Of a stretch of DNA of 64,000 nucleotides, positions 1 to 64,000 are shown piece after piece. The DNA lies in the NCBI GenBank assembly GCA_963714085.1, contig OY970229.1, forward strand, positions 800,001 through 864,000, given 5' to 3'. This DNA is from an uncultured Candidatus Micrarchaeota archaeon. Lineage in GTDB: Archaea > Micrarchaeota > Micrarchaeia > Anstonellales > Bilamarchaeaceae. Within the stretch, counting starts at the first letter, position 1, and the number at the start of each line of letters is the position of its first letter. A model generated the notes under the pieces. It was not told where the DNA came from, ran no database searches, and saw only the letters and a list, made by a program, of their open reading frames with translations. The translations under genes and the position numbers were made by a program.

Positions 1-237
1 AAGAACGGCATGAAAGTCGTCGCTGAGCAGGGTTTCCGTTCCAACACGATCACGGCCCTCTGGACCGACAAGGCGAAGGACATGAAGAAGCAGATGCGCG
101 AGAAGTACGACATAGAGATAGCGACCGGGATGGGCGAGACGAAGGAGAAAATGATACGCATCTGCCACATCGGCAACTTCACGCAGCAGGAACTCGAGCT
201 CGTGCTGGAAAAGGTGGCGGAGCTGAACGGAAAGTAG
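1..237 (+). CDS. Class V PLP aminotransferase (serine-pyruvate/alanine-glyoxylate type), C-terminal fragment
   Basis: 5'-truncated ORF; C-terminal pattern RSNTITA...IATGMG...MIRICHIG typical of class V aminotransferases. Confidence 0.75.
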   Translation, partial: KNGMKVVAEQGFRSNTITALWTDKAKDMKKQMREKYDIEIATGMGETKEKMIRICHIGNFTQQELELVLEKVAELNGK

Positions 238-272
238 TGGTTTTTTAACAGCTTCCATGTATATATTTAACC

Positions 273-1955
273 ATGCCAAAAAGCAGGCAGCGCGAGCGGA
301 CGGCACCTAGGACTCTGACCGAAGACCGATTCAGGAAGATAGACCATCTCACCGAAAGGCTCAGCATGGCTTCGGAAAAGCAGATGCACGAGAGGTGCGG
401 CACGCTGCTCCTGCGCGAGGTTTTACTGGAAATAGAACGGGAATCGTCCGGGGTCGGGCTTTCGCTTAAGGCCGTTACCCCCATGCCCAAGACCCAGGAA
501 CTGGAGACCCTTCTGATAGCGCTCATGCTTGAGCGGGAACTTTACGCCTCCGGGTCGATAAAGGAGCTGGGGATACTCAGGAAGGTGGGTCACGGTTTCG
601 CGGTGGACGGCTTGCAGAGCATGATAAGCGGGGCTGAGTCCCTGAGAACATTGATAGTGACAGATGCCAAGCTTTGCGCTTATTTCACGCACGTCCTCGA
701 CCTCGGGAAGATATCGGAACATTGCCACGAACTCGGACTGGACAGCTCCGAAGACACGGACAGATGGAACCGCAGGGTTCTCAGGGTGGGCGGCTCGTCT
801 TCACAGTGGGGATTCACCGTGGGGCAGATTTATGCCAGCTTCGAGCACTCCCTTTTCGGGAAAGCGACCCAGGAAAGTTTCGACGAGTCGCTGACAAGAT
901 TCATCGAGTTCGTGTGCCTCCTTGATTACAAGCCCGGGTGGGCGGTAGGCACCTCCTTGGTGAGGATAAACGACTACCAACCGCTCTACAAAATCCTGAC
1001 CCCGGGGATGTTCGGCAGCACGATGAGCAACCTCCTGGAAACGGCATACACGAGCGCCATCGAGGGAAAACTAGATTCCACCAAACAATTCCACGAGTCC
1101 AGAAGATCTGAAACCGAGAGGCGGTATGGGGGGAGGGGCCGTGACCAGAGGACGTTCGTGATAGATCGGGAGTTCACACCCCTGCATGTCAGATATGTCA
1201 CGATAAAGGAGGATTCCAAATGCATTGCCGTCGGATTCGATTGCGGCCTTGATTTCGAGAGGCTGGAAAGGTTCCTCGGCGAGAGGGGCTTCAGGGTCGT
1301 GCGCGAAAGCGGTCTGGCGTGCAACAGCCAGATTGCCAACAAGGGGACGCGTTTTGACATCCGGAAAAGATTCAGCCACGTGGATAAGCGCACCGTGCAG
1401 GACGAAGACGGCAATGAGATAGTGGTTTTCAGGGGCGCGAACCAGGCGCTGGTGTTCCCGAAAAACGCTGACGCCATGAAAAAGGCGGGGCTCGTACTGA
1501 ATACGCTGTACAACAACATGCTGTTCTGCACCCCGATATTGAGGGATGCGGAATATGGCGACTCGGGGCTCTCGGCAGAGGAAAGGGCGGTCATCGGGTC
1601 GTTTGACACGCTAGTGACACTGTACAGATTCTTCCTCGAACCGGTAGACGGGAGAATCTTCCGGGAAAGGCTCGAGAGAGGAGACAATGCCGGGCTGAGA
1701 AGTCCCCTTGAGAGCGTCATGTCCATGCTACAGGACGTGGCAGGCGGGTTCGAGGATAGGGTGCTGCATGTGCTTTCCGCGATGGATGCGCGGATTAACC
1801 CCGCGAAGTTCATCGAACTGTACGGTGCCGGGGCCGAAACGCAGGAAAAGGCTGGCAGGTACTATGCGAGACTGAGACTTCTTCTCGAACAATTTGGCCA
1901 GCTTGTCGGCTCTCCCGCGGCAACAGACGCGGAAGACGCACACACACTTAAATAG
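273..1955 (+). CDS. Hypothetical protein (560 aa)
   Basis: Long ORF preceded by AT-rich TATA-like tract; no recognised motif. Confidence 0.7.
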   Translation: MPKSRQRERTAPRTLTEDRFRKIDHLTERLSMASEKQMHERCGTLLLREVLLEIERESSGVGLSLKAVTPMPKTQELETLLIALMLERELYASGSIKELGILRKVGHGFAVDGLQSMISGAESLRTLIVTDAKLCAYFTHVLDLGKISEHCHELGLDSSEDTDRWNRRVLRVGGSSSQWGFTVGQIYASFEHSLFGKATQESFDESLTRFIEFVCLLDYKPGWAVGTSLVRINDYQPLYKILTPGMFGSTMSNLLETAYTSAIEGKLDSTKQFHESRRSETERRYGGRGRDQRTFVIDREFTPLHVRYVTIKEDSKCIAVGFDCGLDFERLERFLGERGFRVVRESGLACNSQIANKGTRFDIRKRFSHVDKRTVQDEDGNEIVVFRGANQALVFPKNADAMKKAGLVLNTLYNNMLFCTPILRDAEYGDSGLSAEERAVIGSFDTLVTLYRFFLEPVDGRIFRERLERGDNAGLRSPLESVMSMLQDVAGGFEDRVLHVLSAMDARINPAKFIELYGAGAETQEKAGRYYARLRLLLEQFGQLVGSPAATDAEDAHTLK

Positions 1956-1995
1956 TTAAGCGTGGATATAATGCCGAAATCACAAGGGTGCCTTC

Positions 1996-3141
1996 ATGCA
2001 GTCAGCGCCGCCGTCGCTCAACAAGCTTGTTTCGCTCAGTTTCGATGAAAGCCCCAAGGTCAGGAAGGAGGCCGCCAAATCGCTCGGCGCGCTGGACGAC
2101 CCGGCGGCGCTTTTCGCACTGGTGGAGCTCAGCTATGACAAGGACCCTTCGGTGAAGACGATCGCACAGGACATACTGGACCAGAAAAAGAGGAGCGAGA
2201 AGGAGGTCATGTCCTTCGCTGAGATGTTTTCCAGCGGCAAGAAGGAGGAGGGCGACGGCGCCCAGCCCATGGAGACCAAGGAGAAGGTGCTCCAGCCCAT
2301 AACCATGCTGTTCGAGAAGAAGCTGGGCAAGGAGAAGGCCGACCGCGTGAGGCAGAAGATGATGCCCGCCATAGAGAAGATATACATGAAGACGGTCGAG
2401 GACCGCGAGAGGGAGCCGACCGAGGAATCCGGCAGGCAGGCCATGCAGGAGTTCCTGACGTCCTATCTCGAGGCGGTCTCCGACGTCGGCGAGATGGCGC
2501 CGGCACGGACGCAGGAGAAGGTGGAGACGGACGAGCTCAAGGTGCGCGAGGAGCTGGCGGACGATCTGGGCGAGGTGGCGACCAAGGAGAGGCAGTTCGA
2601 GATGGTCGCCAGGGAGGTCGGTGAGATAGAGGCCGCTGACGAAGTGGCGGAGAGAAAGCAGGATGTGACGGTGGAAAAGCTGCCGGACACGGTCTTCAAG
2701 AAGGCCTACGAGGCCATGATGCTCTCGGAAGGCGATGACGAGATAATGAAGCACGAGATGGAGCGCGCCATCAAGAACGCGAAGCACGATGTCAAGCTGG
2801 CCTACACGCTGGCCAGGAAGAGGTTCAAGGAGACCGACATCACACATATCACGAAGATAAGGAATGGCATGCGCAACGTGAACACCGAGGACCTGGTCAT
2901 CAAGGAAGCGGAGACCATGGAGTACGACAAGAGCAAGAAGGTGAAGGACACTGTCACGCGCATGGTGGTGAACGACGAGGAAGGGAACGAGGGCGTGGTG
3001 TACCTCTTCGAAGGCAGGGGCGGCCAGGTGAAGCCCGGCCAGAAGATACGCATAGTGAGGGGTTATGTCAAGACATTCGACTTCTCAGGTGAGACCGCGC
3101 TCACCATCAGCAAAAAGGGCAATGTTTATATTGTTTTGTAG
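1996..3141 (+). CDS. HEAT-repeat protein with C-terminal OB-fold (SSB/RPA-like) domain
   Basis: N-terminal DESPKVRKEAAKSLG/DKDPSVKTIA HEAT-like repeats; C-terminal NVN...VVNDEEGNEGVVYLFEG..GQVKPGQKIRIVRGYVKTF resembles SSB OB-fold. Confidence 0.7.
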   Translation: MQSAPPSLNKLVSLSFDESPKVRKEAAKSLGALDDPAALFALVELSYDKDPSVKTIAQDILDQKKRSEKEVMSFAEMFSSGKKEEGDGAQPMETKEKVLQPITMLFEKKLGKEKADRVRQKMMPAIEKIYMKTVEDREREPTEESGRQAMQEFLTSYLEAVSDVGEMAPARTQEKVETDELKVREELADDLGEVATKERQFEMVAREVGEIEAADEVAERKQDVTVEKLPDTVFKKAYEAMMLSEGDDEIMKHEMERAIKNAKHDVKLAYTLARKRFKETDITHITKIRNGMRNVNTEDLVIKEAETMEYDKSKKVKDTVTRMVVNDEEGNEGVVYLFEGRGGQVKPGQKIRIVRGYVKTFDFSGETALTISKKGNVYIVL

Positions 3142-3175
3142 ATATACTGATTCCACTAATTGAGTAGTGAACTTT

Positions 3176-3346
3176 ATGGAAGACCTGACGAAATACGAGC
3201 TCGCGCGCATAATCGGCGCCCGGGCACTGCAACTCGCTGCCGGAGCACCGCCGCTGGTAAAGGCCCAGGGGGACCTGAGCTTCATAAACGTGGCGGAGCT
3301 GGAACTCGACAAGAAGGTCCTTCCGCTATCCGTCATGAGGGGCTAG
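3176..3346 (+). CDS. rpoK: DNA-directed RNA polymerase subunit K (Rpo6/omega), 56 aa; not in ORF track
   Basis: Hand translation MEDLTKYELARIIGARALQLAAGAPPLV...ELELDKKVLPLSVMRG; signature TKYELARIIGARALQL. Confidence 0.95.
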   Translation: MEDLTKYELARIIGARALQLAAGAPPLVKAQGDLSFINVAELELDKKVLPLSVMRG

Positions 3347-3992
3347 GGCTCATAGGGAGCCCGTCCGTGAGCACGATCTCATAGTTCTGGCCGACTTCCC
3401 TCAGGAGTATCCTTTTGTCCGCGTCCACCCAGTCCATGGCCACGTCGCCCTGGCTCGATTGCATCTTGACCACGTATGCCTCCCTTCCCTCGTAGTATTC
3501 CTCCCTGACCACGGTGTAGTTGGTGTCCACGATGTGCTGCGCCCAGGAATCGAACATCATGTAGTTTGAGACGTTCCAGCTCCATCCGTCTTGCAGCGCG
3601 AGCATCCATGGCCGGGTCAGGATTATGGCTGGCACTCCGTAGCTGGCGTTCTGTCCTGTGGCGTCGTTCCCCCACTCGTCCAGGCACACGGACGCGTCCT
3701 GCTGGCCCCCGCCAAGTAGCTGCACCACGGTGCAGTTGCCGCCGTAGAGGACGATATAGGTGAGGTTGTCCGAGGTATTCCCCATGGTGTACATGTACGT
3801 GTATATCTCGCCGGGCAGTATCTGCAGGTTCACGTTCTTCACAAGCGGCGCTTCGTTGGCTGTGAATTGCGGGTTCTCAATCTGCGGCCTGAATACAAGA
3901 GCCACGAATCCCAGTATGAGGATCATTATCAGGACGGAGCCTACGAGCCTCCAGTCCGTGGGATTGAAACTAGGGATCTTGAATTCTGGCAT
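3333..3992 (-). CDS. Membrane-anchored hypothetical protein
   Basis: N-terminal hydrophobic helix followed by beta-rich domain. Confidence 0.7.
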   Translation of the reverse strand: MPEFKIPSFNPTDWRLVGSVLIMILILGFVALVFRPQIENPQFTANEAPLVKNVNLQILPGEIYTYMYTMGNTSDNLTYIVLYGGNCTVVQLLGGGQQDASVCLDEWGNDATGQNASYGVPAIILTRPWMLALQDGWSWNVSNYMMFDSWAQHIVDTNYTVVREEYYEGREAYVVKMQSSQGDVAMDWVDADKRILLREVGQNYEIVLTDGLPMSPSPS

Positions 3993-3998
3993 TCGTCC

Positions 3999-4514
3999 TC
4001 ACTGCTTCTTGGCGATCTCGCCGTATTTCGCGTAGGGCTTGGACGTCTGGCTCCTGAGCTCCTCGAAGAGTATCTGTGATATCCTCATGCCCGCGGTCAG
4101 GACGACTGGGAACGGCGCCAGGTTGACAATCTCCAGTATCTGGTGGTTGTCGCTCCCTGGCTGGACCACGGCTGCGGTGATGTGGATTATGAGCCCCATG
4201 CGCGCGTAGCGCGACCTTCCCTCGAGCTTGCCCACCAGGTTCGCCGGGACCGTGACCTTCTCCACGGTCTTCCCCAGGCACATCTCCCCGGGCTTCAGCT
4301 CTATCCTGGCCGCCTTCCTCATCTCGTAGGCCTCGGTGAAGGGCGTCTTCGAGAGGTCCACGGGCCTGCCCAGGTATTTGCTCTTGAAGAAATACCACTC
4401 GTCGCTGAGCGTGAGGTCGACGGACGCCGGCCCTATCTGGGCGTCCTCCAGCGGCTCGATCTTTATCATACCTTTCTTCAGGTACTCCCTTATGTCGACA
4501 TCTGAAAACGTCAT
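3999..4514 (-). CDS. dcd: dCTP deaminase
   Basis: QIGPASVDLTL, LEGRSRYARMGL, GMRISQILF; start reassigned to ATG at 4514 (MTFSDVDI). Confidence 0.93.
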   Translation of the reverse strand: MTFSDVDIREYLKKGMIKIEPLEDAQIGPASVDLTLSDEWYFFKSKYLGRPVDLSKTPFTEAYEMRKAARIELKPGEMCLGKTVEKVTVPANLVGKLEGRSRYARMGLIIHITAAVVQPGSDNHQILEIVNLAPFPVVLTAGMRISQILFEELRSQTSKPYAKYGEIAKKQ

Positions 4515-4566
4515 GGGCTTATTTCTTAGCCATGATTTAAAATCACTTCCCGACGACCTTACACCC

Positions 4567-5574
4567 ATGCTCGAGGGACTCAAGCCGCTGGCGCAGCGCA
4601 TCCGGGAGGCCAGGGAACGGCTCGCGGAGAACGCCGCGGAGATAAGGAAGGACGACGGCCCGCTGCCCGGGCTGGACGAGGGAAGGCTCGTGATCCCAAT
4701 GACGAAGGCCCGGGCTGACATCTCGGTGTGCGCGGTGGATGGCGGGCTTCTCGCCGACAGGTTCGTGGGCTCCGACATCCTGGTGCGGCGCTCGGTCGCC
4801 GTGTCCTTCACCTATGAAGGAGGCAAACTGGTCTCTGTCGAGCACCACCCGAAGAAGTTCCCTGAGAACGAGGTGGATTTCCGCAACAACCTGGACGAGC
4901 ATGAGGCCCTGGTCTTCCGCTCGCTGTTCAGGTTGAGAGGGGAGATCAGCACTGCGGCGGAAGCCCTGGACAGGTTCAGGCCGGATTATCTGCTATTGGA
5001 CGGGTCGCTCATGCCTTTGGCATCCGACAGGCCGGCCGAGGGCTCGGCATTGCGCGAGGAGTACGACTCGCTGCTCGCTTCCTATAAAAAACTATACGAG
5101 AAGTGCGGCTCGCTCGACTGCCAACTGGTCGGAGTGGTAAAGGACAGCAGGGGGAAGCGGCTGGCCGAGATTTTGAAGGGTCGGCTGCTCTCAGACGTGC
5201 CCGACGCCGTGCTCGCCGACGCGCTCCTTAAAGAAGGCGAGCGCACCTCCGCCATGGCCCATGCCAGCGATTCCCAGAAGGGCCTTGGCGAATGGGGAAT
5301 CAGGATGAAGCTGTTCTACATGAAGCCCTCCGGCGGGGACATGCCGCTGCGCATCGAGTTCATGGCGCAGAAGAGGAGCGCCACGGACGTCTCATCTGCC
5401 ATCTACGCGCTCTCGTCCATAAGCAGGGCGTTCGCCTATCCTGCTGCGCTAATAGAGGCGGACATGTGCGCTGCGCTCGGGCCTCTGGAGATGGACAAGA
5501 TCAAGCGCTCGCTTTTCGCGCTGACCGGAGGCGCTGCCAGGCCCCTGCGCAGGGCGGAGAGACCTTTCAGATGA
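4567..5574 (+). CDS. nurA: DNA double-strand break repair nuclease NurA
   Basis: AVDGG, LLLDGSL, VGVVKDS, YPAALIEAD motifs; start approximate. Confidence 0.88.
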   Translation: MLEGLKPLAQRIREARERLAENAAEIRKDDGPLPGLDEGRLVIPMTKARADISVCAVDGGLLADRFVGSDILVRRSVAVSFTYEGGKLVSVEHHPKKFPENEVDFRNNLDEHEALVFRSLFRLRGEISTAAEALDRFRPDYLLLDGSLMPLASDRPAEGSALREEYDSLLASYKKLYEKCGSLDCQLVGVVKDSRGKRLAEILKGRLLSDVPDAVLADALLKEGERTSAMAHASDSQKGLGEWGIRMKLFYMKPSGGDMPLRIEFMAQKRSATDVSSAIYALSSISRAFAYPAALIEADMCAALGPLEMDKIKRSLFALTGGAARPLRRAERPFR

Positions 5575-5624
5575 GTACACATAGTTTTATAAAATATAAC
5601 AAACAAAGTGATATATCGGTATCT

Positions 5625-6458
5625 ATGGCCGGCATTCGAAGGCTCAGTTTCAGAGAAGGATTTGCGAAGCCGCTAGCCGGAGCCGCGCTCTTGTTCTCAC
5701 TCGCCATGCCGCTGCGAGCGTACGGGCGTGCATCAAATGATTTCTCGGGTTCCAAGACTCCGAATGCGCTGCGGGATATGATAACTCCCATGCTTGATCG
5801 CGCGCCCGAAGGCGAGCTGGTGGCGAAACCGGATAGAGGCCAGCCGAGGTGCACTGTCAATGATGGGAGCGTGGAATACTCGACACCGAAGGGCCTCAAG
5901 ACAGTGCCGCTTATGCTTGCGAAAGGGGAGAAGGTCCTGGCCACCGCGTGCATCCAGGATAGGGCGTTCGTGCTGACAGACAGGCGCCTATACGCCACGA
6001 CATCGATGGATGAGGAGAGCGGCGTGATGAAGGTGCTGGCTGGCACCATTTGGTTCGATATATCCGAAGCGTACGAGAAGGGCATCGTCGCGTGGGCGCA
6101 CTCATATGATACCTGTTATATACTCACCAAAGACGGGAAATTGGCTCCGATATTCGTGGATGAGACAGAAAAGAACCAGGGGAGAACGGTGTATACGATG
6201 CCATTCCCGGTAGATGGCGCCAAGATGGCCGAATTCAAAGGCTGGGTTTTCCTAGCGGTCGATGACGAGAACGTCATGGCGTTCAGATTCAATGAGAAAG
6301 CAGACCACAAATCTTTGCTTATCAACGCGTACCGTGGAGCGGAGTTCACGATAAAGAATGGCCGACTTTTTTATGGAGGAAAAGAAGGGATAACTGAAAT
6401 AAAAGTTGAAAAGGGAAGGATTGTCTACCAATTGGGTGGTCCCAAAGTAGACCGCTAG
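5625..6458 (+). CDS. Hypothetical protein with hydrophobic N-terminal segment, beta-rich
   Basis: TATA (TTTATAAA ~5587) upstream of ATG 5625. Confidence 0.65.
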   Translation: MAGIRRLSFREGFAKPLAGAALLFSLAMPLRAYGRASNDFSGSKTPNALRDMITPMLDRAPEGELVAKPDRGQPRCTVNDGSVEYSTPKGLKTVPLMLAKGEKVLATACIQDRAFVLTDRRLYATTSMDEESGVMKVLAGTIWFDISEAYEKGIVAWAHSYDTCYILTKDGKLAPIFVDETEKNQGRTVYTMPFPVDGAKMAEFKGWVFLAVDDENVMAFRFNEKADHKSLLINAYRGAEFTIKNGRLFYGGKEGITEIKVEKGRIVYQLGGPKVDR

Positions 6459-7132
6459 ATTCTCCTCGGCTTCTTTACAGTCACTGCCTCCGGATTCTCG
6501 GAAAAGTTGTCCTGGTAGTTCTTTATAAAGTCGGCTTTTGAAACTTCGAGTGCAGCACCGGTTGGACGGATTTCAGTGACCTGTCCTATACTGTCTGCAT
6601 TCTTCAGAAGGTCTGAAAGCTGCTCTTTGCGTATCTCGCTCGGGTGGGTAATCCGCAGGGTGGTGCCAGGAGTGTCTGGAAGCGCTTCCTTGCGGCCTTC
6701 GGTCTTCCCGAGAATCAGGGGTGACGCTGCATTGGACGGATTGAGCTGCACGACGTAAGAATGCACACCGATCTGGACCTCGCATGAGTACCCGGCCAGC
6801 GGACCCGCGTCTTTCTCGCTTGTGACGGGTTTTATAGGCCCTTTGAATTTGAAGTCCAGCAGTGTTTCAGTGGGATGGCTCTTGAAATCAGCCAACACTA
6901 TGGCCACTTTGTTCACGTCGTCAGTTCGTATATTCCGACCGAATACGCTGCCAGTGTCTATATTGGTGGGTTTACCTTTGTGGGATAGACGCTCTGCATT
7001 GGCTCGATTTGCAGTGGCGATTACCTCAAGGGCCTCGCCAGCCTTATACCCATCGCGCTTGAGCTGATCGAATATCTTGTCTTCTAGAATACGAATCGGC
7101 GGAACTTTTTCTGTTTTCTGTGCTTCTGTCAT
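6455..7132 (-). CDS. Hypothetical protein (225 aa)
   Basis: ORF with GGTGA SD-like site upstream. Confidence 0.65.
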   Translation of the reverse strand: MTEAQKTEKVPPIRILEDKIFDQLKRDGYKAGEALEVIATANRANAERLSHKGKPTNIDTGSVFGRNIRTDDVNKVAIVLADFKSHPTETLLDFKFKGPIKPVTSEKDAGPLAGYSCEVQIGVHSYVVQLNPSNAASPLILGKTEGRKEALPDTPGTTLRITHPSEIRKEQLSDLLKNADSIGQVTEIRPTGAALEVSKADFIKNYQDNFSENPEAVTVKKPRRI

Positions 7133-7343
7133 TCATCTCACCCCACATTTTTTTTCCACAAATATTCATATTATAACATATATGATAGGTAGAAAAGTCT
7201 TATAAACGCTGAGGCTGCGGTCTGAGCGGTGGGATGCGCGCCAAAACCCGCTGCGAGCCCATTGCCGCCGCGGGGATAAATGCTTTTATTGCCCGCACGT
7301 ATACTAATATCGTTCCGGTTACGCCGGAAAGGAGGATACTGGG

Positions 7344-8282
7344 ATGAGACTGGTTTTGCTTGCTTTGGCCGGTGTCTGCCTCATGCCGCTTGCCTTCGCA
7401 GGCACGTGCCCGATAAATTCGAGCACGAACGTCGTGATATACGGGCAGACCGGTGCAGGAGGAGTAGGACCAGTTAGCCTGCTGTGGATGAAGAGTTTCT
7501 TCGACTGGTGGAAATCGCAGGACCCGTCGCTCAACTATACGGTTTTGAGCGCTGCGAACATCAAGAGCGACTGCCAGCTGATGGATTATCCGAACCTGAA
7601 GCTCTACGTGCAGCCGGGCGGGACCGCCTACGACCAGCAGAAAGAGCTCGGCCCGGCCGGAAAGAGCAATATCCTGGGGTTCATAAACAGCGGCAAAGCG
7701 TACTATGGCGTGTGCGCCGGATTCTATTATGCCGCAACGGATTATTACTGGGAGGGCGCGTATTCCAATCCGCCTTACCTGCTGGGGAAGTTCCCGACCG
7801 TCGAGGGCTCGATAACGACCATCGCCGATTACGATGTGCCCCCAGGCTACACCATGACGAGCCTCAGCAACGGCAACAACGTCGTATATTCCGGCGGCCC
7901 GACAAGGGGCTGGAATCAAACGCCTTCGGCTTTCCCGGGGACAGAGGTGGCTTATTTCACGGCTATCCCGGGGCAGCTTCCGGCAATAATAATCGATGGC
8001 AACATGCTCTTGGCTACCGTGCACCTGGAAGCCTATGAGAACGACGGCATAACCGGCCTCACCACCGAGGAGAGGACCGAAAACTACAAGTGGCTCGCGA
8101 ACATGCTCAACACGGTCGCGAACACCAGCTTCTACGTCCCGCCCTATTCGCAGCCGGACAACCAGGCAGATCAGTCGGACGGGGACTTCTCCGAGCGTCT
8201 CTTCTTTGATTATTTCGGAAACCTGGACGTATGGAATCCTGGCAAGCAGACCTGGGCTGATGCGGCATACGCCAACAGCTAG
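7344..8282 (+). CDS. Secreted BPL-N / class I glutamine amidotransferase-like domain protein
   Basis: Signal peptide; YVQPGG, YYGVCAGFYYA nucleophile elbow, VHLE. Confidence 0.75.
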   Translation: MRLVLLALAGVCLMPLAFAGTCPINSSTNVVIYGQTGAGGVGPVSLLWMKSFFDWWKSQDPSLNYTVLSAANIKSDCQLMDYPNLKLYVQPGGTAYDQQKELGPAGKSNILGFINSGKAYYGVCAGFYYAATDYYWEGAYSNPPYLLGKFPTVEGSITTIADYDVPPGYTMTSLSNGNNVVYSGGPTRGWNQTPSAFPGTEVAYFTAIPGQLPAIIIDGNMLLATVHLEAYENDGITGLTTEERTENYKWLANMLNTVANTSFYVPPYSQPDNQADQSDGDFSERLFFDYFGNLDVWNPGKQTWADAAYANS

Positions 8283-8297
8283 TATGCGCTGTTACGG

Positions 8298-8888
8298 CTA
8301 GGAACGCCAGGAGGGAGCTGGATTTTTCCCTTGCCATGCTCTGATTATCTCGAGGAGATGCGGGTATTCGGTGAATCCCGACCCCTCGTTGATATGGCCT
8401 GCTCCGTGCTCTACCACGAGTTCGGCGCCGAGGAGCTTTTCCATCCTCTTGGCTTCCTCAAGCTTTATGTAAGGGTCGTTGTCCGAGTTTATGATTATGA
8501 TTTTGGCCGCTTTCTTCTTTATCTTCTCCCAGTCGAAATCTTTATCGACGAAGTTGCGGATCTCAGGTATTCCGAGGTCTTTTGCGAAACCCGCGACCAG
8601 GATTATGCATGCGGCCCGCTCCTTGTCATCGAAAGTCTCGAGCAGCCTCAGTATGGCCGGGCAGCCGAGGCTGTGACCGACAAGGACCCAATCGTCTTTC
8701 GGGTCGAAGCGAGGGACGAGTTTGCGGGCGGTGGCGAGCCATTCCCCGAGTTTCGGGTTCTCCGAGTCCGGGAAATCAGGGGTCAGGACCGTGGATGCCA
8801 TGCCTGATGCCAGAAGCTGCTCCCCAAGCCATCCGCTCCAGCAGCTTTTCCCATTCGCCCCCCAGCAATGGAAAAGGAAGAATTTCAT
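8298..8888 (-). CDS. RBBP9/YdeN-family alpha/beta hydrolase
   Basis: GHSLG, SDNDPY, GAGHIN catalytic triad motifs. Confidence 0.9.
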   Translation of the reverse strand: MKFFLFHCWGANGKSCWSGWLGEQLLASGMASTVLTPDFPDSENPKLGEWLATARKLVPRFDPKDDWVLVGHSLGCPAILRLLETFDDKERAACIILVAGFAKDLGIPEIRNFVDKDFDWEKIKKKAAKIIIINSDNDPYIKLEEAKRMEKLLGAELVVEHGAGHINEGSGFTEYPHLLEIIRAWQGKNPAPSWRS

Positions 8889-8892
8889 GCCA

Positions 8893-9243
8893 TCACAGCA
8901 GCTTCAGCTTTCCGAGGACCGAATCGATTTCGCCTTCTTCCCATGGGCCTGCTGCGAAGCAGGTGATGGTGCCGGGCTCCACCTGGGTGTGGCCTGCGTC
9001 TCGGATGAGCTCGCAGGGTATGCCAGCTGCTTTCGCTTTTTGGAAATAATCAAGGAGCTCGCCTTCGCTCTGGACTTTCAGCACTATCTTCTTCTGGCCT
9101 TCCATCTCCCATGCATGCGCGATTTCCGGGTCCGCCTTCTGGACCTTCTTGTATGCGCTGAGCGAGGCGTGTGAGCTTTGAGCAGCTAGCTTACCTTTCC
9201 CCATGCCCAGATCGGCGCGCACCACGATGGCCTGTTTGTACAT
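8893..9243 (-). CDS. pth2: Peptidyl-tRNA hydrolase Pth2
   Basis: KQAIVVRADLGMGKGKLAAQSSHA, GQKKIVLKV, DAGHTQV. Confidence 0.96.
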   Translation of the reverse strand: MYKQAIVVRADLGMGKGKLAAQSSHASLSAYKKVQKADPEIAHAWEMEGQKKIVLKVQSEGELLDYFQKAKAAGIPCELIRDAGHTQVEPGTITCFAAGPWEEGEIDSVLGKLKLL

Positions 9244-9295
9244 GGAACAAGGATTGAATAAGAAAAGTTAAAAGAACGAGCAGTGGCTGCCATGC

Positions 9296-10048
9296 TCAGG
9301 ACTCCGGCCCTAACACAGCGAGACGGTGCTCCATTTGGTCAACAGCGCCATTTGGCACCAATGGCCTAAGCGGCCACCATCTGTGAGCCTTGCTGGCTTT
9401 GTCACAGAACATCTTGAGCGCCCTCCGGGCGATTTGCCAATCGTCTTGCTGGTCGCTATGCACCAGCATGTCCAGCATTGGCAGGGCGTCAGTGAATCCA
9501 CTGAAAACCGGCCCGACCCCTCCAGTGCCCTCCAGAAGCATGGTGTCGAAGGTGCTGTTGTCCATTCTTTGCACCGCGCATGACACCGACTCACGCACCT
9601 TGCCAAGGTCGAGTTCTCCGAGAGAGACGAGAACCTTTTGCGCCGTTCGCATGAACGGGGTTAACTCTCTCCTCAGGCCAGGATACCAATCCTCGGCCCT
9701 TTTGACTTTTCCAGCGAACAGTGTTAGCGCAGTTTTCGCGAGTTCCAGGTCAGTGGCCTCGGTGCTTTCCGCGAGGGCTTCGACAAAGACCAGGACAGGA
9801 GCGAAGCCGGATAACGCGGTTCTCGCCGACTGGGCGCCAGCAGCGAGCCGGTTGTCGAAATTTGCGCTGGCGATTCCTTCCGCTGCACTCTTTCCTGCTT
9901 CTGCAGGCTTTCCTTGCACTGCATCCCTTACCCGCTCTCTTGCGGCTAGGGACACCAAAGGCTCTGGCCGCCGGGGTCTCGGGCCCGGCTGACCATTGCC
10001 GTGTTCGCGTTTTCCGGATTTTTCAGCATTTTCCAAGACATTTACCAT
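9296..10048 (-). CDS. Hypothetical protein with two internal helical repeats
   Basis: SD GAGGTG upstream; GFAPVLVFVEAL...AKTALTLFAGKVKRAEDWYPGLR vs GFTDALPMLDML...ARRALKMFCDKASKAHRWWPLR. Confidence 0.7.
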   Translation of the reverse strand: MVNVLENAEKSGKREHGNGQPGPRPRRPEPLVSLAARERVRDAVQGKPAEAGKSAAEGIASANFDNRLAAGAQSARTALSGFAPVLVFVEALAESTEATDLELAKTALTLFAGKVKRAEDWYPGLRRELTPFMRTAQKVLVSLGELDLGKVRESVSCAVQRMDNSTFDTMLLEGTGGVGPVFSGFTDALPMLDMLVHSDQQDDWQIARRALKMFCDKASKAHRWWPLRPLVPNGAVDQMEHRLAVLGPES

Positions 10049-10196
10049 GTATGAACACCTCGTTGATTTTTTTTCCAGCCCAAAAGAGAAATATGGCGCC
10101 AGCTCTCTGGCGGGATTTTTTCCGGTTTTTCACCAGGCATCAAGCGGGTTTCTTTACTCCGCCCGCTTTTGCCCGGATTATTGCCGGAGCAAAAAA

Positions 10197-10274
10197 TCAG
10201 CGGATAATAATAATGGGGATAATGCTGGATGCGGCGCGTATGGCAGTCTCGGATGTTTTTCGGTTGTTGTGCAT
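10197..10274 (-). CDS. Candidate 25-aa Ile-rich leader peptide MHNNRKTSETAIRAASSIIPIIIIR
   Basis: TATA (minus-strand TTTTTAAA 10309-10316), SD AGGTG (10282-10286), followed by overlapping hairpins. Confidence 0.5.
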   Translation of the reverse strand: MHNNRKTSETAIRAASSIIPIIIIR

Positions 10275-10332
10275 CCAGTTACACCTAAGACAACTTTGTT
10301 CGGATGAATTTAAAAACCTTAGGCCAAGAGGG

Positions 10333-12888
10333 TTACGGCTTCCAGAACCTCTTGTTTTTTATGAAATTCTTCTGCGCCTCTATGAGGTCGAGGTAGAAAC
10401 CCTGCTCGTCGCGGTGGAGCTTCCTGAGGACCCGGTCCGCGGTCGTGGCGCCCACGCCGTAGGTGCTGAGCGCGATGAGAGCCTTCTTCCCGTACGCCCG
10501 TATCAGGCCGGCCTTGAACCTCAGCTCCGCCTCGTCCTCGCCTTCCCTCTCGATCAGCGCGTACGCCTTCTCGCCGCATTTGTGGCAGGGGAGCTGGTCC
10601 GGGGCGCCTGCCAGGTGGAGATAGCGCGTAGCGCCGCAGTTCATGCACCCCAGCTGCAGAGTCTTTGAGAGCGCCCGCTCCCTGAAGGCCGCGACCATCT
10701 GCTCCCTGGGCTCGAAGCCGCCCATGGCCTCCCTGCTGGAGAGCCGGTCCAGGCCGAGCTTGGCGAAATGGCTCGGCTTCGCCCTCTTGTCTACCACCAG
10801 GAGTATCTCCTTCCTGGCTATCCTCCCGAGCACGTCCTCCGTCCTCTTGACGTCGAAGTACCTCGAGAACACCGAGCGTACGGCCTCGTCGTACACCGCG
10901 GAATAGCGCAGGGCGGATATGAACCTTCCGCTCACGGTCGCATCCTCGGAGAGCATGCCGAACAGCCTGCCCACGTGGATGAACCTCATCCTGAGCAGGT
11001 AGGATTCGGAGAGCGCCTCCTCCAGCGGGCCGCGCACGGATTTTATGGAGTCCCAGGCGCGCAGGATGTGCTCCTCGCCGAGCGGGAACGGGAGCTTCAC
11101 CATTATTCTGTAGGGGTCTGCAACTGCGCGCACGGATTCTCCGATTATCCTGGAGAGGTTCGCGGAGAACAGCCTCGCGAGGCCCTCGTTCACCCGGGTG
11201 CCGAAACAGGCATGGACTATGACGATGTCGGATACTATCTCCACGACCACGGTCTTATCGTCGGGCAGCGGCTTGACGTCCTTTTTCACTGAATTGCGGA
11301 GGGTGCCGACGCCCTGGGCGACCTCGAAGGAGACGGGTATGTCCTCGCCGGCCCATTCCGGTATCGCTATGTCGGAGGCGAAGCTGGGCTGCGCCAGGAC
11401 CTCCTTCTCGCTTATGTCTATGACCTGCCATGGCTGGCCCTTGGCGAGGAAGGACGCCCCAGGTTCCAGGTTAGCGACAAAGCCCTCGTCCAGGGATGCG
11501 ATGATGCTGTTCGAGGATATCTCCCTGAGGCTGTAGCGCTTCTCCTTGGGGATGGTGCTTAGGTTGGAATAGTAGTACTCGCGGGCCCTTGGCCTGATCC
11601 TTATGGATACGCCGCCGTCTGGACGCTCGTCGTAGTAGACCAGGCTCTCCCCGTAGAGCTGGAGCGCGACGCGGCGGAGCTGGTCGTATGAGATGCCGTA
11701 GGCGTAGCTCCTGGAGAGGATCTCATGGGCCTTTTTCAGCTCCAGCCTGCCCATATCCAGGCAAAGTCCGACGACCTGGTGGCCTATGACGTCCAACGCC
11801 CCGCGTTCGGCCTTCTTGTCCTCCATCCAGCCGTTCTCGGCTAAAGAGCGGATGACCTCTGCCTCGAGGTAATCGTCCATATCAGAGGCCAGGACTATGC
11901 CCTTGGGCGTCTTGTCCAGGGAATGGCCTGACCTGCCCACGCGCTGTATGAGCCTGAACACCTGGTGCGGCGAGCCGACCTGCACGACCAGCTCGACGTC
12001 CCCTATGTCTATGCCGAGCTCGAGCGAGGATGTGGCGAGCAGGGAGCGGACCGCGCCTGACTTGAACCCGTCCTCCGCGGCGAGCCTTATCTCCTTGGCA
12101 AGGGAGCCGTGGTGCACGTCTATCGGTGCTCTCGCCTTTTTCAGGGATGCGGAGAGCTCCTCTGCCATGCTCCTGGTGTTAACGAACATGAGCGCCCTGT
12201 GCTTCTCGGACAGCTCCTTCATCCTGGCCGTGAGCTTCTCCATGTCGCCGGCCATCTCGACCGAGACATCCATCTTGCGGTTCTTGCCCACCTCGCAGAC
12301 CGCGTGCATCCTGTCCCCGAACAGCAGGCGGCTGGCCTCCATCTCGTTGGCCACTGTCGCGCTTATGCCTATGCGCTGGAAATCCGCTATGAGCCCGAGC
12401 CGTTCGAGCCCCATGGAGAGCTGCGAACCACGCTTGTTGTCGAGGACGTCGTGCACCTCGTCCACGATGACGAACTTCACGTTGGCCAGGTGCCTGCGCA
12501 TCACCCTGCCCAGGAGCAGCGCCTGGAGGGATTCCACGGTGGTAAGCAGGATTTTAGGCGGGTCCTTCCTGTGTGCCGCTCTTTCGGCAAGCGTCGTATC
12601 CCCGGTGCGTACGTCGTGGGAGATATCGAGCCGCTCGCACCACCAGTGGAAACGCTTTAGCAGGTCCCTGGACAGTGCTCTCAGAGGGGTGATGTATAGC
12701 GCGCAGATGCCGGATTTCTCATCCCGTATCTTCTCTAGGACTGGCAGCAGGGCCGTCTCGGTCTTCCCGCTGCCGGTTGGCGCCAGGATGAGCACGTTCT
12801 CTCCGGCAAGGACCCTGGGCATGGCGAGTTTCTGGATCTCGGTAAGCTCGCCGAACCTTTCCCTGACGAGGCCGGCTACGTCTGGCAT
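10333..12888 (-). CDS. lhr: Lhr-family SF2 DEAD/H helicase
   Basis: APTGSGKT, YITPLRAL, DEVH, HHGSL, SLELGIDIG, QRVGRSGH, C-terminal CxxC pairs. Confidence 0.93.
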   Translation of the reverse strand: MPDVAGLVRERFGELTEIQKLAMPRVLAGENVLILAPTGSGKTETALLPVLEKIRDEKSGICALYITPLRALSRDLLKRFHWWCERLDISHDVRTGDTTLAERAAHRKDPPKILLTTVESLQALLLGRVMRRHLANVKFVIVDEVHDVLDNKRGSQLSMGLERLGLIADFQRIGISATVANEMEASRLLFGDRMHAVCEVGKNRKMDVSVEMAGDMEKLTARMKELSEKHRALMFVNTRSMAEELSASLKKARAPIDVHHGSLAKEIRLAAEDGFKSGAVRSLLATSSLELGIDIGDVELVVQVGSPHQVFRLIQRVGRSGHSLDKTPKGIVLASDMDDYLEAEVIRSLAENGWMEDKKAERGALDVIGHQVVGLCLDMGRLELKKAHEILSRSYAYGISYDQLRRVALQLYGESLVYYDERPDGGVSIRIRPRAREYYYSNLSTIPKEKRYSLREISSNSIIASLDEGFVANLEPGASFLAKGQPWQVIDISEKEVLAQPSFASDIAIPEWAGEDIPVSFEVAQGVGTLRNSVKKDVKPLPDDKTVVVEIVSDIVIVHACFGTRVNEGLARLFSANLSRIIGESVRAVADPYRIMVKLPFPLGEEHILRAWDSIKSVRGPLEEALSESYLLRMRFIHVGRLFGMLSEDATVSGRFISALRYSAVYDEAVRSVFSRYFDVKRTEDVLGRIARKEILLVVDKRAKPSHFAKLGLDRLSSREAMGGFEPREQMVAAFRERALSKTLQLGCMNCGATRYLHLAGAPDQLPCHKCGEKAYALIEREGEDEAELRFKAGLIRAYGKKALIALSTYGVGATTADRVLRKLHRDEQGFYLDLIEAQKNFIKNKRFWKP

Positions 12889-12938
12889 AGGTATCTGTAA
12901 TGGTTAGAATGGCATAAATAGAAGCTGGAAGCGCCGGA

Positions 12939-13277
12939 TCACATGGACATGATGCAGACGCCGTGTTCGGGCTCCGTGACAGAGGGCCTGCGCTCTTCTT
13001 CCCGGGGCTCGTCTTCGTAATCGCGTATGTCCAGCTGCGGACGAGAAGCGGGCCTTTTTTCGTGCCTCTTTCGTATTTTTTCTATGTCCGAATCCGGAAC
13101 GTCGAAACCGGAGATGTCGTCTGTAACCGGATCGAACGGGAACTTGGATTTCGGGGTGTCGCATCGCATCGTTCCTGGTTTGTTCGATGCCTGCCTGGAA
13201 CCGAATGCACCATTGGCCGGGTCGGCCGCAACGCATTTCATCCCACCTCGCTGGAGTCGCGACAGTTGGAAGGTCAT
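12939..13277 (-). CDS. Hypothetical protein (112 aa)
   Basis: ORF with upstream TATA-like tract; no motif. Confidence 0.5.
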   Translation of the reverse strand: MTFQLSRLQRGGMKCVAADPANGAFGSRQASNKPGTMRCDTPKSKFPFDPVTDDISGFDVPDSDIEKIRKRHEKRPASRPQLDIRDYEDEPREEERRPSVTEPEHGVCIMSM

Positions 13278-13355
13278 GTATATATTACGCAGCCACTATT
13301 TTTAAATATATGTAACACCACTGTTTTTTAAAAAGGGCGCTGGTAAATAGTGCCC

Positions 13356-14252
13356 ATGGACGAGAAGGAATTGGAAAACTTCAGGCAGGCTGGCAGGATC
13401 TCATCCAAGGTACGCGAGGCCAGCAAATCGCTGATAATGGTCGACGCCTCGCTCCTGGACATCGCCGAGACTACGGAGCAGATGATAGTGGAGGAGGGCG
13501 CGAAGCCGGCATTCCCTGTGAATATTTCCATAAACGAGATAGCGGCCCACTACACGCCGGGCCTGGGCTCCACCGAGATGCTCGGCGAGAAGGACCTGGT
13601 GAAGATAGACATAGGCGTGGAGTTCGAGGGCGCGATCGGCGACACGGCTTACACCATAGACCTCGGAGGGGAGAACGGCGACCTCGTGAAGGCCTCGGAA
13701 GAGGCGCTTGACGAGGCGGTTAAAATCATGAAGCCTGGCGTGACGGTCGGCAGCATAGGCGGCGTGATAGAGGATTCCATAAAGAAGTACGGCTACAAGC
13801 CCATAGCGAACCTAACCGGCCACATGATAAAATCGAACGACCTCCACGCGGGGGTCGAGATACCGAACGTGAAGAGCGACGACCCTTTCGAGCTCATGGA
13901 AGGCGACGTGTTCGCGGTGGAGCCGTTCGCGACCACCGGCGGCGGCTACGTGGCAGACCTGAACCAGGTGGAGATATACTCGCTCTTCGCCCCGGCGAAG
14001 ATAAGGATGCAGCAGTCCAGGAAGATCGTGGAGTACGCGCTCACCAACTTCGGCATGCTGCCTTTCGCGGAGCGGTGGGTGATGAAGGAGTTCCAGTCCA
14101 AGGTCATGGTGAGCATGGGGCTGAAAGAGCTTCTCAAGAACCATTTCATAAGGGCCTATCCCGTGCTGCGCGAATCGGACGGCGGCATGGTGGCCCAGAC
14201 AGAGCACACGATCTACATAAACGCGGACGGCGTGGAAGTCCTCACGAAATGA
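13356..14252 (+). CDS. map: Methionine aminopeptidase type II
   Basis: AFPVNISINEIAAHYTP, KIDIG, GDTAYT, NLTGH, AVEPFAT, AQTEHT. Confidence 0.96.
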   Translation: MDEKELENFRQAGRISSKVREASKSLIMVDASLLDIAETTEQMIVEEGAKPAFPVNISINEIAAHYTPGLGSTEMLGEKDLVKIDIGVEFEGAIGDTAYTIDLGGENGDLVKASEEALDEAVKIMKPGVTVGSIGGVIEDSIKKYGYKPIANLTGHMIKSNDLHAGVEIPNVKSDDPFELMEGDVFAVEPFATTGGGYVADLNQVEIYSLFAPAKIRMQQSRKIVEYALTNFGMLPFAERWVMKEFQSKVMVSMGLKELLKNHFIRAYPVLRESDGGMVAQTEHTIYINADGVEVLTK

Positions 14253-14322
14253 GGATGGAAACGTGGAAACCATTGCCTGAGGCTAGAGAAACCCTTTTTA
14301 ACTTTTTCCTCGGAATCACCTC

Positions 14323-14979
14323 ATGACCAGTCCCAACAGAATCTTCCGGACCAAGAGTCTGGAATTTGAGAGAGAAAACGAGAAACCCGTGCACAGGCCC
14401 GAATTCAAGGCTGAAAGCCACGAACTGCATGACCGGAACCTGGAGTTCTCAACGCTGTCCGAAGGCGGGGACCACCTGGCATGCTCGGCCAGGACGCACC
14501 AGTCCCTGAGGATGCTGGGCTACGACAATACCCGCATAAGGGACACGCTCCACACCGTGGACGTGCTCAAGAACCTCGCCGAGAGGCCGGTGGACACCGT
14601 CGTGTTCGCGAGCGTCCGCGAGAGGAACAGCCTAGGCCTCGGTGCGATGGCGTCCATAGCCGCGATATGCAATCTCAAGGCCGCGGACGCGGGAGTCACG
14701 CTGCGCAGCGCCGCGAGGTTCTATGCCAGGCGCAAGAGCCACGTCGACGTGGACGACCTCGAGCGCTTCGTGAAGTGGATGGTCGACAAGGGGAACAAGG
14801 GCGAGCCGATAACCGGGATGCCGTCCGAATGGGAGCAGTACTGCAGACTGACCGGAAGGCAGGTCGTGAAAAGGAGGTACCGCGGCTTCAGTAGCGCTGC
14901 GAGGAGGTCCAGGAGCGCCCCGGGCAGGAGATATCCTGGATTCAAGGCCTCGAAAGGCAGGTTCCTCAGAAGCCACTGA
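14323..14979 (+). CDS. Hypothetical protein with Arg-rich C-terminus
   Basis: ORF with host-like codon usage. Confidence 0.65.
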   Translation: MTSPNRIFRTKSLEFERENEKPVHRPEFKAESHELHDRNLEFSTLSEGGDHLACSARTHQSLRMLGYDNTRIRDTLHTVDVLKNLAERPVDTVVFASVRERNSLGLGAMASIAAICNLKAADAGVTLRSAARFYARRKSHVDVDDLERFVKWMVDKGNKGEPITGMPSEWEQYCRLTGRQVVKRRYRGFSSAARRSRSAPGRRYPGFKASKGRFLRSH

Positions 14980-15091
14980 GGCGTTTCTTTTTCCATTCCT
15001 CATTTTCCAGTCTCTCACTGCTCGGCATGAGCGCCCCTTTTTGTGACAACGAAATGCATAATAATTGGAACACAGCAAGAATAAACGAAAC

Positions 15092-15191
15092 GAGCTCGTA
15101 ACTCAACTTGGATAGAGTGCCAGGCTTCGAATGCACTCTCCTGATGGCAGGAGTGACCTGGAAGTTGCGGGTTCAAATCCCGTCGGGCTCG
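15092..15191 (+). tRNA. tRNA-Arg(TCG) with 25-nt intron (15131-15155) at position 37/38
   Basis: Acceptor GAGCTCG/CGGGCTC, anticodon stem CCAGG/CCTGG, TCG at 15127-15129, T-arm GCGGG TTCAAAT CCCGT; bulge-helix-bulge CTTC/GGAG with GAA and TGA bulges. Confidence 0.95.
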
Positions 15192-15195
15192 GTTC

Positions 15196-15849
15196 CTATT
15201 CCTTCTTCGCTTTGCCTGTCAGCTTCTTCCAGAACTTGGTGGCGTTGTTTATACCCCTTGCGTAGAACGGCGCCGGCACCCCGACGATTTTAGATTTCCT
15301 GAGCGCCTTTAGCAGCGCCTTCGGACTTCCGATGTCGAAATCCGGGACCTCGGTGTAGGTGCGCCCGAACTCCCAGAGCGTGTGCGAATCCGAGCCGGCC
15401 GCCATGGGCTTCCTGTTCCTCACCGCGAACTCCCGCGCCTTCTCATTGAAGCTCGCTATGAGGCAGTGCGCATTGAAGACCTCTATTATGTCGGCTTTCG
15501 CGGCGTCGGGATGACCTCCCGTCCCGTGCCTCGAGGTGTCGAACATGTGCGGCAGATATACGAGGCCGCCCTGGCCGTGTATCAGGTCGATGGTTTCCGC
15601 CATCGGGGTCTTCCTGGGGATGAGCTCGTTCAGATAAAGCCCGATCACGTCTCCTGCATCGGTGCTCACCTCCTCGCCTGGGATGAACCTGGCCCTCAGC
15701 TTCCTGAACTCCCTATGGCCCTCTATGGTGTCGTGGTCCGTGCAGGCGAAGACCATCCCGAGTTTGTTCGCTTTCTCGGCGATGCCTTTAGGGTCGGTCA
15801 GTGTGTCTATGGAATATCTGGAATGCACGTGGAAATCCACCTTCATCAT
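15196..15849 (-). CDS. PHP-family metal-dependent phosphoesterase
   Basis: DFHVHS, TDHD, GEEV, PHMF, AGSDSH. Confidence 0.9.
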   Translation of the reverse strand: MMKVDFHVHSRYSIDTLTDPKGIAEKANKLGMVFACTDHDTIEGHREFRKLRARFIPGEEVSTDAGDVIGLYLNELIPRKTPMAETIDLIHGQGGLVYLPHMFDTSRHGTGGHPDAAKADIIEVFNAHCLIASFNEKAREFAVRNRKPMAAGSDSHTLWEFGRTYTEVPDFDIGSPKALLKALRKSKIVGVPAPFYARGINNATKFWKKLTGKAKKE

Positions 15850-16127
15850 ATGAACGCGCCTCCTTTCTCCAGCGCGGCGAAGAGCTTCTTTCCGAGCGCC
15901 TCGGCCTCGTCTTTCGTCACGCCCTTGAGCATCATCCTCCCGGATGCGTAGAGGCTGGCCGAGCAGTCCTCGCGCTTGAGCACGAGCACGACCGGGGTCT
16001 TGGCCAGCACCTCGCCCAGCCGCGAGAGCGCCTTCTCCGCCTTGTCAAGGTCTATCCTCGCGTTCCTCTTGGACCTGACCTCGAACGCATTGGACGTCGC
16101 ACAGGGCTCCACGGTGTAGAATTCCAT
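15846..16127 (-). CDS. Small protein resembling the C-terminal accessory domain of some MoeB/ThiF enzymes
   Basis: Translationally coupled to ThiF gene; IDLDK...SLYASGRMMLKG pattern. Confidence 0.55.
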   Translation of the reverse strand: MEFYTVEPCATSNAFEVRSKRNARIDLDKAEKALSRLGEVLAKTPVVLVLKREDCSASLYASGRMMLKGVTKDEAEALGKKLFAALEKGGAFI

Positions 16128-16810
16128 CAGCCAAGCCTCGCTTTCCAGGATAACCTTCTGTCGAAGATATCAAAAAACAGCGCATCTGGGGCGCGGACGA
16201 CGCTGTTGCCGATCACGAGGTTGAGCGCCTGGACTGCGGCGAGCGAGCCGGCGAGCGCGGCCGCGGGGCAGACCACCGATGCGCAGGATTTCAAGGCTTT
16301 TTTCCCCGCGCCTGCCTGGAACGCCTTCCTGAACGGATAGTTGGTAAAGACGCTCACCATGCCGCGGGTTCCCTGAGCCGAGCAGAAGATGTATGGGATC
16401 TTCTCCTTGCGGCAGGATTCGGCGATGAGGAGCTTCGTGGCGAAATTGTCCGTGCAGTCCAGAACCGCGGCGCAACCGGACAGTGACGCTCCGCTCCGTG
16501 GGCCGAAGCGGCCGTGCTTCCTTATCTTTATCCCCTTGTTTATGGAGCGCGCCCTCAGGATTGCGGCATCGGCCTTCCTCGTGTCTAATGACGCGTCGGT
16601 CGCGAGCAGCTGCCTGTTGAAGTTGGTCAGCTCGAATCGGTCGTGGTCGAAGACTACGAGCCGCTCTGCGCCGAGGCGCGAGAGGCATTCCAGCGCGAAG
16701 CCTCCGGTGCCGCCTAGGCCGGCGATGCATAAGACCGAGCGCCGCAGCTTCTCCTGCTGCCCGGCGCTGAGGGTCTGCAGATTCCTGGAGAATTTTTCTT
16801 CGTATAGCAT
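16127..16810 (-). CDS. ThiF/MoeB/HesA-family E1-like adenylyltransferase
   Basis: FSRN, GLGGTG, DHDRFELTNFNRQ, LDCTDN; start reassigned to ATG 16810. Confidence 0.9.
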   Translation of the reverse strand: MLYEEKFSRNLQTLSAGQQEKLRRSVLCIAGLGGTGGFALECLSRLGAERLVVFDHDRFELTNFNRQLLATDASLDTRKADAAILRARSINKGIKIRKHGRFGPRSGASLSGCAAVLDCTDNFATKLLIAESCRKEKIPYIFCSAQGTRGMVSVFTNYPFRKAFQAGAGKKALKSCASVVCPAAALAGSLAAVQALNLVIGNSVVRAPDALFFDIFDRRLSWKARLG

Positions 16811-17214
16811 CAGATTTCGCCGATTTTGTTGCCAAGTGACTGGAGGAACCTGGGCTTCTTCTTGTCCTCGTGGCGGAGTCCGTGGAGCGCCGTGAGGTTC
16901 CGGAGTATGGATAGCCGGTTCATGATCTGCTGGTCCACGGTCCTCTCCCTGTATGCGGCGATGGAATAGACCAGGGAGAGGAATATGGAGACCCCTATGA
17001 GGATTATGAATATGGTGAATATCCTGCTGATGTCGTTGGTCGGATAGAAGTCCCCGTAGCCCACGGTGCTGAGGGTCGTGGTGATGAAGTAGATACAGTC
17101 CAGATAAGACCAGCCCTCGACCTTGTGATAGAAGATAGTGCCTATAACATACAGTATCGCGATGAGCGCTATGGAGATGTAGAGGTTCTTTACTATGTCG
17201 CGGAGGTCTGGCAT
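16810..17214 (-). CDS. 2-TM potassium channel subunit (KcsA-like, no RCK domain)
   Basis: Selectivity filter TTLSTVGYGDFYP between two hydrophobic helices; start ATG 17214. Confidence 0.92.
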   Translation of the reverse strand: MPDLRDIVKNLYISIALIAILYVIGTIFYHKVEGWSYLDCIYFITTTLSTVGYGDFYPTNDISRIFTIFIILIGVSIFLSLVYSIAAYRERTVDQQIMNRLSILRNLTALHGLRHEDKKKPRFLQSLGNKIGEI

Positions 17215-17268
17215 ATTCGGAGTTAGATTCGGAAAACAATATAAACATTGCACAGCTACTTGTGGTAT

Positions 17269-18516
17269 ATGACCATCCATCTTGACTGCTACGGCGCGTC
17301 TGGGGAAGTTGGCCGGAGCGCGTTCCTCCTGCACACCGACAAGAAGATCCTCCTGGATTACGGAGTGAAGATATTCGACAAGAGCGGCCAGCCCCAGTTC
17401 CCGACGATGGACGTGGATCCGGACTTCGCGGTGATATCCCACGCGCACCTGGACCACAGCGGATTCGTGCCCGCGCTCTACCGCGGGAGCAGGCGGCTGC
17501 GCTGGTATGCGACCCCGCCTACGGTGGAGTTCTGCGAGCTGCTCTGGGCCGACTCCATGAAGATCATGGGGCCCCAGCTCCCCTATCAGGAGACCCAGTT
17601 CAAGAAGGCGCTCAAGGACTGGAACCCGATGATGTACGGACAGACGCTGCACACCGGGGACACCAAGATAACCATGAGCGACGCGGGCCACATATCCGGA
17701 GCCGCGATACTGAATATAGAGCACAGGGGCAAGACCATCTGCTATACCGGCGACCTGAAGATGGAGGAGACCTGCCTGCACCGCGGCGCCAAAGCGGTGG
17801 AGGACGTGGACACGCTGATAATCGAATGCACCTACGCGTTCCGGGACCACCCGCCCAGGGCCGAGGTGGAAAGGCAGGTAATGGACGAGGTGAGGGAGAC
17901 CGTGAAGGAGGGCGGCACCGTGCTGTTCCCGGCGTTCTCCCTGGGCAGGACCCAGGAGCTCTTCTCCCTCATACGGGAGCGCGAGCCGAGGGTGCCGATA
18001 TACGTGGACGGCATGGGCAGGAAGATAACCAACATCTACATGAAGCACCCGAAGTACCTGAAGAACCCCAACTCCTTCAAGAAAGCGGTCAGGAGCGTGA
18101 CCATGGTGCAGGGTCCGAACGACAAACGCGAGGCGGCCCAGACGCCCGGCGTGATAATCTCATCCGCTGGCATGCTCTCCGGAGGCCCGGTGCTCAGCTA
18201 CCTCTTCAACGTCAACCAGGACTCGAGAGTGGTGTTCACCGGCTATTGCATAGACGGCACCAACGGCTTCAAGCTCCAGAAGGACGGCTACATCACCGTG
18301 GACGAGCGCGACCTCGAGGTGGACCTGCCGGTGGAGTATTTCGACCTTTCCGCGCACGCGGGCAGGGCCGACCTGCTGAACTTCATAAAATGGGCGAACC
18401 CGGGCCGCATAGTGCTCGTGCACGGGGACGAATCCGAGAGGTTCGCCACCGAGCTGCGGGACGACTTCGGCTACGATGCGGTCGCCCCGAAGATCGGCGA
18501 GAGGCTCGACCTATAA
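17269..18516 (+). CDS. Beta-CASP metallo-beta-lactamase ribonuclease (aCPSF-like)
   Basis: GASGEVGRS, SHAHLDHSG, AGHISGA, YTGD, IECTY, LSAHAG, LVHGD. Confidence 0.92.
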   Translation: MTIHLDCYGASGEVGRSAFLLHTDKKILLDYGVKIFDKSGQPQFPTMDVDPDFAVISHAHLDHSGFVPALYRGSRRLRWYATPPTVEFCELLWADSMKIMGPQLPYQETQFKKALKDWNPMMYGQTLHTGDTKITMSDAGHISGAAILNIEHRGKTICYTGDLKMEETCLHRGAKAVEDVDTLIIECTYAFRDHPPRAEVERQVMDEVRETVKEGGTVLFPAFSLGRTQELFSLIREREPRVPIYVDGMGRKITNIYMKHPKYLKNPNSFKKAVRSVTMVQGPNDKREAAQTPGVIISSAGMLSGGPVLSYLFNVNQDSRVVFTGYCIDGTNGFKLQKDGYITVDERDLEVDLPVEYFDLSAHAGRADLLNFIKWANPGRIVLVHGDESERFATELRDDFGYDAVAPKIGERLDL

Positions 18517-19809
18517 GTTCCTTGGCAGCTTCGTGACAGAGAGCGGGTAGGATAGGTGCGATTTCCCGCGTAGCGAGGAGAAGAACGCTTCGACCGACTG
18601 CTCCGGAGTCCGTATCGTGCGCCTGATGAGCGCGAATATCCTGCCTTTCCTTTTCGCGAATTTCGCGTGCTTGTGATGCCTCATGAAGTTGAGCGTGGGC
18701 TCCAGCATGGATATCGGCGGGCCCTCGACCATCATGGAGGGCGGGAGCAGCTCGGCGTCCACCCTGAACGCGATGCGGGCCAGTCCTGCGGAATCGTCCG
18801 CTTCCATCCCGAAGCCGGGCAGGCTGGATTTGAAACCGTCCTCGAGGAGCTTGGCGGACATCTGCTTCATTGTCTTCTTGAGCTGGCCCCAGAGCACATC
18901 GTCCACGACGTCGGGTTTCATCAGCGTGACCACGTAGGCGTGGCCTTTGCTGGCGAGGGCGGCCGCCTTATCCGCGAAGGAGGGCGGCTTCCTGAAGAAG
19001 AAATCCGCGGACGGCCTCTTCCTGAAAAGCTTGGCCAGATGCATGAAGCGCGCGACGTTCTCCGCCGAGACCGCCGCTGCCACGTTCCTGTTCGCGTCGG
19101 TCGGGTCTATGACGAGGAATGACGAGCCGAAACGCTCGGGCAGCGCCTGTCTCTCCTTTCTGCCTGCCTTGAGGTAGTGCTTCTTAAGGTCGATGAGCAG
19201 CGGGAGCTTCCAGCCCGATGCGGCGGAGAGCAGCTTCGCGAACGACCCGTATTGCAGCACGAGCAGCTCGCAGAGGTAGCCGGAGAAGCCCTCGACCTTT
19301 ATCTCCGCTCCGTAGAGTCCGTTCGCTTTCAGGAACTGCTTGAGGAGGAGCACCTCGTCCTTCTGCTTGCCGCTCATCTCGTCAAGGACGTACCGCGTAT
19401 GCAGGACGGAACGGTCCACCGCGCTCAGCCGCTCCTGCGCCCCGGCTATGGCGTACGCCGGCACGAGGTCGATGCGCCTGCCCTCGAAATGGAACCTCGC
19501 ATAGGGGTGCTCGGCATAGCTCAGCCTGTAGCCCAGGCCCGGAAAAGCCCTCTTCACGATGGATTCTATAGCCGGCTCTAATCCGGACTTCGGATAGGTG
19601 CGGGGGAAAAGCACGAAGACGTCTATGTCCCTGGAATCGCGCAGGAACGTGCCTTTGGCGACCGAGCCTGTGAGCACCACCCTGCAGCCCTTGGGCCGCA
19701 CGGACGCGACCTTCCGCATCAGGCGCCTGGCGACCAGCAGCTCCGCCTCGCGCTCCTTGCGGGAGGGCCGTATCCTTGCGAGTATATCTCTGAACAAACG
19801 GGAAGACAT
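18511..19809 (-). CDS. cca: CCA-adding enzyme (class I, archaeal)
   Basis: GSVAKGTFL..DIDVF, YAEHPY, SAVDRS, GFSGYLCELL, DPTDANRNVAAA. Confidence 0.96.
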   Translation of the reverse strand: MSSRLFRDILARIRPSRKEREAELLVARRLMRKVASVRPKGCRVVLTGSVAKGTFLRDSRDIDVFVLFPRTYPKSGLEPAIESIVKRAFPGLGYRLSYAEHPYARFHFEGRRIDLVPAYAIAGAQERLSAVDRSVLHTRYVLDEMSGKQKDEVLLLKQFLKANGLYGAEIKVEGFSGYLCELLVLQYGSFAKLLSAASGWKLPLLIDLKKHYLKAGRKERQALPERFGSSFLVIDPTDANRNVAAAVSAENVARFMHLAKLFRKRPSADFFFRKPPSFADKAAALASKGHAYVVTLMKPDVVDDVLWGQLKKTMKQMSAKLLEDGFKSSLPGFGMEADDSAGLARIAFRVDAELLPPSMMVEGPPISMLEPTLNFMRHHKHAKFAKRKGRIFALIRRTIRTPEQSVEAFFSSLRGKSHLSYPLSVTKLPRNL

Positions 19810-19846
19810 GGTAAAGGATTTAAACGTAATCTAATAAAGGCTTCCC

Positions 19847-22096
19847 ATGCGCAATCCAGCCATCCTTATCCTAGCCCTGCTAGCACTGTCGCTGATGTAT
19901 GGCTGCACCGTGACCAGGGCTTACCCCCAGACGCAGCATGAGACGATATCCAGCGTGCAGAAGTACGACTTGGACGGGGACGGCGCGACGGACCTGATGG
20001 TCTACAACTTCTATCCCGTCGCTGCGGACGGCTACAACATAACGAGGCAGGTCACGGTTGCGGTGCACAACGCGGCCAATTACACGTCATTCAAGAACCT
20101 GAGCGACCTAGAGCTGGTGAACATGCGCTCGAGCCTCGACACTGTCTCGAGCGACTCCAGCCTCGAATTCGACGCCTGTGCGGCCAACGCCGGGCTGAAG
20201 CTCGACTGCACGGACGTGAGCACCTGTTCCGCGCTCTGCAAGGGCGCTTACCAGTGCGACGCCCTCTTCAACAAATACGCTGACGCGGTGCCGTCTTCCT
20301 TGGTGGGGTTCGTGAACGACAGGAACCGCATGGACGGGTACTTCTTCCAGGTACGCGACCAGGCCATCGACCAGATAAACGCGTCGCATAGCGGGAAGGA
20401 CGCCTATCTGGCGAACATGCTCGACCTGGTCGGCTCCATGGCCGACGTATACAGCAACCCGATATACAACAACCCGAACCTGCTGCTCTGCACTAGGACG
20501 AATTTCGGGGAAGCCAAGCTCGCGGCTGCGGTCGGCGAGATAGGCGCCTACGATCCCCAGCCCGTGAGCTACGACTATTTCGTCACGCTGGCCGCGCAGG
20601 GCCAGGCCGGCGACACCATAGAGCTCACTGACACCGTGCCCCCGGGGATCCTGGCAACCGAGGCCGACCTGAGTTCCAACCAGATGATAAAGGTCGCGGG
20701 CAGCGGCTCCGCCTACTCAGTGGACTGGCCCTCGGGGCGGACCACGGCTGCCGGCAGCATGCTGGTATACCGCTTCACCTCCACCGAACCGCCCGACGAG
20801 GTGGTCTCGGGCATGCAGTCCCCATCGCTCGTGGTGAACAGGCTCGACCTGAGGATATTCATAGTGCCGAACACGATATTCAATGTCCTCTACAGCATCA
20901 CGGGCAGCTTCTTCATAGCGCTCGCAGTGTCGTTCTCCCTCACGCTCATCATCCTCATGATAGTGGTCAACCTGCTGGTCATCGCCTACAACGTGGCATG
21001 GGCCGAGATGAACAAGCTGGGCGTGATGGCGGGCCTGCGCAAGGCGATCGGCAAGGCAGAGCCCCGCTGGAAGACCGACCTGATAATCGGCATCGTACTG
21101 CTCATCGCCGGATATTACATCGCGGTGTTCGTTGCGCCCGACCCCACTGCACCAAATTCCCTGTTCGGCGCGCTCGACTATTACACCGGGCTCGCGCTCA
21201 CCTTCACCGCGGCGGCCGCGCTGGTGAGCGTGGGCTGCATGTTCATCGGCCTATTCCTCCTCTATACGTCGCTGGAGAACAGGCTGAAGATAATGGTGCT
21301 GGAGAGGATATACGGGATTGCGATAAGGGAGGACAAGGACTTGTTCATCGCCAGGGCTGCCAGCGTCAAGGACAAGATCGTCGAGCTGCAGCAGCTGGTG
21401 GACACATCCTCGAAAGAGGAGTTCGATGTGAGCGCGGAGTACGACATACTGGCGTCCATATCCCCTGAGAGGGTGGACGAGCTGGCCAAGAAGATGACCC
21501 CGGACAGCAAGAAGATGATAGACAAGGACCTGGCGGACGTGGAGAGCGCCATCGAGCGGCTCACGGAGAGGAAGAAGACCGCGGATGCCAGCTGGTCGAA
21601 ATGGGCGGAGCACATAAACGCGCTGCTCGCGGAGCAGGACGAGGTCGACATAAGCGCGCTCATCACGGTGCCCGCCTCCCTCAGGGCATGGTGCCTCTCG
21701 CGCTATGCGAAGGAGCACGCCGCGGAGGGCCTCGTGTTCGAGCACGATGCCATAACCAAGAAGAAGATGACCTCCGAATCGCTCATCGCCGGCATGGTGG
21801 CCCACGGGATGCTCGAGGGCGCCGTGGTCATCCGGAAGGACGAGCTGGCTGCGGCCCACATGGCCAGCGGCGCAGCAACGGTCCCTGCCGCGCTCTCGCT
21901 CAGGCTCAGGAGCTACCTCCGCTCCCTCGCCAAATCCCTCGGCCGGGCCGAGCTCTCGAGCTTCGCCGCGGTCGGCGACAAGCAGGTGCTCGTGATCATG
22001 AAGGACACCGACATGGAGAGCGTCCTTTTCATCCCGCGCGACAAGTTCAAGGACACGATCGACGAGTGGAAGAAGAAGTCCAAGCTGCTGGAGTAG
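19847..22096 (+). CDS. Multi-domain membrane protein: Cys-rich ectodomain, TM helices, coiled coil, C-terminal Roadblock/LC7-like domain
   Basis: Signal/lipobox-like LMYGC, DLDGDGATD, hydrophobic segments, C-terminal LEGAVVIRKD..AA. Confidence 0.6.
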   Translation: MRNPAILILALLALSLMYGCTVTRAYPQTQHETISSVQKYDLDGDGATDLMVYNFYPVAADGYNITRQVTVAVHNAANYTSFKNLSDLELVNMRSSLDTVSSDSSLEFDACAANAGLKLDCTDVSTCSALCKGAYQCDALFNKYADAVPSSLVGFVNDRNRMDGYFFQVRDQAIDQINASHSGKDAYLANMLDLVGSMADVYSNPIYNNPNLLLCTRTNFGEAKLAAAVGEIGAYDPQPVSYDYFVTLAAQGQAGDTIELTDTVPPGILATEADLSSNQMIKVAGSGSAYSVDWPSGRTTAAGSMLVYRFTSTEPPDEVVSGMQSPSLVVNRLDLRIFIVPNTIFNVLYSITGSFFIALAVSFSLTLIILMIVVNLLVIAYNVAWAEMNKLGVMAGLRKAIGKAEPRWKTDLIIGIVLLIAGYYIAVFVAPDPTAPNSLFGALDYYTGLALTFTAAAALVSVGCMFIGLFLLYTSLENRLKIMVLERIYGIAIREDKDLFIARAASVKDKIVELQQLVDTSSKEEFDVSAEYDILASISPERVDELAKKMTPDSKKMIDKDLADVESAIERLTERKKTADASWSKWAEHINALLAEQDEVDISALITVPASLRAWCLSRYAKEHAAEGLVFEHDAITKKKMTSESLIAGMVAHGMLEGAVVIRKDELAAAHMASGAATVPAALSLRLRSYLRSLAKSLGRAELSSFAAVGDKQVLVIMKDTDMESVLFIPRDKFKDTIDEWKKKSKLLE

Positions 22097-22160
22097 TCTT
22101 TCCTGTTTTTAGAAGAGGAGCGGCAGCCTCGCGTAAGCAGGTTGGAGGATGGCTCTTCCT

Positions 22161-25100
22161 TCACTGGGGGTTGAGCTTGTATATCTTGACCATGCCGTCC
22201 TGGGATGCGAAGACCTTGGTGAAGCCCGGCAGCTCGTCCAGGAACAGCGCCTGATAGAGGTTCGAGGAGTAGAACGCGGTCCCCCTGTCGCCGTAGCCCG
22301 AAGTGGCCTGGCCGTTCTCCAGGAACACGGGGTCGTTGGTGTACATGAGCGCCACGCTGTACGCATCGCCCAGATGGTAGGTCTGCGAATAGGATGTCGG
22401 CGATATGAGCTGGGCCTTGTTGAGCTTGAGGTCCCCGTTGGGCTCGGTCTCGTTGAGCAGGTATGTCCCGTAGGTCTTCTGCCCGTTCGCGAGGAGAACC
22501 TCCCCGACGCAGTACATGGGCCTGAGCGTGACCAGGTTCTGGCAGACCGCCAGGGTCTCGGGGTCGTTGAGGTAGTCCCCGTAGCAGTTGAAGCCCATGA
22601 TGTCCGGGTAGGTGGTGCTCAGAAGCGGCTGCACCGACGGGTCCCAGGTCCAGTAGGCCTCGTAGCCTATCACCCCGGTCTGGTTTCCGGCTTTCGATAT
22701 CGTGCAGGTCCTGCCGCTGCTGTCCTTGGGTATGTACACCATCTCCCAGAGGTGCTGCGCCTCGCACTGGGACATGCTCGGTTGGAGCGTGACGTTGGTT
22801 TCGTTCTCCCTGGCGCAGGCGAGGTAGTTAAGCGCGCCGTATTTGCCGCCGAACGGATTGCCGCCCTCTATGAGCTCCATGTCGAAGAGCGCATAGGAGC
22901 TGTTCACGCTGCGCATGAACGTCGCGAGGTCCGCTGGCGTACCGTCGAGGTAGTCATAGGCGACCTCCCCCACCATGAACGGCGATGCGGTCTGGTCGTT
23001 CCTTATGACCGCGGCGCGCTGGCCGAAGAAATTCTCCCAGTGGCCGTAGTCCCACCAGGACGTGATGCGCGAATCGTTCTCGGTGTTGCCCTTGATCCAT
23101 TCCATGGCCTCTATCCAGTACGTAGATACGCGCTCGCACCTGAGGCTCGCGGCCAGCAGCTCTTCGGGCTGGGGGTTCGTGATGTCTGAGATGAGCGAAT
23201 AATAGCAGAGCTTGGTGTCGTACTGGCTGTTCGTGCCCTGGCTGGCGTATGCGACTGGGTCTGCGGCGACCGTGCATATGGACGGGTCGTACACCGTGCA
23301 GAAACCCACTCCGGAATTTCCGTACTGGTCGCAGATCGACTGCTCGCTTACGTTCTCGGCAGTGAAATTGTTGCACATGGACTGGAACTTCGCCTGGAGC
23401 GCTGCGGGGTTGTCCTGGAACCTGGTCGCAGTGAAGAAGGAGACCGTGAGGGCCTTTGCGACGCCCCCTGCGCTGGCTGTGAACTGGAACACGATGAGCA
23501 GGGCGGCGATGAGGACGAATGCGTAGTAGGCGTAGGAGAGGTACTCTTTCTTCTCGTCCTCCTTCTTGGTCATGTCGGAGATGAGCCGGCTTACCAGCTC
23601 ACAGGACTCGGCGAACACGAAACCTATCGCGATCGCGATCAGGAAACCGGCGTATGTAGTGTATTTGGTCTTGAGCAGGCCCACCAGCATGGGCGGGAGG
23701 ACGATGGCGGCGAACATGAGCACTGGCGTCGCCTCGCCTTTGAACATGCGATAGATGGAGTATACGATCATGACGCCGAACAGGAACAGCCACAGCATGA
23801 GCAGGCTGTTGACCTTGCCGTCGTATTGTAGTGCGGTGCCGAAGATCCAGTTAAGGATCCGTATCACCAGGTCGAAGATGGTGTTGACTATGGACGTTAT
23901 GACGTTCATCACGCCGGCTATCGGCGCGGGATACGCCACCGCGATGAAACCGAAGTTGCTGGAGAAATCCGTGCCTGCAGGGGACTGCTCGGCTATGGTG
24001 CGATCGAGGGGTATGTTGAACTGCGCCAGGCCGAGGGCGCTCTTGCCTGTGCTCTTGATAGGGTTGCCTAAAGGTGTGAAGAAGAATAGCAGGACCCCCG
24101 CGACGACCAGTGCGATGAACAGGTTCCGCGCCCGCTTGGCATCCGGAACGTACATGCGGATGGCGTAGAGCGCCCCGCAGACCGCGACTGCGATGGCGAC
24201 CATGGCGGTGTTCCCGAATGATATCCTGCCGTCCCTGAACACGCCCTGTATCACGCCGGAGAATAGGAACACGCCGAACACGAGGATTATGGCGTTGTTG
24301 ATGAGAAGCGTCTTGAGCTCCTCCTTGCAGTCGTCCTTGTTCGTGAGGAATATGAAAAGGGACTGGAGCGGGATGAATACCACCAGCATGATGAGGGGCA
24401 CGATCTCGGAGACGCTGCCGAGGCTGACGGCCATGAATGCGAGGGCCGAGAGGAACGCGAATTTCATGCTCTTGTCCTTGAGCATGTAGACGTACATGAC
24501 CAGGAAGAGCGAGATGGAGAAGAATGCGTAGGGCAGGACGTCCATCTCGCCGGCCACGGTCTTCATCAGGAATATCGGCAGGAATGCGGCGATGCCTGCG
24601 GCGAGGATTCCCCATTCCTTCTTGTAATAGGCCGCCACGAACATGTAGACGAAGAAGACCGCCAATGCGGCGGCTATCGGGGGGTATATCGATGCCAGGT
24701 CTGCCAGGAGCATGTTGTCGTATGCTCCCCCCTGGGTGTACAGCGAGTACCAGATGGCCTCCAGATAAGAGAGTTCCGAGGTCTCCCTATGGTTCGCGAC
24801 CACGTAGGGATACCAGGCGGTCATGTCATTCGGGAAATTGCCCCCGTTCACAATCACCTGCTGGCTGATGTACGTGTAGTAATAGGGGTCCAGCTCCATG
24901 AATACCGGTGAATAGGTGGAAAACCGGACTATGAAGGTCAGCGCCACGATGACAAGGATGAGGAGGGATAGGAGCACCTCGGCCGAGAGGAGCGTGGACG
25001 GCGAGAGCGTGAGGCTGGATGGCAGTTTCAAATCCTCATGGGCCTTGCTCAGCACGAAAGCCGCGATGGCCACCGCATAGAGGAACACCACGGACAAGAG

Positions 25101-25322
25101 CGCGAGGGCGTAGGAGAACTTCACCCCGGCGAGGAAGAACAGCAGGAACGGCGCGATCGGGACGATCACGATGCCGAGGCCGAACCCCAGCAATATCTTC
25201 TCCATGGCGTTGAAGCGCGAGCCGCGAAACAACCCGAACGAGAGTATTGCCCCTGGGAGGAAACACGAAACGAACGCCCAGAACAGCAGTACGTATGGGT
25301 TGAAGGTTACGAGCATCGTCAT
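22161..25322 (-). CDS. aglB: Oligosaccharyltransferase AglB (STT3 family)
   Basis: ELDPYYY, TIAEQ, SWWDYGHW; many TM helices. Confidence 0.93.
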   Translation of the reverse strand: MTMLVTFNPYVLLFWAFVSCFLPGAILSFGLFRGSRFNAMEKILLGFGLGIVIVPIAPFLLFFLAGVKFSYALALLSVVFLYAVAIAAFVLSKAHEDLKLPSSLTLSPSTLLSAEVLLSLLILVIVALTFIVRFSTYSPVFMELDPYYYTYISQQVIVNGGNFPNDMTAWYPYVVANHRETSELSYLEAIWYSLYTQGGAYDNMLLADLASIYPPIAAALAVFFVYMFVAAYYKKEWGILAAGIAAFLPIFLMKTVAGEMDVLPYAFFSISLFLVMYVYMLKDKSMKFAFLSALAFMAVSLGSVSEIVPLIMLVVFIPLQSLFIFLTNKDDCKEELKTLLINNAIILVFGVFLFSGVIQGVFRDGRISFGNTAMVAIAVAVCGALYAIRMYVPDAKRARNLFIALVVAGVLLFFFTPLGNPIKSTGKSALGLAQFNIPLDRTIAEQSPAGTDFSSNFGFIAVAYPAPIAGVMNVITSIVNTIFDLVIRILNWIFGTALQYDGKVNSLLMLWLFLFGVMIVYSIYRMFKGEATPVLMFAAIVLPPMLVGLLKTKYTTYAGFLIAIAIGFVFAESCELVSRLISDMTKKEDEKKEYLSYAYYAFVLIAALLIVFQFTASAGGVAKALTVSFFTATRFQDNPAALQAKFQSMCNNFTAENVSEQSICDQYGNSGVGFCTVYDPSICTVAADPVAYASQGTNSQYDTKLCYYSLISDITNPQPEELLAASLRCERVSTYWIEAMEWIKGNTENDSRITSWWDYGHWENFFGQRAAVIRNDQTASPFMVGEVAYDYLDGTPADLATFMRSVNSSYALFDMELIEGGNPFGGKYGALNYLACARENETNVTLQPSMSQCEAQHLWEMVYIPKDSSGRTCTISKAGNQTGVIGYEAYWTWDPSVQPLLSTTYPDIMGFNCYGDYLNDPETLAVCQNLVTLRPMYCVGEVLLANGQKTYGTYLLNETEPNGDLKLNKAQLISPTSYSQTYHLGDAYSVALMYTNDPVFLENGQATSGYGDRGTAFYSSNLYQALFLDELPGFTKVFASQDGMVKIYKLNPQ

Positions 25323-25341
25323 CCACCATCAGGGGAAGATA

Positions 25342-26430
25342 TTATAAGTATTCCACTGCCGGCTCCTCGGCGTACTTGGACTCCTCATCGGAGGCGCCGA
25401 GTATGTAGGGCGACTTGACGCCGGTGATTATGGCCGTCGCCCTTATCTTCTCGGTGCAGGACGGGTTTATCCTCGCGCCTATCTTCACGTTGGCCACGGA
25501 ATCGAAGGATTCCGTCATCTTCTCGCCGGTCCTTATGGCGTCGCCCAATGTGAGGTCCGGTCCGCCTTCCAGATGTAGCAGGCAGCCCTTGGCCCCCTCG
25601 TAGTTTACATCGAGCAGCGGGTGGGCCAGGGTGTCCTTCACCACGTCGTCCACCTTGTTGTGCCCGACCCCTTCGCCTAGCGAGATGAGGGAGAGGCCTC
25701 CGCCCTGCATGACCGCGCGGACGTCCGCGAAATCCACGTTCATGAGGCTCGGGAACGTGATGGTGTCCGATATGCCGGTCACCGCGCGCGTGGTTATGGA
25801 GTCCGCGAGCTCGAACGCCTTGTTTATGGGGAGGTTCGGGACGTAGGATGCGAGCCTGTTGTTGTCTATGACGACGACGGTGTCGCATTTGGACACCAGC
25901 GCCTGCAGCGATGCCTGGGCTTTCTTGAGCCGCACGCGCTCCAGCGCGAACGGATATGTGACTATGGCGACCACGATGGCGCCCATCTCCTTGGCGAGCT
26001 CGGCCACGATGGGTGCTGCCCCGCCCCCTGTGCCTCCGCCCATGCCCGCGGTGAGGAAGACCAGCTCGTTCTCGCCGATCTCCTTCTTGAGCATGTCGCG
26101 GTCGACCTCAGCGCATTTCTTCGCGAGCTCTATGTCGCCTCCGGCGCCGAGCCCCCTGGTTATGGTCTTTCCGATGAGTATCTTCTTGCCCGCCTTTATC
26201 ATGTTGAGGTGCTTGCCGTCCGTGTTTATGGCCACCGTCCTTGCGCTCTTTATGCCCGACGTGGCGAGCCTGTTTATGCAGTTGCACCCCGCGCCGCCCA
26301 CCCCGAGGCATGCTATCCTCACCGAAGTGGACGAGTCAGGATCAGCGGTCGCCGCCGACACTTCCTTCTCGAGGGCCCGTTGGTTTGCTGGTAAATCCGA
26401 CTTTGCCGCTTTGATAATGTCATCGAACAT
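25342..26430 (-). CDS. ftsZ: Cell division protein FtsZ
   Basis: GVGGAGCN, GLGAGG, GMGGGTGGG, NVDFADV. Confidence 0.97.
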   Translation of the reverse strand: MFDDIIKAAKSDLPANQRALEKEVSAATADPDSSTSVRIACLGVGGAGCNCINRLATSGIKSARTVAINTDGKHLNMIKAGKKILIGKTITRGLGAGGDIELAKKCAEVDRDMLKKEIGENELVFLTAGMGGGTGGGAAPIVAELAKEMGAIVVAIVTYPFALERVRLKKAQASLQALVSKCDTVVVIDNNRLASYVPNLPINKAFELADSITTRAVTGISDTITFPSLMNVDFADVRAVMQGGGLSLISLGEGVGHNKVDDVVKDTLAHPLLDVNYEGAKGCLLHLEGGPDLTLGDAIRTGEKMTESFDSVANVKIGARINPSCTEKIRATAIITGVKSPYILGASDEESKYAEEPAVEYL

Positions 26431-26456
26431 TAGAACACCTATTTCGCATTATCTTA

Positions 26457-26696
26457 GTAAGCGCTTAAAAATTTACCGATAACGTCATAAATTTTTCCTG
26501 AGTTGAAATAGCGACCAGAACTGCCCAAAAAAACTGCAGAAGAGCTCTACAGCATAATAGAGCTCCGTCAAAATCGGGATAACAGAATTGGAGAAAAGAG
26601 TGAAGCAGCTTGAAAAGGAAAACAAAAAGCTGCAATGCCAGCTCGGCAAATTTGTCAACGAGTTTACTCCTTCCGGTTCCGTGCCACCTTACTTAT
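26457..26696 (+). pseudogene. Probable IS66-like remnant (left end plus decayed transposase N-terminus)
   Basis: Starts GTAAGCG (IS66-type terminus); frameshifted reading RPELPKKTAEELY../ITELEKRVKQLEKENKKL...NEFTPSGSVPPYL, cut off at the tnpB element. Confidence 0.4.
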
Positions 26697-28016
26697 AAAG
26701 TGTGTGCCGAGAAAACCCACACCCTTTAGGGGTGGGATAAACACTATAAAGTTCAAGGCACTGGTACGATACGACATTCTCGTCATTGGACAAGAGGTCT
26801 ATTCTCCGCGGAAATACCTCCGCGGAAATGCACTGTGCTGGTTCTTCTTTATAAAGGCCATTTCAATGATTTTATAATGAATCGAGCCTACAAATTCCGT
26901 CTGTATCCGAATAAACTACAACGACAGGAAATGCAAACTCATCTATGGCTCTCTAAAAATCTCTGGAACGATATGCTGGAATTGACTAAGCAGATGTATA
27001 GCCAATACGGGTATTTTGCCTCTACTAAGGCATTGCGGGAAATAGCTAAGAATAGTGGTTTGTTTTCCCAAACAGCACAAGATATAGAGGCGCGGTTGAA
27101 TAAATCCATCTATGGGATGATAGCACGAAGAAAGAGAGGCATAGACGCTGGCTTCCCTCGCTTCAAGAGCATGGATAGGATAAAATCATTGACGTATCCA
27201 CAGGCAGGGTTCTCTCTGACTGGCAAGAAGTTGAAAGTCAGCCCATTCGGGGAAATCAACATCAATCTGCATCGTGAAGTCCTCGGTCGAATCAAGACTT
27301 TGACGCTCAAAAAGGAAGCAGACAAATGGCATGCGATTTTGACTGCAGAATTACCTCCTACGATTCCCAAGCAAAACAACGGCGGAGCAACTGGAATAGA
27401 CCTCGGTCTGATGACTTTCGCAACTCTTTCTAACGGAGAGCAAATAAGAAAGCCAAAGCATTTCAAAAGATACGAGGATAAGTTGGCGGAAGTCCAAATA
27501 AATCTATCCAGAAAGAAACTGAGAAGCAAAGGCAGAAAAAAGGAGAAGCTAATCGTTTCCAAAATCCATGCGAAGATAGCGAATACGAGAAAGGACTGGC
27601 TGCATAAGGCAGCGAATAATCTTCTATCACAATACTCCCTCATAGTGTTTGAAGACCTTGACGTGCTGGGAGTATCATCGGAGCATGGCAAAGGAACGTC
27701 AGACGCAGGATGGAGCATATTCACAAATATAATTTCCTACAAAGCGGAAGAAGCTGGTTGCGAGGTGGTATTTGTGAATCCGAAGAACACTACGAAGGAT
27801 TGCAGCCGTTGTGGAACCTGCGTTCCAAAAGAAGAGCATGAGAGAGTACATAATTGCCCTTCTTGCAGTCTAAGCATGGATAGAGATCTCAACGCTGCAA
27901 TCAATATACTTGCAAGAGCTACCGTCGGGCAGACGGGAAGTAACGCTTGCGGAGATGGCGGTTACGCCGTCTAGGAAACAAGAAGCCCACACCTTTCAAG
28001 GGTGGGAGCATGTCAC
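26697..28016 (+). mobile_element. IS200/IS605-family (IS1341-like, tnpB-only) element 1
   Basis: Left-end hairpin CCCACACCCTTTAGGGGTGGG (~26716-26736); right-end hairpin CCCACACCTTTCAAGGGTGGG ending ...ATGTCAC at 28016; lower GC; left boundary approximate (after TTAT). Confidence 0.85.
26877..27974 (+). CDS. tnpB: RNA-guided endonuclease TnpB
   Basis: AYKFRLYP, GFPRFK, RuvC GIDLG / FEDL / DRDLNAAINI, zinc finger CSRCG..CPSC. Confidence 0.95.
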   Translation: MNRAYKFRLYPNKLQRQEMQTHLWLSKNLWNDMLELTKQMYSQYGYFASTKALREIAKNSGLFSQTAQDIEARLNKSIYGMIARRKRGIDAGFPRFKSMDRIKSLTYPQAGFSLTGKKLKVSPFGEININLHREVLGRIKTLTLKKEADKWHAILTAELPPTIPKQNNGGATGIDLGLMTFATLSNGEQIRKPKHFKRYEDKLAEVQINLSRKKLRSKGRKKEKLIVSKIHAKIANTRKDWLHKAANNLLSQYSLIVFEDLDVLGVSSEHGKGTSDAGWSIFTNIISYKAEEAGCEVVFVNPKNTTKDCSRCGTCVPKEEHERVHNCPSCSLSMDRDLNAAINILARATVGQTGSNACGDGGYAV

Positions 28017-28098
28017 ATAAGGAATAAAAGGATAGCAGATATCACGACGGCGGGACTGCGCCTGCTCGTCTTCATCTAGACGGAGCGGGAATGACGCC

Positions 28099-28884
28099 TC
28101 ACATTCCCAGATAGGGCAGTATGTTAATTATTGTGAGGAGGAGGCATATCACTAAAATTATGAGACCGACGAAGATTTCCGGGTACATGCCGCGGGACAT
28201 TTTTTCGATTACGTTTCGTTCCTCACCAGTACTGATGTACATCGTCTTATTCACATCCCCTTTCCTGAGGATAAGGTTCTCATACCCCACGGTGTTCGAC
28301 AGCCCTTCCGCTGGCTCAATACTCCCCAAGGCAAAGAGCTGGTCGCCATCAACGATGTACGATTCGATAACGCGCATACCCTCGTACGCCGCATCCTGCA
28401 ATTTCTTTTTCCCTGCCTCGTCTAGTGTAGTTATGAATTCCACCACACGTGAATCCATGGTCGTAGGATAGACTCCGCCCGACAACTTGGGTGCGGATAT
28501 ATCTCCTTCGAAGCTGGCGCCTGGGGGGATATCGATATCGGCTCCGGCAGGATCCACGAGCATCTTCCCTGTGCCATCCACCAGATAGAACGGTTTGTGC
28601 GAATCTAGCGTGTAGAAGTTCCGCCAGCCACCTTTTCTTACGAAATATTGCGCTTCGAAACGCCAGTATGCACATTTCACTCCAGTTATCGGACTGCGCA
28701 TCGGATCTCGGCACAATGCTGCGCCGGATAGTTTTACCAGCCCGACTGCAGTTCCCCCTACTTTTGACATAGGAAGCTCTTTGATTTTCTGGATAAAGAG
28801 GAACTGCTTAACCCCAGGTTGGAATAGGACGAAGCCGAAGACGAAGCCTATGAAACATCCTATAAATACAACGAGGTCGGGCAT
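28099..28884 (-). CDS. GIDE-domain membrane protein (paralogue 2)
   Basis: TM-GLVKLSG-SPITGVKCAYW-FYLVDGTGKMLVDP-TM; SD GGTGA before ATG 28884. Confidence 0.75.
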   Translation of the reverse strand: MPDLVVFIGCFIGFVFGFVLFQPGVKQFLFIQKIKELPMSKVGGTAVGLVKLSGAALCRDPMRSPITGVKCAYWRFEAQYFVRKGGWRNFYTLDSHKPFYLVDGTGKMLVDPAGADIDIPPGASFEGDISAPKLSGGVYPTTMDSRVVEFITTLDEAGKKKLQDAAYEGMRVIESYIVDGDQLFALGSIEPAEGLSNTVGYENLILRKGDVNKTMYISTGEERNVIEKMSRGMYPEIFVGLIILVICLLLTIINILPYLGM

Positions 28885-28897
28885 TGGTTCACCAGCA

Positions 28898-29473
28898 TCA
28901 TTTGTCAATATCGACCTGGACGGGTGCCTTCTCCTCCTCCACCGCCCTGAAATATTCGGTCTCGGTGAAGTGGAACATCCCTGCGATGATGCTGTCCGGC
29001 AGTGACTTTATGCGGGTGTTGTAGAGCATGACGGAGTCGTTGTAGAACTCCCGCCGGTCCGCGATCCCGTTCTCCATCTCGGTGAGCTGCTTCTGGAGGT
29101 CGAGGAAATTGTCATCAGCCTTGAGGTCCGGGTACTTCTCCGAGACCGCGAATATCGTCTTGAGCGAGGCGGTTATGGCCTCGCTGTGCTTCGCGGTCTC
29201 CTGCGGGCCATGGGCCGTCATGATGGACGCGCGGAGCGCGGTTATGTCGATTAGCGTCTGCTTCTCGTATTTCATGTAGCCCTTCACGGTCTGCACGAGG
29301 TTGGGTATGAGATCGGACCGCTGCTTCAAAAGGACGTCGATGTTCGCCCAGGCCTTGTCCACGTTGTTGCGCAGGGAGACCAGGCCGTTGTAGACGCTGA
29401 AGAGGTAAAATACGAAAAGCACCAGCAGGCCGAGAATGATGCCGCCGCAGCAGATTAAGCCCTCGAATGCCAT
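28898..29473 (-). CDS. lemA: LemA family protein
   Basis: YNGLV, WANIDVLLKQRSDLIPNLV, EKYPDLKA, RREFYND. Confidence 0.95.
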   Translation of the reverse strand: MAFEGLICCGGIILGLLVLFVFYLFSVYNGLVSLRNNVDKAWANIDVLLKQRSDLIPNLVQTVKGYMKYEKQTLIDITALRASIMTAHGPQETAKHSEAITASLKTIFAVSEKYPDLKADDNFLDLQKQLTEMENGIADRREFYNDSVMLYNTRIKSLPDSIIAGMFHFTETEYFRAVEEEKAPVQVDIDK

Positions 29474-29536
29474 TGGAACCACGTCGCTAGATGCAGATAG
29501 ATTTCGCATAACCCCTAATAAACCTGCCGCAGCCGG

Positions 29537-30298
29537 TCATGCTATGCATACAAACGCGCCTGCGGCTGCGAGGACGAAGCCGACGCCGATGTACCAGTAC
29601 ATGGAGCCCCGGATGTTGTCCACGATCTTCCTCTCGCCCGTGTCGCTGATGTAGAAGACCTTGTCGTACTTCCCCTGCCTCACTATCAGGTTCTCAGAGC
29701 CGATGGAGCTGGAAACGCCCTCCTGCAAATCGGCCGTCCCGAGCACGAAGAGCGGGTCGCCTTCGGCTATGTACCATTCCGTGAACCGCAGCTCGTAGCC
29801 GGAAAACCGGTACGCCAGGGCTTTCGCATCTGGATTGGCATCGAGATAGGCGAGCACCTTCTGGTCGAGCTGCTTCTGGGGGAGAATACCGAGGAACCCC
29901 TTGCTGCTGAGATATCCGGTGGAGGAGAAGTCGACCGGGATCTCGATGGTCGCTCCAGTCGGGTCCACGAGCATCTTCCCGGTGTCGTCCTCGAGGTCGA
30001 AATCCTTGTGCGAGAAACCCGATGAGATCATGCGCCAGCCGCCGTTCTTCCCGGGCTGGTACCACTCGGCGTTCATCTTCCAATAGATGCATTTCACGTT
30101 GGATATGGGGCTGAACTGCGGCTCCTTGCACACCGCCTTCCCGAAAAGCTCGATGAGCCCGACCGCAGCGGAGCGGGCCTTGGAGGTCGGGGTGTCTGTT
30201 ATCTTCTGGACCAGCAGGTACTTTTGTATCCCTGAATAGAGGACGCCCAGCCCGATTATCAATAGGGGCCCGCCCCAGCAGCAAAGGGTCAATCCCAT
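29537..30298 (-). CDS. GIDE-domain membrane protein (paralogue 1)
   Basis: DTPTSKARSAAVGLIELFG, SPISNVKCIYW, LEDDTGKMLVDP. Confidence 0.78.
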   Translation of the reverse strand: MGLTLCCWGGPLLIIGLGVLYSGIQKYLLVQKITDTPTSKARSAAVGLIELFGKAVCKEPQFSPISNVKCIYWKMNAEWYQPGKNGGWRMISSGFSHKDFDLEDDTGKMLVDPTGATIEIPVDFSSTGYLSSKGFLGILPQKQLDQKVLAYLDANPDAKALAYRFSGYELRFTEWYIAEGDPLFVLGTADLQEGVSSSIGSENLIVRQGKYDKVFYISDTGERKIVDNIRGSMYWYIGVGFVLAAAGAFVCIA

Positions 30299-30336
30299 GG
30301 CATCCCCGTAGAGAAAATATGGAAAGAAAAAAAAGG

Positions 30337-31068
30337 TCAGTACGTATCGGCTGGTACGGCCGGGGATGTCACTCCGCTTCCGGTCGGGACGCTCGGAGGC
30401 ACTCCGACCGATGCGCCAGAGTATAGGTCGCTCATGCTGCAGGCGCTTCCCGGCGTGAGGAATATGTCGTCACCGAACAGGCCCGGCTTGCAGCTCCAGA
30501 CCACGCTGGAAGACTCCACGCTCGAGGTGGACACCGGAGGCGATGAGGCCGCGGTTCCAGATGTGCTCGTGCTGTTGGCTGCGAACGTGAGCCAGTTGCA
30601 GTTCTTCCCCATCTGGGCGAAAGTGGCCTGCATCTGCGTGGAGACTTTCATGTAGGTGGTGCTGTTCTTGTAGACCATCTCGTACGTCTGGCCGGCGGAC
30701 GTCATCTTCATGTACATGTTCTGCCCCTTTATCTCGATGGTCAGCGGCTGGCCGTTCACCATGGCCGTGCACTCCAGCGGAAGCCCGCTTGTCATCGCTG
30801 CGACGTAGCTCTCGATCGAGCCGATGTTCGTCCCTGCTCCGGTGCCAGAGGGCGTCCCGCTCGCCGTGCCTGAAGTCGTATTGGCTGGCGCTGGTGGAGT
30901 TCCTCCGCTCGGAGCTGCTGCGCCGCCGGTGGTGTTCGCCACTGGGGCGGTTGCGCCAGAGGCCGCTGGGGCGGTGGTGTTCACCGTGCCAGAAGGCCCG
31001 GGCTGCTGGCTGGTGCAGCCGAAAATCAATAATCCTGCCAAAACCATTAGTACAATCAGTTTGTTCAT
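30337..31068 (-). CDS. Putative lipoprotein with Ser/Thr/Pro/Ala-rich linker
   Basis: Lipobox-like LIFGC; SD GGAGG; start ATG 31068. Confidence 0.75.
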   Translation of the reverse strand: MNKLIVLMVLAGLLIFGCTSQQPGPSGTVNTTAPAASGATAPVANTTGGAAAPSGGTPPAPANTTSGTASGTPSGTGAGTNIGSIESYVAAMTSGLPLECTAMVNGQPLTIEIKGQNMYMKMTSAGQTYEMVYKNSTTYMKVSTQMQATFAQMGKNCNWLTFAANSTSTSGTAASSPPVSTSSVESSSVVWSCKPGLFGDDIFLTPGSACSMSDLYSGASVGVPPSVPTGSGVTSPAVPADTY

Positions 31069-31139
31069 ATTATCCCTCCTGAATAGCACTTGGCACGGTA
31101 TTATTTAAAATGGTTGAGATGGAAATCCGAACGGTCATC

Positions 31140-32066
31140 ATGCCACTAGATATCTCGCGCACGCTGTTCGGCAAGCGCATGAAGAATCCCCTCGTACTCG
31201 CATCCGGAGTGCTTGGCGTGACCAGGGCAGGGCTGGAGGCCGTCGCGGAGAACGGCGCAGGTGCATTGACCACGAAATCGCTCTCGATCGAGCCGCGCAA
31301 GGGGCACGAGGGTCCCATTATAATAGAGACCGAATGCGGGCTCCTGAACGCGGTGGGCTATTCGAACCCTGGCATAAGCGACGGAATAGCCGAGTTCTCG
31401 GGATGGAGAAGGGACGAGCCGCTCATAATCAGCATAGCCGGGAAGGACGAGAAGGAGTTCGCGCGGCTCGCAGCCAGGCTCGAGCAAGTGAGAAAAACGC
31501 TCAACTGTGCCGCTGTGGAGATCGCGCTTTCCTGCCCCCACACGCCCGGATTCGGGCTCATGGCCGGCCAGGCAGACCCAAAGGCCGCCGGCAGGATAAC
31601 CGCGGCCGTGCGTAATGAGACCAAGCTCCCAATCATAGTAAAATTATCGCCCAGCGTCCCGGGCGAGGTGGAGGCAGCCAGACTCGCGGAGAAGGCCGGC
31701 GCATCCGCCATAAACATGGGCAACTCGCTCGGCCCGGGGATGAGGATAGACATAAACCGCGGCAAGCCGGTGCTGGGCTTCAAGATGGGGGGCCTAAGCG
31801 GGCCTGCGATAAAGCCGATTACAGTCAGATGCGTCTATGACATCTACGACGCTGTGGAGATCCCGGTCATAGGGACCGGCGGCGTGAACAGCGGCCAGGA
31901 CGCGATAGAGATGCTGATGGCCGGCGCCTCGCTCGTCGGGGTGGGGAGCGCGGTGTATTTCAGGGGCCCGGACGCCTTCATCAAGATAGAAGGCGAGATG
32001 CGCGCCTGGATGAAGGGGCGTGGATACAAAAGGATCGAAGAGCTCGTCGGTGTTGCCCATGAGTGA
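31140..32066 (+). CDS. pyrD: Dihydroorotate dehydrogenase B, catalytic subunit
   Basis: NPLVLASG, TTKS, NAVGYSNPG, LSCPH, GGLSGPAIKP. Confidence 0.95.
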   Translation: MPLDISRTLFGKRMKNPLVLASGVLGVTRAGLEAVAENGAGALTTKSLSIEPRKGHEGPIIIETECGLLNAVGYSNPGISDGIAEFSGWRRDEPLIISIAGKDEKEFARLAARLEQVRKTLNCAAVEIALSCPHTPGFGLMAGQADPKAAGRITAAVRNETKLPIIVKLSPSVPGEVEAARLAEKAGASAINMGNSLGPGMRIDINRGKPVLGFKMGGLSGPAIKPITVRCVYDIYDAVEIPVIGTGGVNSGQDAIEMLMAGASLVGVGSAVYFRGPDAFIKIEGEMRAWMKGRGYKRIEELVGVAHE

Positions 32067-32868
32067 GACGTTCCAGCAAAAGGTCCCGATGCAGACCGCC
32101 AGGGTCGGCAGGGTGTCGGTGGAGAGCGGCAAAGTCAAGACCATAGAGCTGGACACGCGCCTCGTGTGCGAGCCGGGCCAGTTCCTCATGGTGTGGGCGC
32201 CAGGCGTAGGCGAGAGGCCGATGTCCATAGCGAACAACGACCCGCTCACCATCTCGGTCGCCAACGTGGGGAAGGTCAGCTCGGAGTTGCACAGGCTGAA
32301 GCCCGGTTCGCTCCTCTCCTTCAGGGGGCCGCTCGGCAACGGTTTCAAGGTCCAGGACAAATGGAAGCGCATACTCGTGGTGGGAGGCGGTTACGGCGTC
32401 GCCCCGCTCTACTTCCTCGCGAAGATGGCCACCTCGAACGACGTCGAGACGCTGGCCGTCGTCGGGGCGCGCAGCGCCAAGGACATCATCTACGAGGACA
32501 AGCTCTACCTGGTCACCGCGGAAACCTTCGTGACGACCGATGACGGCTCCAAGGGCGCGAAGGGGAGCGTGATGGTGGAGGTCGGGCGGCTGCTCGCTGA
32601 CAGGAAACGCAGGCCCGCGGCGGTGTTCGCCTGCGGCCCGGAGCGCATGATGCTCGCTATCGCGAGGCTGTGTATGAAGCACGATATCCCGTGCCAGCTC
32701 TCCCTAGAGCGCCACATGAAGTGCGGGCTCGGAGTGTGCGGCTCCTGCGACCTGGGCGGCAGGAGCGTGTGCAGGGACGGCCCGGTGTTCGACGCGCTCG
32801 AGGCTCTCGCGATAAAGGAGTTCGGGGAAACTAAAAGAGACGCGAGCGGCGCGCGGAAGAGCATCTGA
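32059..32868 (+). CDS. pyrK: Dihydroorotate dehydrogenase electron-transfer subunit
   Basis: PGQFLMV, RGPLGNGF, GGGYGVAP, ACGP, MKCGLGVCGSC..VCRDGPVF. Confidence 0.95.
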   Translation: MSETFQQKVPMQTARVGRVSVESGKVKTIELDTRLVCEPGQFLMVWAPGVGERPMSIANNDPLTISVANVGKVSSELHRLKPGSLLSFRGPLGNGFKVQDKWKRILVVGGGYGVAPLYFLAKMATSNDVETLAVVGARSAKDIIYEDKLYLVTAETFVTTDDGSKGAKGSVMVEVGRLLADRKRRPAAVFACGPERMMLAIARLCMKHDIPCQLSLERHMKCGLGVCGSCDLGGRSVCRDGPVFDALEALAIKEFGETKRDASGARKSI

Positions 32869-32917
32869 TCGTTTAGACGCGTCGATCTCAAAACAGTTTA
32901 TAAAATCTGGCAGGCCA

Positions 32918-33841
32918 ATGGGCACCATGGAGCTGGTCCATAGTAAAGGATACAGGATGTACAAAGTTTCTGAAGAAAGTATGCCCCGCAACTCATATAT
33001 CATCTGCTCAAGGCATGCCAGCGGCGTGCTCTACCAGCCCCAGATCGCGGGCAAGGAGCTCCAGGACAGGATGGAGAAGGTGGCCGAGGTTTTCTTGGAC
33101 GCTATCGGAAGTACCACGGTCGACGGCAAGAAGGCCAGCCAGGTGACTGAGCTGATTTTCCTTTCCGGCGGACTATATTACCAGCTTAACCACGGCTTCA
33201 AGGAGAGGTACGGCAAGGCGCTCCAGCAGTGCTTCCTCGGGATAAAAAGGCAGCGGCTGGAGGACGGCACGTTCACCGCGGCGGCCACGTATGACAATTT
33301 CGAATCCCTTCCGGACAACGCAACGGTCATAATCGGGGACACGACCGCGACCGGAGCCACGCTCCGGATAGGGATAGGCCGCCTGCTGGACGCCTTCGAA
33401 GAGAAGAAACGCAAGCCCGAGAACCTGGTCGTGTGCTCTCTCGCCTGCTCTGTGGACGGGGCGCGGCTCATGAAGGAGCTGGAGGGGATGATAGGGCGGC
33501 GCTTCCCAGGAGCCCGGGTCCACCTTTTCGTGGCAGAGGAGCTCTTCCACCTCATGCCGGACGGGACCGACCTGAGATTCCTCTACGACGACTGCGTGAT
33601 GCCGGATGAGACGCGGGCCAGGATACTCAAAACATACGGGGAATACCTAGGGAAGAATATGAAGTGCGCGGTCTTCGACTGGGGCACGCGGTGCAAGAAC
33701 CCCGTGGCGCACTACCATGATTTCCTGGGGTTCGCTGACGGGATGCTCGAGAAAAGGCTTGACACGAAGAGCAGGGCGGTCCTGGAAAAGATGAGGGCCG
33801 AAGCAAAGCGGGCGCTCGCTGATTTCGACAGCCCGCTATAG
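32918..33841 (+). CDS. Type I phosphoribosyltransferase-like protein
   Basis: PRPP-loop-like VIIGDTTATGATL; follows pyrDK. Confidence 0.6.
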   Translation: MGTMELVHSKGYRMYKVSEESMPRNSYIICSRHASGVLYQPQIAGKELQDRMEKVAEVFLDAIGSTTVDGKKASQVTELIFLSGGLYYQLNHGFKERYGKALQQCFLGIKRQRLEDGTFTAAATYDNFESLPDNATVIIGDTTATGATLRIGIGRLLDAFEEKKRKPENLVVCSLACSVDGARLMKELEGMIGRRFPGARVHLFVAEELFHLMPDGTDLRFLYDDCVMPDETRARILKTYGEYLGKNMKCAVFDWGTRCKNPVAHYHDFLGFADGMLEKRLDTKSRAVLEKMRAEAKRALADFDSPL

Positions 33842-33864
33842 GGCGCATGGACATGGCCTTGCGG

Positions 33865-34521
33865 CTAGAAGCTGTCTTGGAGGTCTCTGAGCAGTTTCCT
33901 GTTTTCCGACATCACTATCGTGAAACCGTTCCTCTCGCTGACTTCGACATACAACTGCATGCCCGGTTTTCTGAATAGCTGCACCCTCACGCCCTCATCA
34001 CGGTATTCATCCTCTTTCTGGTATCCTATGTCGGCCAATTTCCTGGAAACGACTTCAAAAGGGGCGTTAAACCGAAGCTCTTTTTCGCTGATGGCTGTGA
34101 CGGACGCGCCTTTCGCTGGAGCGGCTTCTACGACGCGGGCCGGGACGGCAGAGATCTTTTTTGGCTCCGGCGCGGGGATTTTGTCCGGGGCTTTGGGTCT
34201 GTACTCCGCCAGTGTGAGATTTTCATCCACGCCCTTTTTTATCTCTGCAAGCAACCCGGGGTCGGACGAATGCACTATGATCTTGTCCTTCAATACAGTG
34301 ACTTCTATTTTTTTGCTGAGATCGAATGCGCCGTCTGGGTGCGGGAACCTGTTCATGGGCTCGCCGGGTTTCAGCCTCGCATAGATCTGAACCGTGCTAT
34401 TTCCACGGATCTCGGCGTTGAACTCGTCGTAACCGATGTTGTTCAGCCTCTTGAATAGTTCAGCCGGGCCGATGCTGAATTCTATTTTTTTGGGTTTGGT
34501 AGACGAAAAAGCTTCGGTCAT
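33865..34521 (-). CDS. Hypothetical protein with two homologous domains and a Pro-rich linker
   Basis: FSIGPAELFKRLNNIGY...VHSSDPGLL vs FNAPFEVVSRKLADIGY...VMSENRKLL. Confidence 0.65.
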   Translation of the reverse strand: MTEAFSSTKPKKIEFSIGPAELFKRLNNIGYDEFNAEIRGNSTVQIYARLKPGEPMNRFPHPDGAFDLSKKIEVTVLKDKIIVHSSDPGLLAEIKKGVDENLTLAEYRPKAPDKIPAPEPKKISAVPARVVEAAPAKGASVTAISEKELRFNAPFEVVSRKLADIGYQKEDEYRDEGVRVQLFRKPGMQLYVEVSERNGFTIVMSENRKLLRDLQDSF

Positions 34522-34596
34522 ATGCGGGATTATGCGGCTAGCTTTATAAAAACAGCACGACCACCAAAAGAAACACCGCGCGTCAATAAGTCATTT

Positions 34597-34630
34597 TACC
34601 AGTTTTTTAGTAAATACTAATTTATAGGTA
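34597..34630. promoter_or_regulatory. Two tandem TACY-N8-RGTA palindromic sites overlapping the rib operon promoter (candidate RbkR operators)
   Basis: TACCAGTTTTTTAGTA (34597-34612) and TACTAATTTATAGGTA (34615-34630). Confidence 0.6.
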
Positions 34631-34648
34631 GACCTTCAATATGGAGCC

Positions 34649-35305
34649 ATGGACGAATCGGCAGCCGCAGCGGCGGGTTTGAGGAAGGGCGGTTTCGTGC
34701 TGATATACGACGGCGACGAGCGGGAGGGCGAGGCTGACCTCTGCTTCCACGCCTCTTTCGCTGCCCCGGAGCGCATCCAGAGGCTCAGGAAGGACGCGGG
34801 CGGCCTCATCTGCCTCGCCTTGGAAGGAAAAATCGCCAAAAAGCTCAGCCTGCCGTTCTACAGCGACATACTGACGGCATCCAAGCACCCGCTCGCGGCC
34901 ATGGACTGCAAAAAGGCTGCCTACGGGGACAAGCCAGCGTTCGCCATCCCTGTGAACCACAAGAAGGTCTACACCGGGATAACGGACAACGACCGCTCGC
35001 TCACCATAAAGAGTGTTGCCGAGCTGGTGGAAAGCGGGATGGACAAGACACACATGACGAAGAGATTCATAACGGACTTCTATTCGCCCGGGCACGTGTT
35101 CCTGCTCATCGGCCGCGGCATAGAGAACAGGCACGGCCACACCGAGCTCACCCTGGAGCTGGCGAGGCGCGCTGGCATGAGCGGCGCCATGGTGCTGTGC
35201 GAGATGCTCGGCTCGGGGAAGGCGCTGGCAAAGAGCAGCGCCAGGCAGTACGCAAAGAAGAACGGATTCGCGTTTTTGGAGGGAAGACAGCTATGGCCAA
35301 AATAG
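34649..35305 (+). CDS. ribB: 3,4-dihydroxy-2-butanone-4-phosphate synthase (archaeal type)
   Basis: YDGDEREGEADL, GGLICLA, TGITDNDR, PGHV, GHTE, LCEM. Confidence 0.95.
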   Translation: MDESAAAAAGLRKGGFVLIYDGDEREGEADLCFHASFAAPERIQRLRKDAGGLICLALEGKIAKKLSLPFYSDILTASKHPLAAMDCKKAAYGDKPAFAIPVNHKKVYTGITDNDRSLTIKSVAELVESGMDKTHMTKRFITDFYSPGHVFLLIGRGIENRHGHTELTLELARRAGMSGAMVLCEMLGSGKALAKSSARQYAKKNGFAFLEGRQLWPK

Positions 35306-36177
35306 GGATAGTCGACACGATGTTCAGCCGCGTGGACATGGGCTCCATGGCGATTGACGAGATAAGGAGGAATTACCATGACGTCGAGCTCCTGCGCAGG
35401 ACCGTGCCAGGGGTGAAGGACCTGCCTGTGGAATGCAAGCGGCTCCTTGATTCGGGATGCGACTCCTGCATGGCCATAGGCATGGTCGGGGGCGCCCCTG
35501 TGGACCAGGTGTGCGCCCACGAGGCCAGCCAAGGCATACAGCAGGTCAAGCTGCTCACAGGAAAGCACGTCATAGAGGTCTTTGTGCACGAGAACGAGGC
35601 ATGGAGCGGGAGGGAGTTCCGCGAAATCTGCGAGAACCGCGTGAGGAAGCACGCGCACAACGCCGTGCTGCTGGTCACGAAGCCCGAGGAGCTGACCAAG
35701 CTGGCGGGAAAGGGCGTGCGACAGGGGAAGGAGGACGAGGGGCCGGTGGAGAGCGGGGCCAGGCCTGTGCGCGTCGCCATCGTCGTCGCGGAGTTCAACC
35801 GCGAGATAACCGAGGTCATGGAGGACAAGGCCCTGGAGACCATAAAGGGGCTGGACGATGCCGAATTCGCGGGCAAGACGCTCGTGGCGGGGGCGTTCGA
35901 GATACCGCTCGCAGCGAAGAAGCTGCTCATGGACAAGGGGGTGGACGCGGTCGTCGCCCTGGGCGCGGTGGTCAAGGGCGACACCGGCCATGACGAGGTC
36001 ATAGTGAAGAACACCGCCAGGCAGCTCGGGGACCTGGCCCTGGAATACCGCAAGCCCGTGGGCCTGGGGATAATCGGGCATGACGCAGAGTATGACGCTG
36101 CCGAGGAGCGGGCCGAGGAATACGCCGAGCGCGCGGTGAAGGCCGCCGTGGACCTTGCGAAGGTGCTGCGCCAATGA
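35293..36177 (+). CDS. ribC-ribH: Fused archaeal riboflavin synthase (RibC) and lumazine synthase (RibH)
   Basis: N half KIGIVDTMFSRVDM..TVPGVKDLPV..IEVFVHE..GVRQG; C half AIVVAEFN..GAFEIP..GAVVKGDTGH..KPVGLGI in one reading frame. Confidence 0.9.
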   Translation: MAKIGIVDTMFSRVDMGSMAIDEIRRNYHDVELLRRTVPGVKDLPVECKRLLDSGCDSCMAIGMVGGAPVDQVCAHEASQGIQQVKLLTGKHVIEVFVHENEAWSGREFREICENRVRKHAHNAVLLVTKPEELTKLAGKGVRQGKEDEGPVESGARPVRVAIVVAEFNREITEVMEDKALETIKGLDDAEFAGKTLVAGAFEIPLAAKKLLMDKGVDAVVALGAVVKGDTGHDEVIVKNTARQLGDLALEYRKPVGLGIIGHDAEYDAAEERAEEYAERAVKAAVDLAKVLRQ

Positions 36178-36758
36178 CAGTGAAGCACGTCGCCGAGGCG
36201 TTCCTGCCCACCAGGCACGGAAGGTTCATGGTGCATGCCTTCGTGGACGACGAGGGTAGGGAGCACGTGGCGCTGGTGAGGTGCGACCACAAGGCCCATG
36301 GCTCCATGCCGGTGCGCGTGCACTCGCGCTGCCTGACCGGAGACACGCTCACATCAATGAGGTGCGACTGCAGGGACCAGCTGGAGGCGGCGATGTCGTA
36401 TCTGGAGAAGAGGGAGTGCGGCATCCTGATATACTTGGACCAGGAGGGCCGCGGCATAGGGCTTTCCAACAAGATAAAAGCCTACGCGCTGCAGGACAAG
36501 GGCATGGACACCGTGGAGGCGAACGCCCACCTGGGGTTCGGCGAGGACCTCAGGGATTATGACGTCGCCGCTGACATACTGAAGTATTTCGGCGTCAGGG
36601 AGATAGTGCTGCTCACGAACAACCCGCACAAGATCGCGGACCTGGAGATGCACGGCATAAGGGTGCTCGAGAGGATACCGCTGCTCACGAAGCCGAACAG
36701 GTACAACAGGGGCTACCTTGAGACGAAGAAGAGGAAGATGAATCATATGCTGGGGTGA
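36174..36758 (+). CDS. ribA: GTP cyclohydrolase II (bacterial type)
   Basis: RVHSRCLTGD, RCDC, QEGRGIGL, LLTNNP. Confidence 0.95.
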   Translation: MTVKHVAEAFLPTRHGRFMVHAFVDDEGREHVALVRCDHKAHGSMPVRVHSRCLTGDTLTSMRCDCRDQLEAAMSYLEKRECGILIYLDQEGRGIGLSNKIKAYALQDKGMDTVEANAHLGFGEDLRDYDVAADILKYFGVREIVLLTNNPHKIADLEMHGIRVLERIPLLTKPNRYNRGYLETKKRKMNHMLG

Positions 36759-37849
36759 TGGACATGGGAGACAGCGAAAGGTACATGCGCCTCGCGCTCG
36801 AACTCGCGAAGAAGGGGAGGACGAGCCCGAACCCCAAGGTCGGCTGCGTCATAGTGAAGGGGAATAGGGTAATCGGCGCCGGCTACCATAGGAAGGCCGG
36901 TCTCCCCCATGCGGAGATAGAGGCGCTTGCAGACGCGAAACGCAAAGGCGACGGCGTGTGCGGCGCCACCATGTATCTCACCCTTGAGCCGTGCTGCAGG
37001 GCCTACGAGGGGAAGCGCACGCCGCCGTGCACCCACGCGATAGCGGCTTCCGGAATCTCGAAACTGGTAGTTGCCATGAGGGACCCGAACCCGAAGGTGG
37101 CTGGCTCCGGAATCGCATTTCTGAGGAAGCGCGGGATCAAGGCCGAGGTCGGGCTCCTGGAAGCCGAGGCGCGCGAGCTGAACGGACCGTACATCAAATG
37201 GATGACGAAACACGTGCCTTACGTCCTGATGAAGATGGCCATGAGCGCGGACGGGAAGACGGCCACGAGGAGCGGGGATTCCAGGTGGGTGAGCGGCGGG
37301 AAGTCAAGGCTGCTCGTCCACCGCATGCGCTCTGAGTCCGATGCCGTGATGGTCGGGGCCGGGACGATCAAGGCCGACGACCCCAGGCTGACGGCGCGGA
37401 TAAGGGGCGCTCACCAGCCGATACGGATAGTAGTGGATTCGGACCTGTGCCTCGACACCAGGGCGGAATTCATGCGGCAGCCGGGCGAGGTCATCATCGC
37501 GGCCGCCGGGACCCCGAGGAAGGAATCAAGGATACTCGAATCGCTCGGAGCCAGGCTTTTGTTCTGCGGGAAGGATGACGTAGACCTCAGGATGCTCATG
37601 CGCAAGCTCGGGAGGATTGGCATCCAGTCCGTGCTCATGGAAGGGGGAAGCGAGCTGAACGGCTCCGCGATCGAAGCCGGGATAGTCGACAGGATATGCT
37701 TCTTCATCGCGCCGAAGATAGTCGGCGGGAAGGAGGCGAAGGGCCCGGTCGGCGGCAGGGGCGTAGGGAAGATGGGCCGGGCGCTGCGGCTCAGGAATAT
37801 GAAAATAGAAAAGATAGATGAGGACTTCCTGCTCACCGCCGATATCTGA
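36758..37849 (+). CDS. ribD: Bifunctional pyrimidine deaminase/reductase
   Basis: PNPKVGC, HAE, TLEPC, TPPC, SADGKTA, EGG. Confidence 0.95.
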   Translation: MDMGDSERYMRLALELAKKGRTSPNPKVGCVIVKGNRVIGAGYHRKAGLPHAEIEALADAKRKGDGVCGATMYLTLEPCCRAYEGKRTPPCTHAIAASGISKLVVAMRDPNPKVAGSGIAFLRKRGIKAEVGLLEAEARELNGPYIKWMTKHVPYVLMKMAMSADGKTATRSGDSRWVSGGKSRLLVHRMRSESDAVMVGAGTIKADDPRLTARIRGAHQPIRIVVDSDLCLDTRAEFMRQPGEVIIAAAGTPRKESRILESLGARLLFCGKDDVDLRMLMRKLGRIGIQSVLMEGGSELNGSAIEAGIVDRICFFIAPKIVGGKEAKGPVGGRGVGKMGRALRLRNMKIEKIDEDFLLTADI

Positions 37850-37862
37850 TTTGATGGCCGGC

Positions 37863-39140
37863 TCAGCCGCCGGTTGCCGCGGCGGGCGGCGCTACGGCGG
37901 TCACGTTGCCGGTGGTGAGGTTCATATATGTCCCGAAGTTACCCACCGCGCGCATAACGAGCCAGCCGTTGCTCTCCACGCTGCCGACCTGGTCCCAGTA
38001 GCTTGCGAAGCCCGCATAGGACAGGGCCTCCGGGGACAGTATGATGGTCGGAACCGCGGTTATGTTGTACTCCTTGACAAGCTGCTTGCCCTGGGTGGAG
38101 TTCAGGTCATAGGTGCTCGTGTTCGTGAACACCATGCCGCCCTGCTGCCGCAGGCTTGCGGATTGCGTGCTCACGTTGTAGCAGCTCGTGCAGCTCAGGT
38201 CGGTGAGCTCGATGAGCGATACCTCGCCCACCACCGCGCCGTTCGTGAGGTTGACGTAGGGCGCGTAGACGTCCCTGTAGACATAGGAGCCGTCCGCTTC
38301 CACCGTACCTACGTTGGACCACGCCTTCGCGAGCGTCGAGTAGGCTCCGGCGTCCGGCGAGAGTATCATCGCCGGGACCTTGGAGATGTTGTACTCCGCC
38401 ACGAGCGCCCGGCCTTGCGACGAATTGTAGCCATAGCTGGTGACGCTTCCGACGCGCATGCCTATCTGCGCTCCGGAGAGCATGTCCACCATGTCGGAGA
38501 TGTTGAAGCAGTCGGCGCAGGATGGCGCGGTCACTTCCGTGACATTCACGATGCCCACCACCCTGTTGCTTGACAGGCTATAGTAGGGCGGATAGACGTT
38601 CGTGTATACCAGGGCACCATCCGGTTCTACCGAGCCGATGTTGGACCATCCTGACATGAGGTTCGCGGACGCGTTCGTGTCCCCGGTTATGACCATGGTG
38701 GGCACCGCATCCAGCGAGTATTTCGAGATCAGGGCCGCGCCTTCCGGTGAGGAGGCGTCGAACACGGTCACGTTGCTGATGACAACCCCGAGCTGCGAGG
38801 AATCCGCCTCCAGCGTCGAAAGGAGGAGGTCGGTGGAATTGCACGTGGTGCAGCGGCTGTCGTTTATGACCGTGATCTGGATTGTCGGGGTGACGTTCTG
38901 CTGCGGCACCTGTATCGGAGACACGTTGAAGTTCGGCTGGGACGGCGACGCCGGCTGCTGGGGCGCGAAGACCGCGTAGGCTATGTAGCCTATCACGATG
39001 CCGACAATGACGCATCCGAGAACCAGGAGCAGCATGTTGTTCTTCGGGGCATCGGCACTCCCAGGGGCCGCGGGAACCGGTTTTGCGGTCTCTGAAGGCT
39101 TCTTCACAGGTGGCTTATCGCTCTCTCCCATAGTAATCAT
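37863..39140 (-). CDS. Membrane-anchored extracellular protein with three thioredoxin-like CxxC repeats
   Basis: TM helix; CTTC, CADC, CTSC each followed by G..L...Y.I..VP. Confidence 0.75.
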   Translation of the reverse strand: MITMGESDKPPVKKPSETAKPVPAAPGSADAPKNNMLLLVLGCVIVGIVIGYIAYAVFAPQQPASPSQPNFNVSPIQVPQQNVTPTIQITVINDSRCTTCNSTDLLLSTLEADSSQLGVVISNVTVFDASSPEGAALISKYSLDAVPTMVITGDTNASANLMSGWSNIGSVEPDGALVYTNVYPPYYSLSSNRVVGIVNVTEVTAPSCADCFNISDMVDMLSGAQIGMRVGSVTSYGYNSSQGRALVAEYNISKVPAMILSPDAGAYSTLAKAWSNVGTVEADGSYVYRDVYAPYVNLTNGAVVGEVSLIELTDLSCTSCYNVSTQSASLRQQGGMVFTNTSTYDLNSTQGKQLVKEYNITAVPTIILSPEALSYAGFASYWDQVGSVESNGWLVMRAVGNFGTYMNLTTGNVTAVAPPAAATGG

Positions 39141-39240
39141 CTTGGATTAGATAACTTACGAAGCCTTTAAAAACATTTTACCACAGAAGTGCTCGTATAA
39201 ACGTCCACTTATCTTGATGAAAGATTAGTTCTGTGATCGC

Positions 39241-39777
39241 ATGACAGACGCTGCCGATGGGTTCGACACCCTGCAAACGAAGATAAAGGACCTCGAAACG
39301 AGGAAGATGGAGCTCATCGAGCGCATCAAATACCTCACCCGCAGGGTCAGGTACAAGAAGTTCGAACAGAAGGCCCTCGAGCCGTACCTCGAGCAGACCA
39401 AGGGCGTGCAGATCGCGCCGCTGCGCAAGCGCAGGAACATGGTCGAATTCAGGATAGCCACCGCGGCGTACACGCCGAGGATGGAGAAGGAGCTGCTCAA
39501 GGAGGTCAAGAAGCTCGACGAGCAGCTGGCCGGCGTCCGCGAGGTCGAGCGGGCGAGGCGCAAGAAGCAGTACGTGGACCAGGACATCGAGCAGGGCGAG
39601 AAGGAGATGGCCGACATCGAGAACGCGCTCAAGGACATCCGCGAGAAGCTCCGGGTGCTCTACGACGATGCCAAGGCTGCCAGGATGGTCGCCAAGAGAA
39701 GCGCGGTCGCCGCGGCTGCTGCAGAGGAAGACATGGTTGCGCTCGGGGACCTGGCTTTGATCGAGAAAAAGGACTGA
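39241..39777 (+). CDS. Archaeal coiled-coil protein (COG1340-like)
   Basis: Heptad-rich; VEFRIATAAYTPRMEKEL. Confidence 0.6.
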   Translation: MTDAADGFDTLQTKIKDLETRKMELIERIKYLTRRVRYKKFEQKALEPYLEQTKGVQIAPLRKRRNMVEFRIATAAYTPRMEKELLKEVKKLDEQLAGVREVERARRKKQYVDQDIEQGEKEMADIENALKDIREKLRVLYDDAKAARMVAKRSAVAAAAAEEDMVALGDLALIEKKD

Positions 39778-39808
39778 ACCTACTGATTACAAAAAAAAGG
39801 TTTAGGAT

Positions 39809-40066
39809 CTACGGCAGCGCCTTGACTTCCCAGATGAACTTGTCCCTTGTGGTGACCGTCTTTATGCTGAGGTTGATCCGGTAGTCGTTCTCCTTTATAA
39901 CCGCAAGCAGCTTGCGGACTATGTCGTGGTTCACCGGGTCTGTGTTGACCCAGGAGCAGGACTTGCGCGTGACTATGCAGTCCGCGATGACCGGCGCGTC
40001 GTGGGTGGACACCCCGGTCCCCTTTATCTTGGAGAGAATCTCAGCCTCGTTGAATGGTTCGCCCAT
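39809..40066 (-). CDS. Hypothetical protein (85 aa)
   Basis: ORF with TTTAAA upstream and host-like codon usage. Confidence 0.65.
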   Translation of the reverse strand: MGEPFNEAEILSKIKGTGVSTHDAPVIADCIVTRKSCSWVNTDPVNHDIVRKLLAVIKENDYRINLSIKTVTTRDKFIWEVKALP

Positions 40067-40146
40067 AGAAGGATGGATGTACAGAACGGTTTAAATATCA
40101 TGGGCATCGGAACCCCGTATTTTCCCAAAACGCCCGAACAGCAGTA

Positions 40147-41445
40147 GTGAACTACCCATGCCCAAAGGCATGGCTTTCCTGCTTCGTTGAAGATACTTGC
40201 CAGTTATGTTTATGACCAGTAGAGGTCTCTTCTCCGCAGGCTTTACTTCCCGGCGTCCCGCCGGTAGCTCGTTGGAGTATGTTCAGCGCCGCATTGAGGT
40301 CCCTGTGCATGGATGCACCGCAGGCGCAATCGTGCCACCTCTCCGCAAGCGTTTTCTTTTGTATAAGACCGCAGTTGCTGCACATCTGGGATGTGTAGGC
40401 GGGATTTACCAGCACGACTTCGCAACCAGCTCCTTCCGCCTTGTAGCTGATCATGCTGACGAACTCCGCCCAGCTGCAGTCCAATACCTCTTTTGCCAGG
40501 AAACCCCGTGCCAATCCTTCGTTGTTCAGCGCTTCCATGGCTATGAGCGAATGGTTCTTCACAAGGTTACTGCTGACCTTGTGCAGGAAATCCCTCCTCT
40601 TATTCGTTAGTTTCTCGTAGGCGATGGCAACCGCCTTTCTGTTTTTGGCCCTGTTCGAGCTGCCCTTCGTTTTATTCGACATCCTCCGCTGGGCGAGCTT
40701 AAGCCGTTCTTCTGCCAATCTGAGATTCCGCGGATTCTCTATCCTTGAGCCATCGCTCAGATACGCGAATGTTTCTATCCCCAAGTCGATTCCGACTGGA
40801 GGCGTCTTGTTTCTCTCCGGCATCTTTCTTTCGGATTCGGTCGTAAAAATCGCATGCCACTTCCCTGAAGGGGATCTCTTTATGACCAGGGTCTTGATTT
40901 CACCGTCCATTTCCCTGTGTTTCCTGATTGCCACGTTCCCTATTCCTGATAGCCCCAGCCTGTCGTTGAGTTTGAAGCCGAACTGTGGATAGGTGAAAGA
41001 CCTCACACGCTCTATTGACTTGAACCGTGGGAATCCCGCCTTCCTGCCGGCTTTCCTCTTTGCGACAAATCCTTTCAGGGATTTTGCAAGCCGGTCTGCA
41101 ACATTCTGGGCTACCTGGGAGAACATGTTGGTTTCTTTTGTCCGTAGGTAAAGCTGCTTTCTGGCAGGGAATTTCCTTGTTTCTTCGTAATTCTCCTTTG
41201 CGTATGCCAGCAGGGAATTCCAGATGGTTTTGCATTCGTAGAGGTGGCGGTCCAGGATTTTTTCCTGGCTTCTTGAAGGGTAAAGCCTGTACTTCCAGGC
41301 TCGCATTACTTTCATAAAGAGTTGCCTGAAAGGTCGTATATAAGCATTTCCCGGGTGGATTTCCGCGGTGCTCACGACGAAGCTGGCACATTAGGCCCTT
41401 TCGCCCCATATTTGAAAATGTGGGATTTCCCGGACCTGATGCATT
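40147..41445 (-). mobile_element. IS200/IS605-family (tnpB-only) element 2
   Basis: Right end CCATGCCTTTGGGCATGG..GTTCAC ending at 40147; left-end hairpin 41405-41424; left boundary approximate. Confidence 0.8.
40152..41315 (-). CDS. tnpB: RNA-guided endonuclease TnpB
   Basis: AWKYRLYP, GFPRFK, GIDLG / MEAL / HRDLNAALNI, CSNCG..CACG. Confidence 0.95.
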   Translation of the reverse strand: MKVMRAWKYRLYPSRSQEKILDRHLYECKTIWNSLLAYAKENYEETRKFPARKQLYLRTKETNMFSQVAQNVADRLAKSLKGFVAKRKAGRKAGFPRFKSIERVRSFTYPQFGFKLNDRLGLSGIGNVAIRKHREMDGEIKTLVIKRSPSGKWHAIFTTESERKMPERNKTPPVGIDLGIETFAYLSDGSRIENPRNLRLAEERLKLAQRRMSNKTKGSSNRAKNRKAVAIAYEKLTNKRRDFLHKVSSNLVKNHSLIAMEALNNEGLARGFLAKEVLDCSWAEFVSMISYKAEGAGCEVVLVNPAYTSQMCSNCGLIQKKTLAERWHDCACGASMHRDLNAALNILQRATGGTPGSKACGEETSTGHKHNWQVSSTKQESHAFGHG

Positions 41446-41471
41446 TAAAAGCAACAAAAGCGTAATCACTT

Positions 41472-41556
41472 TCACATGATGACGTGAACAACCTCTGAGA
41501 TGCCTTCCGCAATTTTCCAGGGAGGCATTGGTGAAGAAACCAACAGCGTCTGATTC
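41472..41556 (+). ncRNA. Box C/D 2'-O-methylation guide sRNA
   Basis: C ATGATGA 41476-82; 12-nt guide; D' CTGA 41495-98; 9-bp hairpin; C' GTGAAGA 41531-37; 12-nt guide; D CTGA 41550-53; TATA TTTAAAA 41444-50; T-tract downstream. Confidence 0.85.
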
Positions 41557-41561
41557 CTTTT

Positions 41562-42158
41562 TCAGGCCTTGACGGCCATCACGACCCATATGCTCTCGAA
41601 GAAGAAGTCCTGCCGCCCGATTAGCCTGACCTTGTAGCCGAGCTTTTCGAGCGCGCTGCGCGTCTTGCGCGGGCCGTTCAGGCTGCTCTGGAGCAGGAGG
41701 AGGGTCCCGCCCGGATTCATGTGCGAGTCGAATTCCTTCAGGAACCTGTCCAGCACCTTCCTGCCGTCCTTCCCGCCGTCGAAGGCGAGGTTCAGCGAGC
41801 CGGCGACCCTCTCGTTGTATTCCGTAGGCAGGTAGGGCGGATTGAACATCATGGCGTCGAACCGGCCCTGGACGCTGCTGAAAAAATCCGACACCAGGAA
41901 GCGTGCGTTCCTGATCCCGTTCTTTCTCGCGTTCTCCGAGGCGCAGGCGATTGCTTCCGGGCTGACGTCCGCCCCGACCACCTCGTTGCCCGGATTGGCC
42001 TTCGCGTTGGCGAGCGCGGCGATTCCGCTGCCCGTGCCCATGTCAAGGACCCTGCCCTTCAACTTCGTAGCGTGCTTCGCGAGAAGCAGGGAATCCTCAG
42101 CCGGCTCATAGACCGAATCCTGGATAGAAAGCTCGACGCCTTCGCAGACAAGCCCCAT
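41562..42158 (-). CDS. HemK2/PrmC-like N5-glutamine methyltransferase
   Basis: VYEPAEDS, LDMGTGSG, FNPPYLP, GGKDGR. Confidence 0.92.
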   Translation of the reverse strand: MGLVCEGVELSIQDSVYEPAEDSLLLAKHATKLKGRVLDMGTGSGIAALANAKANPGNEVVGADVSPEAIACASENARKNGIRNARFLVSDFFSSVQGRFDAMMFNPPYLPTEYNERVAGSLNLAFDGGKDGRKVLDRFLKEFDSHMNPGGTLLLLQSSLNGPRKTRSALEKLGYKVRLIGRQDFFFESIWVVMAVKA

Positions 42159-42211
42159 GTGAAGGAAGATGGCGAGTTCTTTTTTAAATACATTCGGACA
42201 CAGCTAATGCC

Positions 42212-42838
42212 ATGGACGAACTTCTGCTTCTGCTTCTAAGGAACGGCGCCCACCGCTCGGCGGTCAGGCTCACGACCACGGAGATAGCCGCGCTGCTGGG
42301 CATGTCCCAGCAGAACGTGTCCAGGAGGCTGCGCATGCTGGAGAAGGAGGGCATGATAAGGAGGGACCCTTCCGGCATAACGCTCACGGACAAAGGGGTC
42401 GCTGATATCAAGGATCTGCTCGCGGTGCTGCAGAACGCCTTCTCTGCCAGGCTCGAGATCAGGGGCAAGGTCGCGGACGGCCTCGGCGAGGGGAAGTTCT
42501 ACCTGTCCAAGCCGGGATACGCGCGCCAGATGGAGGACAAGCTCGGATTCGTCCCCTACCCAGGAACGCTCAACCTGAGATTGGAGGGCGGCGAAGCCGA
42601 GAAAAGGAGGCGCTTGCTCCACCTGGAGCCTGTTGTCATAGCCGGGTTCACGGAGGAAGGCAGGCGTTACGGCGACCTGTTCGCCTACCGGGCGAAGGCC
42701 GAGGGCGTGGAATGCGCGGTCGTTGTGCCGCTGAGGACCCACCACGGCCAGGATGTCATCGAGCTCACGGCCCCGCTGAATCTGCGCAAGAGGCTCAATA
42801 AGAAAAGCGGGGACGAAGTCGTGCTGAGGATAGGCTAG
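42212..42838 (+). CDS. rbkR: RbkR: wHTH regulator fused to CTP-dependent riboflavin kinase
   Basis: HTH TTTEIAALLGMSQQNVSRRL; kinase GLGEGKFY, PYPGTLN, PLRTHH. Confidence 0.9.
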   Translation: MDELLLLLLRNGAHRSAVRLTTTEIAALLGMSQQNVSRRLRMLEKEGMIRRDPSGITLTDKGVADIKDLLAVLQNAFSARLEIRGKVADGLGEGKFYLSKPGYARQMEDKLGFVPYPGTLNLRLEGGEAEKRRRLLHLEPVVIAGFTEEGRRYGDLFAYRAKAEGVECAVVVPLRTHHGQDVIELTAPLNLRKRLNKKSGDEVVLRIG

Positions 42839-42846
42839 GTGCACCC

Positions 42847-43959
42847 ATGGAAACGGCGACTTCCGGCCCGGCTCTCGGTCCACTGGTCCACGACGGGATA
42901 ATGGAGGAGCTCATGCCCAGGATAAAGAAGCTGGCCAAGCGGCTCATCGAGGCTAAACAGAACAATACATTCATCCTGCTGCGTTTCCACCACGATGCGG
43001 ACGGCATCGCGGGCGCTCTGGCTCTTTCCGAGGTGCTGAGGTTCCAGGCATACCAGCAGAATTCCGCGGTCTACTCGGTCAAAGATGCGGTCAAGGACCT
43101 GTCCTCGCTCTCGCACGAAGATAAGCCGTTGGCGGTGCTTCTGGACTTCGGGATGAACCGGGAGAGCGAAGAAGGGCTTAGGCTGCTAAAGGCCGCAGGC
43201 ATCGAACTCATGATCGTGGACCACCACCCGCCGTCCGGTGATGCCATGTCCATGGCGGATTACACGCTCACTCCCTGGGAGGTTTCCACAGCCGCGAACA
43301 CTTCCAGGTACGTGGCTGGTTATCTCGCCTCGGAGATTGCGAGGGCCATGGGCGCGCAGACGCAGAGGTACGCGCGGATCGCCTGCGCAGGGGACAGGAG
43401 CACGCTGCTGGAAGCAAGCGAGGAGGACGGGAAGACGGCGCTGGTGCTGGATTACCTGGCTGCCCATTCGGGGTTCGGGAACAACCTGAGATTCTACAAG
43501 AACGTGCTCACCAAGGAGGAGCTCTTCGCGTCCATCGCGGGCCAGGCGCAGGAGTCCATAGACGAAGCCGCTGACAAGGCGCTTGCCGGGGCCAAGAATA
43601 CGAAGGAGGGCGGGGTGAGGATATGCATCTTCAGCCTCGCGAACGTGGTGCGCAAGGGCGAGTGGCCCCCCTCTGGCAAGGTGACCACGCGGGTCTTCGA
43701 CAAGCTCAAGGAAGGCGGGCCGCTGCTATGCATGGGTTACACCGACCGCTCCATAATAATGAGGCTGAACGACGAGGCGCTCTCAGCCGGCCTGAGCGCC
43801 ACCCTCCTTGCTGAGAGGGTGAAGAGCAGCATGGCCGATTTCGTGGACGGAGGCGGCGGCCATGCGAAGGCTGGCGCCATCAGGGCGAAGCAGGGCTTCG
43901 TTAAGGAGGTCCTGAACGAGCTCGTGAGGGAAGCGGGCAGGGCGGTTGCGCCGTCTTAG
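42847..43959 (+). CDS. DHH/DHHA1-family phosphoesterase (RecJ-like)
   Basis: HHDADG, LLDFG, VDHH, GGGH..AG. Confidence 0.88.
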   Translation: METATSGPALGPLVHDGIMEELMPRIKKLAKRLIEAKQNNTFILLRFHHDADGIAGALALSEVLRFQAYQQNSAVYSVKDAVKDLSSLSHEDKPLAVLLDFGMNRESEEGLRLLKAAGIELMIVDHHPPSGDAMSMADYTLTPWEVSTAANTSRYVAGYLASEIARAMGAQTQRYARIACAGDRSTLLEASEEDGKTALVLDYLAAHSGFGNNLRFYKNVLTKEELFASIAGQAQESIDEAADKALAGAKNTKEGGVRICIFSLANVVRKGEWPPSGKVTTRVFDKLKEGGPLLCMGYTDRSIIMRLNDEALSAGLSATLLAERVKSSMADFVDGGGGHAKAGAIRAKQGFVKEVLNELVREAGRAVAPS

Positions 43960-43963
43960 GGGT

Positions 43964-44500
43964 TCAGCGCCCGCGCCACAGCGGCTCCTCTACCCTCTTT
44001 TTCCTGTTCATCTCCCTGGCCATGACGAAAAACAGGTCGCCGAGGCGGTTCAGATAGGTGACGATCTGCGGGTCGGTCTTCTCCTTTTTCGAGAGCGCGA
44101 CCACGGAGCGCTCGGCCCGCCTGCAGATAGTTCTTGTGAGGTGGAGCAGCGACGCGGCCTTGGACCCGCCCGGAAGCACGAAATGGTGGAGTGGGGAGAG
44201 CTGCGCCTCGATCTTGTCTATCCCGAGCTCGAGCTCCGAGACCCTGTCCGGGTTTATCCTCCTGGAGAGCTTGCCTTTTGCCGCGCCGGCCAGCTCCGCG
44301 CCTATCACGAACAGGTCCTTCTGGAACTCCTTGAGCGTTTTGGTCTGATCGTCCTCCGAGAAGGCGATTACGACGCCGATCAGCGCGTTGAGCTCGTCCA
44401 GCTGGCCGAGGGCCTCTATCCTCAGGTCGTCCTTGGCGACCCTTTTGCCGCCGAGAGAATCCGTCTCGCCCTTGTCCCCGCGCCTTGTGTAAATCGGCAT
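43964..44500 (-). CDS. pduO: PduO-type ATP:cob(I)alamin adenosyltransferase
   Basis: IYTRRGDKGET, DELNA, FVLPGG, RRAER, YLNRLGD. Confidence 0.93.
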   Translation of the reverse strand: MPIYTRRGDKGETDSLGGKRVAKDDLRIEALGQLDELNALIGVVIAFSEDDQTKTLKEFQKDLFVIGAELAGAAKGKLSRRINPDRVSELELGIDKIEAQLSPLHHFVLPGGSKAASLLHLTRTICRRAERSVVALSKKEKTDPQIVTYLNRLGDLFFVMAREMNRKKRVEEPLWRGR

Positions 44501-44685
44501 GGTAGTATGAATCAGGCAAGGATTTAATGATTTTGCGCGTATGTGTGATTACAAGCGGCCAGCGCGGGTGATGCAACGGAACGCGCGTCCCGGCTGGGTT
44601 GCTACTCCCTTGCTCCTGCCGGTTCGCAGGAGACGACGAGGCTGCGATAACCGAAGAGAAACAAGACGGCGCTCATAAAAAACCA

Positions 44686-45194
44686 TAAAACGATACATTT
44701 AAATAACATTTAAGGGATAATGGGTACAGGTGACACGACATGACTACGAAGGAGCTACAGCACCGGGCAAAAAGAACCAGGCATACGCCACATCTTAACC
44801 GAGGGACAGAGAGGAGGAGGGCAGTGAAAGAGTTCATGAGGTTGAAACACGGCTTTTTGCTGCCGTACGATGAGGTCAGACATGACGGGGATATAAGCGT
44901 GAGAATGACCGCTACACGAGGGCAGAATCTGGTCATAGTGGACGTCACGAATGTCGACAAGGAAACCGCGAGGATGATCGCGAGCCTGCATCATATAGCC
45001 AGGCACCCTGACGCGATAAGCATGAGCGCGACCGCTAAGTGCGGGCCGAATTTAGTCGTGGTGAATGTTACGAGCGTGAGCCGCAAAATCGCGGAGGTAA
45101 TCACGGGTCTCATTGGGTGCTTGTCGGGTCTCGAATCGTCCTGGCCGCATGCTCCGAAAACCGCGCAGCGTCCGTAAAACGATACATTTAAATA
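44686..45194 (+). repeat. 20-bp perfect direct repeat TAAAACGATACATTTAAATA (44686-44705 and 45175-45194): duplicated BRE/TATA promoter
   Basis: Identical copies, each followed by TACAGGTGA and an ATG. Confidence 0.85.
44740..45177 (+). CDS. Hypothetical protein with internal tandem repeat
   Basis: ISVRMTATRGQNLVIVDVTNVDKETARMI vs ISMSATAKCGPNLVVVNVTSVSRKIAEVI; SD AGGTGA. Confidence 0.7.
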   Translation: MTTKELQHRAKRTRHTPHLNRGTERRRAVKEFMRLKHGFLLPYDEVRHDGDISVRMTATRGQNLVIVDVTNVDKETARMIASLHHIARHPDAISMSATAKCGPNLVVVNVTSVSRKIAEVITGLIGCLSGLESSWPHAPKTAQRP

Positions 45195-45228
45195 TACTTC
45201 CTAACACTATATATACAGGTGATTCGGT

Positions 45229-45357
45229 ATGGTCAAAAAGAAGATTAAAGCGACCAGTAAGAAGTGTACCTGCAAAAAGCCAACCGGCGTCATCGGCTCT
45301 GTTGTGAGCTGGGTGAGGGAAAAGGCTGGCGTGGGTAACGGATGTTACTGCAGCTGA
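45229..45357 (+). CDS. 42-aa basic Cys-containing microprotein (not in ORF track)
   Basis: MVKKKIKATSKKCTCKKPTGVIGSVVSWVREKAGVGNGCYCS; own TATA and SD AGGTGA. Confidence 0.65.
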   Translation: MVKKKIKATSKKCTCKKPTGVIGSVVSWVREKAGVGNGCYCS

Positions 45358-45507
45358 AAAAAATCAATGCTCATTCTATAACGGTTTCCCGATTTTGGGA
45401 AGGATCATCCCATCCAAAAGGATGGGAGTTTCTCTATTTCTGCTTGATGGGGGCGCAAGGCCTCGTTTTCCGTTTAGCGCAAGCCAGGGTCATTCAAGCA
45501 AACGCGA

Positions 45508-45744
45508 TCAGATCAGCTTCTTCCCGTTGTCTTCTAGATGTATGCAATTGACAGGGCAGCTCTGGGCAGCATCGCTGTTGCATCCCGCCTTCGGGACTTC
45601 CAGCACGAATTTGTCTCCTGCGGGCTTCGAGCCTTTGAGATGCGATTTCCCGTCGTCTCCCATTTCCCATGACTCCGGGCACACTGCGGTGCATGCGCCG
45701 CAGCCTATGCAAACCGGGCGGTCGTGTACGATCTTCACTGCCAT
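45508..45744 (-). CDS. Ferredoxin (single 4Fe-4S cluster type)
   Basis: CIGCGACTAVCP and SCPVNCI. Confidence 0.92.
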   Translation of the reverse strand: MAVKIVHDRPVCIGCGACTAVCPESWEMGDDGKSHLKGSKPAGDKFVLEVPKAGCNSDAAQSCPVNCIHLEDNGKKLI

Positions 45745-45894
45745 AGACACCACTGGATGGACTAAGCAAGCGTTGGTTTTTTATTGTTGCGGGCTGTCCG
45801 GCCAGCAAGTGCCTGTCTCTGACACAGGTTTTACCATTATATATATTAGTGCAGATTAGAATACAGAGGTCAGGGGCCGTGGAGAAGTGTTCGG

Positions 45895-48800
45895 ATGGCT
45901 AAAGGATACCGGGGCATGCTACCAATATTGCTATTTCCCCTATTCCTAAGCATACTTTCGCTCACGCAACTAGTTAACATAAGCCATATGGCCGGGCTCA
46001 ATGATGACTTCTCGAACCTCGTGCTCCAGGTCGTGAACGAGAATGGGACCACCACGGTCCCTTACACCATAGTCGGCATGCAGGATGGCCAGTGGGCCAT
46101 GGTCAATGCCACGCTGCCAGGCGCCAATGGAACGCTTGTCGCGTCCGCGTATCCTGATTACTCCTATAACGGCACTGGAGCAGGAAACCAGACCGCAAAT
46201 GCAGGGAGCGCCGCGATTGGGCAGGCCGCTTATTCTTCGGGGTACGCGTATAACGAAACGCTCTCCAATGCTAGCGCCCCGGAAAACGGCAGCGGCGTGC
46301 CGTCCGGTTATGAGAATATAAACGATTTCATGAACCAGTCGAATATCAGCGTCAATCAGACAATCAATGGCTCTTCGGGTTATGTGAATGCCGGTCCGTC
46401 CCTCAATACCACGAACGCCAGCGTGAATGGCAGCGGCGTGCCGTCCGGCTACGAGGATATCGGCGTTTTCATGAACCAGTCGAATATCACCGTCAATCAG
46501 ACGCGCAATATTTCTTCGGGATATATCGATGTCGGCGCGTTCCTCAATGCCACCAACCAAGCCGGTTCATTCGAAGCCATCAGCGCCGGAACCCACGAAC
46601 GCGGGTCGACGAAGCTCATCCAGCTCTCCTACAACGGCTCCCAAGCCGAGATGAGCGCGGACGCCTATGACATGCTAGCGGACAACGCCAGCGTAAGGCT
46701 TATCGTGGAGGGAGGAAGCGGTTTTTCGCGGTACGGGCGGAATATCAGCACCGTAGAAAACATCCCCTCGCGGGGGCTGCATGTGGTCACGGTAGACAAG
46801 CGGTCCCTTGCATTGCTGCTTCAGGCAGGGGCCAGCAAGATATATCTGGACACCCCGGTGCAGGCGCTGCTCAACGACAGCATACCGCTGATACGCGCGG
46901 ACGAGGCTGCGGAGGATTTCAACCTCTCGGGGCAGGGAATCGCCGTCTGCCTCCTGGACACCGGCGTGGACTACAACGAGTCCCAGTTCGGGGGCCAGGT
47001 CCTCCAGGGCTACGATTTGTTGGATAACGTTTCCGGCGCCATGGACGACAACGGCCACGGCACGCTCATGGCGTCCATCATCCATTCCATCGCCCCTGGA
47101 GCGACCATCGTACCAGTCAAGGTGCTGGATTCCACCGGACACGGCTATTCGTCGGACATAATACAGGGCATCGACTACTGCAGGCAGGTTGGGCAGAACG
47201 TCAGGATAATATCCATGAGCTTCGGGGGCGGGAACTTCACGGATTACTGCGACTCCGACCCGCTGGCCATGGCGGTGGAGGACGCATACGACGCGGGGAT
47301 ACTTCCGGTCGCGTCGTCGGGCAACGACGGAGGCGCGGCGATCACCCTGCCGGCCTGCGCCATGAACGCGACCGCCGTGGCCTCCACATCTGGTTCGGAT
47401 TTGATATCCTCCTTCTCCAGCATGAACGGCATGGTGGACCTCCTGGCGCCGGGCGAGGGCATAACCGCGGAAGGATTGGGCGGCCCTCAGACCCGGTCCG
47501 GCACCTCCATCAGCGCGGCGGACGTCTCCGGCGCGGCAGCCCTGCTCGTGGAAAGCAATTCGACACTGGAACCGGTCGACATAACCCGGATATTCAGGAC
47601 GACCGGCATCCCCATCTCGTATGAGGGCGTGACATACCCGCGCATCGACGTGCTCAACGCGGTGATGGACAACGCCACCGGCAATCCCGTGATTCCTCCG
47701 GTAAACGAATCCAACGGGACCGGAGTCGACAACTTCAGCATCGCAATCTGGACCAGCGCCTCTTTCGACAGGTGCATGAACATAACCATAATCAACGTCA
47801 GTAGCTCCAGCCTGGCGAATTTCCCGGCATTGATCAACGTGGCGTATAACACCGACATGCAGTCGAATTACTCCGACCTCAGGTTCTACAGCGCGGGATG
47901 CAACAATGGCGGAACACTCCTGCCCTACGAGATAGAAAACTACACTGCGGCTAACGCCATCGTTTGGGTGGGCATTCCGACCATGAACGCGGCGAACACC
48001 ACGATTTCAGTCTATTACAAGAACAACACCGCGGTGAGCTCGGGGCAGAACGCCACGGGCGTATGGGACGCCAACTTCAGAGGCGTATGGCACCTGAACC
48101 AAAATCCGGCAGGGGCCGCGCCGCAGATGAAGGACAGCACTTCCAATGGCAATAACGGAACCGCCGCAGGGCTCACTGCCGCGAATCAGGTGAGCGGGCA
48201 GATTGACGGAAGCCTGAATTTCACCGGGAGCAGCACCACGACAGTAGTGGTGCCGAACAGCACGTCTACCGATATCACCGGGAACATTCTGACCATCTCC
48301 GCGTGGATAAAGCCGGTCAACCAGACAGGAGGCAACAGCTATGTCTTCCAGAGAGGTAACAACACCGGAGTCGAGCAGTACGCCCTTGTATTCAGCCGCA
48401 CGAACACCAGTAGCGGTGCCGGCAGCATGGGCGCTGTCGTCAACAATACCATCGTCGCAAGAAGCGCCAACAACAGCATAACCATAAACAACTGGGCTTA
48501 TGTCGCATTCGTGTGCAATGGCACCGCGGTCACTGATTACCTGAACGGAGTGGTCGTGAACACGACGAATTACAATACGACCCTGACCTCGGTTTTCGAA
48601 TCCAACATCAGTTTCGGCATAAAGTGGCCGAACAGCAACGCCTACCTAGGCGGGATAGACGAGGTGGAGCTTTCCAACGCGGCCAGGAGCGCGCAGTGGA
48701 TAAACCAGAGCTACCAGATGCAGTACAACAACAGCAAGTGGATCGTCTTCGGAGCCGCGCAGACCAGGCCCACCACAGGCGTTGCTCTCAACAGCCCTGC

Positions 48801-51800
48801 GAACGGCTCCCTCCTCAACTCCACCAGCGTAAATTTCAACTGGACGTGCACCGGCAGCTCGAGTTTGTTCACGGCCAACCTCACCATTGACGGCGTGCTC
48901 AACGTGAGCGCCATCAACTCCACGAACAACACCGCGACCAACTACAGCGTCAGCGGATTGGCCCTGAGCAACCACACCTGGAGCATAACGTGCATAGACC
49001 CGAACAACAACAGCATAGCGTCCGCGACATGGAACTTCACGCTGCAGAACACCTGCCCGGTGATAAACGCGAGCGGCACCACGACCATGACCGGCAATTA
49101 CGTCGGTGCTCCCAACAACGCTTCACCCCTAGCCAACTTCACCTGTGTGAAGATAGCGGCCTCCAACGTCACCCTCAACTGCAACGGGTTCAGCATCACG
49201 AACAACGGCACCAACGGGACTACCTATGGCATCCTGCTCAACGGCTCTATCAGCAACGTCACCATAGAGAACTGTCCCGGAGTATCCAATTACACCTACG
49301 GCATCTACGTCTATAATTCCAACCACAGCAACATCTTCAACAGCACGGCATTCAACAACTCCTTTGTCGGTATGGACTTCAATTCGAGCTCCAATGACAC
49401 GATTACCAACTCCACCGGATCGGCCACCTCAGGCTTCGGATTATACCTCAATGCGACCACCAACAGCCAATTCGTCAACGTCACAGGCTCGGCCATCTCA
49501 GGCTACGGCATCTACATCCAATCAAGCGCCAACTTCACAATCACCAACTCAACCGGATCGTCCAGCTCCCAGGCCGGCATCGTCCTGGCCAACAGCTCCA
49601 ATGAGACTATCACCAACTGCATCGGAACTTCCAACTCCAGCTACGGCATCTATCTGACAATCAACTCCAACGGCACAATCACCAATTCCTCGGGGAATTC
49701 CAATACGAGCTATGGCTTCTTCCTCAACCAGAGCAACAGCAACAACCTCACGGGCGACAATGCATCTGGCAGTTTCTTCGGTTTCTACCTGGTCAACAGC
49801 AGCTCAAATCAGTTCACCAACAGCTTCGCATACAACGACACAAACGGTTTCGTCATCAATTCCAGCTCCAACAGCAATAACTTCACGAATAACAGCGCGT
49901 ATGGCAATTCCAATATCGGCTTGCTCATATACGACTCCAACCTTACAACTGTGCAGGGCATGCACTTCTACAACAACAGCCCTGACCTGGAGGTGCAGGA
50001 TGATTTCGGCTCCCAGATCGTATTGAACCTCACTAGTATGGTCTTCGACAACCGCTTGGGGAACTACCAGAATTACACCAACCTGAGCATCAACGATACC
50101 GTGAATAATAGCGAGACGTACTCGATCAAATGGACGACAAATTCATCGGCTCTGCCGTCCGGTTATTCCAGCTTTGCGCAGGAATTCGTGAATATAAGTG
50201 TGATCAGCGGCGCTCCGTCTATAAGCTCCGTCACCTGGAGCTGGCTCGCGAGCCAGCTCAGCGGCTACAACCAGAGCTGGTTCGGGTTATTCGACTATAA
50301 TGGCACCTGGCAGCTCCTGAACAACTCTCCGAATACGACGACCCAGACGCTGTCGATCACGAACCTCACAGCGAGCGGCATATACGGCATCCTGGAGCTC
50401 AACAGCACTCCCAACGTGACCTTGAAGGCCCCGGGCAACAACTCGATCTTGAATATCTCTTCCGCAAACTTCAATTTCACCGCGGTGGACAGCTTCTCTT
50501 CCGCAATGAACTGCTCTCTTTATGTCGATGGGACGCTGAAGGGGACGAACACGTCCGTCAGCAACAATACCGCCACCAACATCACCGTTGGCAGCATCGC
50601 TGACGGAAAACACACCTGGTACGTCCAATGCGAGAATGCCGTCAACAACACCGGGACTTCCGCCACCTGGAACTTCACGGTGCAGAACAACTGCCCTGTG
50701 ATAAATGCGAGCGGCACAGAGACCATGGTAACAAATTTCGTAGGCGCTCCCAACAATGCTTCGCCCCTCACCAACTTCACCTGTGTGAAGATAGCGGCCT
50801 CCAACGTCACCCTCAACTGCAACGGGTTCAGCATCACGAACAACGGCACCAACGGGACTACCTATGGCATCCTGCTCAACGGCTCTATCAGCAACGTCAC
50901 CATAGAGAACTGTCCCGGAGTATCCAATTACACCTACGGCATCTACGTCTATAATTCCAACCACAGCAACATCTTCAACAGCACGGCATTCAACAACTCC
51001 TTTGTCGGTATGGACTTCAATTCGAGCTCCAATGACACGATTACCAACTCCACCGGATCGGCCACCTCAGGCTTCGGATTATACCTCAATGCGACCACCA
51101 ACAGCCAATTCGTCAACGTCACAGGCTCGGCCATCTCAGGCTACGGCATCTACATCCAATCAAGCGCCAACTTCACAATCACCAACTCAACCGGATCGTC
51201 CAGCTCCCAGGCCGGCATCGTCCTGGCCAACAGCTCCAATGAGACTATCACCAACTGCATCGGAACTTCCAACTCCAGCTACGGCATCTATCTGACAATC
51301 AACTCCAACGGCACAATCACCAATTCCTCGGGGAATTCCAATACGAGCTATGGCTTCTTCCTCAACCAGAGCAACAGCAACAACCTCACGGGCGACAATG
51401 CATCTGGCAGTTTCTTCGGTTTCTACCTGGTCAACAGCAGCTCAAATCAGTTCACCAACAGCTTCGCATACAACGACACAAACGGTTTCGTCATCAATTC
51501 CAGCTCCAACAGCAATAACTTCACGAATAACAGCGCGTATGGCAATTCCAATATCGGCTTGCTCATATACGACTCCAACCTTACAACTGTGCAGGGCATG
51601 CACTTCTACAACAACAGCCCTGATCTGGAGGCACAAGATGACCAGGGCTCCTCGTTCATATTGAACCTCTCGAGCATGATCTTCGACAGCCCGCTGGACA
51701 ACTACCAGAATTACACCAACCTGAGCATCAATGACACCGTGAACAGTGGCGAGACATATTCTATCAAATGGACGACCACCCAGACCGCGCCTCCATACAC

Positions 51801-54800
51801 CTCGTTCGCCCAGACTTACGTGAACATAAGCACCATAGCCGGTGCGGTGTCCATAAACAGCATCGTCTGGAGCTGGATCAGCGGACAGCTCACTGGATAC
51901 AACAGCAGCCTGTTCCAGCTCTGGAACTACAACGCCACCGGCTGGACAATGCTGAACAGCACTCCTAACACCGTAGGGAACACCCTCGGCCTCTTCAACC
52001 TTGCTCCTCAGAACATATATGCCATACTCCAAGTCGCCAAATGCCCAATCATCAACTCTAGCGGTGTCTACAAACAGGGCGGGAACTACATCGGCGCTCC
52101 TAACAACGCTTCGCCGCTAACGAATTTCACCTGCGTAGAGATAGCCGCATCCAATGTCACTTTCGACTGCAACGGATTCACCATAACCAACAATGCTACT
52201 GCGGGGACGACCTACGGCATACTGGTCAATGGTTCGCTGAAAAACGTGACAGTCCAGAACTGCCCGGGGATATCGAATTACACCTACGGCATCTACGTCT
52301 ATCAGTCCAACAACAGCATTATAACCAACAGCACCGCCTACAATAACACTAATTGTGGCTTGTCCATCTACTCCGGCTCCAACAATAGCATCACCAACAG
52401 CATCGCCTACAACAATGCCCAGTACGGTTTCTGTCTCATCACCAGTTCCGGCAACAACATAACCAACAGTACCGCCTACAATAACACTAATTATGGCTTC
52501 GACGTCTCCTCCAGCTCCAACGATACCATCGCCAACAGCATCGCCTACAATAACCCTAGCAGTGGCTTCTCCATCTACTCCGGCTCCAACAATAGCATCA
52601 CTAACAACTCCGTCTACAATAACGCCTATGGTTTCCTCCTCTCCTCCACCTCCAACGATACCTTCACCAACAACACCGCCTACAGCAACCCCACTGGTTT
52701 CTACATCTACTCCAGCTCCAACAACACCTTCACCAACAACTCCGCCTACAGCAGTACGTATGGTTTCTTCCTCTCCACCAGCTCCAACAATAACATCTTA
52801 ACCAACAACTCCGCCTACAGCAGTACGTATGGTTTCTTCCTCTCCAACAGCTCCAACAGTACCATCACCAACAGCATCGCCTACAACAATACCCAGTATG
52901 GCTTCGACGTCTACTCCAGCTCCAACAACAATACCCTGATCAACAACAGCGCATACAACAACCCCAGTATCGGCTTGATGGTATACGACTCCAACCTTAC
53001 AGCGGTGCGGGGCATGCACTTCTACAACAACAGCCCTGACCTGGAGGTGCAGGATGACCAGGGCTCCTCGTTCATATTGAACCTCTCGAGCATAGTCTTC
53101 GACAACCCCTTGGGGAACTACCAGAACTACACCAACCTGAGCATCAATGACACCGTGAACAACAGCGAGACATATTCCATCAACTGGACGACCAACCAGA
53201 CCGCGCCTCCATACACCTCTTTCGCCCAGACTTACGTGAACATAAGCACCATAGCCGGTGCGGTGTCAATAGACAGCATCGTCTGGAGCTGGACCAGCGG
53301 CCAGCTCACTGGATACAACAGCAGCCTGTTCGAGCTCTGGGGTTACAACTCAAGTGGATGGACCATGCTGAACAGCACGCCGAACACCGCCGCTAATATA
53401 CTGGGCATGACCAATTTCAACCCAGGAGCTATCTACGGCATCCTCCAGTATGATGGTAACTGCCCGCTCATAAACAAAAGCCAGGTTTATACCGAAAACA
53501 CAAGTTACACAGGAGCTCCGAATGTCGTCTCCCAGCTGGGCGGCACTGCTTGCGTGGAGATAACCGCATCCAATGTCACTTTCAACTGCAATGGCTATAA
53601 CATCACGAACAAAGGCGTAGGAGGGACGACTTATGGCATCGTGCTCAATGGCTCCCTCACTAATGTCACGGTGGAGAACTGCCCCGGGGTATCCAATTAC
53701 AGCTACGGCATCTATGTCTATAAGTCCAACAACAGCGTTATAATCAACAGCACCGCTTACAACAATACCCAGTCTGGCTTCGACATATCCTCCAGCTCCA
53801 ACAACAATACCATAACCAACAGCAGCGCCTACAATAACACCTATTATGGCTTTTACCTCGAATCCAGCTTCAACAATACCATAACCAACAGCACTGCCCA
53901 CAATAACCCTAGTAGCGGCTTCGCCATGTACTCGGGCTCCAACAATACCCTTACCAACGACTCCGCCTACAATAACGCCTATGGTTTCCTCCTCGCTTAT
54001 ACCTCCAACAATACCATAGCCAACAGCAGCACCTACAATAACACCAATTATGGCTTCTACCTCGGCTTCAGCTCCAACAATACCATAGCCAACAGCACTG
54101 CCCACAATAACCCTAGCAGCTTCACCATCATCTCGAGCTCCAACAACATCTTAACCAGCAACACCGCTTACAACAATTCCCTTTATGGTTTCGACATCTA
54201 CTCCAGCTCCAACAATACCATAGCCAACAGCACTGCCTACAGCAATTCCTATTATGGCTTCTACCTCGAGTCCGGCTCCAACAACAATACCATAACCAAC
54301 AGCACTGCCTACAACGATACATTTTCTGGCTTCTACCTCGGCTCCAGCTCCAACAACAGCATCCTCATCAACAATACCGCATACAGCAACCCCAGTACCG
54401 GCTTGATGGTATACGACTCCAACCAGACCACGGTGCGGGGCATGCACTTCTACAACAACAGCCCTGACCTGGAGGTGCAGGATGATTTCGGCTCCCAGAT
54501 CGTATTGAACCTCACTAGTATGGTCTTCGACAACCGCTTGGGGAACTACCAGAATTACACCAACCTGAGCATCAACGATACCGTGAATAATAGCGAGACG
54601 TACTCGATCAAATGGACGACAAATTCATCGGCTCTGCCGTCCGGTTATTCCAGCTTTGCGCAGGAATTCGTGAATATAAGTGTGATCAGCGGCGCTCCTG
54701 TCATTGATTATACCGCATGGAGCTGGCTCGCGAGCCAGCTCGGCGGCTACAACCAGAGCTGGTTCGGGTTATTCGACTATAATGGCACCTGGCAGCTTCT

Positions 54801-57800
54801 GAACAACTCTCCGAACACGGCGGCCCAGACGCTGTCGATCACGAACCTCACATCGAGCGCCATATACGGCATCCTGGAGCTCAACAGCACCCCGAAAGTG
54901 ACCTTGAACGCCCCGGGCAACAACTCGACATTGAATTCATCTTCCGTGACCTTCAACTTCACCGCAGTGGACAATATCTCAACGACAATGAACTGCTCTA
55001 TCTACCTTGACGGAGTGTTCAATCAGACCAACACTTCAACGAGCAATAACACTGCGACGACCTTCATGATCAACAATGTAACCGATGGCAATCACACTTG
55101 GTACGTCGCATGCGAGAACGGCGCGAACAACACGGGAACGTCTGCGACCTGGAACTTCACGATGCATAATAACTGCCCGGTCGTCAGCGCGAGCGGCACT
55201 TATACCCAGAATTCGAACTACGTCGGGGCGCCCAACACCGTCGGAGGAGGCACGGCTTGCGTGGAAATCACGGCGTCCAACGTGGTCTTCAACTGCAACG
55301 GGTACAACATCACCAATAACGGGACCGGGGGCACGACCTACGGTGTCATTGTGTCCACCGGCGGGTCGCTCACCAACGTCACGGTGAAGAACTGCCCCAG
55401 CATATCGAGCTACAGCCACGGAGTCTATCTGTCCGCTGACAACAGCAGCACGATAAGCAATGTGACGGCCCATAACAATTCCCAAGACGATTTCGCCCTT
55501 CCATCTTCGACCTTGGTGACCTTCGTCTTTGACACCTCCTACGGCTCGCCATACGGCTTCCACCTGATTACCAGCACGAACAATAACTTCACGGACAACA
55601 CCGCCCACGATGCCTCGACAGCCGCCTTCTTCCTGGATGGCGACGGTTCCAACTACAACAATTTCACCAGCAACAGCGTTTATAATTCAGCGGACGGCTT
55701 CTACTTATTAGGCGGTTATGCAGGCAGCTCCGATAACAACTTCATCAACGACAGCGCCTACAACAACTCGCGGGCGGGCTTCGATTTTTATACCGCCGCC
55801 TTCAACAATCTGACGGGCAATAACGCCTCGGGCAACGCGTACGGCTTCAGGCTGGCCTACAGCCCCGGAAACCAGCTCGCGAACAACACCGCGTCTTACG
55901 ACGCATATGGTTTCGTCATCAATACCAGCTCCGAGGAGAACATCCTCACCAACGACAGCGCATACGGCAATTCCATCGCCGGCTTGCTGGTGAACAACTC
56001 CGGCCCGACACTGACGGCGGTGGGCATGCACTTCTTCAACAACAGCCTTGACCTGATGGCGCAGGCTGCTAGCGTATTGAATTTCACCGGCATCGTATTC
56101 GACAATCCACTGGGGAACTACCAGAATTACACCAACCTGAGCATCAACGACAGCGTGGACAGCGGCGAAGCATATTCCATCAACTGGTCCATGAACACCT
56201 CGACCCTGCCAACCGGTTACATCAGCTTCGCGCAGGAGTTCGTGAACATAACCATGACCAGCGGCAGTCCATCCATAGACTCCGTCACCTGGAGCTGGAT
56301 CGCGAGCCAGCTCAGCGGCTACAACCAGAGTTGGTTCGGGCTATTCGACTATAACGGGACCTGGCAGCTCCTGAACAACTCTCCGAATACGACGACCCAG
56401 ACGCTGTCGATCACGAACCTCACAGCGAGCGGCATATACGGCATCCTGGAGCTCAACAGCACTCCCAACGTGACCTTGAACGCCCCGGGCAACAACTCGA
56501 TTTCAAGCACCTCTTCTGTAACGTTCAACTTCACCGCGGTGGACAATATCTCGACTACGATGAACTGCTCCATCTACCTCGATGGGGTGTTCAACCAGAC
56601 CAATACCTCGACGGGCAATAACACTGCCACGACTTTCACAATCAATGGCATAAGCGATGGTAAGCACACCTGGTACGTCCAATGCGAGAATGCCGCCAAC
56701 AATACCGGGACTTCCGCCATCTGGAACTTCACTGTGCAGAGCAACTGCCCGGTGGTAACCACGTCCGGGACATACACCCAATCTACCAATTACATAGGAG
56801 CGCCGAACAATGCCACTCCACTCAACAATTTCACCTGCGTGAAGATAGCCGCATCCAACGTCATTTTCAACTGCAACAGATTCAATATCACGAACAATGG
56901 CACCAACGGAACGACCTACGGCATGCTCGTCAACGGCTCCCTGAAGAACGTGACGATAGTGAACTGCCCGGGCGTATCAGGCTATACCACCGGCATCTAC
57001 GTCTACCAGTCGAACAGCACCAACATCACGAACGACGGCGCCTACAACAACACCTACGGCATCCAGCTCACAGGCTCGTCGGGCGTGAACATCTCCCTGA
57101 GCAATTTCACGAACAACTCCAACACCGGGCTGGCCATAGATAGCCTGAGCGGCTCCAACACCTTCGCTTCCGACAGGTTCTGCTTCAACAATGTGAGCGA
57201 CATCAACAACAGCGGCTCCTCCAACAGCGGCTCGTTGGATGCTTGCGGTTACTGGAGCAACTGGAACGAAAACAGTCATGCTGGCTGCGCCTACAGCTGC
57301 TCGCTGGTGTGGCAGGAATTCTTCGGCAACATCACCGGGAAGCAGTTCCTGGCCCCGAACCACAGCCAGATTTTCTATTCATGGATATGGAATGGTACGA
57401 GCGGTATGATCTTCGCCTTCAACAGCGGCGTCAGCATCAACTGGGCGAACATCACCGCCCTAGGCAAGAACACCACCGGGGGAAGCTCGACCACCGACTT
57501 CACGACTCTTGATACGCTGCTCAGCATGAACGGAAGCCCTGACAACATCACGGGTCTCTACAGCAACGGAAGCGCTCCGAAGGCGACCGCCAACATGACG
57601 ATATATGGCAGGCCCGTGACGTACGTGCCGCTCGCGAACTCATCCTCGGCGTCCTCGAATTCCAGCTCGACGACGGGTATCCTGTGGGACGATTCCACCA
57701 ATACCGGAGGCCATTTCGCCAGCGGGAGCAACGTCGTCTTCGTGACCCAGGTGAACCAGACCAGCTCCAGCCAGTATGACATCAGGGTCCCGAGCGGCCT

Positions 57801-57855
57801 GAGCACCTATGGCAGCGGGTCGGGCACGGTCCAGTTCTGGGTGGAGATGGACTAA
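45895..57855 (+). CDS. Giant (3986 aa) secreted protein: S8 subtilase, DUF2341-like, LamG, repeated Ig-like and NosD/CASH beta-helix modules, C-terminal putative filament-subunit domain
   Basis: Signal peptide; LDTG, GHGT, SSGN, SGTS; SDLRF..LPYEIE; ISAWIK..WAYVA..GGIDEV; N/S/T-rich beta-helix repeats; no C-terminal TM. Confidence 0.85.
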   Translation: MAKGYRGMLPILLFPLFLSILSLTQLVNISHMAGLNDDFSNLVLQVVNENGTTTVPYTIVGMQDGQWAMVNATLPGANGTLVASAYPDYSYNGTGAGNQTANAGSAAIGQAAYSSGYAYNETLSNASAPENGSGVPSGYENINDFMNQSNISVNQTINGSSGYVNAGPSLNTTNASVNGSGVPSGYEDIGVFMNQSNITVNQTRNISSGYIDVGAFLNATNQAGSFEAISAGTHERGSTKLIQLSYNGSQAEMSADAYDMLADNASVRLIVEGGSGFSRYGRNISTVENIPSRGLHVVTVDKRSLALLLQAGASKIYLDTPVQALLNDSIPLIRADEAAEDFNLSGQGIAVCLLDTGVDYNESQFGGQVLQGYDLLDNVSGAMDDNGHGTLMASIIHSIAPGATIVPVKVLDSTGHGYSSDIIQGIDYCRQVGQNVRIISMSFGGGNFTDYCDSDPLAMAVEDAYDAGILPVASSGNDGGAAITLPACAMNATAVASTSGSDLISSFSSMNGMVDLLAPGEGITAEGLGGPQTRSGTSISAADVSGAAALLVESNSTLEPVDITRIFRTTGIPISYEGVTYPRIDVLNAVMDNATGNPVIPPVNESNGTGVDNFSIAIWTSASFDRCMNITIINVSSSSLANFPALINVAYNTDMQSNYSDLRFYSAGCNNGGTLLPYEIENYTAANAIVWVGIPTMNAANTTISVYYKNNTAVSSGQNATGVWDANFRGVWHLNQNPAGAAPQMKDSTSNGNNGTAAGLTAANQVSGQIDGSLNFTGSSTTTVVVPNSTSTDITGNILTISAWIKPVNQTGGNSYVFQRGNNTGVEQYALVFSRTNTSSGAGSMGAVVNNTIVARSANNSITINNWAYVAFVCNGTAVTDYLNGVVVNTTNYNTTLTSVFESNISFGIKWPNSNAYLGGIDEVELSNAARSAQWINQSYQMQYNNSKWIVFGAAQTRPTTGVALNSPANGSLLNSTSVNFNWTCTGSSSLFTANLTIDGVLNVSAINSTNNTATNYSVSGLALSNHTWSITCIDPNNNSIASATWNFTLQNTCPVINASGTTTMTGNYVGAPNNASPLANFTCVKIAASNVTLNCNGFSITNNGTNGTTYGILLNGSISNVTIENCPGVSNYTYGIYVYNSNHSNIFNSTAFNNSFVGMDFNSSSNDTITNSTGSATSGFGLYLNATTNSQFVNVTGSAISGYGIYIQSSANFTITNSTGSSSSQAGIVLANSSNETITNCIGTSNSSYGIYLTINSNGTITNSSGNSNTSYGFFLNQSNSNNLTGDNASGSFFGFYLVNSSSNQFTNSFAYNDTNGFVINSSSNSNNFTNNSAYGNSNIGLLIYDSNLTTVQGMHFYNNSPDLEVQDDFGSQIVLNLTSMVFDNRLGNYQNYTNLSINDTVNNSETYSIKWTTNSSALPSGYSSFAQEFVNISVISGAPSISSVTWSWLASQLSGYNQSWFGLFDYNGTWQLLNNSPNTTTQTLSITNLTASGIYGILELNSTPNVTLKAPGNNSILNISSANFNFTAVDSFSSAMNCSLYVDGTLKGTNTSVSNNTATNITVGSIADGKHTWYVQCENAVNNTGTSATWNFTVQNNCPVINASGTETMVTNFVGAPNNASPLTNFTCVKIAASNVTLNCNGFSITNNGTNGTTYGILLNGSISNVTIENCPGVSNYTYGIYVYNSNHSNIFNSTAFNNSFVGMDFNSSSNDTITNSTGSATSGFGLYLNATTNSQFVNVTGSAISGYGIYIQSSANFTITNSTGSSSSQAGIVLANSSNETITNCIGTSNSSYGIYLTINSNGTITNSSGNSNTSYGFFLNQSNSNNLTGDNASGSFFGFYLVNSSSNQFTNSFAYNDTNGFVINSSSNSNNFTNNSAYGNSNIGLLIYDSNLTTVQGMHFYNNSPDLEAQDDQGSSFILNLSSMIFDSPLDNYQNYTNLSINDTVNSGETYSIKWTTTQTAPPYTSFAQTYVNISTIAGAVSINSIVWSWISGQLTGYNSSLFQLWNYNATGWTMLNSTPNTVGNTLGLFNLAPQNIYAILQVAKCPIINSSGVYKQGGNYIGAPNNASPLTNFTCVEIAASNVTFDCNGFTITNNATAGTTYGILVNGSLKNVTVQNCPGISNYTYGIYVYQSNNSIITNSTAYNNTNCGLSIYSGSNNSITNSIAYNNAQYGFCLITSSGNNITNSTAYNNTNYGFDVSSSSNDTIANSIAYNNPSSGFSIYSGSNNSITNNSVYNNAYGFLLSSTSNDTFTNNTAYSNPTGFYIYSSSNNTFTNNSAYSSTYGFFLSTSSNNNILTNNSAYSSTYGFFLSNSSNSTITNSIAYNNTQYGFDVYSSSNNNTLINNSAYNNPSIGLMVYDSNLTAVRGMHFYNNSPDLEVQDDQGSSFILNLSSIVFDNPLGNYQNYTNLSINDTVNNSETYSINWTTNQTAPPYTSFAQTYVNISTIAGAVSIDSIVWSWTSGQLTGYNSSLFELWGYNSSGWTMLNSTPNTAANILGMTNFNPGAIYGILQYDGNCPLINKSQVYTENTSYTGAPNVVSQLGGTACVEITASNVTFNCNGYNITNKGVGGTTYGIVLNGSLTNVTVENCPGVSNYSYGIYVYKSNNSVIINSTAYNNTQSGFDISSSSNNNTITNSSAYNNTYYGFYLESSFNNTITNSTAHNNPSSGFAMYSGSNNTLTNDSAYNNAYGFLLAYTSNNTIANSSTYNNTNYGFYLGFSSNNTIANSTAHNNPSSFTIISSSNNILTSNTAYNNSLYGFDIYSSSNNTIANSTAYSNSYYGFYLESGSNNNTITNSTAYNDTFSGFYLGSSSNNSILINNTAYSNPSTGLMVYDSNQTTVRGMHFYNNSPDLEVQDDFGSQIVLNLTSMVFDNRLGNYQNYTNLSINDTVNNSETYSIKWTTNSSALPSGYSSFAQEFVNISVISGAPVIDYTAWSWLASQLGGYNQSWFGLFDYNGTWQLLNNSPNTAAQTLSITNLTSSAIYGILELNSTPKVTLNAPGNNSTLNSSSVTFNFTAVDNISTTMNCSIYLDGVFNQTNTSTSNNTATTFMINNVTDGNHTWYVACENGANNTGTSATWNFTMHNNCPVVSASGTYTQNSNYVGAPNTVGGGTACVEITASNVVFNCNGYNITNNGTGGTTYGVIVSTGGSLTNVTVKNCPSISSYSHGVYLSADNSSTISNVTAHNNSQDDFALPSSTLVTFVFDTSYGSPYGFHLITSTNNNFTDNTAHDASTAAFFLDGDGSNYNNFTSNSVYNSADGFYLLGGYAGSSDNNFINDSAYNNSRAGFDFYTAAFNNLTGNNASGNAYGFRLAYSPGNQLANNTASYDAYGFVINTSSEENILTNDSAYGNSIAGLLVNNSGPTLTAVGMHFFNNSLDLMAQAASVLNFTGIVFDNPLGNYQNYTNLSINDSVDSGEAYSINWSMNTSTLPTGYISFAQEFVNITMTSGSPSIDSVTWSWIASQLSGYNQSWFGLFDYNGTWQLLNNSPNTTTQTLSITNLTASGIYGILELNSTPNVTLNAPGNNSISSTSSVTFNFTAVDNISTTMNCSIYLDGVFNQTNTSTGNNTATTFTINGISDGKHTWYVQCENAANNTGTSAIWNFTVQSNCPVVTTSGTYTQSTNYIGAPNNATPLNNFTCVKIAASNVIFNCNRFNITNNGTNGTTYGMLVNGSLKNVTIVNCPGVSGYTTGIYVYQSNSTNITNDGAYNNTYGIQLTGSSGVNISLSNFTNNSNTGLAIDSLSGSNTFASDRFCFNNVSDINNSGSSNSGSLDACGYWSNWNENSHAGCAYSCSLVWQEFFGNITGKQFLAPNHSQIFYSWIWNGTSGMIFAFNSGVSINWANITALGKNTTGGSSTTDFTTLDTLLSMNGSPDNITGLYSNGSAPKATANMTIYGRPVTYVPLANSSSASSNSSSTTGILWDDSTNTGGHFASGSNVVFVTQVNQTSSSQYDIRVPSGLSTYGSGSGTVQFWVEMD
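49133..51623 (+). repeat. ~850-bp apparently identical intragenic duplication (~49133-49985 and ~50771-51623, offset 1638)
   Basis: Identical shadow ORFs at constant offset (49311/50949, 49364/51002); further shared blocks 49956-50216 = 54438-54698. Confidence 0.9.
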
Positions 57856-58002
57856 GAGCGGGCCGGTGAAACTTTTTCGTCTTGTGGGCGGCGCCCCGGA
57901 ATCTCGCATAGGGTATTATATTAACAAGGATGAAAAAAAAGATTGCAGAACTCCGCGATTCCTACGACGATTGGAATTGCTGGTTCCCTTGCAGGTGCTG
58001 AT

Positions 58003-60111
58003 ATGGGGCGTGAACTCGTCTTACTGCTGCTGGTGCTCTCCGCCAGCCACGCCCAAGTCATCAGCAGCGGCGGCAACGTAACACAGCTCGATTTCCTGCA
58101 AGCCAACTTCTCCGACCATTGGGACGGGCTTTACGGGCAGGTGGTCATCGGCGCGGAAACGAACTTCTCCTACGTCGTGATCGGAGGCGCGATAACCCAG
58201 ATGGACCTCATCGTCCAGGAGCCACCGTGCACCGTCGCATCGCAATCCCTGAACGTCATCGCGGTCAACGCCACCGACCTGGCGCTTCCCCTGGAGCCCG
58301 GGAACGTGTCCGTCCTGGACAGCATCATAACCGGTGAGGACAATGGGAGCGCCACCTTCACCCAGAGCAGCTCGTTCTGGCTCTCCTACGGCAATTTTTC
58401 CAACGTGCCCACACTCTACACGCTCCCGGGCAACCTGACCTCCGGCGATTTCCGGGAGGGCTACCTGAACGACGCGGGCGGGGACCTCGTGTTCGTGGCG
58501 GACGTGGTTAACGACAGACCTGATTGGAACGGCACGAGCGCCGATTACCAGATGATACTGCCGCAGATCGGGACCAATTACACGCTGTTCGTGGATGACG
58601 TCTATTCCTGCGTGGCGCCCCCGGGCCCCATTCCGAACCCCATTCCGGGCCCTGCCCCAATCATCATCGTGCACAGGCTGTACATACTCCCGCCCCAGAT
58701 GTTCACGGCGCCGAGCGGCGGCACGTTCGATGCGGACTTCACGGTCGAGAACACCGGCTCCTTCGCCGAGAACGGCATAGGCGTCTCCGTGAGCTGCCCG
58801 GCGGCGTTCTCATGCGGATCTGGTTCCATCCCTCACCTGGGTGTCGGACGCGAGGGCAGCGTCTCTCTCCCCATAACAGTCGACGGGGCGGGCGAATACG
58901 TGCTCACCGTGTGCGCGAACGATACCGATACTTCCACGTGCAGGGAGTTCATCGTGAACGTGGGGCCGCAATGCAACGACAGCGGCGACTGCGGGGCCGG
59001 AAGCTTCTGCCAGAGCGGCGTATGCGAACCCAAGAAGAAGCCCGGGGAGCGATGCAACGACAGCGGCCAGTGCCTGAGCGGGGTCTGCAACGGAACCGTG
59101 TGCGGGTACTGCGCCGCGGACTCCGACTGCCCCTCTGAGCAGGCCTGCTCTGGCGGCTCCTGCGTCAATGTCCAGTGCCCCTGCGGCAGGGTGAGCGACC
59201 ATGTCTGCGTCAGCTACGCCTGCTGCGCGGACACGGATTGCGGCAGCTGCCAGATATGCTCCGGGAACTCGTGCATGGACAAGAAATTCAGCATCCTGAT
59301 AGCGACCGGCGAGCAGACGGGGATGGAAGAAGGCCAGCCCGTGCGCGTGCAGATACTGGGCAACGATGGCAAGGGAGTCCCAGGGGCCAGGGTTTTCACG
59401 AGCGTTTCAGAGGTGTATACTGATGCGAACGGCTACGCCACGATACCTGTCCCCTATGACGGGATAGTGTACGCGTCCGCCGACTGCTACCCGAACAAGG
59501 GCCTGATGCTCAGCGTCGTGAAAAAAGGCCTCTTCGTCGTTCCGCAGGAGATCCTGGTGGGCGTGGACGCTTCTATCCAGCTCGTGGACAGCCGCGGGCT
59601 GCCCATAGCCGGGGCCACCGTGGAGGTGGACGGCACGATGCTGACCACGGATTCCAAGGGCGTGTTCCACTACACCTTCGATTCCCCTGGCAAGAAAAGC
59701 GTGACTGCCCAGGCCGCGGGGTATGACATACCCGGCATCACCCTGAACGTGGTCCAAGCGACTTCCTGCGGCTACCCCATCGTCTTCGGCCTCCTGTCGT
59801 TCAGCATCATCGGCATCTGGCAGCTTTGGCTCCTCAGCATATTGCTCGCGGTAGCCAATTTCTTGCTGCTGAGGCATCTGATGGGCCGGAAAGCCAGGGG
59901 ATTGCCGCTCACCAGCACGCTGCTACAGCTCGCCTATGCCGGCGTACCGCTCCTCATCGCGGTCATCCCTGGCACTGGTTTCGGCATATGCCTGATGTCG
60001 AACGTCGTGACGCTGCAGCTAATCGCAGAGCTGGCGCTGATAGCATGGAAGAAGCTGGTTAAAGGTAAACCAGACGTAGTAGGGAAAACGGAACAGAAGA
60101 AGAAAAGATGA
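58003..60111 (+). CDS. Membrane-anchored surface protein: N-terminal putative filament-subunit domain, Pro linker, Ig/CARDB-like, Cys-rich repeats, C-terminal TM helices
   Basis: SD AGGTG before ATG 58003; GGNVTQL..WDGLYGQV; C..D.DC repeats; hydrophobic C-terminus with Lys tail. Confidence 0.8.
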   Translation: MGRELVLLLLVLSASHAQVISSGGNVTQLDFLQANFSDHWDGLYGQVVIGAETNFSYVVIGGAITQMDLIVQEPPCTVASQSLNVIAVNATDLALPLEPGNVSVLDSIITGEDNGSATFTQSSSFWLSYGNFSNVPTLYTLPGNLTSGDFREGYLNDAGGDLVFVADVVNDRPDWNGTSADYQMILPQIGTNYTLFVDDVYSCVAPPGPIPNPIPGPAPIIIVHRLYILPPQMFTAPSGGTFDADFTVENTGSFAENGIGVSVSCPAAFSCGSGSIPHLGVGREGSVSLPITVDGAGEYVLTVCANDTDTSTCREFIVNVGPQCNDSGDCGAGSFCQSGVCEPKKKPGERCNDSGQCLSGVCNGTVCGYCAADSDCPSEQACSGGSCVNVQCPCGRVSDHVCVSYACCADTDCGSCQICSGNSCMDKKFSILIATGEQTGMEEGQPVRVQILGNDGKGVPGARVFTSVSEVYTDANGYATIPVPYDGIVYASADCYPNKGLMLSVVKKGLFVVPQEILVGVDASIQLVDSRGLPIAGATVEVDGTMLTTDSKGVFHYTFDSPGKKSVTAQAAGYDIPGITLNVVQATSCGYPIVFGLLSFSIIGIWQLWLLSILLAVANFLLLRHLMGRKARGLPLTSTLLQLAYAGVPLLIAVIPGTGFGICLMSNVVTLQLIAELALIAWKKLVKGKPDVVGKTEQKKKR

Positions 60112-60113
60112 GG

Positions 60114-61799
60114 TTACTTCTTCTTTTCCTTGGTCTCCTTGCTCTTATTGAAGAAGAGATAAAGCGCCACCAGGATTACCAGGATGATGAATACCGAGCC
60201 CACCAGTACCGGGTCTATGCCCGCGGCCGCGGCAGCAGCCGCTTCTGGAACGTATTCCTTCTGCACTGTCTTGTCAAGGAACGCCTGCCTGGCGCCGTAG
60301 TCGGCGCTGGCGGTTATGTTCACGCCGTCAGTCGCGATCCCTGGGAATTTCACCATCTTGCCCTGCGCAGGCGCGAGGGTGTAGGTGTTGCCGTCGTTTA
60401 TGGTCGTAGACGTCCCGTTGGCCACTATCGTCGCGCTGGCTGTGAAGTAATCAGTCACGTCCCCGGTGTTGGTGAAGGTCACGTAAAGGTCGTCTGTGAC
60501 CTGGTCCTTGTTGAACCCGCTGATGCCCAATTGCGAGGTGTCGTTGAACTGCACGTTCCCCGCGTCGCGCATGGTCTGGATCCCGTTCTCGAACGAGAGC
60601 TTGGACGAGCCGAAGTAGGTGGTTATGTTGGCGGTGACTTTGCCGCTTTGTATCGTGACAGGGTAGGCCACCCCGAATACCTGCCCGGCTTCGACCGGGA
60701 ATGGCTGCTGGTCGCCCACCGTCGCGGTGTAAGCGCCGTCAGCATAGACCATGATGCTTGATTTCACGTACTCCAGCGCGTTACCGGTGTTATTGTAGGT
60801 CACTTCGAGCTCCTGGCTCTGGGTGTCGTATTGGACGGCGTCTATGTCAAGGCCGAGTGTGGGACCGGGAAGCGGGAATAGCTCCACCTGGCCCATGCCT
60901 CCGGACCCGGTGGTCTGCCCGAATTTCACGAAAACGCTGAGCTTGTCGGATCCGAGATCCTTGTTGATCGAGGTCTTGAGGTTATATGCGGTCTGTGCGT
61001 ATGATTGGTCCACGAGCATGGCGGCGCTGATCTGCCCTCCAGAGACCTTCTTCTCCAGGTATTGGTATACGGAGGTCGGAACGACCGGGCTTATGAGGAG
61101 CACCGGGTCGTCGCCCGCGGCTATGGTGGAATCGAACGCGTTCCCGTCCGAGAGTATTATCTGGTTCTTCGAGGGGTTCATGGCGAAATACATGTCGTCC
61201 AGCTGCATGTTGTCTGCGAACTTGTCGCCGTTGTTTATCTGCGTGTAGGTGAGCCCTTGTGAATTCAGCGAGTTTATGACCGCCTGGTCCACGTAACCGT
61301 AGATGAGTACGCCGTTCGCGCTTTGGTTCTTCATGAAACTGGCTGCGGAATCAGAGTCGCTCTGGTCCACGAAGAGCAGGTACATCCCGTTCAGCTTCGC
61401 ATAGGCGAGGGCCGAGACGGTGTTGTAGCCGTAGACCGGGTCCACGATGACGAATTTCCTGGCGCCGCTGAGAGCGGCCAGGTTCATGTTGGTCTGCATC
61501 GGGTCGCCTGACTGGATGGTCTGGACCGTGTCGCCCTGGCTGGTCAGGCCGTTGGCCAAGCCCGCTACTATGGGCGTGGTCGTGGACTGGACCAGGAGGA
61601 CGTTCTGGTTGCCGCCCACCTGGGCGTAGATGGACTGGGCTGTGGATGCCGGGGTGGCGAAGATTATGGTGTCGTTCTTGATTGCGGCGTAATAGATGCC
61701 CGAGACCAAGTCCCTGCCATCGAATGAGTTCACCACTGTGATGCTGAAGCACTGAGCGCAGAGTAACACTAGCAGACAAGCCAAGAAGAGTTTTTTCAT
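60114..61799 (-). CDS. Surface protein with cell-wall-binding-2-like alpha/beta repeats, Ig-like domains and C-terminal TM anchor
   Basis: Signal peptide; VVNSFDGRDLVSG/IVDPVYGYNTVSA repeats; C-terminal TM plus KKKK. Confidence 0.65.
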   Translation of the reverse strand: MKKLFLACLLVLLCAQCFSITVVNSFDGRDLVSGIYYAAIKNDTIIFATPASTAQSIYAQVGGNQNVLLVQSTTTPIVAGLANGLTSQGDTVQTIQSGDPMQTNMNLAALSGARKFVIVDPVYGYNTVSALAYAKLNGMYLLFVDQSDSDSAASFMKNQSANGVLIYGYVDQAVINSLNSQGLTYTQINNGDKFADNMQLDDMYFAMNPSKNQIILSDGNAFDSTIAAGDDPVLLISPVVPTSVYQYLEKKVSGGQISAAMLVDQSYAQTAYNLKTSINKDLGSDKLSVFVKFGQTTGSGGMGQVELFPLPGPTLGLDIDAVQYDTQSQELEVTYNNTGNALEYVKSSIMVYADGAYTATVGDQQPFPVEAGQVFGVAYPVTIQSGKVTANITTYFGSSKLSFENGIQTMRDAGNVQFNDTSQLGISGFNKDQVTDDLYVTFTNTGDVTDYFTASATIVANGTSTTINDGNTYTLAPAQGKMVKFPGIATDGVNITASADYGARQAFLDKTVQKEYVPEAAAAAAAGIDPVLVGSVFIILVILVALYLFFNKSKETKEKKK

Positions 61800-61869
61800 G
61801 CGCTAATTTGCCACGGAAGGGTTTATAAATAAAAGGTTTGCTAATATATTTAACAGAGAAGGTGCGACC

Positions 61870-62544
61870 ATGAAACTAAGTATTGGATTGATTGCGATCC
61901 TGCTCGGGATTGGCCTGGCGTTCGCCGTGACCCCCGTAGGGAACTGGACGGTGATTAGTACTAGCGCCTACACCTCGACGACCAATGCGAGCGTGCTGAC
62001 CCAGGGCGGCAATGTCACGAACCTGGAACTGAGCTCGAATGTCTCCACCATTAAGTGGGCTGGTTACTGGGGCAACGTCAGTAGTGCGTTGGTGCTTTCT
62101 CCGGGTGCGGGGCAGGGTAACCTCTATAGCTGGGTCTGGAACGCATCAAGTGGCGGCGAAGTATGCGCAGTGGCAGCTGCGACCGGATTCAGCTGGGCGA
62201 GTATCGCGGCTACCACTACGAGCGCCGTGGACACGATGTGGGGATTCAACGCGTCCGACCCGGATAGCGCGGCTAATACATTGATGGACAGCAGCTGCGC
62301 CATGACCATAGGTGGCGTACCAATCACCACAGTAGGGAACTTCACCGGCTTGGACACCAGCTTCGAGACCTGCGCAGTGGATGACGGTGCGACCGCGGCG
62401 AAGAGCGATTACGCGTTCTGCGTGAACATCACGGACAACGGCACGCTGTTCAACAACCAGACCGGGAACTACGAGCTCATCGTGCCAACTCCGAACAGCA
62501 TGGTCACGACCGAGACGGACTATTTCTGGTTTGACCTCCGTTAG
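61870..62544 (+). CDS. Small secreted protein, putative major filament subunit A
   Basis: Strong TATA TTTATAAA, SD, signal peptide ending AFA, GGNVT..WAGYWGNV, ends YFWFDLR. Confidence 0.8.
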   Translation: MKLSIGLIAILLGIGLAFAVTPVGNWTVISTSAYTSTTNASVLTQGGNVTNLELSSNVSTIKWAGYWGNVSSALVLSPGAGQGNLYSWVWNASSGGEVCAVAAATGFSWASIAATTTSAVDTMWGFNASDPDSAANTLMDSSCAMTIGGVPITTVGNFTGLDTSFETCAVDDGATAAKSDYAFCVNITDNGTLFNNQTGNYELIVPTPNSMVTTETDYFWFDLR

Positions 62545-62546
62545 AG

Positions 62547-62582
62547 CTGGCACCAAGGTGCCGGTTTATTTTTTCTTTTATC
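62547..62582 (+). terminator. Hairpin plus T-tract terminator (copy 1)
   Basis: CTGGCACC AA GGTGCCGG followed by TTTATTTTTTCTTTT. Confidence 0.7.
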
Positions 62583-62701
62583 AAACTTTTCCTTTCAGAA
62601 GAGGACGATGCCCTCCGTGCGCTGATTTCCAGTGAAGCCACAGAAAGATTTATAAATAAAATGTAGGTAAAAGCTAATAAGGAGTAAAAAAAGGTGCGAC
62701 C

Positions 62702-63373
62702 ATGAAACTAAGTATTGGATTGATTGCGATCCTGCTCGGGATTGGCCTGGCGTTCGCCATAACCCCTGCAGGGAACTGGACTGTGCTCAGCACGAGTTAT
62801 TACACCTCGACGACCAACGCGAGCGTGTTGACTCAGGGCGGCAATGTCACGAACCTGGCGTTGAGCTCGAACACCACCACCACCAAGTGGGCTGGTTATT
62901 GGGGCAATGTCACTGGCGGACTGCTGCTTGCTCCGAGTACCGGGACGTATACATTTTACACTTGGGCCTGGAACGCGTCTAAAGGCGGCGAAGTGTGCTC
63001 TGTTGCCGCTGCAACCGGGTTCAACTGGGTGAATGTCGCGGCCACGACGGTGGGCGCCGTGGACACGATGTGGGGATTCACCACGACCGACCCTGACAGC
63101 GCGACCAACACGCTGGGGCAGAGCAACTGCGCCATGACAATTGGTGGCGTGACGGTCAGCACAGTGGGCAACTACAGCGGATTGGGCACATTCGAGACCT
63201 GCGCAATTGATGATGGCGCGACAGCGGCGAAGAGCGACTTCGCGTTCTGCGTGAACATCTCAACCAATGGCACGCTGTTCAACAACCAGACCGGGAACTA
63301 CCAGCTCCTCATGCCGACCAACAACACGGTGGGCGCGACAGAGACTGACTATTTCTGGCTTGACTTGAAGTAG
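62702..63373 (+). CDS. Small secreted protein, putative major filament subunit B (paralogue of 61870-62544)
   Basis: Identical signal peptide, colinear mature sequence, four conserved Cys, ends YFWLDLK. Confidence 0.8.
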   Translation: MKLSIGLIAILLGIGLAFAITPAGNWTVLSTSYYTSTTNASVLTQGGNVTNLALSSNTTTTKWAGYWGNVTGGLLLAPSTGTYTFYTWAWNASKGGEVCSVAAATGFNWVNVAATTVGAVDTMWGFTTTDPDSATNTLGQSNCAMTIGGVTVSTVGNYSGLGTFETCAIDDGATAAKSDFAFCVNISTNGTLFNNQTGNYQLLMPTNNTVGATETDYFWLDLK

Positions 63374-63375
63374 AG

Positions 63376-63411
63376 CTGGCACCAAGGTGCCGGTTTATTT
63401 TTTCTTTTATC
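63376..63411 (+). terminator. Hairpin plus T-tract terminator (copy 2, identical to copy 1)
   Basis: Same 41-nt 3' sequence as 62542-62582. Confidence 0.7.
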
Positions 63412-63470
63412 TGACTTTTTCTTTCGGCAGCTTCAGAAAGCAATAAAAATAAACAGCACTGATTAACCCC

Positions 63471-64000
63471 ATGGCAATGCTCGAGGATTTCAGGCTTCTG
63501 GAGAAGAACGGGTTCAGGCTGCTCCCTTACAAGCTCGCGACTGACGAGGATGGGACTGTGGCTGCGGCGCTCAAGATCGGCTATCCGATAGCGCTCAAGG
63601 TGGTCTCTGAGGAGATAAGCCACAAGACCGACGTGGGCGGCGTGAAGATAAGGATAAGGGACGAGGCCGGCCTCAGGCTCGCTTATAAGGAGATAATGGA
63701 CAGCACCAAGAATTACAAGGTCGACGGGATCCTAGTGCAGAAGATGGCGCGCAAAGGCATAGAGCTCATCATAGGGGGCAGAAAGGACCCGCAGTTCGGG
63801 CACATGGTGGTGCTCGGGCTGGGCGGGGTCTATGTGGAGATATTCAGGGACATAACCGCCAGGATATGCCCCATAGCCGAGCAGGACGTGGAGGAGATGA
63901 TAATGGAGCTCAAGGCCCACCCCCTGCTCGAAGGCGCGCGTGGCGCGAAGCCAATAGACCGGGCGGCGCTGAAGAAGATGGTACTGGGCGTCTGCAGGTT
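63471..64000 (+). CDS. Acetate--CoA ligase (ADP-forming) ATP-grasp subunit, 3'-truncated; not in ORF track
   Basis: Hand translation IGYPIALKVVS..ISHKTDVGGV..LVQKM..ELIIGGRKDPQFG..GLGGVYVE. Confidence 0.92.
   Translation, partial: MAMLEDFRLLEKNGFRLLPYKLATDEDGTVAAALKIGYPIALKVVSEEISHKTDVGGVKIRIRDEAGLRLAYKEIMDSTKNYKVDGILVQKMARKGIELIIGGRKDPQFGHMVVLGLGGVYVEIFRDITARICPIAEQDVEEMIMELKAHPLLEGARGAKPIDRAALKKMVLGVCR

What the first reader, a model, noticed from the sequence alone, without database searches (positions are those of the whole stretch)
45895..63411. Candidate undescribed archaeal surface filament: one shared domain in tip-like, shaft-like and anchor-like proteins
Seen: an unnamed ~180-aa domain occurs four times. 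(1) It forms the whole mature protein of two small paralogues with their own TATA boxes and terminators (GGNVTNLEL..KWAGYWGNV..LYSWVWN..VDT..PDS..AFCVNI..NYELIVP..YFWFDLR). (2) It forms the extreme C-terminus of the 3986-aa giant (~57307-57855: VWQEFFGNI..FYSWIWN..LDT..PDN..VFVTQV..YDIRVP..QFWVEMD). That copy lacks the GGNVT strand, and the giant has no membrane anchor. (3) It forms the N-terminus of the 702-aa protein (GGNVTQLDF..HWDGLYGQV..LDS..EDN..VFVADV..DYQMILP..YTLFVD), which keeps the GGNVT strand and ends in TM helices. Established: donor-strand-exchange filaments (chaperone-usher pili, type V pili, TasA-like fibres) combine adhesin tips, small major subunits and anchors. Inference: this is a Sec-exported, non-type-IV filament in which the N-terminal GGNVT strand is donated to the next subunit, the 702-aa protein is the base and the giant is a protease-bearing tip. 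It may serve host attachment in a DPANN-like cell.
Basis: partly seen in the sequence, partly recalled or inferred. Interest (0 to 1): 0.92.

Follow-up and report, generated by a model that had tools for sequence, protein, structure and literature searches.

The report
Predicted strand-linked surface fibre of DPANN archaea
A tiny symbiotic-type archaeon carries a conserved, unnamed gene set that looks built to chain small sugar-coated proteins into a surface fibre, fixed to the membrane at one end and carrying a giant sticky protease at the other, which could be how such cells hold on to hosts.

Summary
A family profile of the two small paralogues finds, in the whole 1.57-Mb genome, only four genes. 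These are the two paralogues, the N-terminus of the 702-aa membrane protein and the C-terminus of the 3986-aa giant. Profile-profile probabilities are 98.6-99.0%. The giant's copy lacks the conserved GGNVT segment, as do 10 of 10 such proteins elsewhere.

The donor-strand reading is supported by prediction only.
- In the monomer model the most conserved segment (residues 44-62) is unplaced, beside a confident beta core.
- In a three-copy model, residues 30-60 of one copy lie on the W63-W90 and Y201-F219 strands of the next. The score is 0.59, against 0.00 for the best control.

It has a triad of CWB2 (cell-wall-binding repeat 2) motifs like that of C. difficile SlpA (Z 19.9), two Ig-like domains and a membrane helix. 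It lies beside the small subunit in 32 of 41 loci.

The subunit core matches no Pfam model and no solved fold. The family has about 1,200 cluster representatives, mostly from DPANN archaea and some Methanosarcinales. I found no description of it in print.

This is probably a new family of donor-strand fibre or tether. No experiment has tested it.

The parts
45895..57855 (+). Giant secreted protein, 3986 aa. It has a signal peptide, a subtilisin-like S8 protease (residues ~345-573), DUF2341, a ConA-like lectin domain, repeated Big_13 and beta-helix/NosD modules, and no membrane anchor. Proposed role: distal cargo (tip).
   Evidence: PF00082 E 2.3e-35; Laminin_G_3 E 7e-15; 333 N-x-S/T sequons; one hydrophobic stretch, at 8-29; internal repeats.
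57310..57852 (+). C-terminal copy of the subunit domain in the giant. It has the acceptor part only: the GGNVT segment is missing and a Cys-rich stretch stands in its place.
   Evidence: HMM 63-222, E 8e-9 on the last 300 aa; 99.0%, E 7.7e-18, columns 61-225.
58003..60111 (+). 702-aa membrane protein. Order of parts: signal peptide, N-terminal subunit domain beginning with GGNVT, weak CARDB-like match, Cys-rich and CarboxypepD_reg-like domains, C-terminal hydrophobic helices. Proposed role: base or terminator.
   Evidence: (14 loci with an orthologous C-terminal part).
58051..58611 (+). N-terminal copy of the subunit domain in the 702-aa protein. The GGNVT segment lies about 5 residues behind the predicted signal cleavage site.
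   Evidence: 98.6%, E 6.8e-16, family columns 40-224.
60114..61799 (-). 561-aa membrane-anchored partner. Order of parts: signal peptide, triad of CWB2-like alpha/beta repeats (residues ~14-289), two Ig/FnIII-like beta-sandwiches (317-416, 424-516), C-terminal membrane helix with a Lys-rich tail. Transcribed divergently from the first small gene.
   Evidence: 7acx_B E 2.8e-4; pLDDT 91; Z 19.9, rmsd 3.4 A, 264 aligned to C. difficile SlpA/Cwp6/Cwp8.
61870..62544 (+). Small subunit A, 224 aa. Order of parts: Sec-type signal (cleavage probably after AFA19), conserved N-terminal extension with GGNVT (46-50), beta-rich core (60-224). It carries 11 N-glycosylation sequons. Proposed role: major polymerising subunit.
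62702..63373 (+). Small subunit B, 223 aa, 75% identical to A, with the same signal peptide and the same GGNVT segment.
61822..61834 (.). TATA-like box TTTATAAATAAAA in the 70-bp divergent intergenic region between the 561-aa gene and small gene A. The same box recurs at 62649-62661 upstream of small gene B.
   Evidence: Read from the sequence; no promoter tool for archaea was available.
62547..62579 (+). Hairpin (CTGGCACC-AA-GGTGCCGG) followed by a T-run directly behind small gene A. An identical element lies at 63376-63408 behind gene B.
   Evidence: Read from the sequence.

Best explanation
This is a four-part module for a Sec-exported, heavily N-glycosylated surface fibre or tether. It is held together by donor-strand-type contacts and is unrelated to type IV pili.

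Proposed mechanism:
1. The ~200-aa small subunits are secreted and their signal peptide is cut off.
2. Their conserved N-terminal extension (about residues 30-60, with the invariant GGNVT) lies on the edge strands W63-W90 and Y201-F219 of the neighbouring subunit. This gives an open head-to-tail chain.
3. The giant protease/beta-helix protein carries an acceptor-only copy at its C-terminus. It can therefore sit only at the end whose binding site is free, the distal end.
4. The 702-aa protein starts with the strand and ends in membrane helices. It can therefore plug the last subunit and fix the chain to the cell.
5. The 561-aa CWB2-triad protein, anchored in the membrane beside the chain, probably serves as an assembly aid or as a glycan-binding collar at the base.

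Shown by computation: homology of the four domains, the gene linkage, the predicted self-contact, and the domain make-up.

Inferred: polymer length, polarity relative to the cell, the role of the 561-aa protein, and host attachment.
For: 1. The four domains are homologous. The strand is absent from the giant and present in the anchor.

2. The AF2 monomer (pLDDT 79.6) leaves residues 20-57 below pLDDT 50, while 60-224 lies mostly above 90. Yet segment 44-62 is the best conserved part of the family, with a mean top-residue frequency of 0.79 against 0.60 for the middle.

3. Three-copy complex prediction:
- Median score 0.59, best of 3 controls 0.00.
- In the calibration this mark was reached by 20 of 30 proteins solved as pairs of one chain and by 1 of 23 solved as single chains.
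- The runs agree in at least 94% of contacts, and the partner's pLDDT is at least 80.
- The tool warns that three copies and my own alignment differ from its calibration.
- Residues 30-60 of one copy touch 59-90 and 201-221 of the next.
- The index pairs 66/51, 70/54, 74/58 and 76/60 rise together. That means a parallel pairing, which a short linker could not make within one chain (my inference).
- The scored copy's own acceptor strands are mostly not listed as contacted. This fits an open chain, not a ring (my inference).

4. Of the 33 mature positions that are at least 90% conserved, 23 fall in the predicted interface. The interface covers 84 of 204 residues (hypergeometric P 3e-4, positions not independent).

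5. The same architecture classes recur elsewhere, among 53 loci:
- 41 have a small subunit.
- 10 have a large protein whose C-terminal copy starts at HMM 58-61.
- 15 have an N-terminal copy with the strand. The automatic rule gave 16; L037 proved on inspection to be an acceptor-only 328-aa protein.
- L005, L013 and L016 hold small, anchor and tip genes together. L002 and L003 hold small and tip genes plus an orthologue of the anchor's C-terminal part.

6. The strand segment is nearly the same in small subunits and anchors (TEGGNVT.L), although the rest of the domain shares only about 21% identity. This suggests that both fit one common binding site.

7. Passenger regions of the fused forms are adhesin-like: beta-helix, ConA-like lectin, F5/8 type C.

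8. A separate pair of S-layer-type genes lies elsewhere in the genome.

9. Donor-strand fibres exported by Sec are established in archaea (threads, PMC9715654, passages read) and in CPR bacteria (Pam pili, PMC13278184, abstract and section 8 read).
Against: - There is no experiment, no electron microscopy and no expression data.
- The beta core is modelled with confidence without the strand, so it may be a complete fold. I could not inspect coordinates for an open groove.
- The core resembles no solved pilin or any other solved fold (best Foldseek E 0.65, best VIA-align Z 3.1).
- Three conserved sequons lie within residues 48-71 (N48, N57, N69). These could explain part of the conservation of the N-terminal segment.
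- The commonest fused form keeps the strand internally, behind a large passenger (53 of 53 large proteins among the best 150 representatives). That is unlike tip adhesins of chaperone-usher pili (my recollection of FimH/PapG).
- No PapD-like chaperone or usher was recognised.
- The constant partner has the CWB2 triad of bacterial S-layer and cell-wall proteins, which could point to a sheet or a glycan-bound coat and not a fibre.
- Only the small-small contact was modelled. Tip-small and small-anchor contacts were not.
Confidence: 0.55

Rival explanations
1. The domain is a docking module and builds no filament. Proteins that carry it (small ones, giants, adhesins) attach one by one, or in a two-dimensional coat, to the membrane-anchored 561-aa CWB2-triad protein and the 702-aa protein. 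The result is a display layer or pseudo-wall under or within the S-layer.
For: - The 561-aa protein is the tightest partner. It occurs in 32 of 41 loci with a small subunit and in 0 of 12 without one. In the phylum sample, 33 of the 35 genomes with the subunit also have it.
- Its N-terminal triad matches the CWB2 triad of C. difficile SlpA, Cwp6 and Cwp8 (Z 19-19.9). According to the abstract start of PMC8881574 (search listing only), SlpA forms the S-layer. That the triad anchors proteins to a wall polymer is my recollection.
- The domain always sits at the extreme C-terminus of large adhesin-like proteins (53 of 53), as an anchoring module would.
Against: - The predicted self-contact is head to tail and open-ended, which gives chains and not a lattice.
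- Acceptor-only and strand-first variants make sense for a directional chain. A plain docking domain does not need them.
- No contact between the subunit and the 561-aa protein was modelled.
Confidence: 0.22
2. The domain is a non-polymerising carbohydrate-binding or otherwise protective beta domain. The small proteins are soluble or loosely bound glycoproteins. The conserved N-terminal stretch is a glycosylation or processing region, and the predicted oligomer is a modelling artefact.
For: - The core is confidently folded on its own.
- Sequon density is high: 11 in 224 aa, against 1.04 per 100 aa in long ORFs of the genome.
- N48 and N57 lie in sequons.
- In the complex tool's calibration, 1 of 23 single chains also reached the mark, and the tool says up to 19 in 100 may.
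Against: - G46, G47 and V49 are as invariant as the sequon residues, and a sequon does not require them.
- The strand is lost exactly in one architectural class and kept in another across many genomes.
- The three controls scored 0.00.
- No lectin fold was matched.
Confidence: 0.13
3. The small proteins and the 561-aa protein together are this organism's S-layer, with the 561-aa protein as anchored stalk and the small protein as canopy.
For: - No PF05123 S-layer domain was found in this genome.
- The 561-aa protein has the signal peptide and C-terminal membrane helix typical of archaeal surface-layer glycoproteins (my recollection), and an S-layer-like CWB2 triad.
- Both small genes have strong-looking promoter and terminator elements.
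Against: - The genome encodes two ~880-950-aa homologues of the proteins that, in three related genomes, match PF05123 (one above and two below the family's cut-off). They lie at genome positions 1096443-1099289 and 1487239-1489872. This is the type reported as the Micrarchaeum S-layer protein (10.1101/2021.04.28.441871, section 14 part 1 read).
- The module also occurs in MAGs labelled Methanosarcinaceae/Methanosarcinales, a group with a different known S-layer protein (my recollection).
- It is missing from 116 of 151 sampled genomes of the phylum.
Confidence: 0.05

Closest known systems
Archaeal thread filament of Sulfolobus acidocaldarius (Saci_0406, with putative cap Saci_0405)
   Same: - Sec/signal-peptidase-I export and heavy N-glycosylation.
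- A small beta-rich subunit whose N-terminal tail is donated to neighbouring subunits.
- A neighbouring paralogue with a one-sided donor/acceptor make-up, proposed as cap.
- No ATPase machinery.
(PMC9715654, passages read.)
   Different: - No sequence or fold similarity was detected. The PDB profile search found nothing relevant at E <= 1, and the fold searches reached a best Z of 3.1.
- Threads are reported from Crenarchaea (arCOG10215).
- Here the cap-like element is the C-terminus of a 3986-aa protease/adhesin, and a dedicated membrane-integral anchor and a CWB2-triad partner are present.
Chaperone-usher pili (type 1 / P pili: FimH/PapG tip, FimA/PapA rod, PapH terminator)
   Same: The logic is the same: a tip protein with a passenger domain plus an acceptor-only pilin domain, shaft subunits with an N-terminal donor extension, and a last subunit that ends and anchors the fibre. 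This is my recollection of the family; the outline also appears in PMC9715654.
   Different: - This is an archaeon with one membrane, so no outer-membrane usher applies.
- No PapD-like chaperone was recognised.
- The subunit fold did not match Ig-like pilins.
- The anchor is an integral membrane protein.
Pam pili of CPR bacteria (PamA/B pilins, PamT tip, PamR membrane-anchored RbmA-like terminator, PamC/D membrane-anchored chaperones)
   Same: - The host is an episymbiont with a small genome.
- Components are exported by Sec, and assembly is predicted to run by donor-strand exchange without a trans-envelope machine.
- There is an acceptor-only tip protein and a terminator whose N-terminal strand plugs the last pilin and whose C-terminal helix sits in the membrane.
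- Partners are two-beta-domain proteins anchored by a C-terminal helix.
(PMC13278184, abstract and section 8 read.) Foldseek listed RbmA among the matches to the tandem beta-sandwiches of the 561-aa protein.
   Different: - The domain of life differs, and the paper calls the Pam pilins CPR-exclusive.
- Sequence homology to the Pam proteins was not tested here.
- The partner here carries a CWB2 triad.
- The tip here is a giant protease/beta-helix protein.
CWB2 cell-wall-binding triad of Clostridioides difficile SlpA (HMW SLP), Cwp6, Cwp8
   Same: Residues ~14-289 of the 561-aa protein superpose on the three-repeat CWB2 unit: Z 19.0-19.9, rmsd 3.2-3.7 A, 261-265 residues aligned, 12-20% identity. 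The profile hits 7acx_B at E 2.8e-4.
   Different: - This is an archaeal protein with reversed topology. The triad is at the far N-terminus, followed by two Ig-like domains and a C-terminal membrane helix.
- No Pfam family was listed for it at E <= 0.1 except two weak, unrelated matches.
- The ligand is unknown, and no wall polymer is expected here (my inference).
TasA fibres / archaeal bundling pili (AbpA), cannulae (CanA), Tat-fimbriae
   Same: These are extracellular fibres of Bacillus or of archaea that assemble by strand donation without ATPases. Only titles and abstract starts were seen in the search listing: PMC9674648, PMC12337348, 10.1101/2024.12.30.630787, PMC11821415.
   Different: - No Pfam match of the small subunit to any family, so none to the TasA/camelysin family either.
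- No solved relative by sequence and no fold match.
- Export here is Sec-type, not Tat.

Membership tests
Chaperone-usher pili | Subunits polymerise by donating an N-terminal extension to the neighbouring subunit | tested here: inconclusive
   A complex prediction places residues 30-60 of one copy on strands 59-90 and 201-221 of the next (score 0.59, best control 0.00). This is a prediction only.
Chaperone-usher pili | Ig-like pilin fold lacking its last strand | tested here: inconclusive
   No pilin appeared above noise in Foldseek (best E 0.65) or VIA-align wide (best Z 3.1). Coordinates could not be inspected for a groove.
Chaperone-usher pili | Dedicated PapD-like periplasmic chaperone and outer-membrane usher encoded in the cluster | tested here: not met
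   The conserved module holds only four gene types. None matched a chaperone or usher family in Pfam or NCBIfam. The archaeon has no outer membrane (my inference).
Archaeal thread (Saci_0406 family, arCOG10215) | Sequence homology to the thread subunit | tested here: inconclusive
   The family profile searched against all PDB chain sequences found only one chance-level hit at E <= 1, a dehydrogenase. I did not check that the thread entry is in that copy.
Archaeal thread (Saci_0406 family, arCOG10215) | Same subunit fold | tested here: inconclusive
   Not listed by Foldseek or VIA-align.
TasA / archaeal bundling pilus (camelysin-like) family | Match to the family's sequence model | tested here: not met
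   Pfam and NCBIfam scans of both small proteins returned 0 families at E <= 0.1.
Type IV pilins / archaellins | Class III signal peptide (short charged leader, cleavage before a retained hydrophobic helix) | tested here: not met
   Read from the alignment. The hydrophobic stretch starts right after M-K and ends in a nearly invariant A-x-A site (A19 >= 90%), followed by a polar region, and no conserved [KR]-[GA] site is present. The model shows a helix only at residues 2-17. No signal-peptide predictor was run.
CWB2 (cell wall binding repeat 2) triad proteins - for the 561-aa partner | Three tandem Rossmann-like CWB2 repeats forming one unit | tested here: met
   VIA-align Z 19.0-19.9, rmsd 3.2-3.7 A over 261-265 residues to SlpA HMW, Cwp6 and Cwp8. 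Foldseek also listed 5j72_A and 7acy_B. PDB profile hit at E 2.8e-4.
CWB2 (cell wall binding repeat 2) triad proteins - for the 561-aa partner | Match to the Pfam CWB2 sequence model | tested here: not met
   The Pfam scan at E <= 0.1 listed only two weak unrelated families (KTSC, PLipase_C_C) for this protein.
Archaeal S-layer protein (S_layer_N, PF05123 type) | Match to PF05123, or homology to the ~100-kDa Micrarchaeum S-layer protein type | tested here: not met
   No PF05123 match in the genome. The genome's homologues of relatives' PF05123-matching ~910-950-aa proteins lie elsewhere, at 1096443-1099289 and 1487239-1489872.

The most novel reading that the evidence does not exclude
A widespread, so far undescribed class of archaeal surface fibre, centred on DPANN lineages. 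Its features would be:
- a subunit fold without solved relatives
- assembly without an ATPase or a recognisable chaperone-usher pair, by insertion of an N-terminal GGNVT strand into the next subunit
- a built-in membrane terminator, the 702-aa protein
- a membrane-anchored CWB2-triad collar that grips the fibre's glycans
- interchangeable giant cargo proteins (protease, beta-helix, lectin) plugged on through the same domain

This would be the device by which these small cells display multi-thousand-residue adhesins that lack any membrane anchor, and by which they seize host cells.
Probability: 0.35. Interest if true: 0.9.

Novelty: new variant of a known kind. Interest (0 to 1): 0.78.

Why it matters
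DPANN archaea live attached to host cells. How they hold on, and how their giant anchorless surface proteins stay on the cell, is largely unknown.

This module offers a concrete and testable answer. One unnamed domain serves as shaft subunit, as the C-terminal plug of giant adhesins and as the N-terminal plug of a membrane anchor. A CWB2-type protein is its constant neighbour.

- The family is large: 1,221 cluster representatives at E <= 0.001 and 902 at E <= 1e-10.
- It has no Pfam or NCBIfam name.
- It has no solved relative.
- It was not found described in the papers searched.

If confirmed, it adds a further family to the short list of archaeal donor-strand fibres. It would also be, to my knowledge (not checked against databases), an early case of a CWB2 triad working in an archaeal envelope. 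It names proteins to look for in cryo-ET maps of DPANN-host contact sites.

Tried and rejected
- **Fold of the small subunit.** Foldseek against PDB gave no match below E 0.65. VIA-align against 48,161 representative chains gave a best Z of 3.1. No known fold can be assigned, and this does not prove the fold is new.
- **PDB sequence search with the family profile.** It returned only a chance-level hit.
- **ESM Atlas.** The nearest clusters for both the subunit and the 561-aa protein are 'hypothetical protein' without Pfam families.
- **Expression.** No RNA holder was listed for window 60100-63400.
- **Earlier notes of this scan.** Nothing was found by place or by sequence.
- **PF05123 as an S-layer marker across the phylum.** Only 5 of 151 genomes matched. 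That is too insensitive to test whether the S-layer marker and this module replace each other.
- **Flanking genes.** Seven neighbours of the module were tested. None of the five upstream ones has a homologue in the 53 loci. The two downstream ones recur only in L001, so they are not part of the module.
- **Word-index search for longer fused forms.** It found only 2. The exhaustive representative search replaced it.
- **Cluster look-up for names.** One of 10 clusters carried a name, 'hypothetical protein' from a Bilamarchaeaceae MAG.
- **Type IV pilin reading.** Rejected on the signal-peptide features.
- **Main S-layer reading.** Rejected because separate S-layer-type genes exist.
- **Sigma-70 promoter/terminator scanner.** Not used, as it does not cover archaeal promoters.

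Full report
**What is there.**

The region holds five genes.

| Gene | Coordinates | Features |
|---|---|---|
| Giant, 3986 aa | 45895-57855, + | Signal peptide, S8 subtilase (PF00082, E 2.3e-35 when scanned alone), DUF2341, ConA-like lectin domain, Big_13, many beta-helix/NosD repeats; no membrane anchor; 333 N-x-S/T sequons |
| 702-aa protein | 58003-60111, + (ATG at 58003 preceded by AGGTG) | Signal peptide; Cys-rich and CarboxypepD_reg-like domains; C-terminal hydrophobic helices |
| 561-aa protein | 60114-61799, - | Signal peptide and one C-terminal membrane helix |
| Small paralogue A | 61870-62544, + | 224 aa, 11 sequons |
| Small paralogue B | 62702-63373, + | 223 aa, 75% identical to A, 11 sequons |

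- Long ORFs of the genome average 1.04 sequons per 100 aa, against 4.9 in the small proteins.
- Each small gene has a TTTATAAATAAAA box 36-53 nt upstream, and each is followed by the same hairpin and T-run.
- The flanks are housekeeping genes and a TnpB-like transposase gene. They are not conserved with the module.
- Relatives of the small proteins are labelled Micrarchaeota or related names. The genome is a single contig of 1.57 Mb.

- An HMM of 48 family members (A1) was searched with all filters off over 15,461 six-frame ORFs of the genome. It finds only the two small genes, the giant and the 702-aa protein.
- In the giant it covers HMM positions 63-222 on the last ~180 residues. The part with the GGNVT motif is absent.
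- In the 702-aa protein it covers positions 37-70 and 129-205, directly behind the signal peptide.
- Alignments of the corresponding parts from other genomes raise this to hhalign probabilities of 99.0% (tip type, E 7.7e-18, columns 61-225) and 98.6% (anchor type, E 6.8e-16, columns 40-224).

**Evidence for strand donation.**

- The AF2 model of small subunit A (48-row alignment, mean pLDDT 79.6) has a confident beta-rich core at residues 60-224. Residues 20-57 are below pLDDT 50.
- That unplaced stretch contains the best conserved segment of the family. It holds G47 and N48 (invariant), T44, G46, V49, T50, N57 and S59 (at least 90%) and T60 (invariant). The mean top-residue frequency is 0.79 for residues 44-62 against 0.60 for the middle of the domain.
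- A three-copy complex prediction gave a median score of 0.59, against 0.00 for the best of three controls.
  - In the tool's calibration this mark was reached by 20 of 30 proteins solved as pairs of one chain and by 1 of 23 solved as single chains.
  - The runs agree in at least 94% of contacts, and the partner's pLDDT is at least 80.
  - The tool cautions that three copies and a user alignment differ from its calibration.
- In that model, residues 30-60 of one copy touch 59-90 and 201-221 of the next.
- The closest pairs run in register (66/51, 70/54, 74/58, 76/60). I read this as a parallel pairing that the short linker could not make within one chain.
- The scored copy's own acceptor strands are mostly not listed as occupied. 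I read this as an open chain and not a ring.
- Of the 33 strongly conserved mature positions, 23 lie in this interface, which covers 84 of 204 residues.
- None of this is a measurement, and I could not inspect coordinates.

**The pattern recurs in other genomes.**

Among 53 loci fetched with the family alignment, analysed:

- 41 hold a stand-alone small subunit.
- 10 hold a large protein whose C-terminal copy begins at HMM position 58-61. It lacks the strand and has a conserved Cys-rich stretch in its place.
- 15 hold a protein that begins with the strand-bearing copy. The automatic rule gave 16; L037 proved to be a 328-aa acceptor-only protein.
- 14 hold an orthologue of the C-terminal part of the 702-aa protein.
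- L005, L013 and L016 hold small, anchor-type and tip-type genes together. L002 and L003 hold small and tip-type genes plus the anchor's C-terminal orthologue.
- Many contigs are cut, so these are minimum counts.
- The strand segment is almost identical in small subunits and anchors (TEGGNVT.L), although the rest of the domains shares about 21% identity. That is what one expects if both must fit the same site.

The 561-aa protein is the most constant partner.

- Orthologues lie beside the small gene in 32 of the 41 loci with a small subunit and in 0 of the 12 without one.
- Eight of the nine exceptions have the small gene at a contig end.
- In a sample of 151 genomes of the phylum, the subunit family is found in 35 and the 561-aa family in 39. 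Of these, 33 have both (my comparison of the tables). Related genomes are not independent.
- Its model (pLDDT 91) shows three alpha/beta repeats (residues ~14-289), two beta-sandwiches and a membrane helix.
- The repeats superpose on the CWB2 triad of C. difficile SlpA, Cwp6 and Cwp8: Z 19.0-19.9, rmsd 3.2-3.7 A, 261-265 residues. The sequence profile also hits them, at E 2.8e-4.
- The sandwiches are generic Ig/FnIII-like (Z about 10). Foldseek listed RbmA among the matches.
- In the CPR Pam pilus, membrane-anchored two-domain chaperones and an RbmA-like membrane-anchored terminator are proposed (PMC13278184, section 8). That makes an assembly or collar role plausible here, but it is inference.

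**A second missed point.**

- The family is large: 1,221 representatives at E <= 0.001.
- Among the best 150, 97 are stand-alone proteins of 300 aa or fewer and 53 are proteins of 350-5626 aa.
- In all 53 large proteins the domain ends within five residues of the C-terminus and includes the strand region. GGN[VIL][TS] is present in 46 of the 53.
- Passengers sampled are beta-helix, ConA-like lectin and F5/8 type C domains.
- In the loci, genes of this class lie apart from the module: 11 of the 13 such loci have neither a small subunit nor the 561-aa gene.
- So the domain is a general C-terminal attachment module for large adhesin-like proteins. The own genome has only the acceptor-only form.

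**Most likely mechanism (confidence 0.55).**

1. Subunits are exported by Sec, cut by signal peptidase I and N-glycosylated.
2. They chain head to tail through the N-terminal strand.
3. The giant, which can only accept a strand, sits at the far end.
4. The 702-aa protein donates its strand to the last subunit and ties the chain to the membrane.
5. The CWB2-triad protein assists at the base.

This polarity mirrors chaperone-usher pili (my recollection). Archaeal threads are the nearest archaeal precedent (PMC9715654).

**Rivals.**

- A docking or coat system built on the CWB2 protein and forming no fibre (0.22).
- A non-polymerising glycoprotein or lectin domain (0.13).
- The main S-layer (0.05). 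This is weakened because two S-layer-type genes lie elsewhere in the genome (the type is described in 10.1101/2021.04.28.441871) and because the module also occurs in Methanosarcinales MAGs.

**Comparison and novelty.**

- The subunit matches no Pfam or NCBIfam family, no solved sequence and no solved fold.
- Searches of the paper library found no description of this family. The term sets were Micrarchaeota + S-layer; archaeal + donor strand complementation + thread; DPANN + donor strand; DPANN + giant + surface proteins + beta-helix; and archaea + CWB2.
- Passages of the Nanobdella surface paper mention no such protein.
- Supplements of these papers were not opened and might list the genes among hypothetical surface proteins.
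- I file it as a new variant of a known kind, a donor-strand fibre. It has a new subunit family and an unusual set of partners, and rests on computation only.

Noticed in passing
window 40152-41375 (-): A 407-aa ORF with OrfB_IS605, Cas12f1-like TNB and HTH_OrfB_IS605 domains. It is a TnpB-type transposon-associated nuclease gene about 4.5 kb upstream of the module.
   Followed up: no
window 15092-15191 (+): Rfam finds a tRNA (52.3 bits) spanning 100 nt, which ARAGORN did not report. The length suggests an intron-containing archaeal tRNA.
   Followed up: no
window 49005-56996 (+), inside the giant gene: The giant is built from long diverged DNA repeats. 300-nt reference stretches recur at spacings of 1350-1638 nt and 4482 nt with 63-95% identity, and a 66-69-nt periodicity marks the beta-helix turns. 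The repeats might make the assembly of this gene fragile. Strongly negative GC skew runs across the gene.
   Followed up: partly
loci L029, L030, L037, L040, L053 (Methanosarcinaceae/Methanosarcinales MAGs); L052 (Acidobacteriota MAG); L049 (Ca. Makaraimicrobium): The small subunit and the 561-aa partner also occur outside DPANN. In Methanosarcinaceae the genes form a co-directional run: small gene, partner gene, then an acceptor-only protein of 328-624 aa. The two bacterial labels may reflect gene transfer or mis-binned contigs.
   Followed up: partly
genome C1:1096443-1099289 and C1:1487239-1489872 (outside the window): Two paralogous ORFs of ~880-950 aa are homologous to the ~910-950-aa proteins of related genomes that match the S_layer_N family, one above and two below its cut-off. 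They are likely the true S-layer genes of this organism.
   Followed up: partly
loci L011, L015, L022-L025, L027, L031-L034, L036, L039: Large proteins (551-1585 aa open frames, some cut by contig ends) with beta-helix, ConA-like or F5/8 type C passengers carry the complete domain, GGNVT strand included, at their extreme C-terminus. They mostly lie away from the small-subunit module.
   Followed up: partly
window 26001-28000: GC content dips to 0.475, against about 0.58 elsewhere in the window. The cause was not examined.
   Followed up: no
window 61800-61869: The 70-bp gap between the divergent 561-aa gene and small gene A holds one near-palindromic TATA-like box. It lies 23-35 nt from the start codon of the 561-aa gene and 36-48 nt from that of the small gene. 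It could serve both directions, with a nearly leaderless transcript for the 561-aa gene (read by eye).
   Followed up: no
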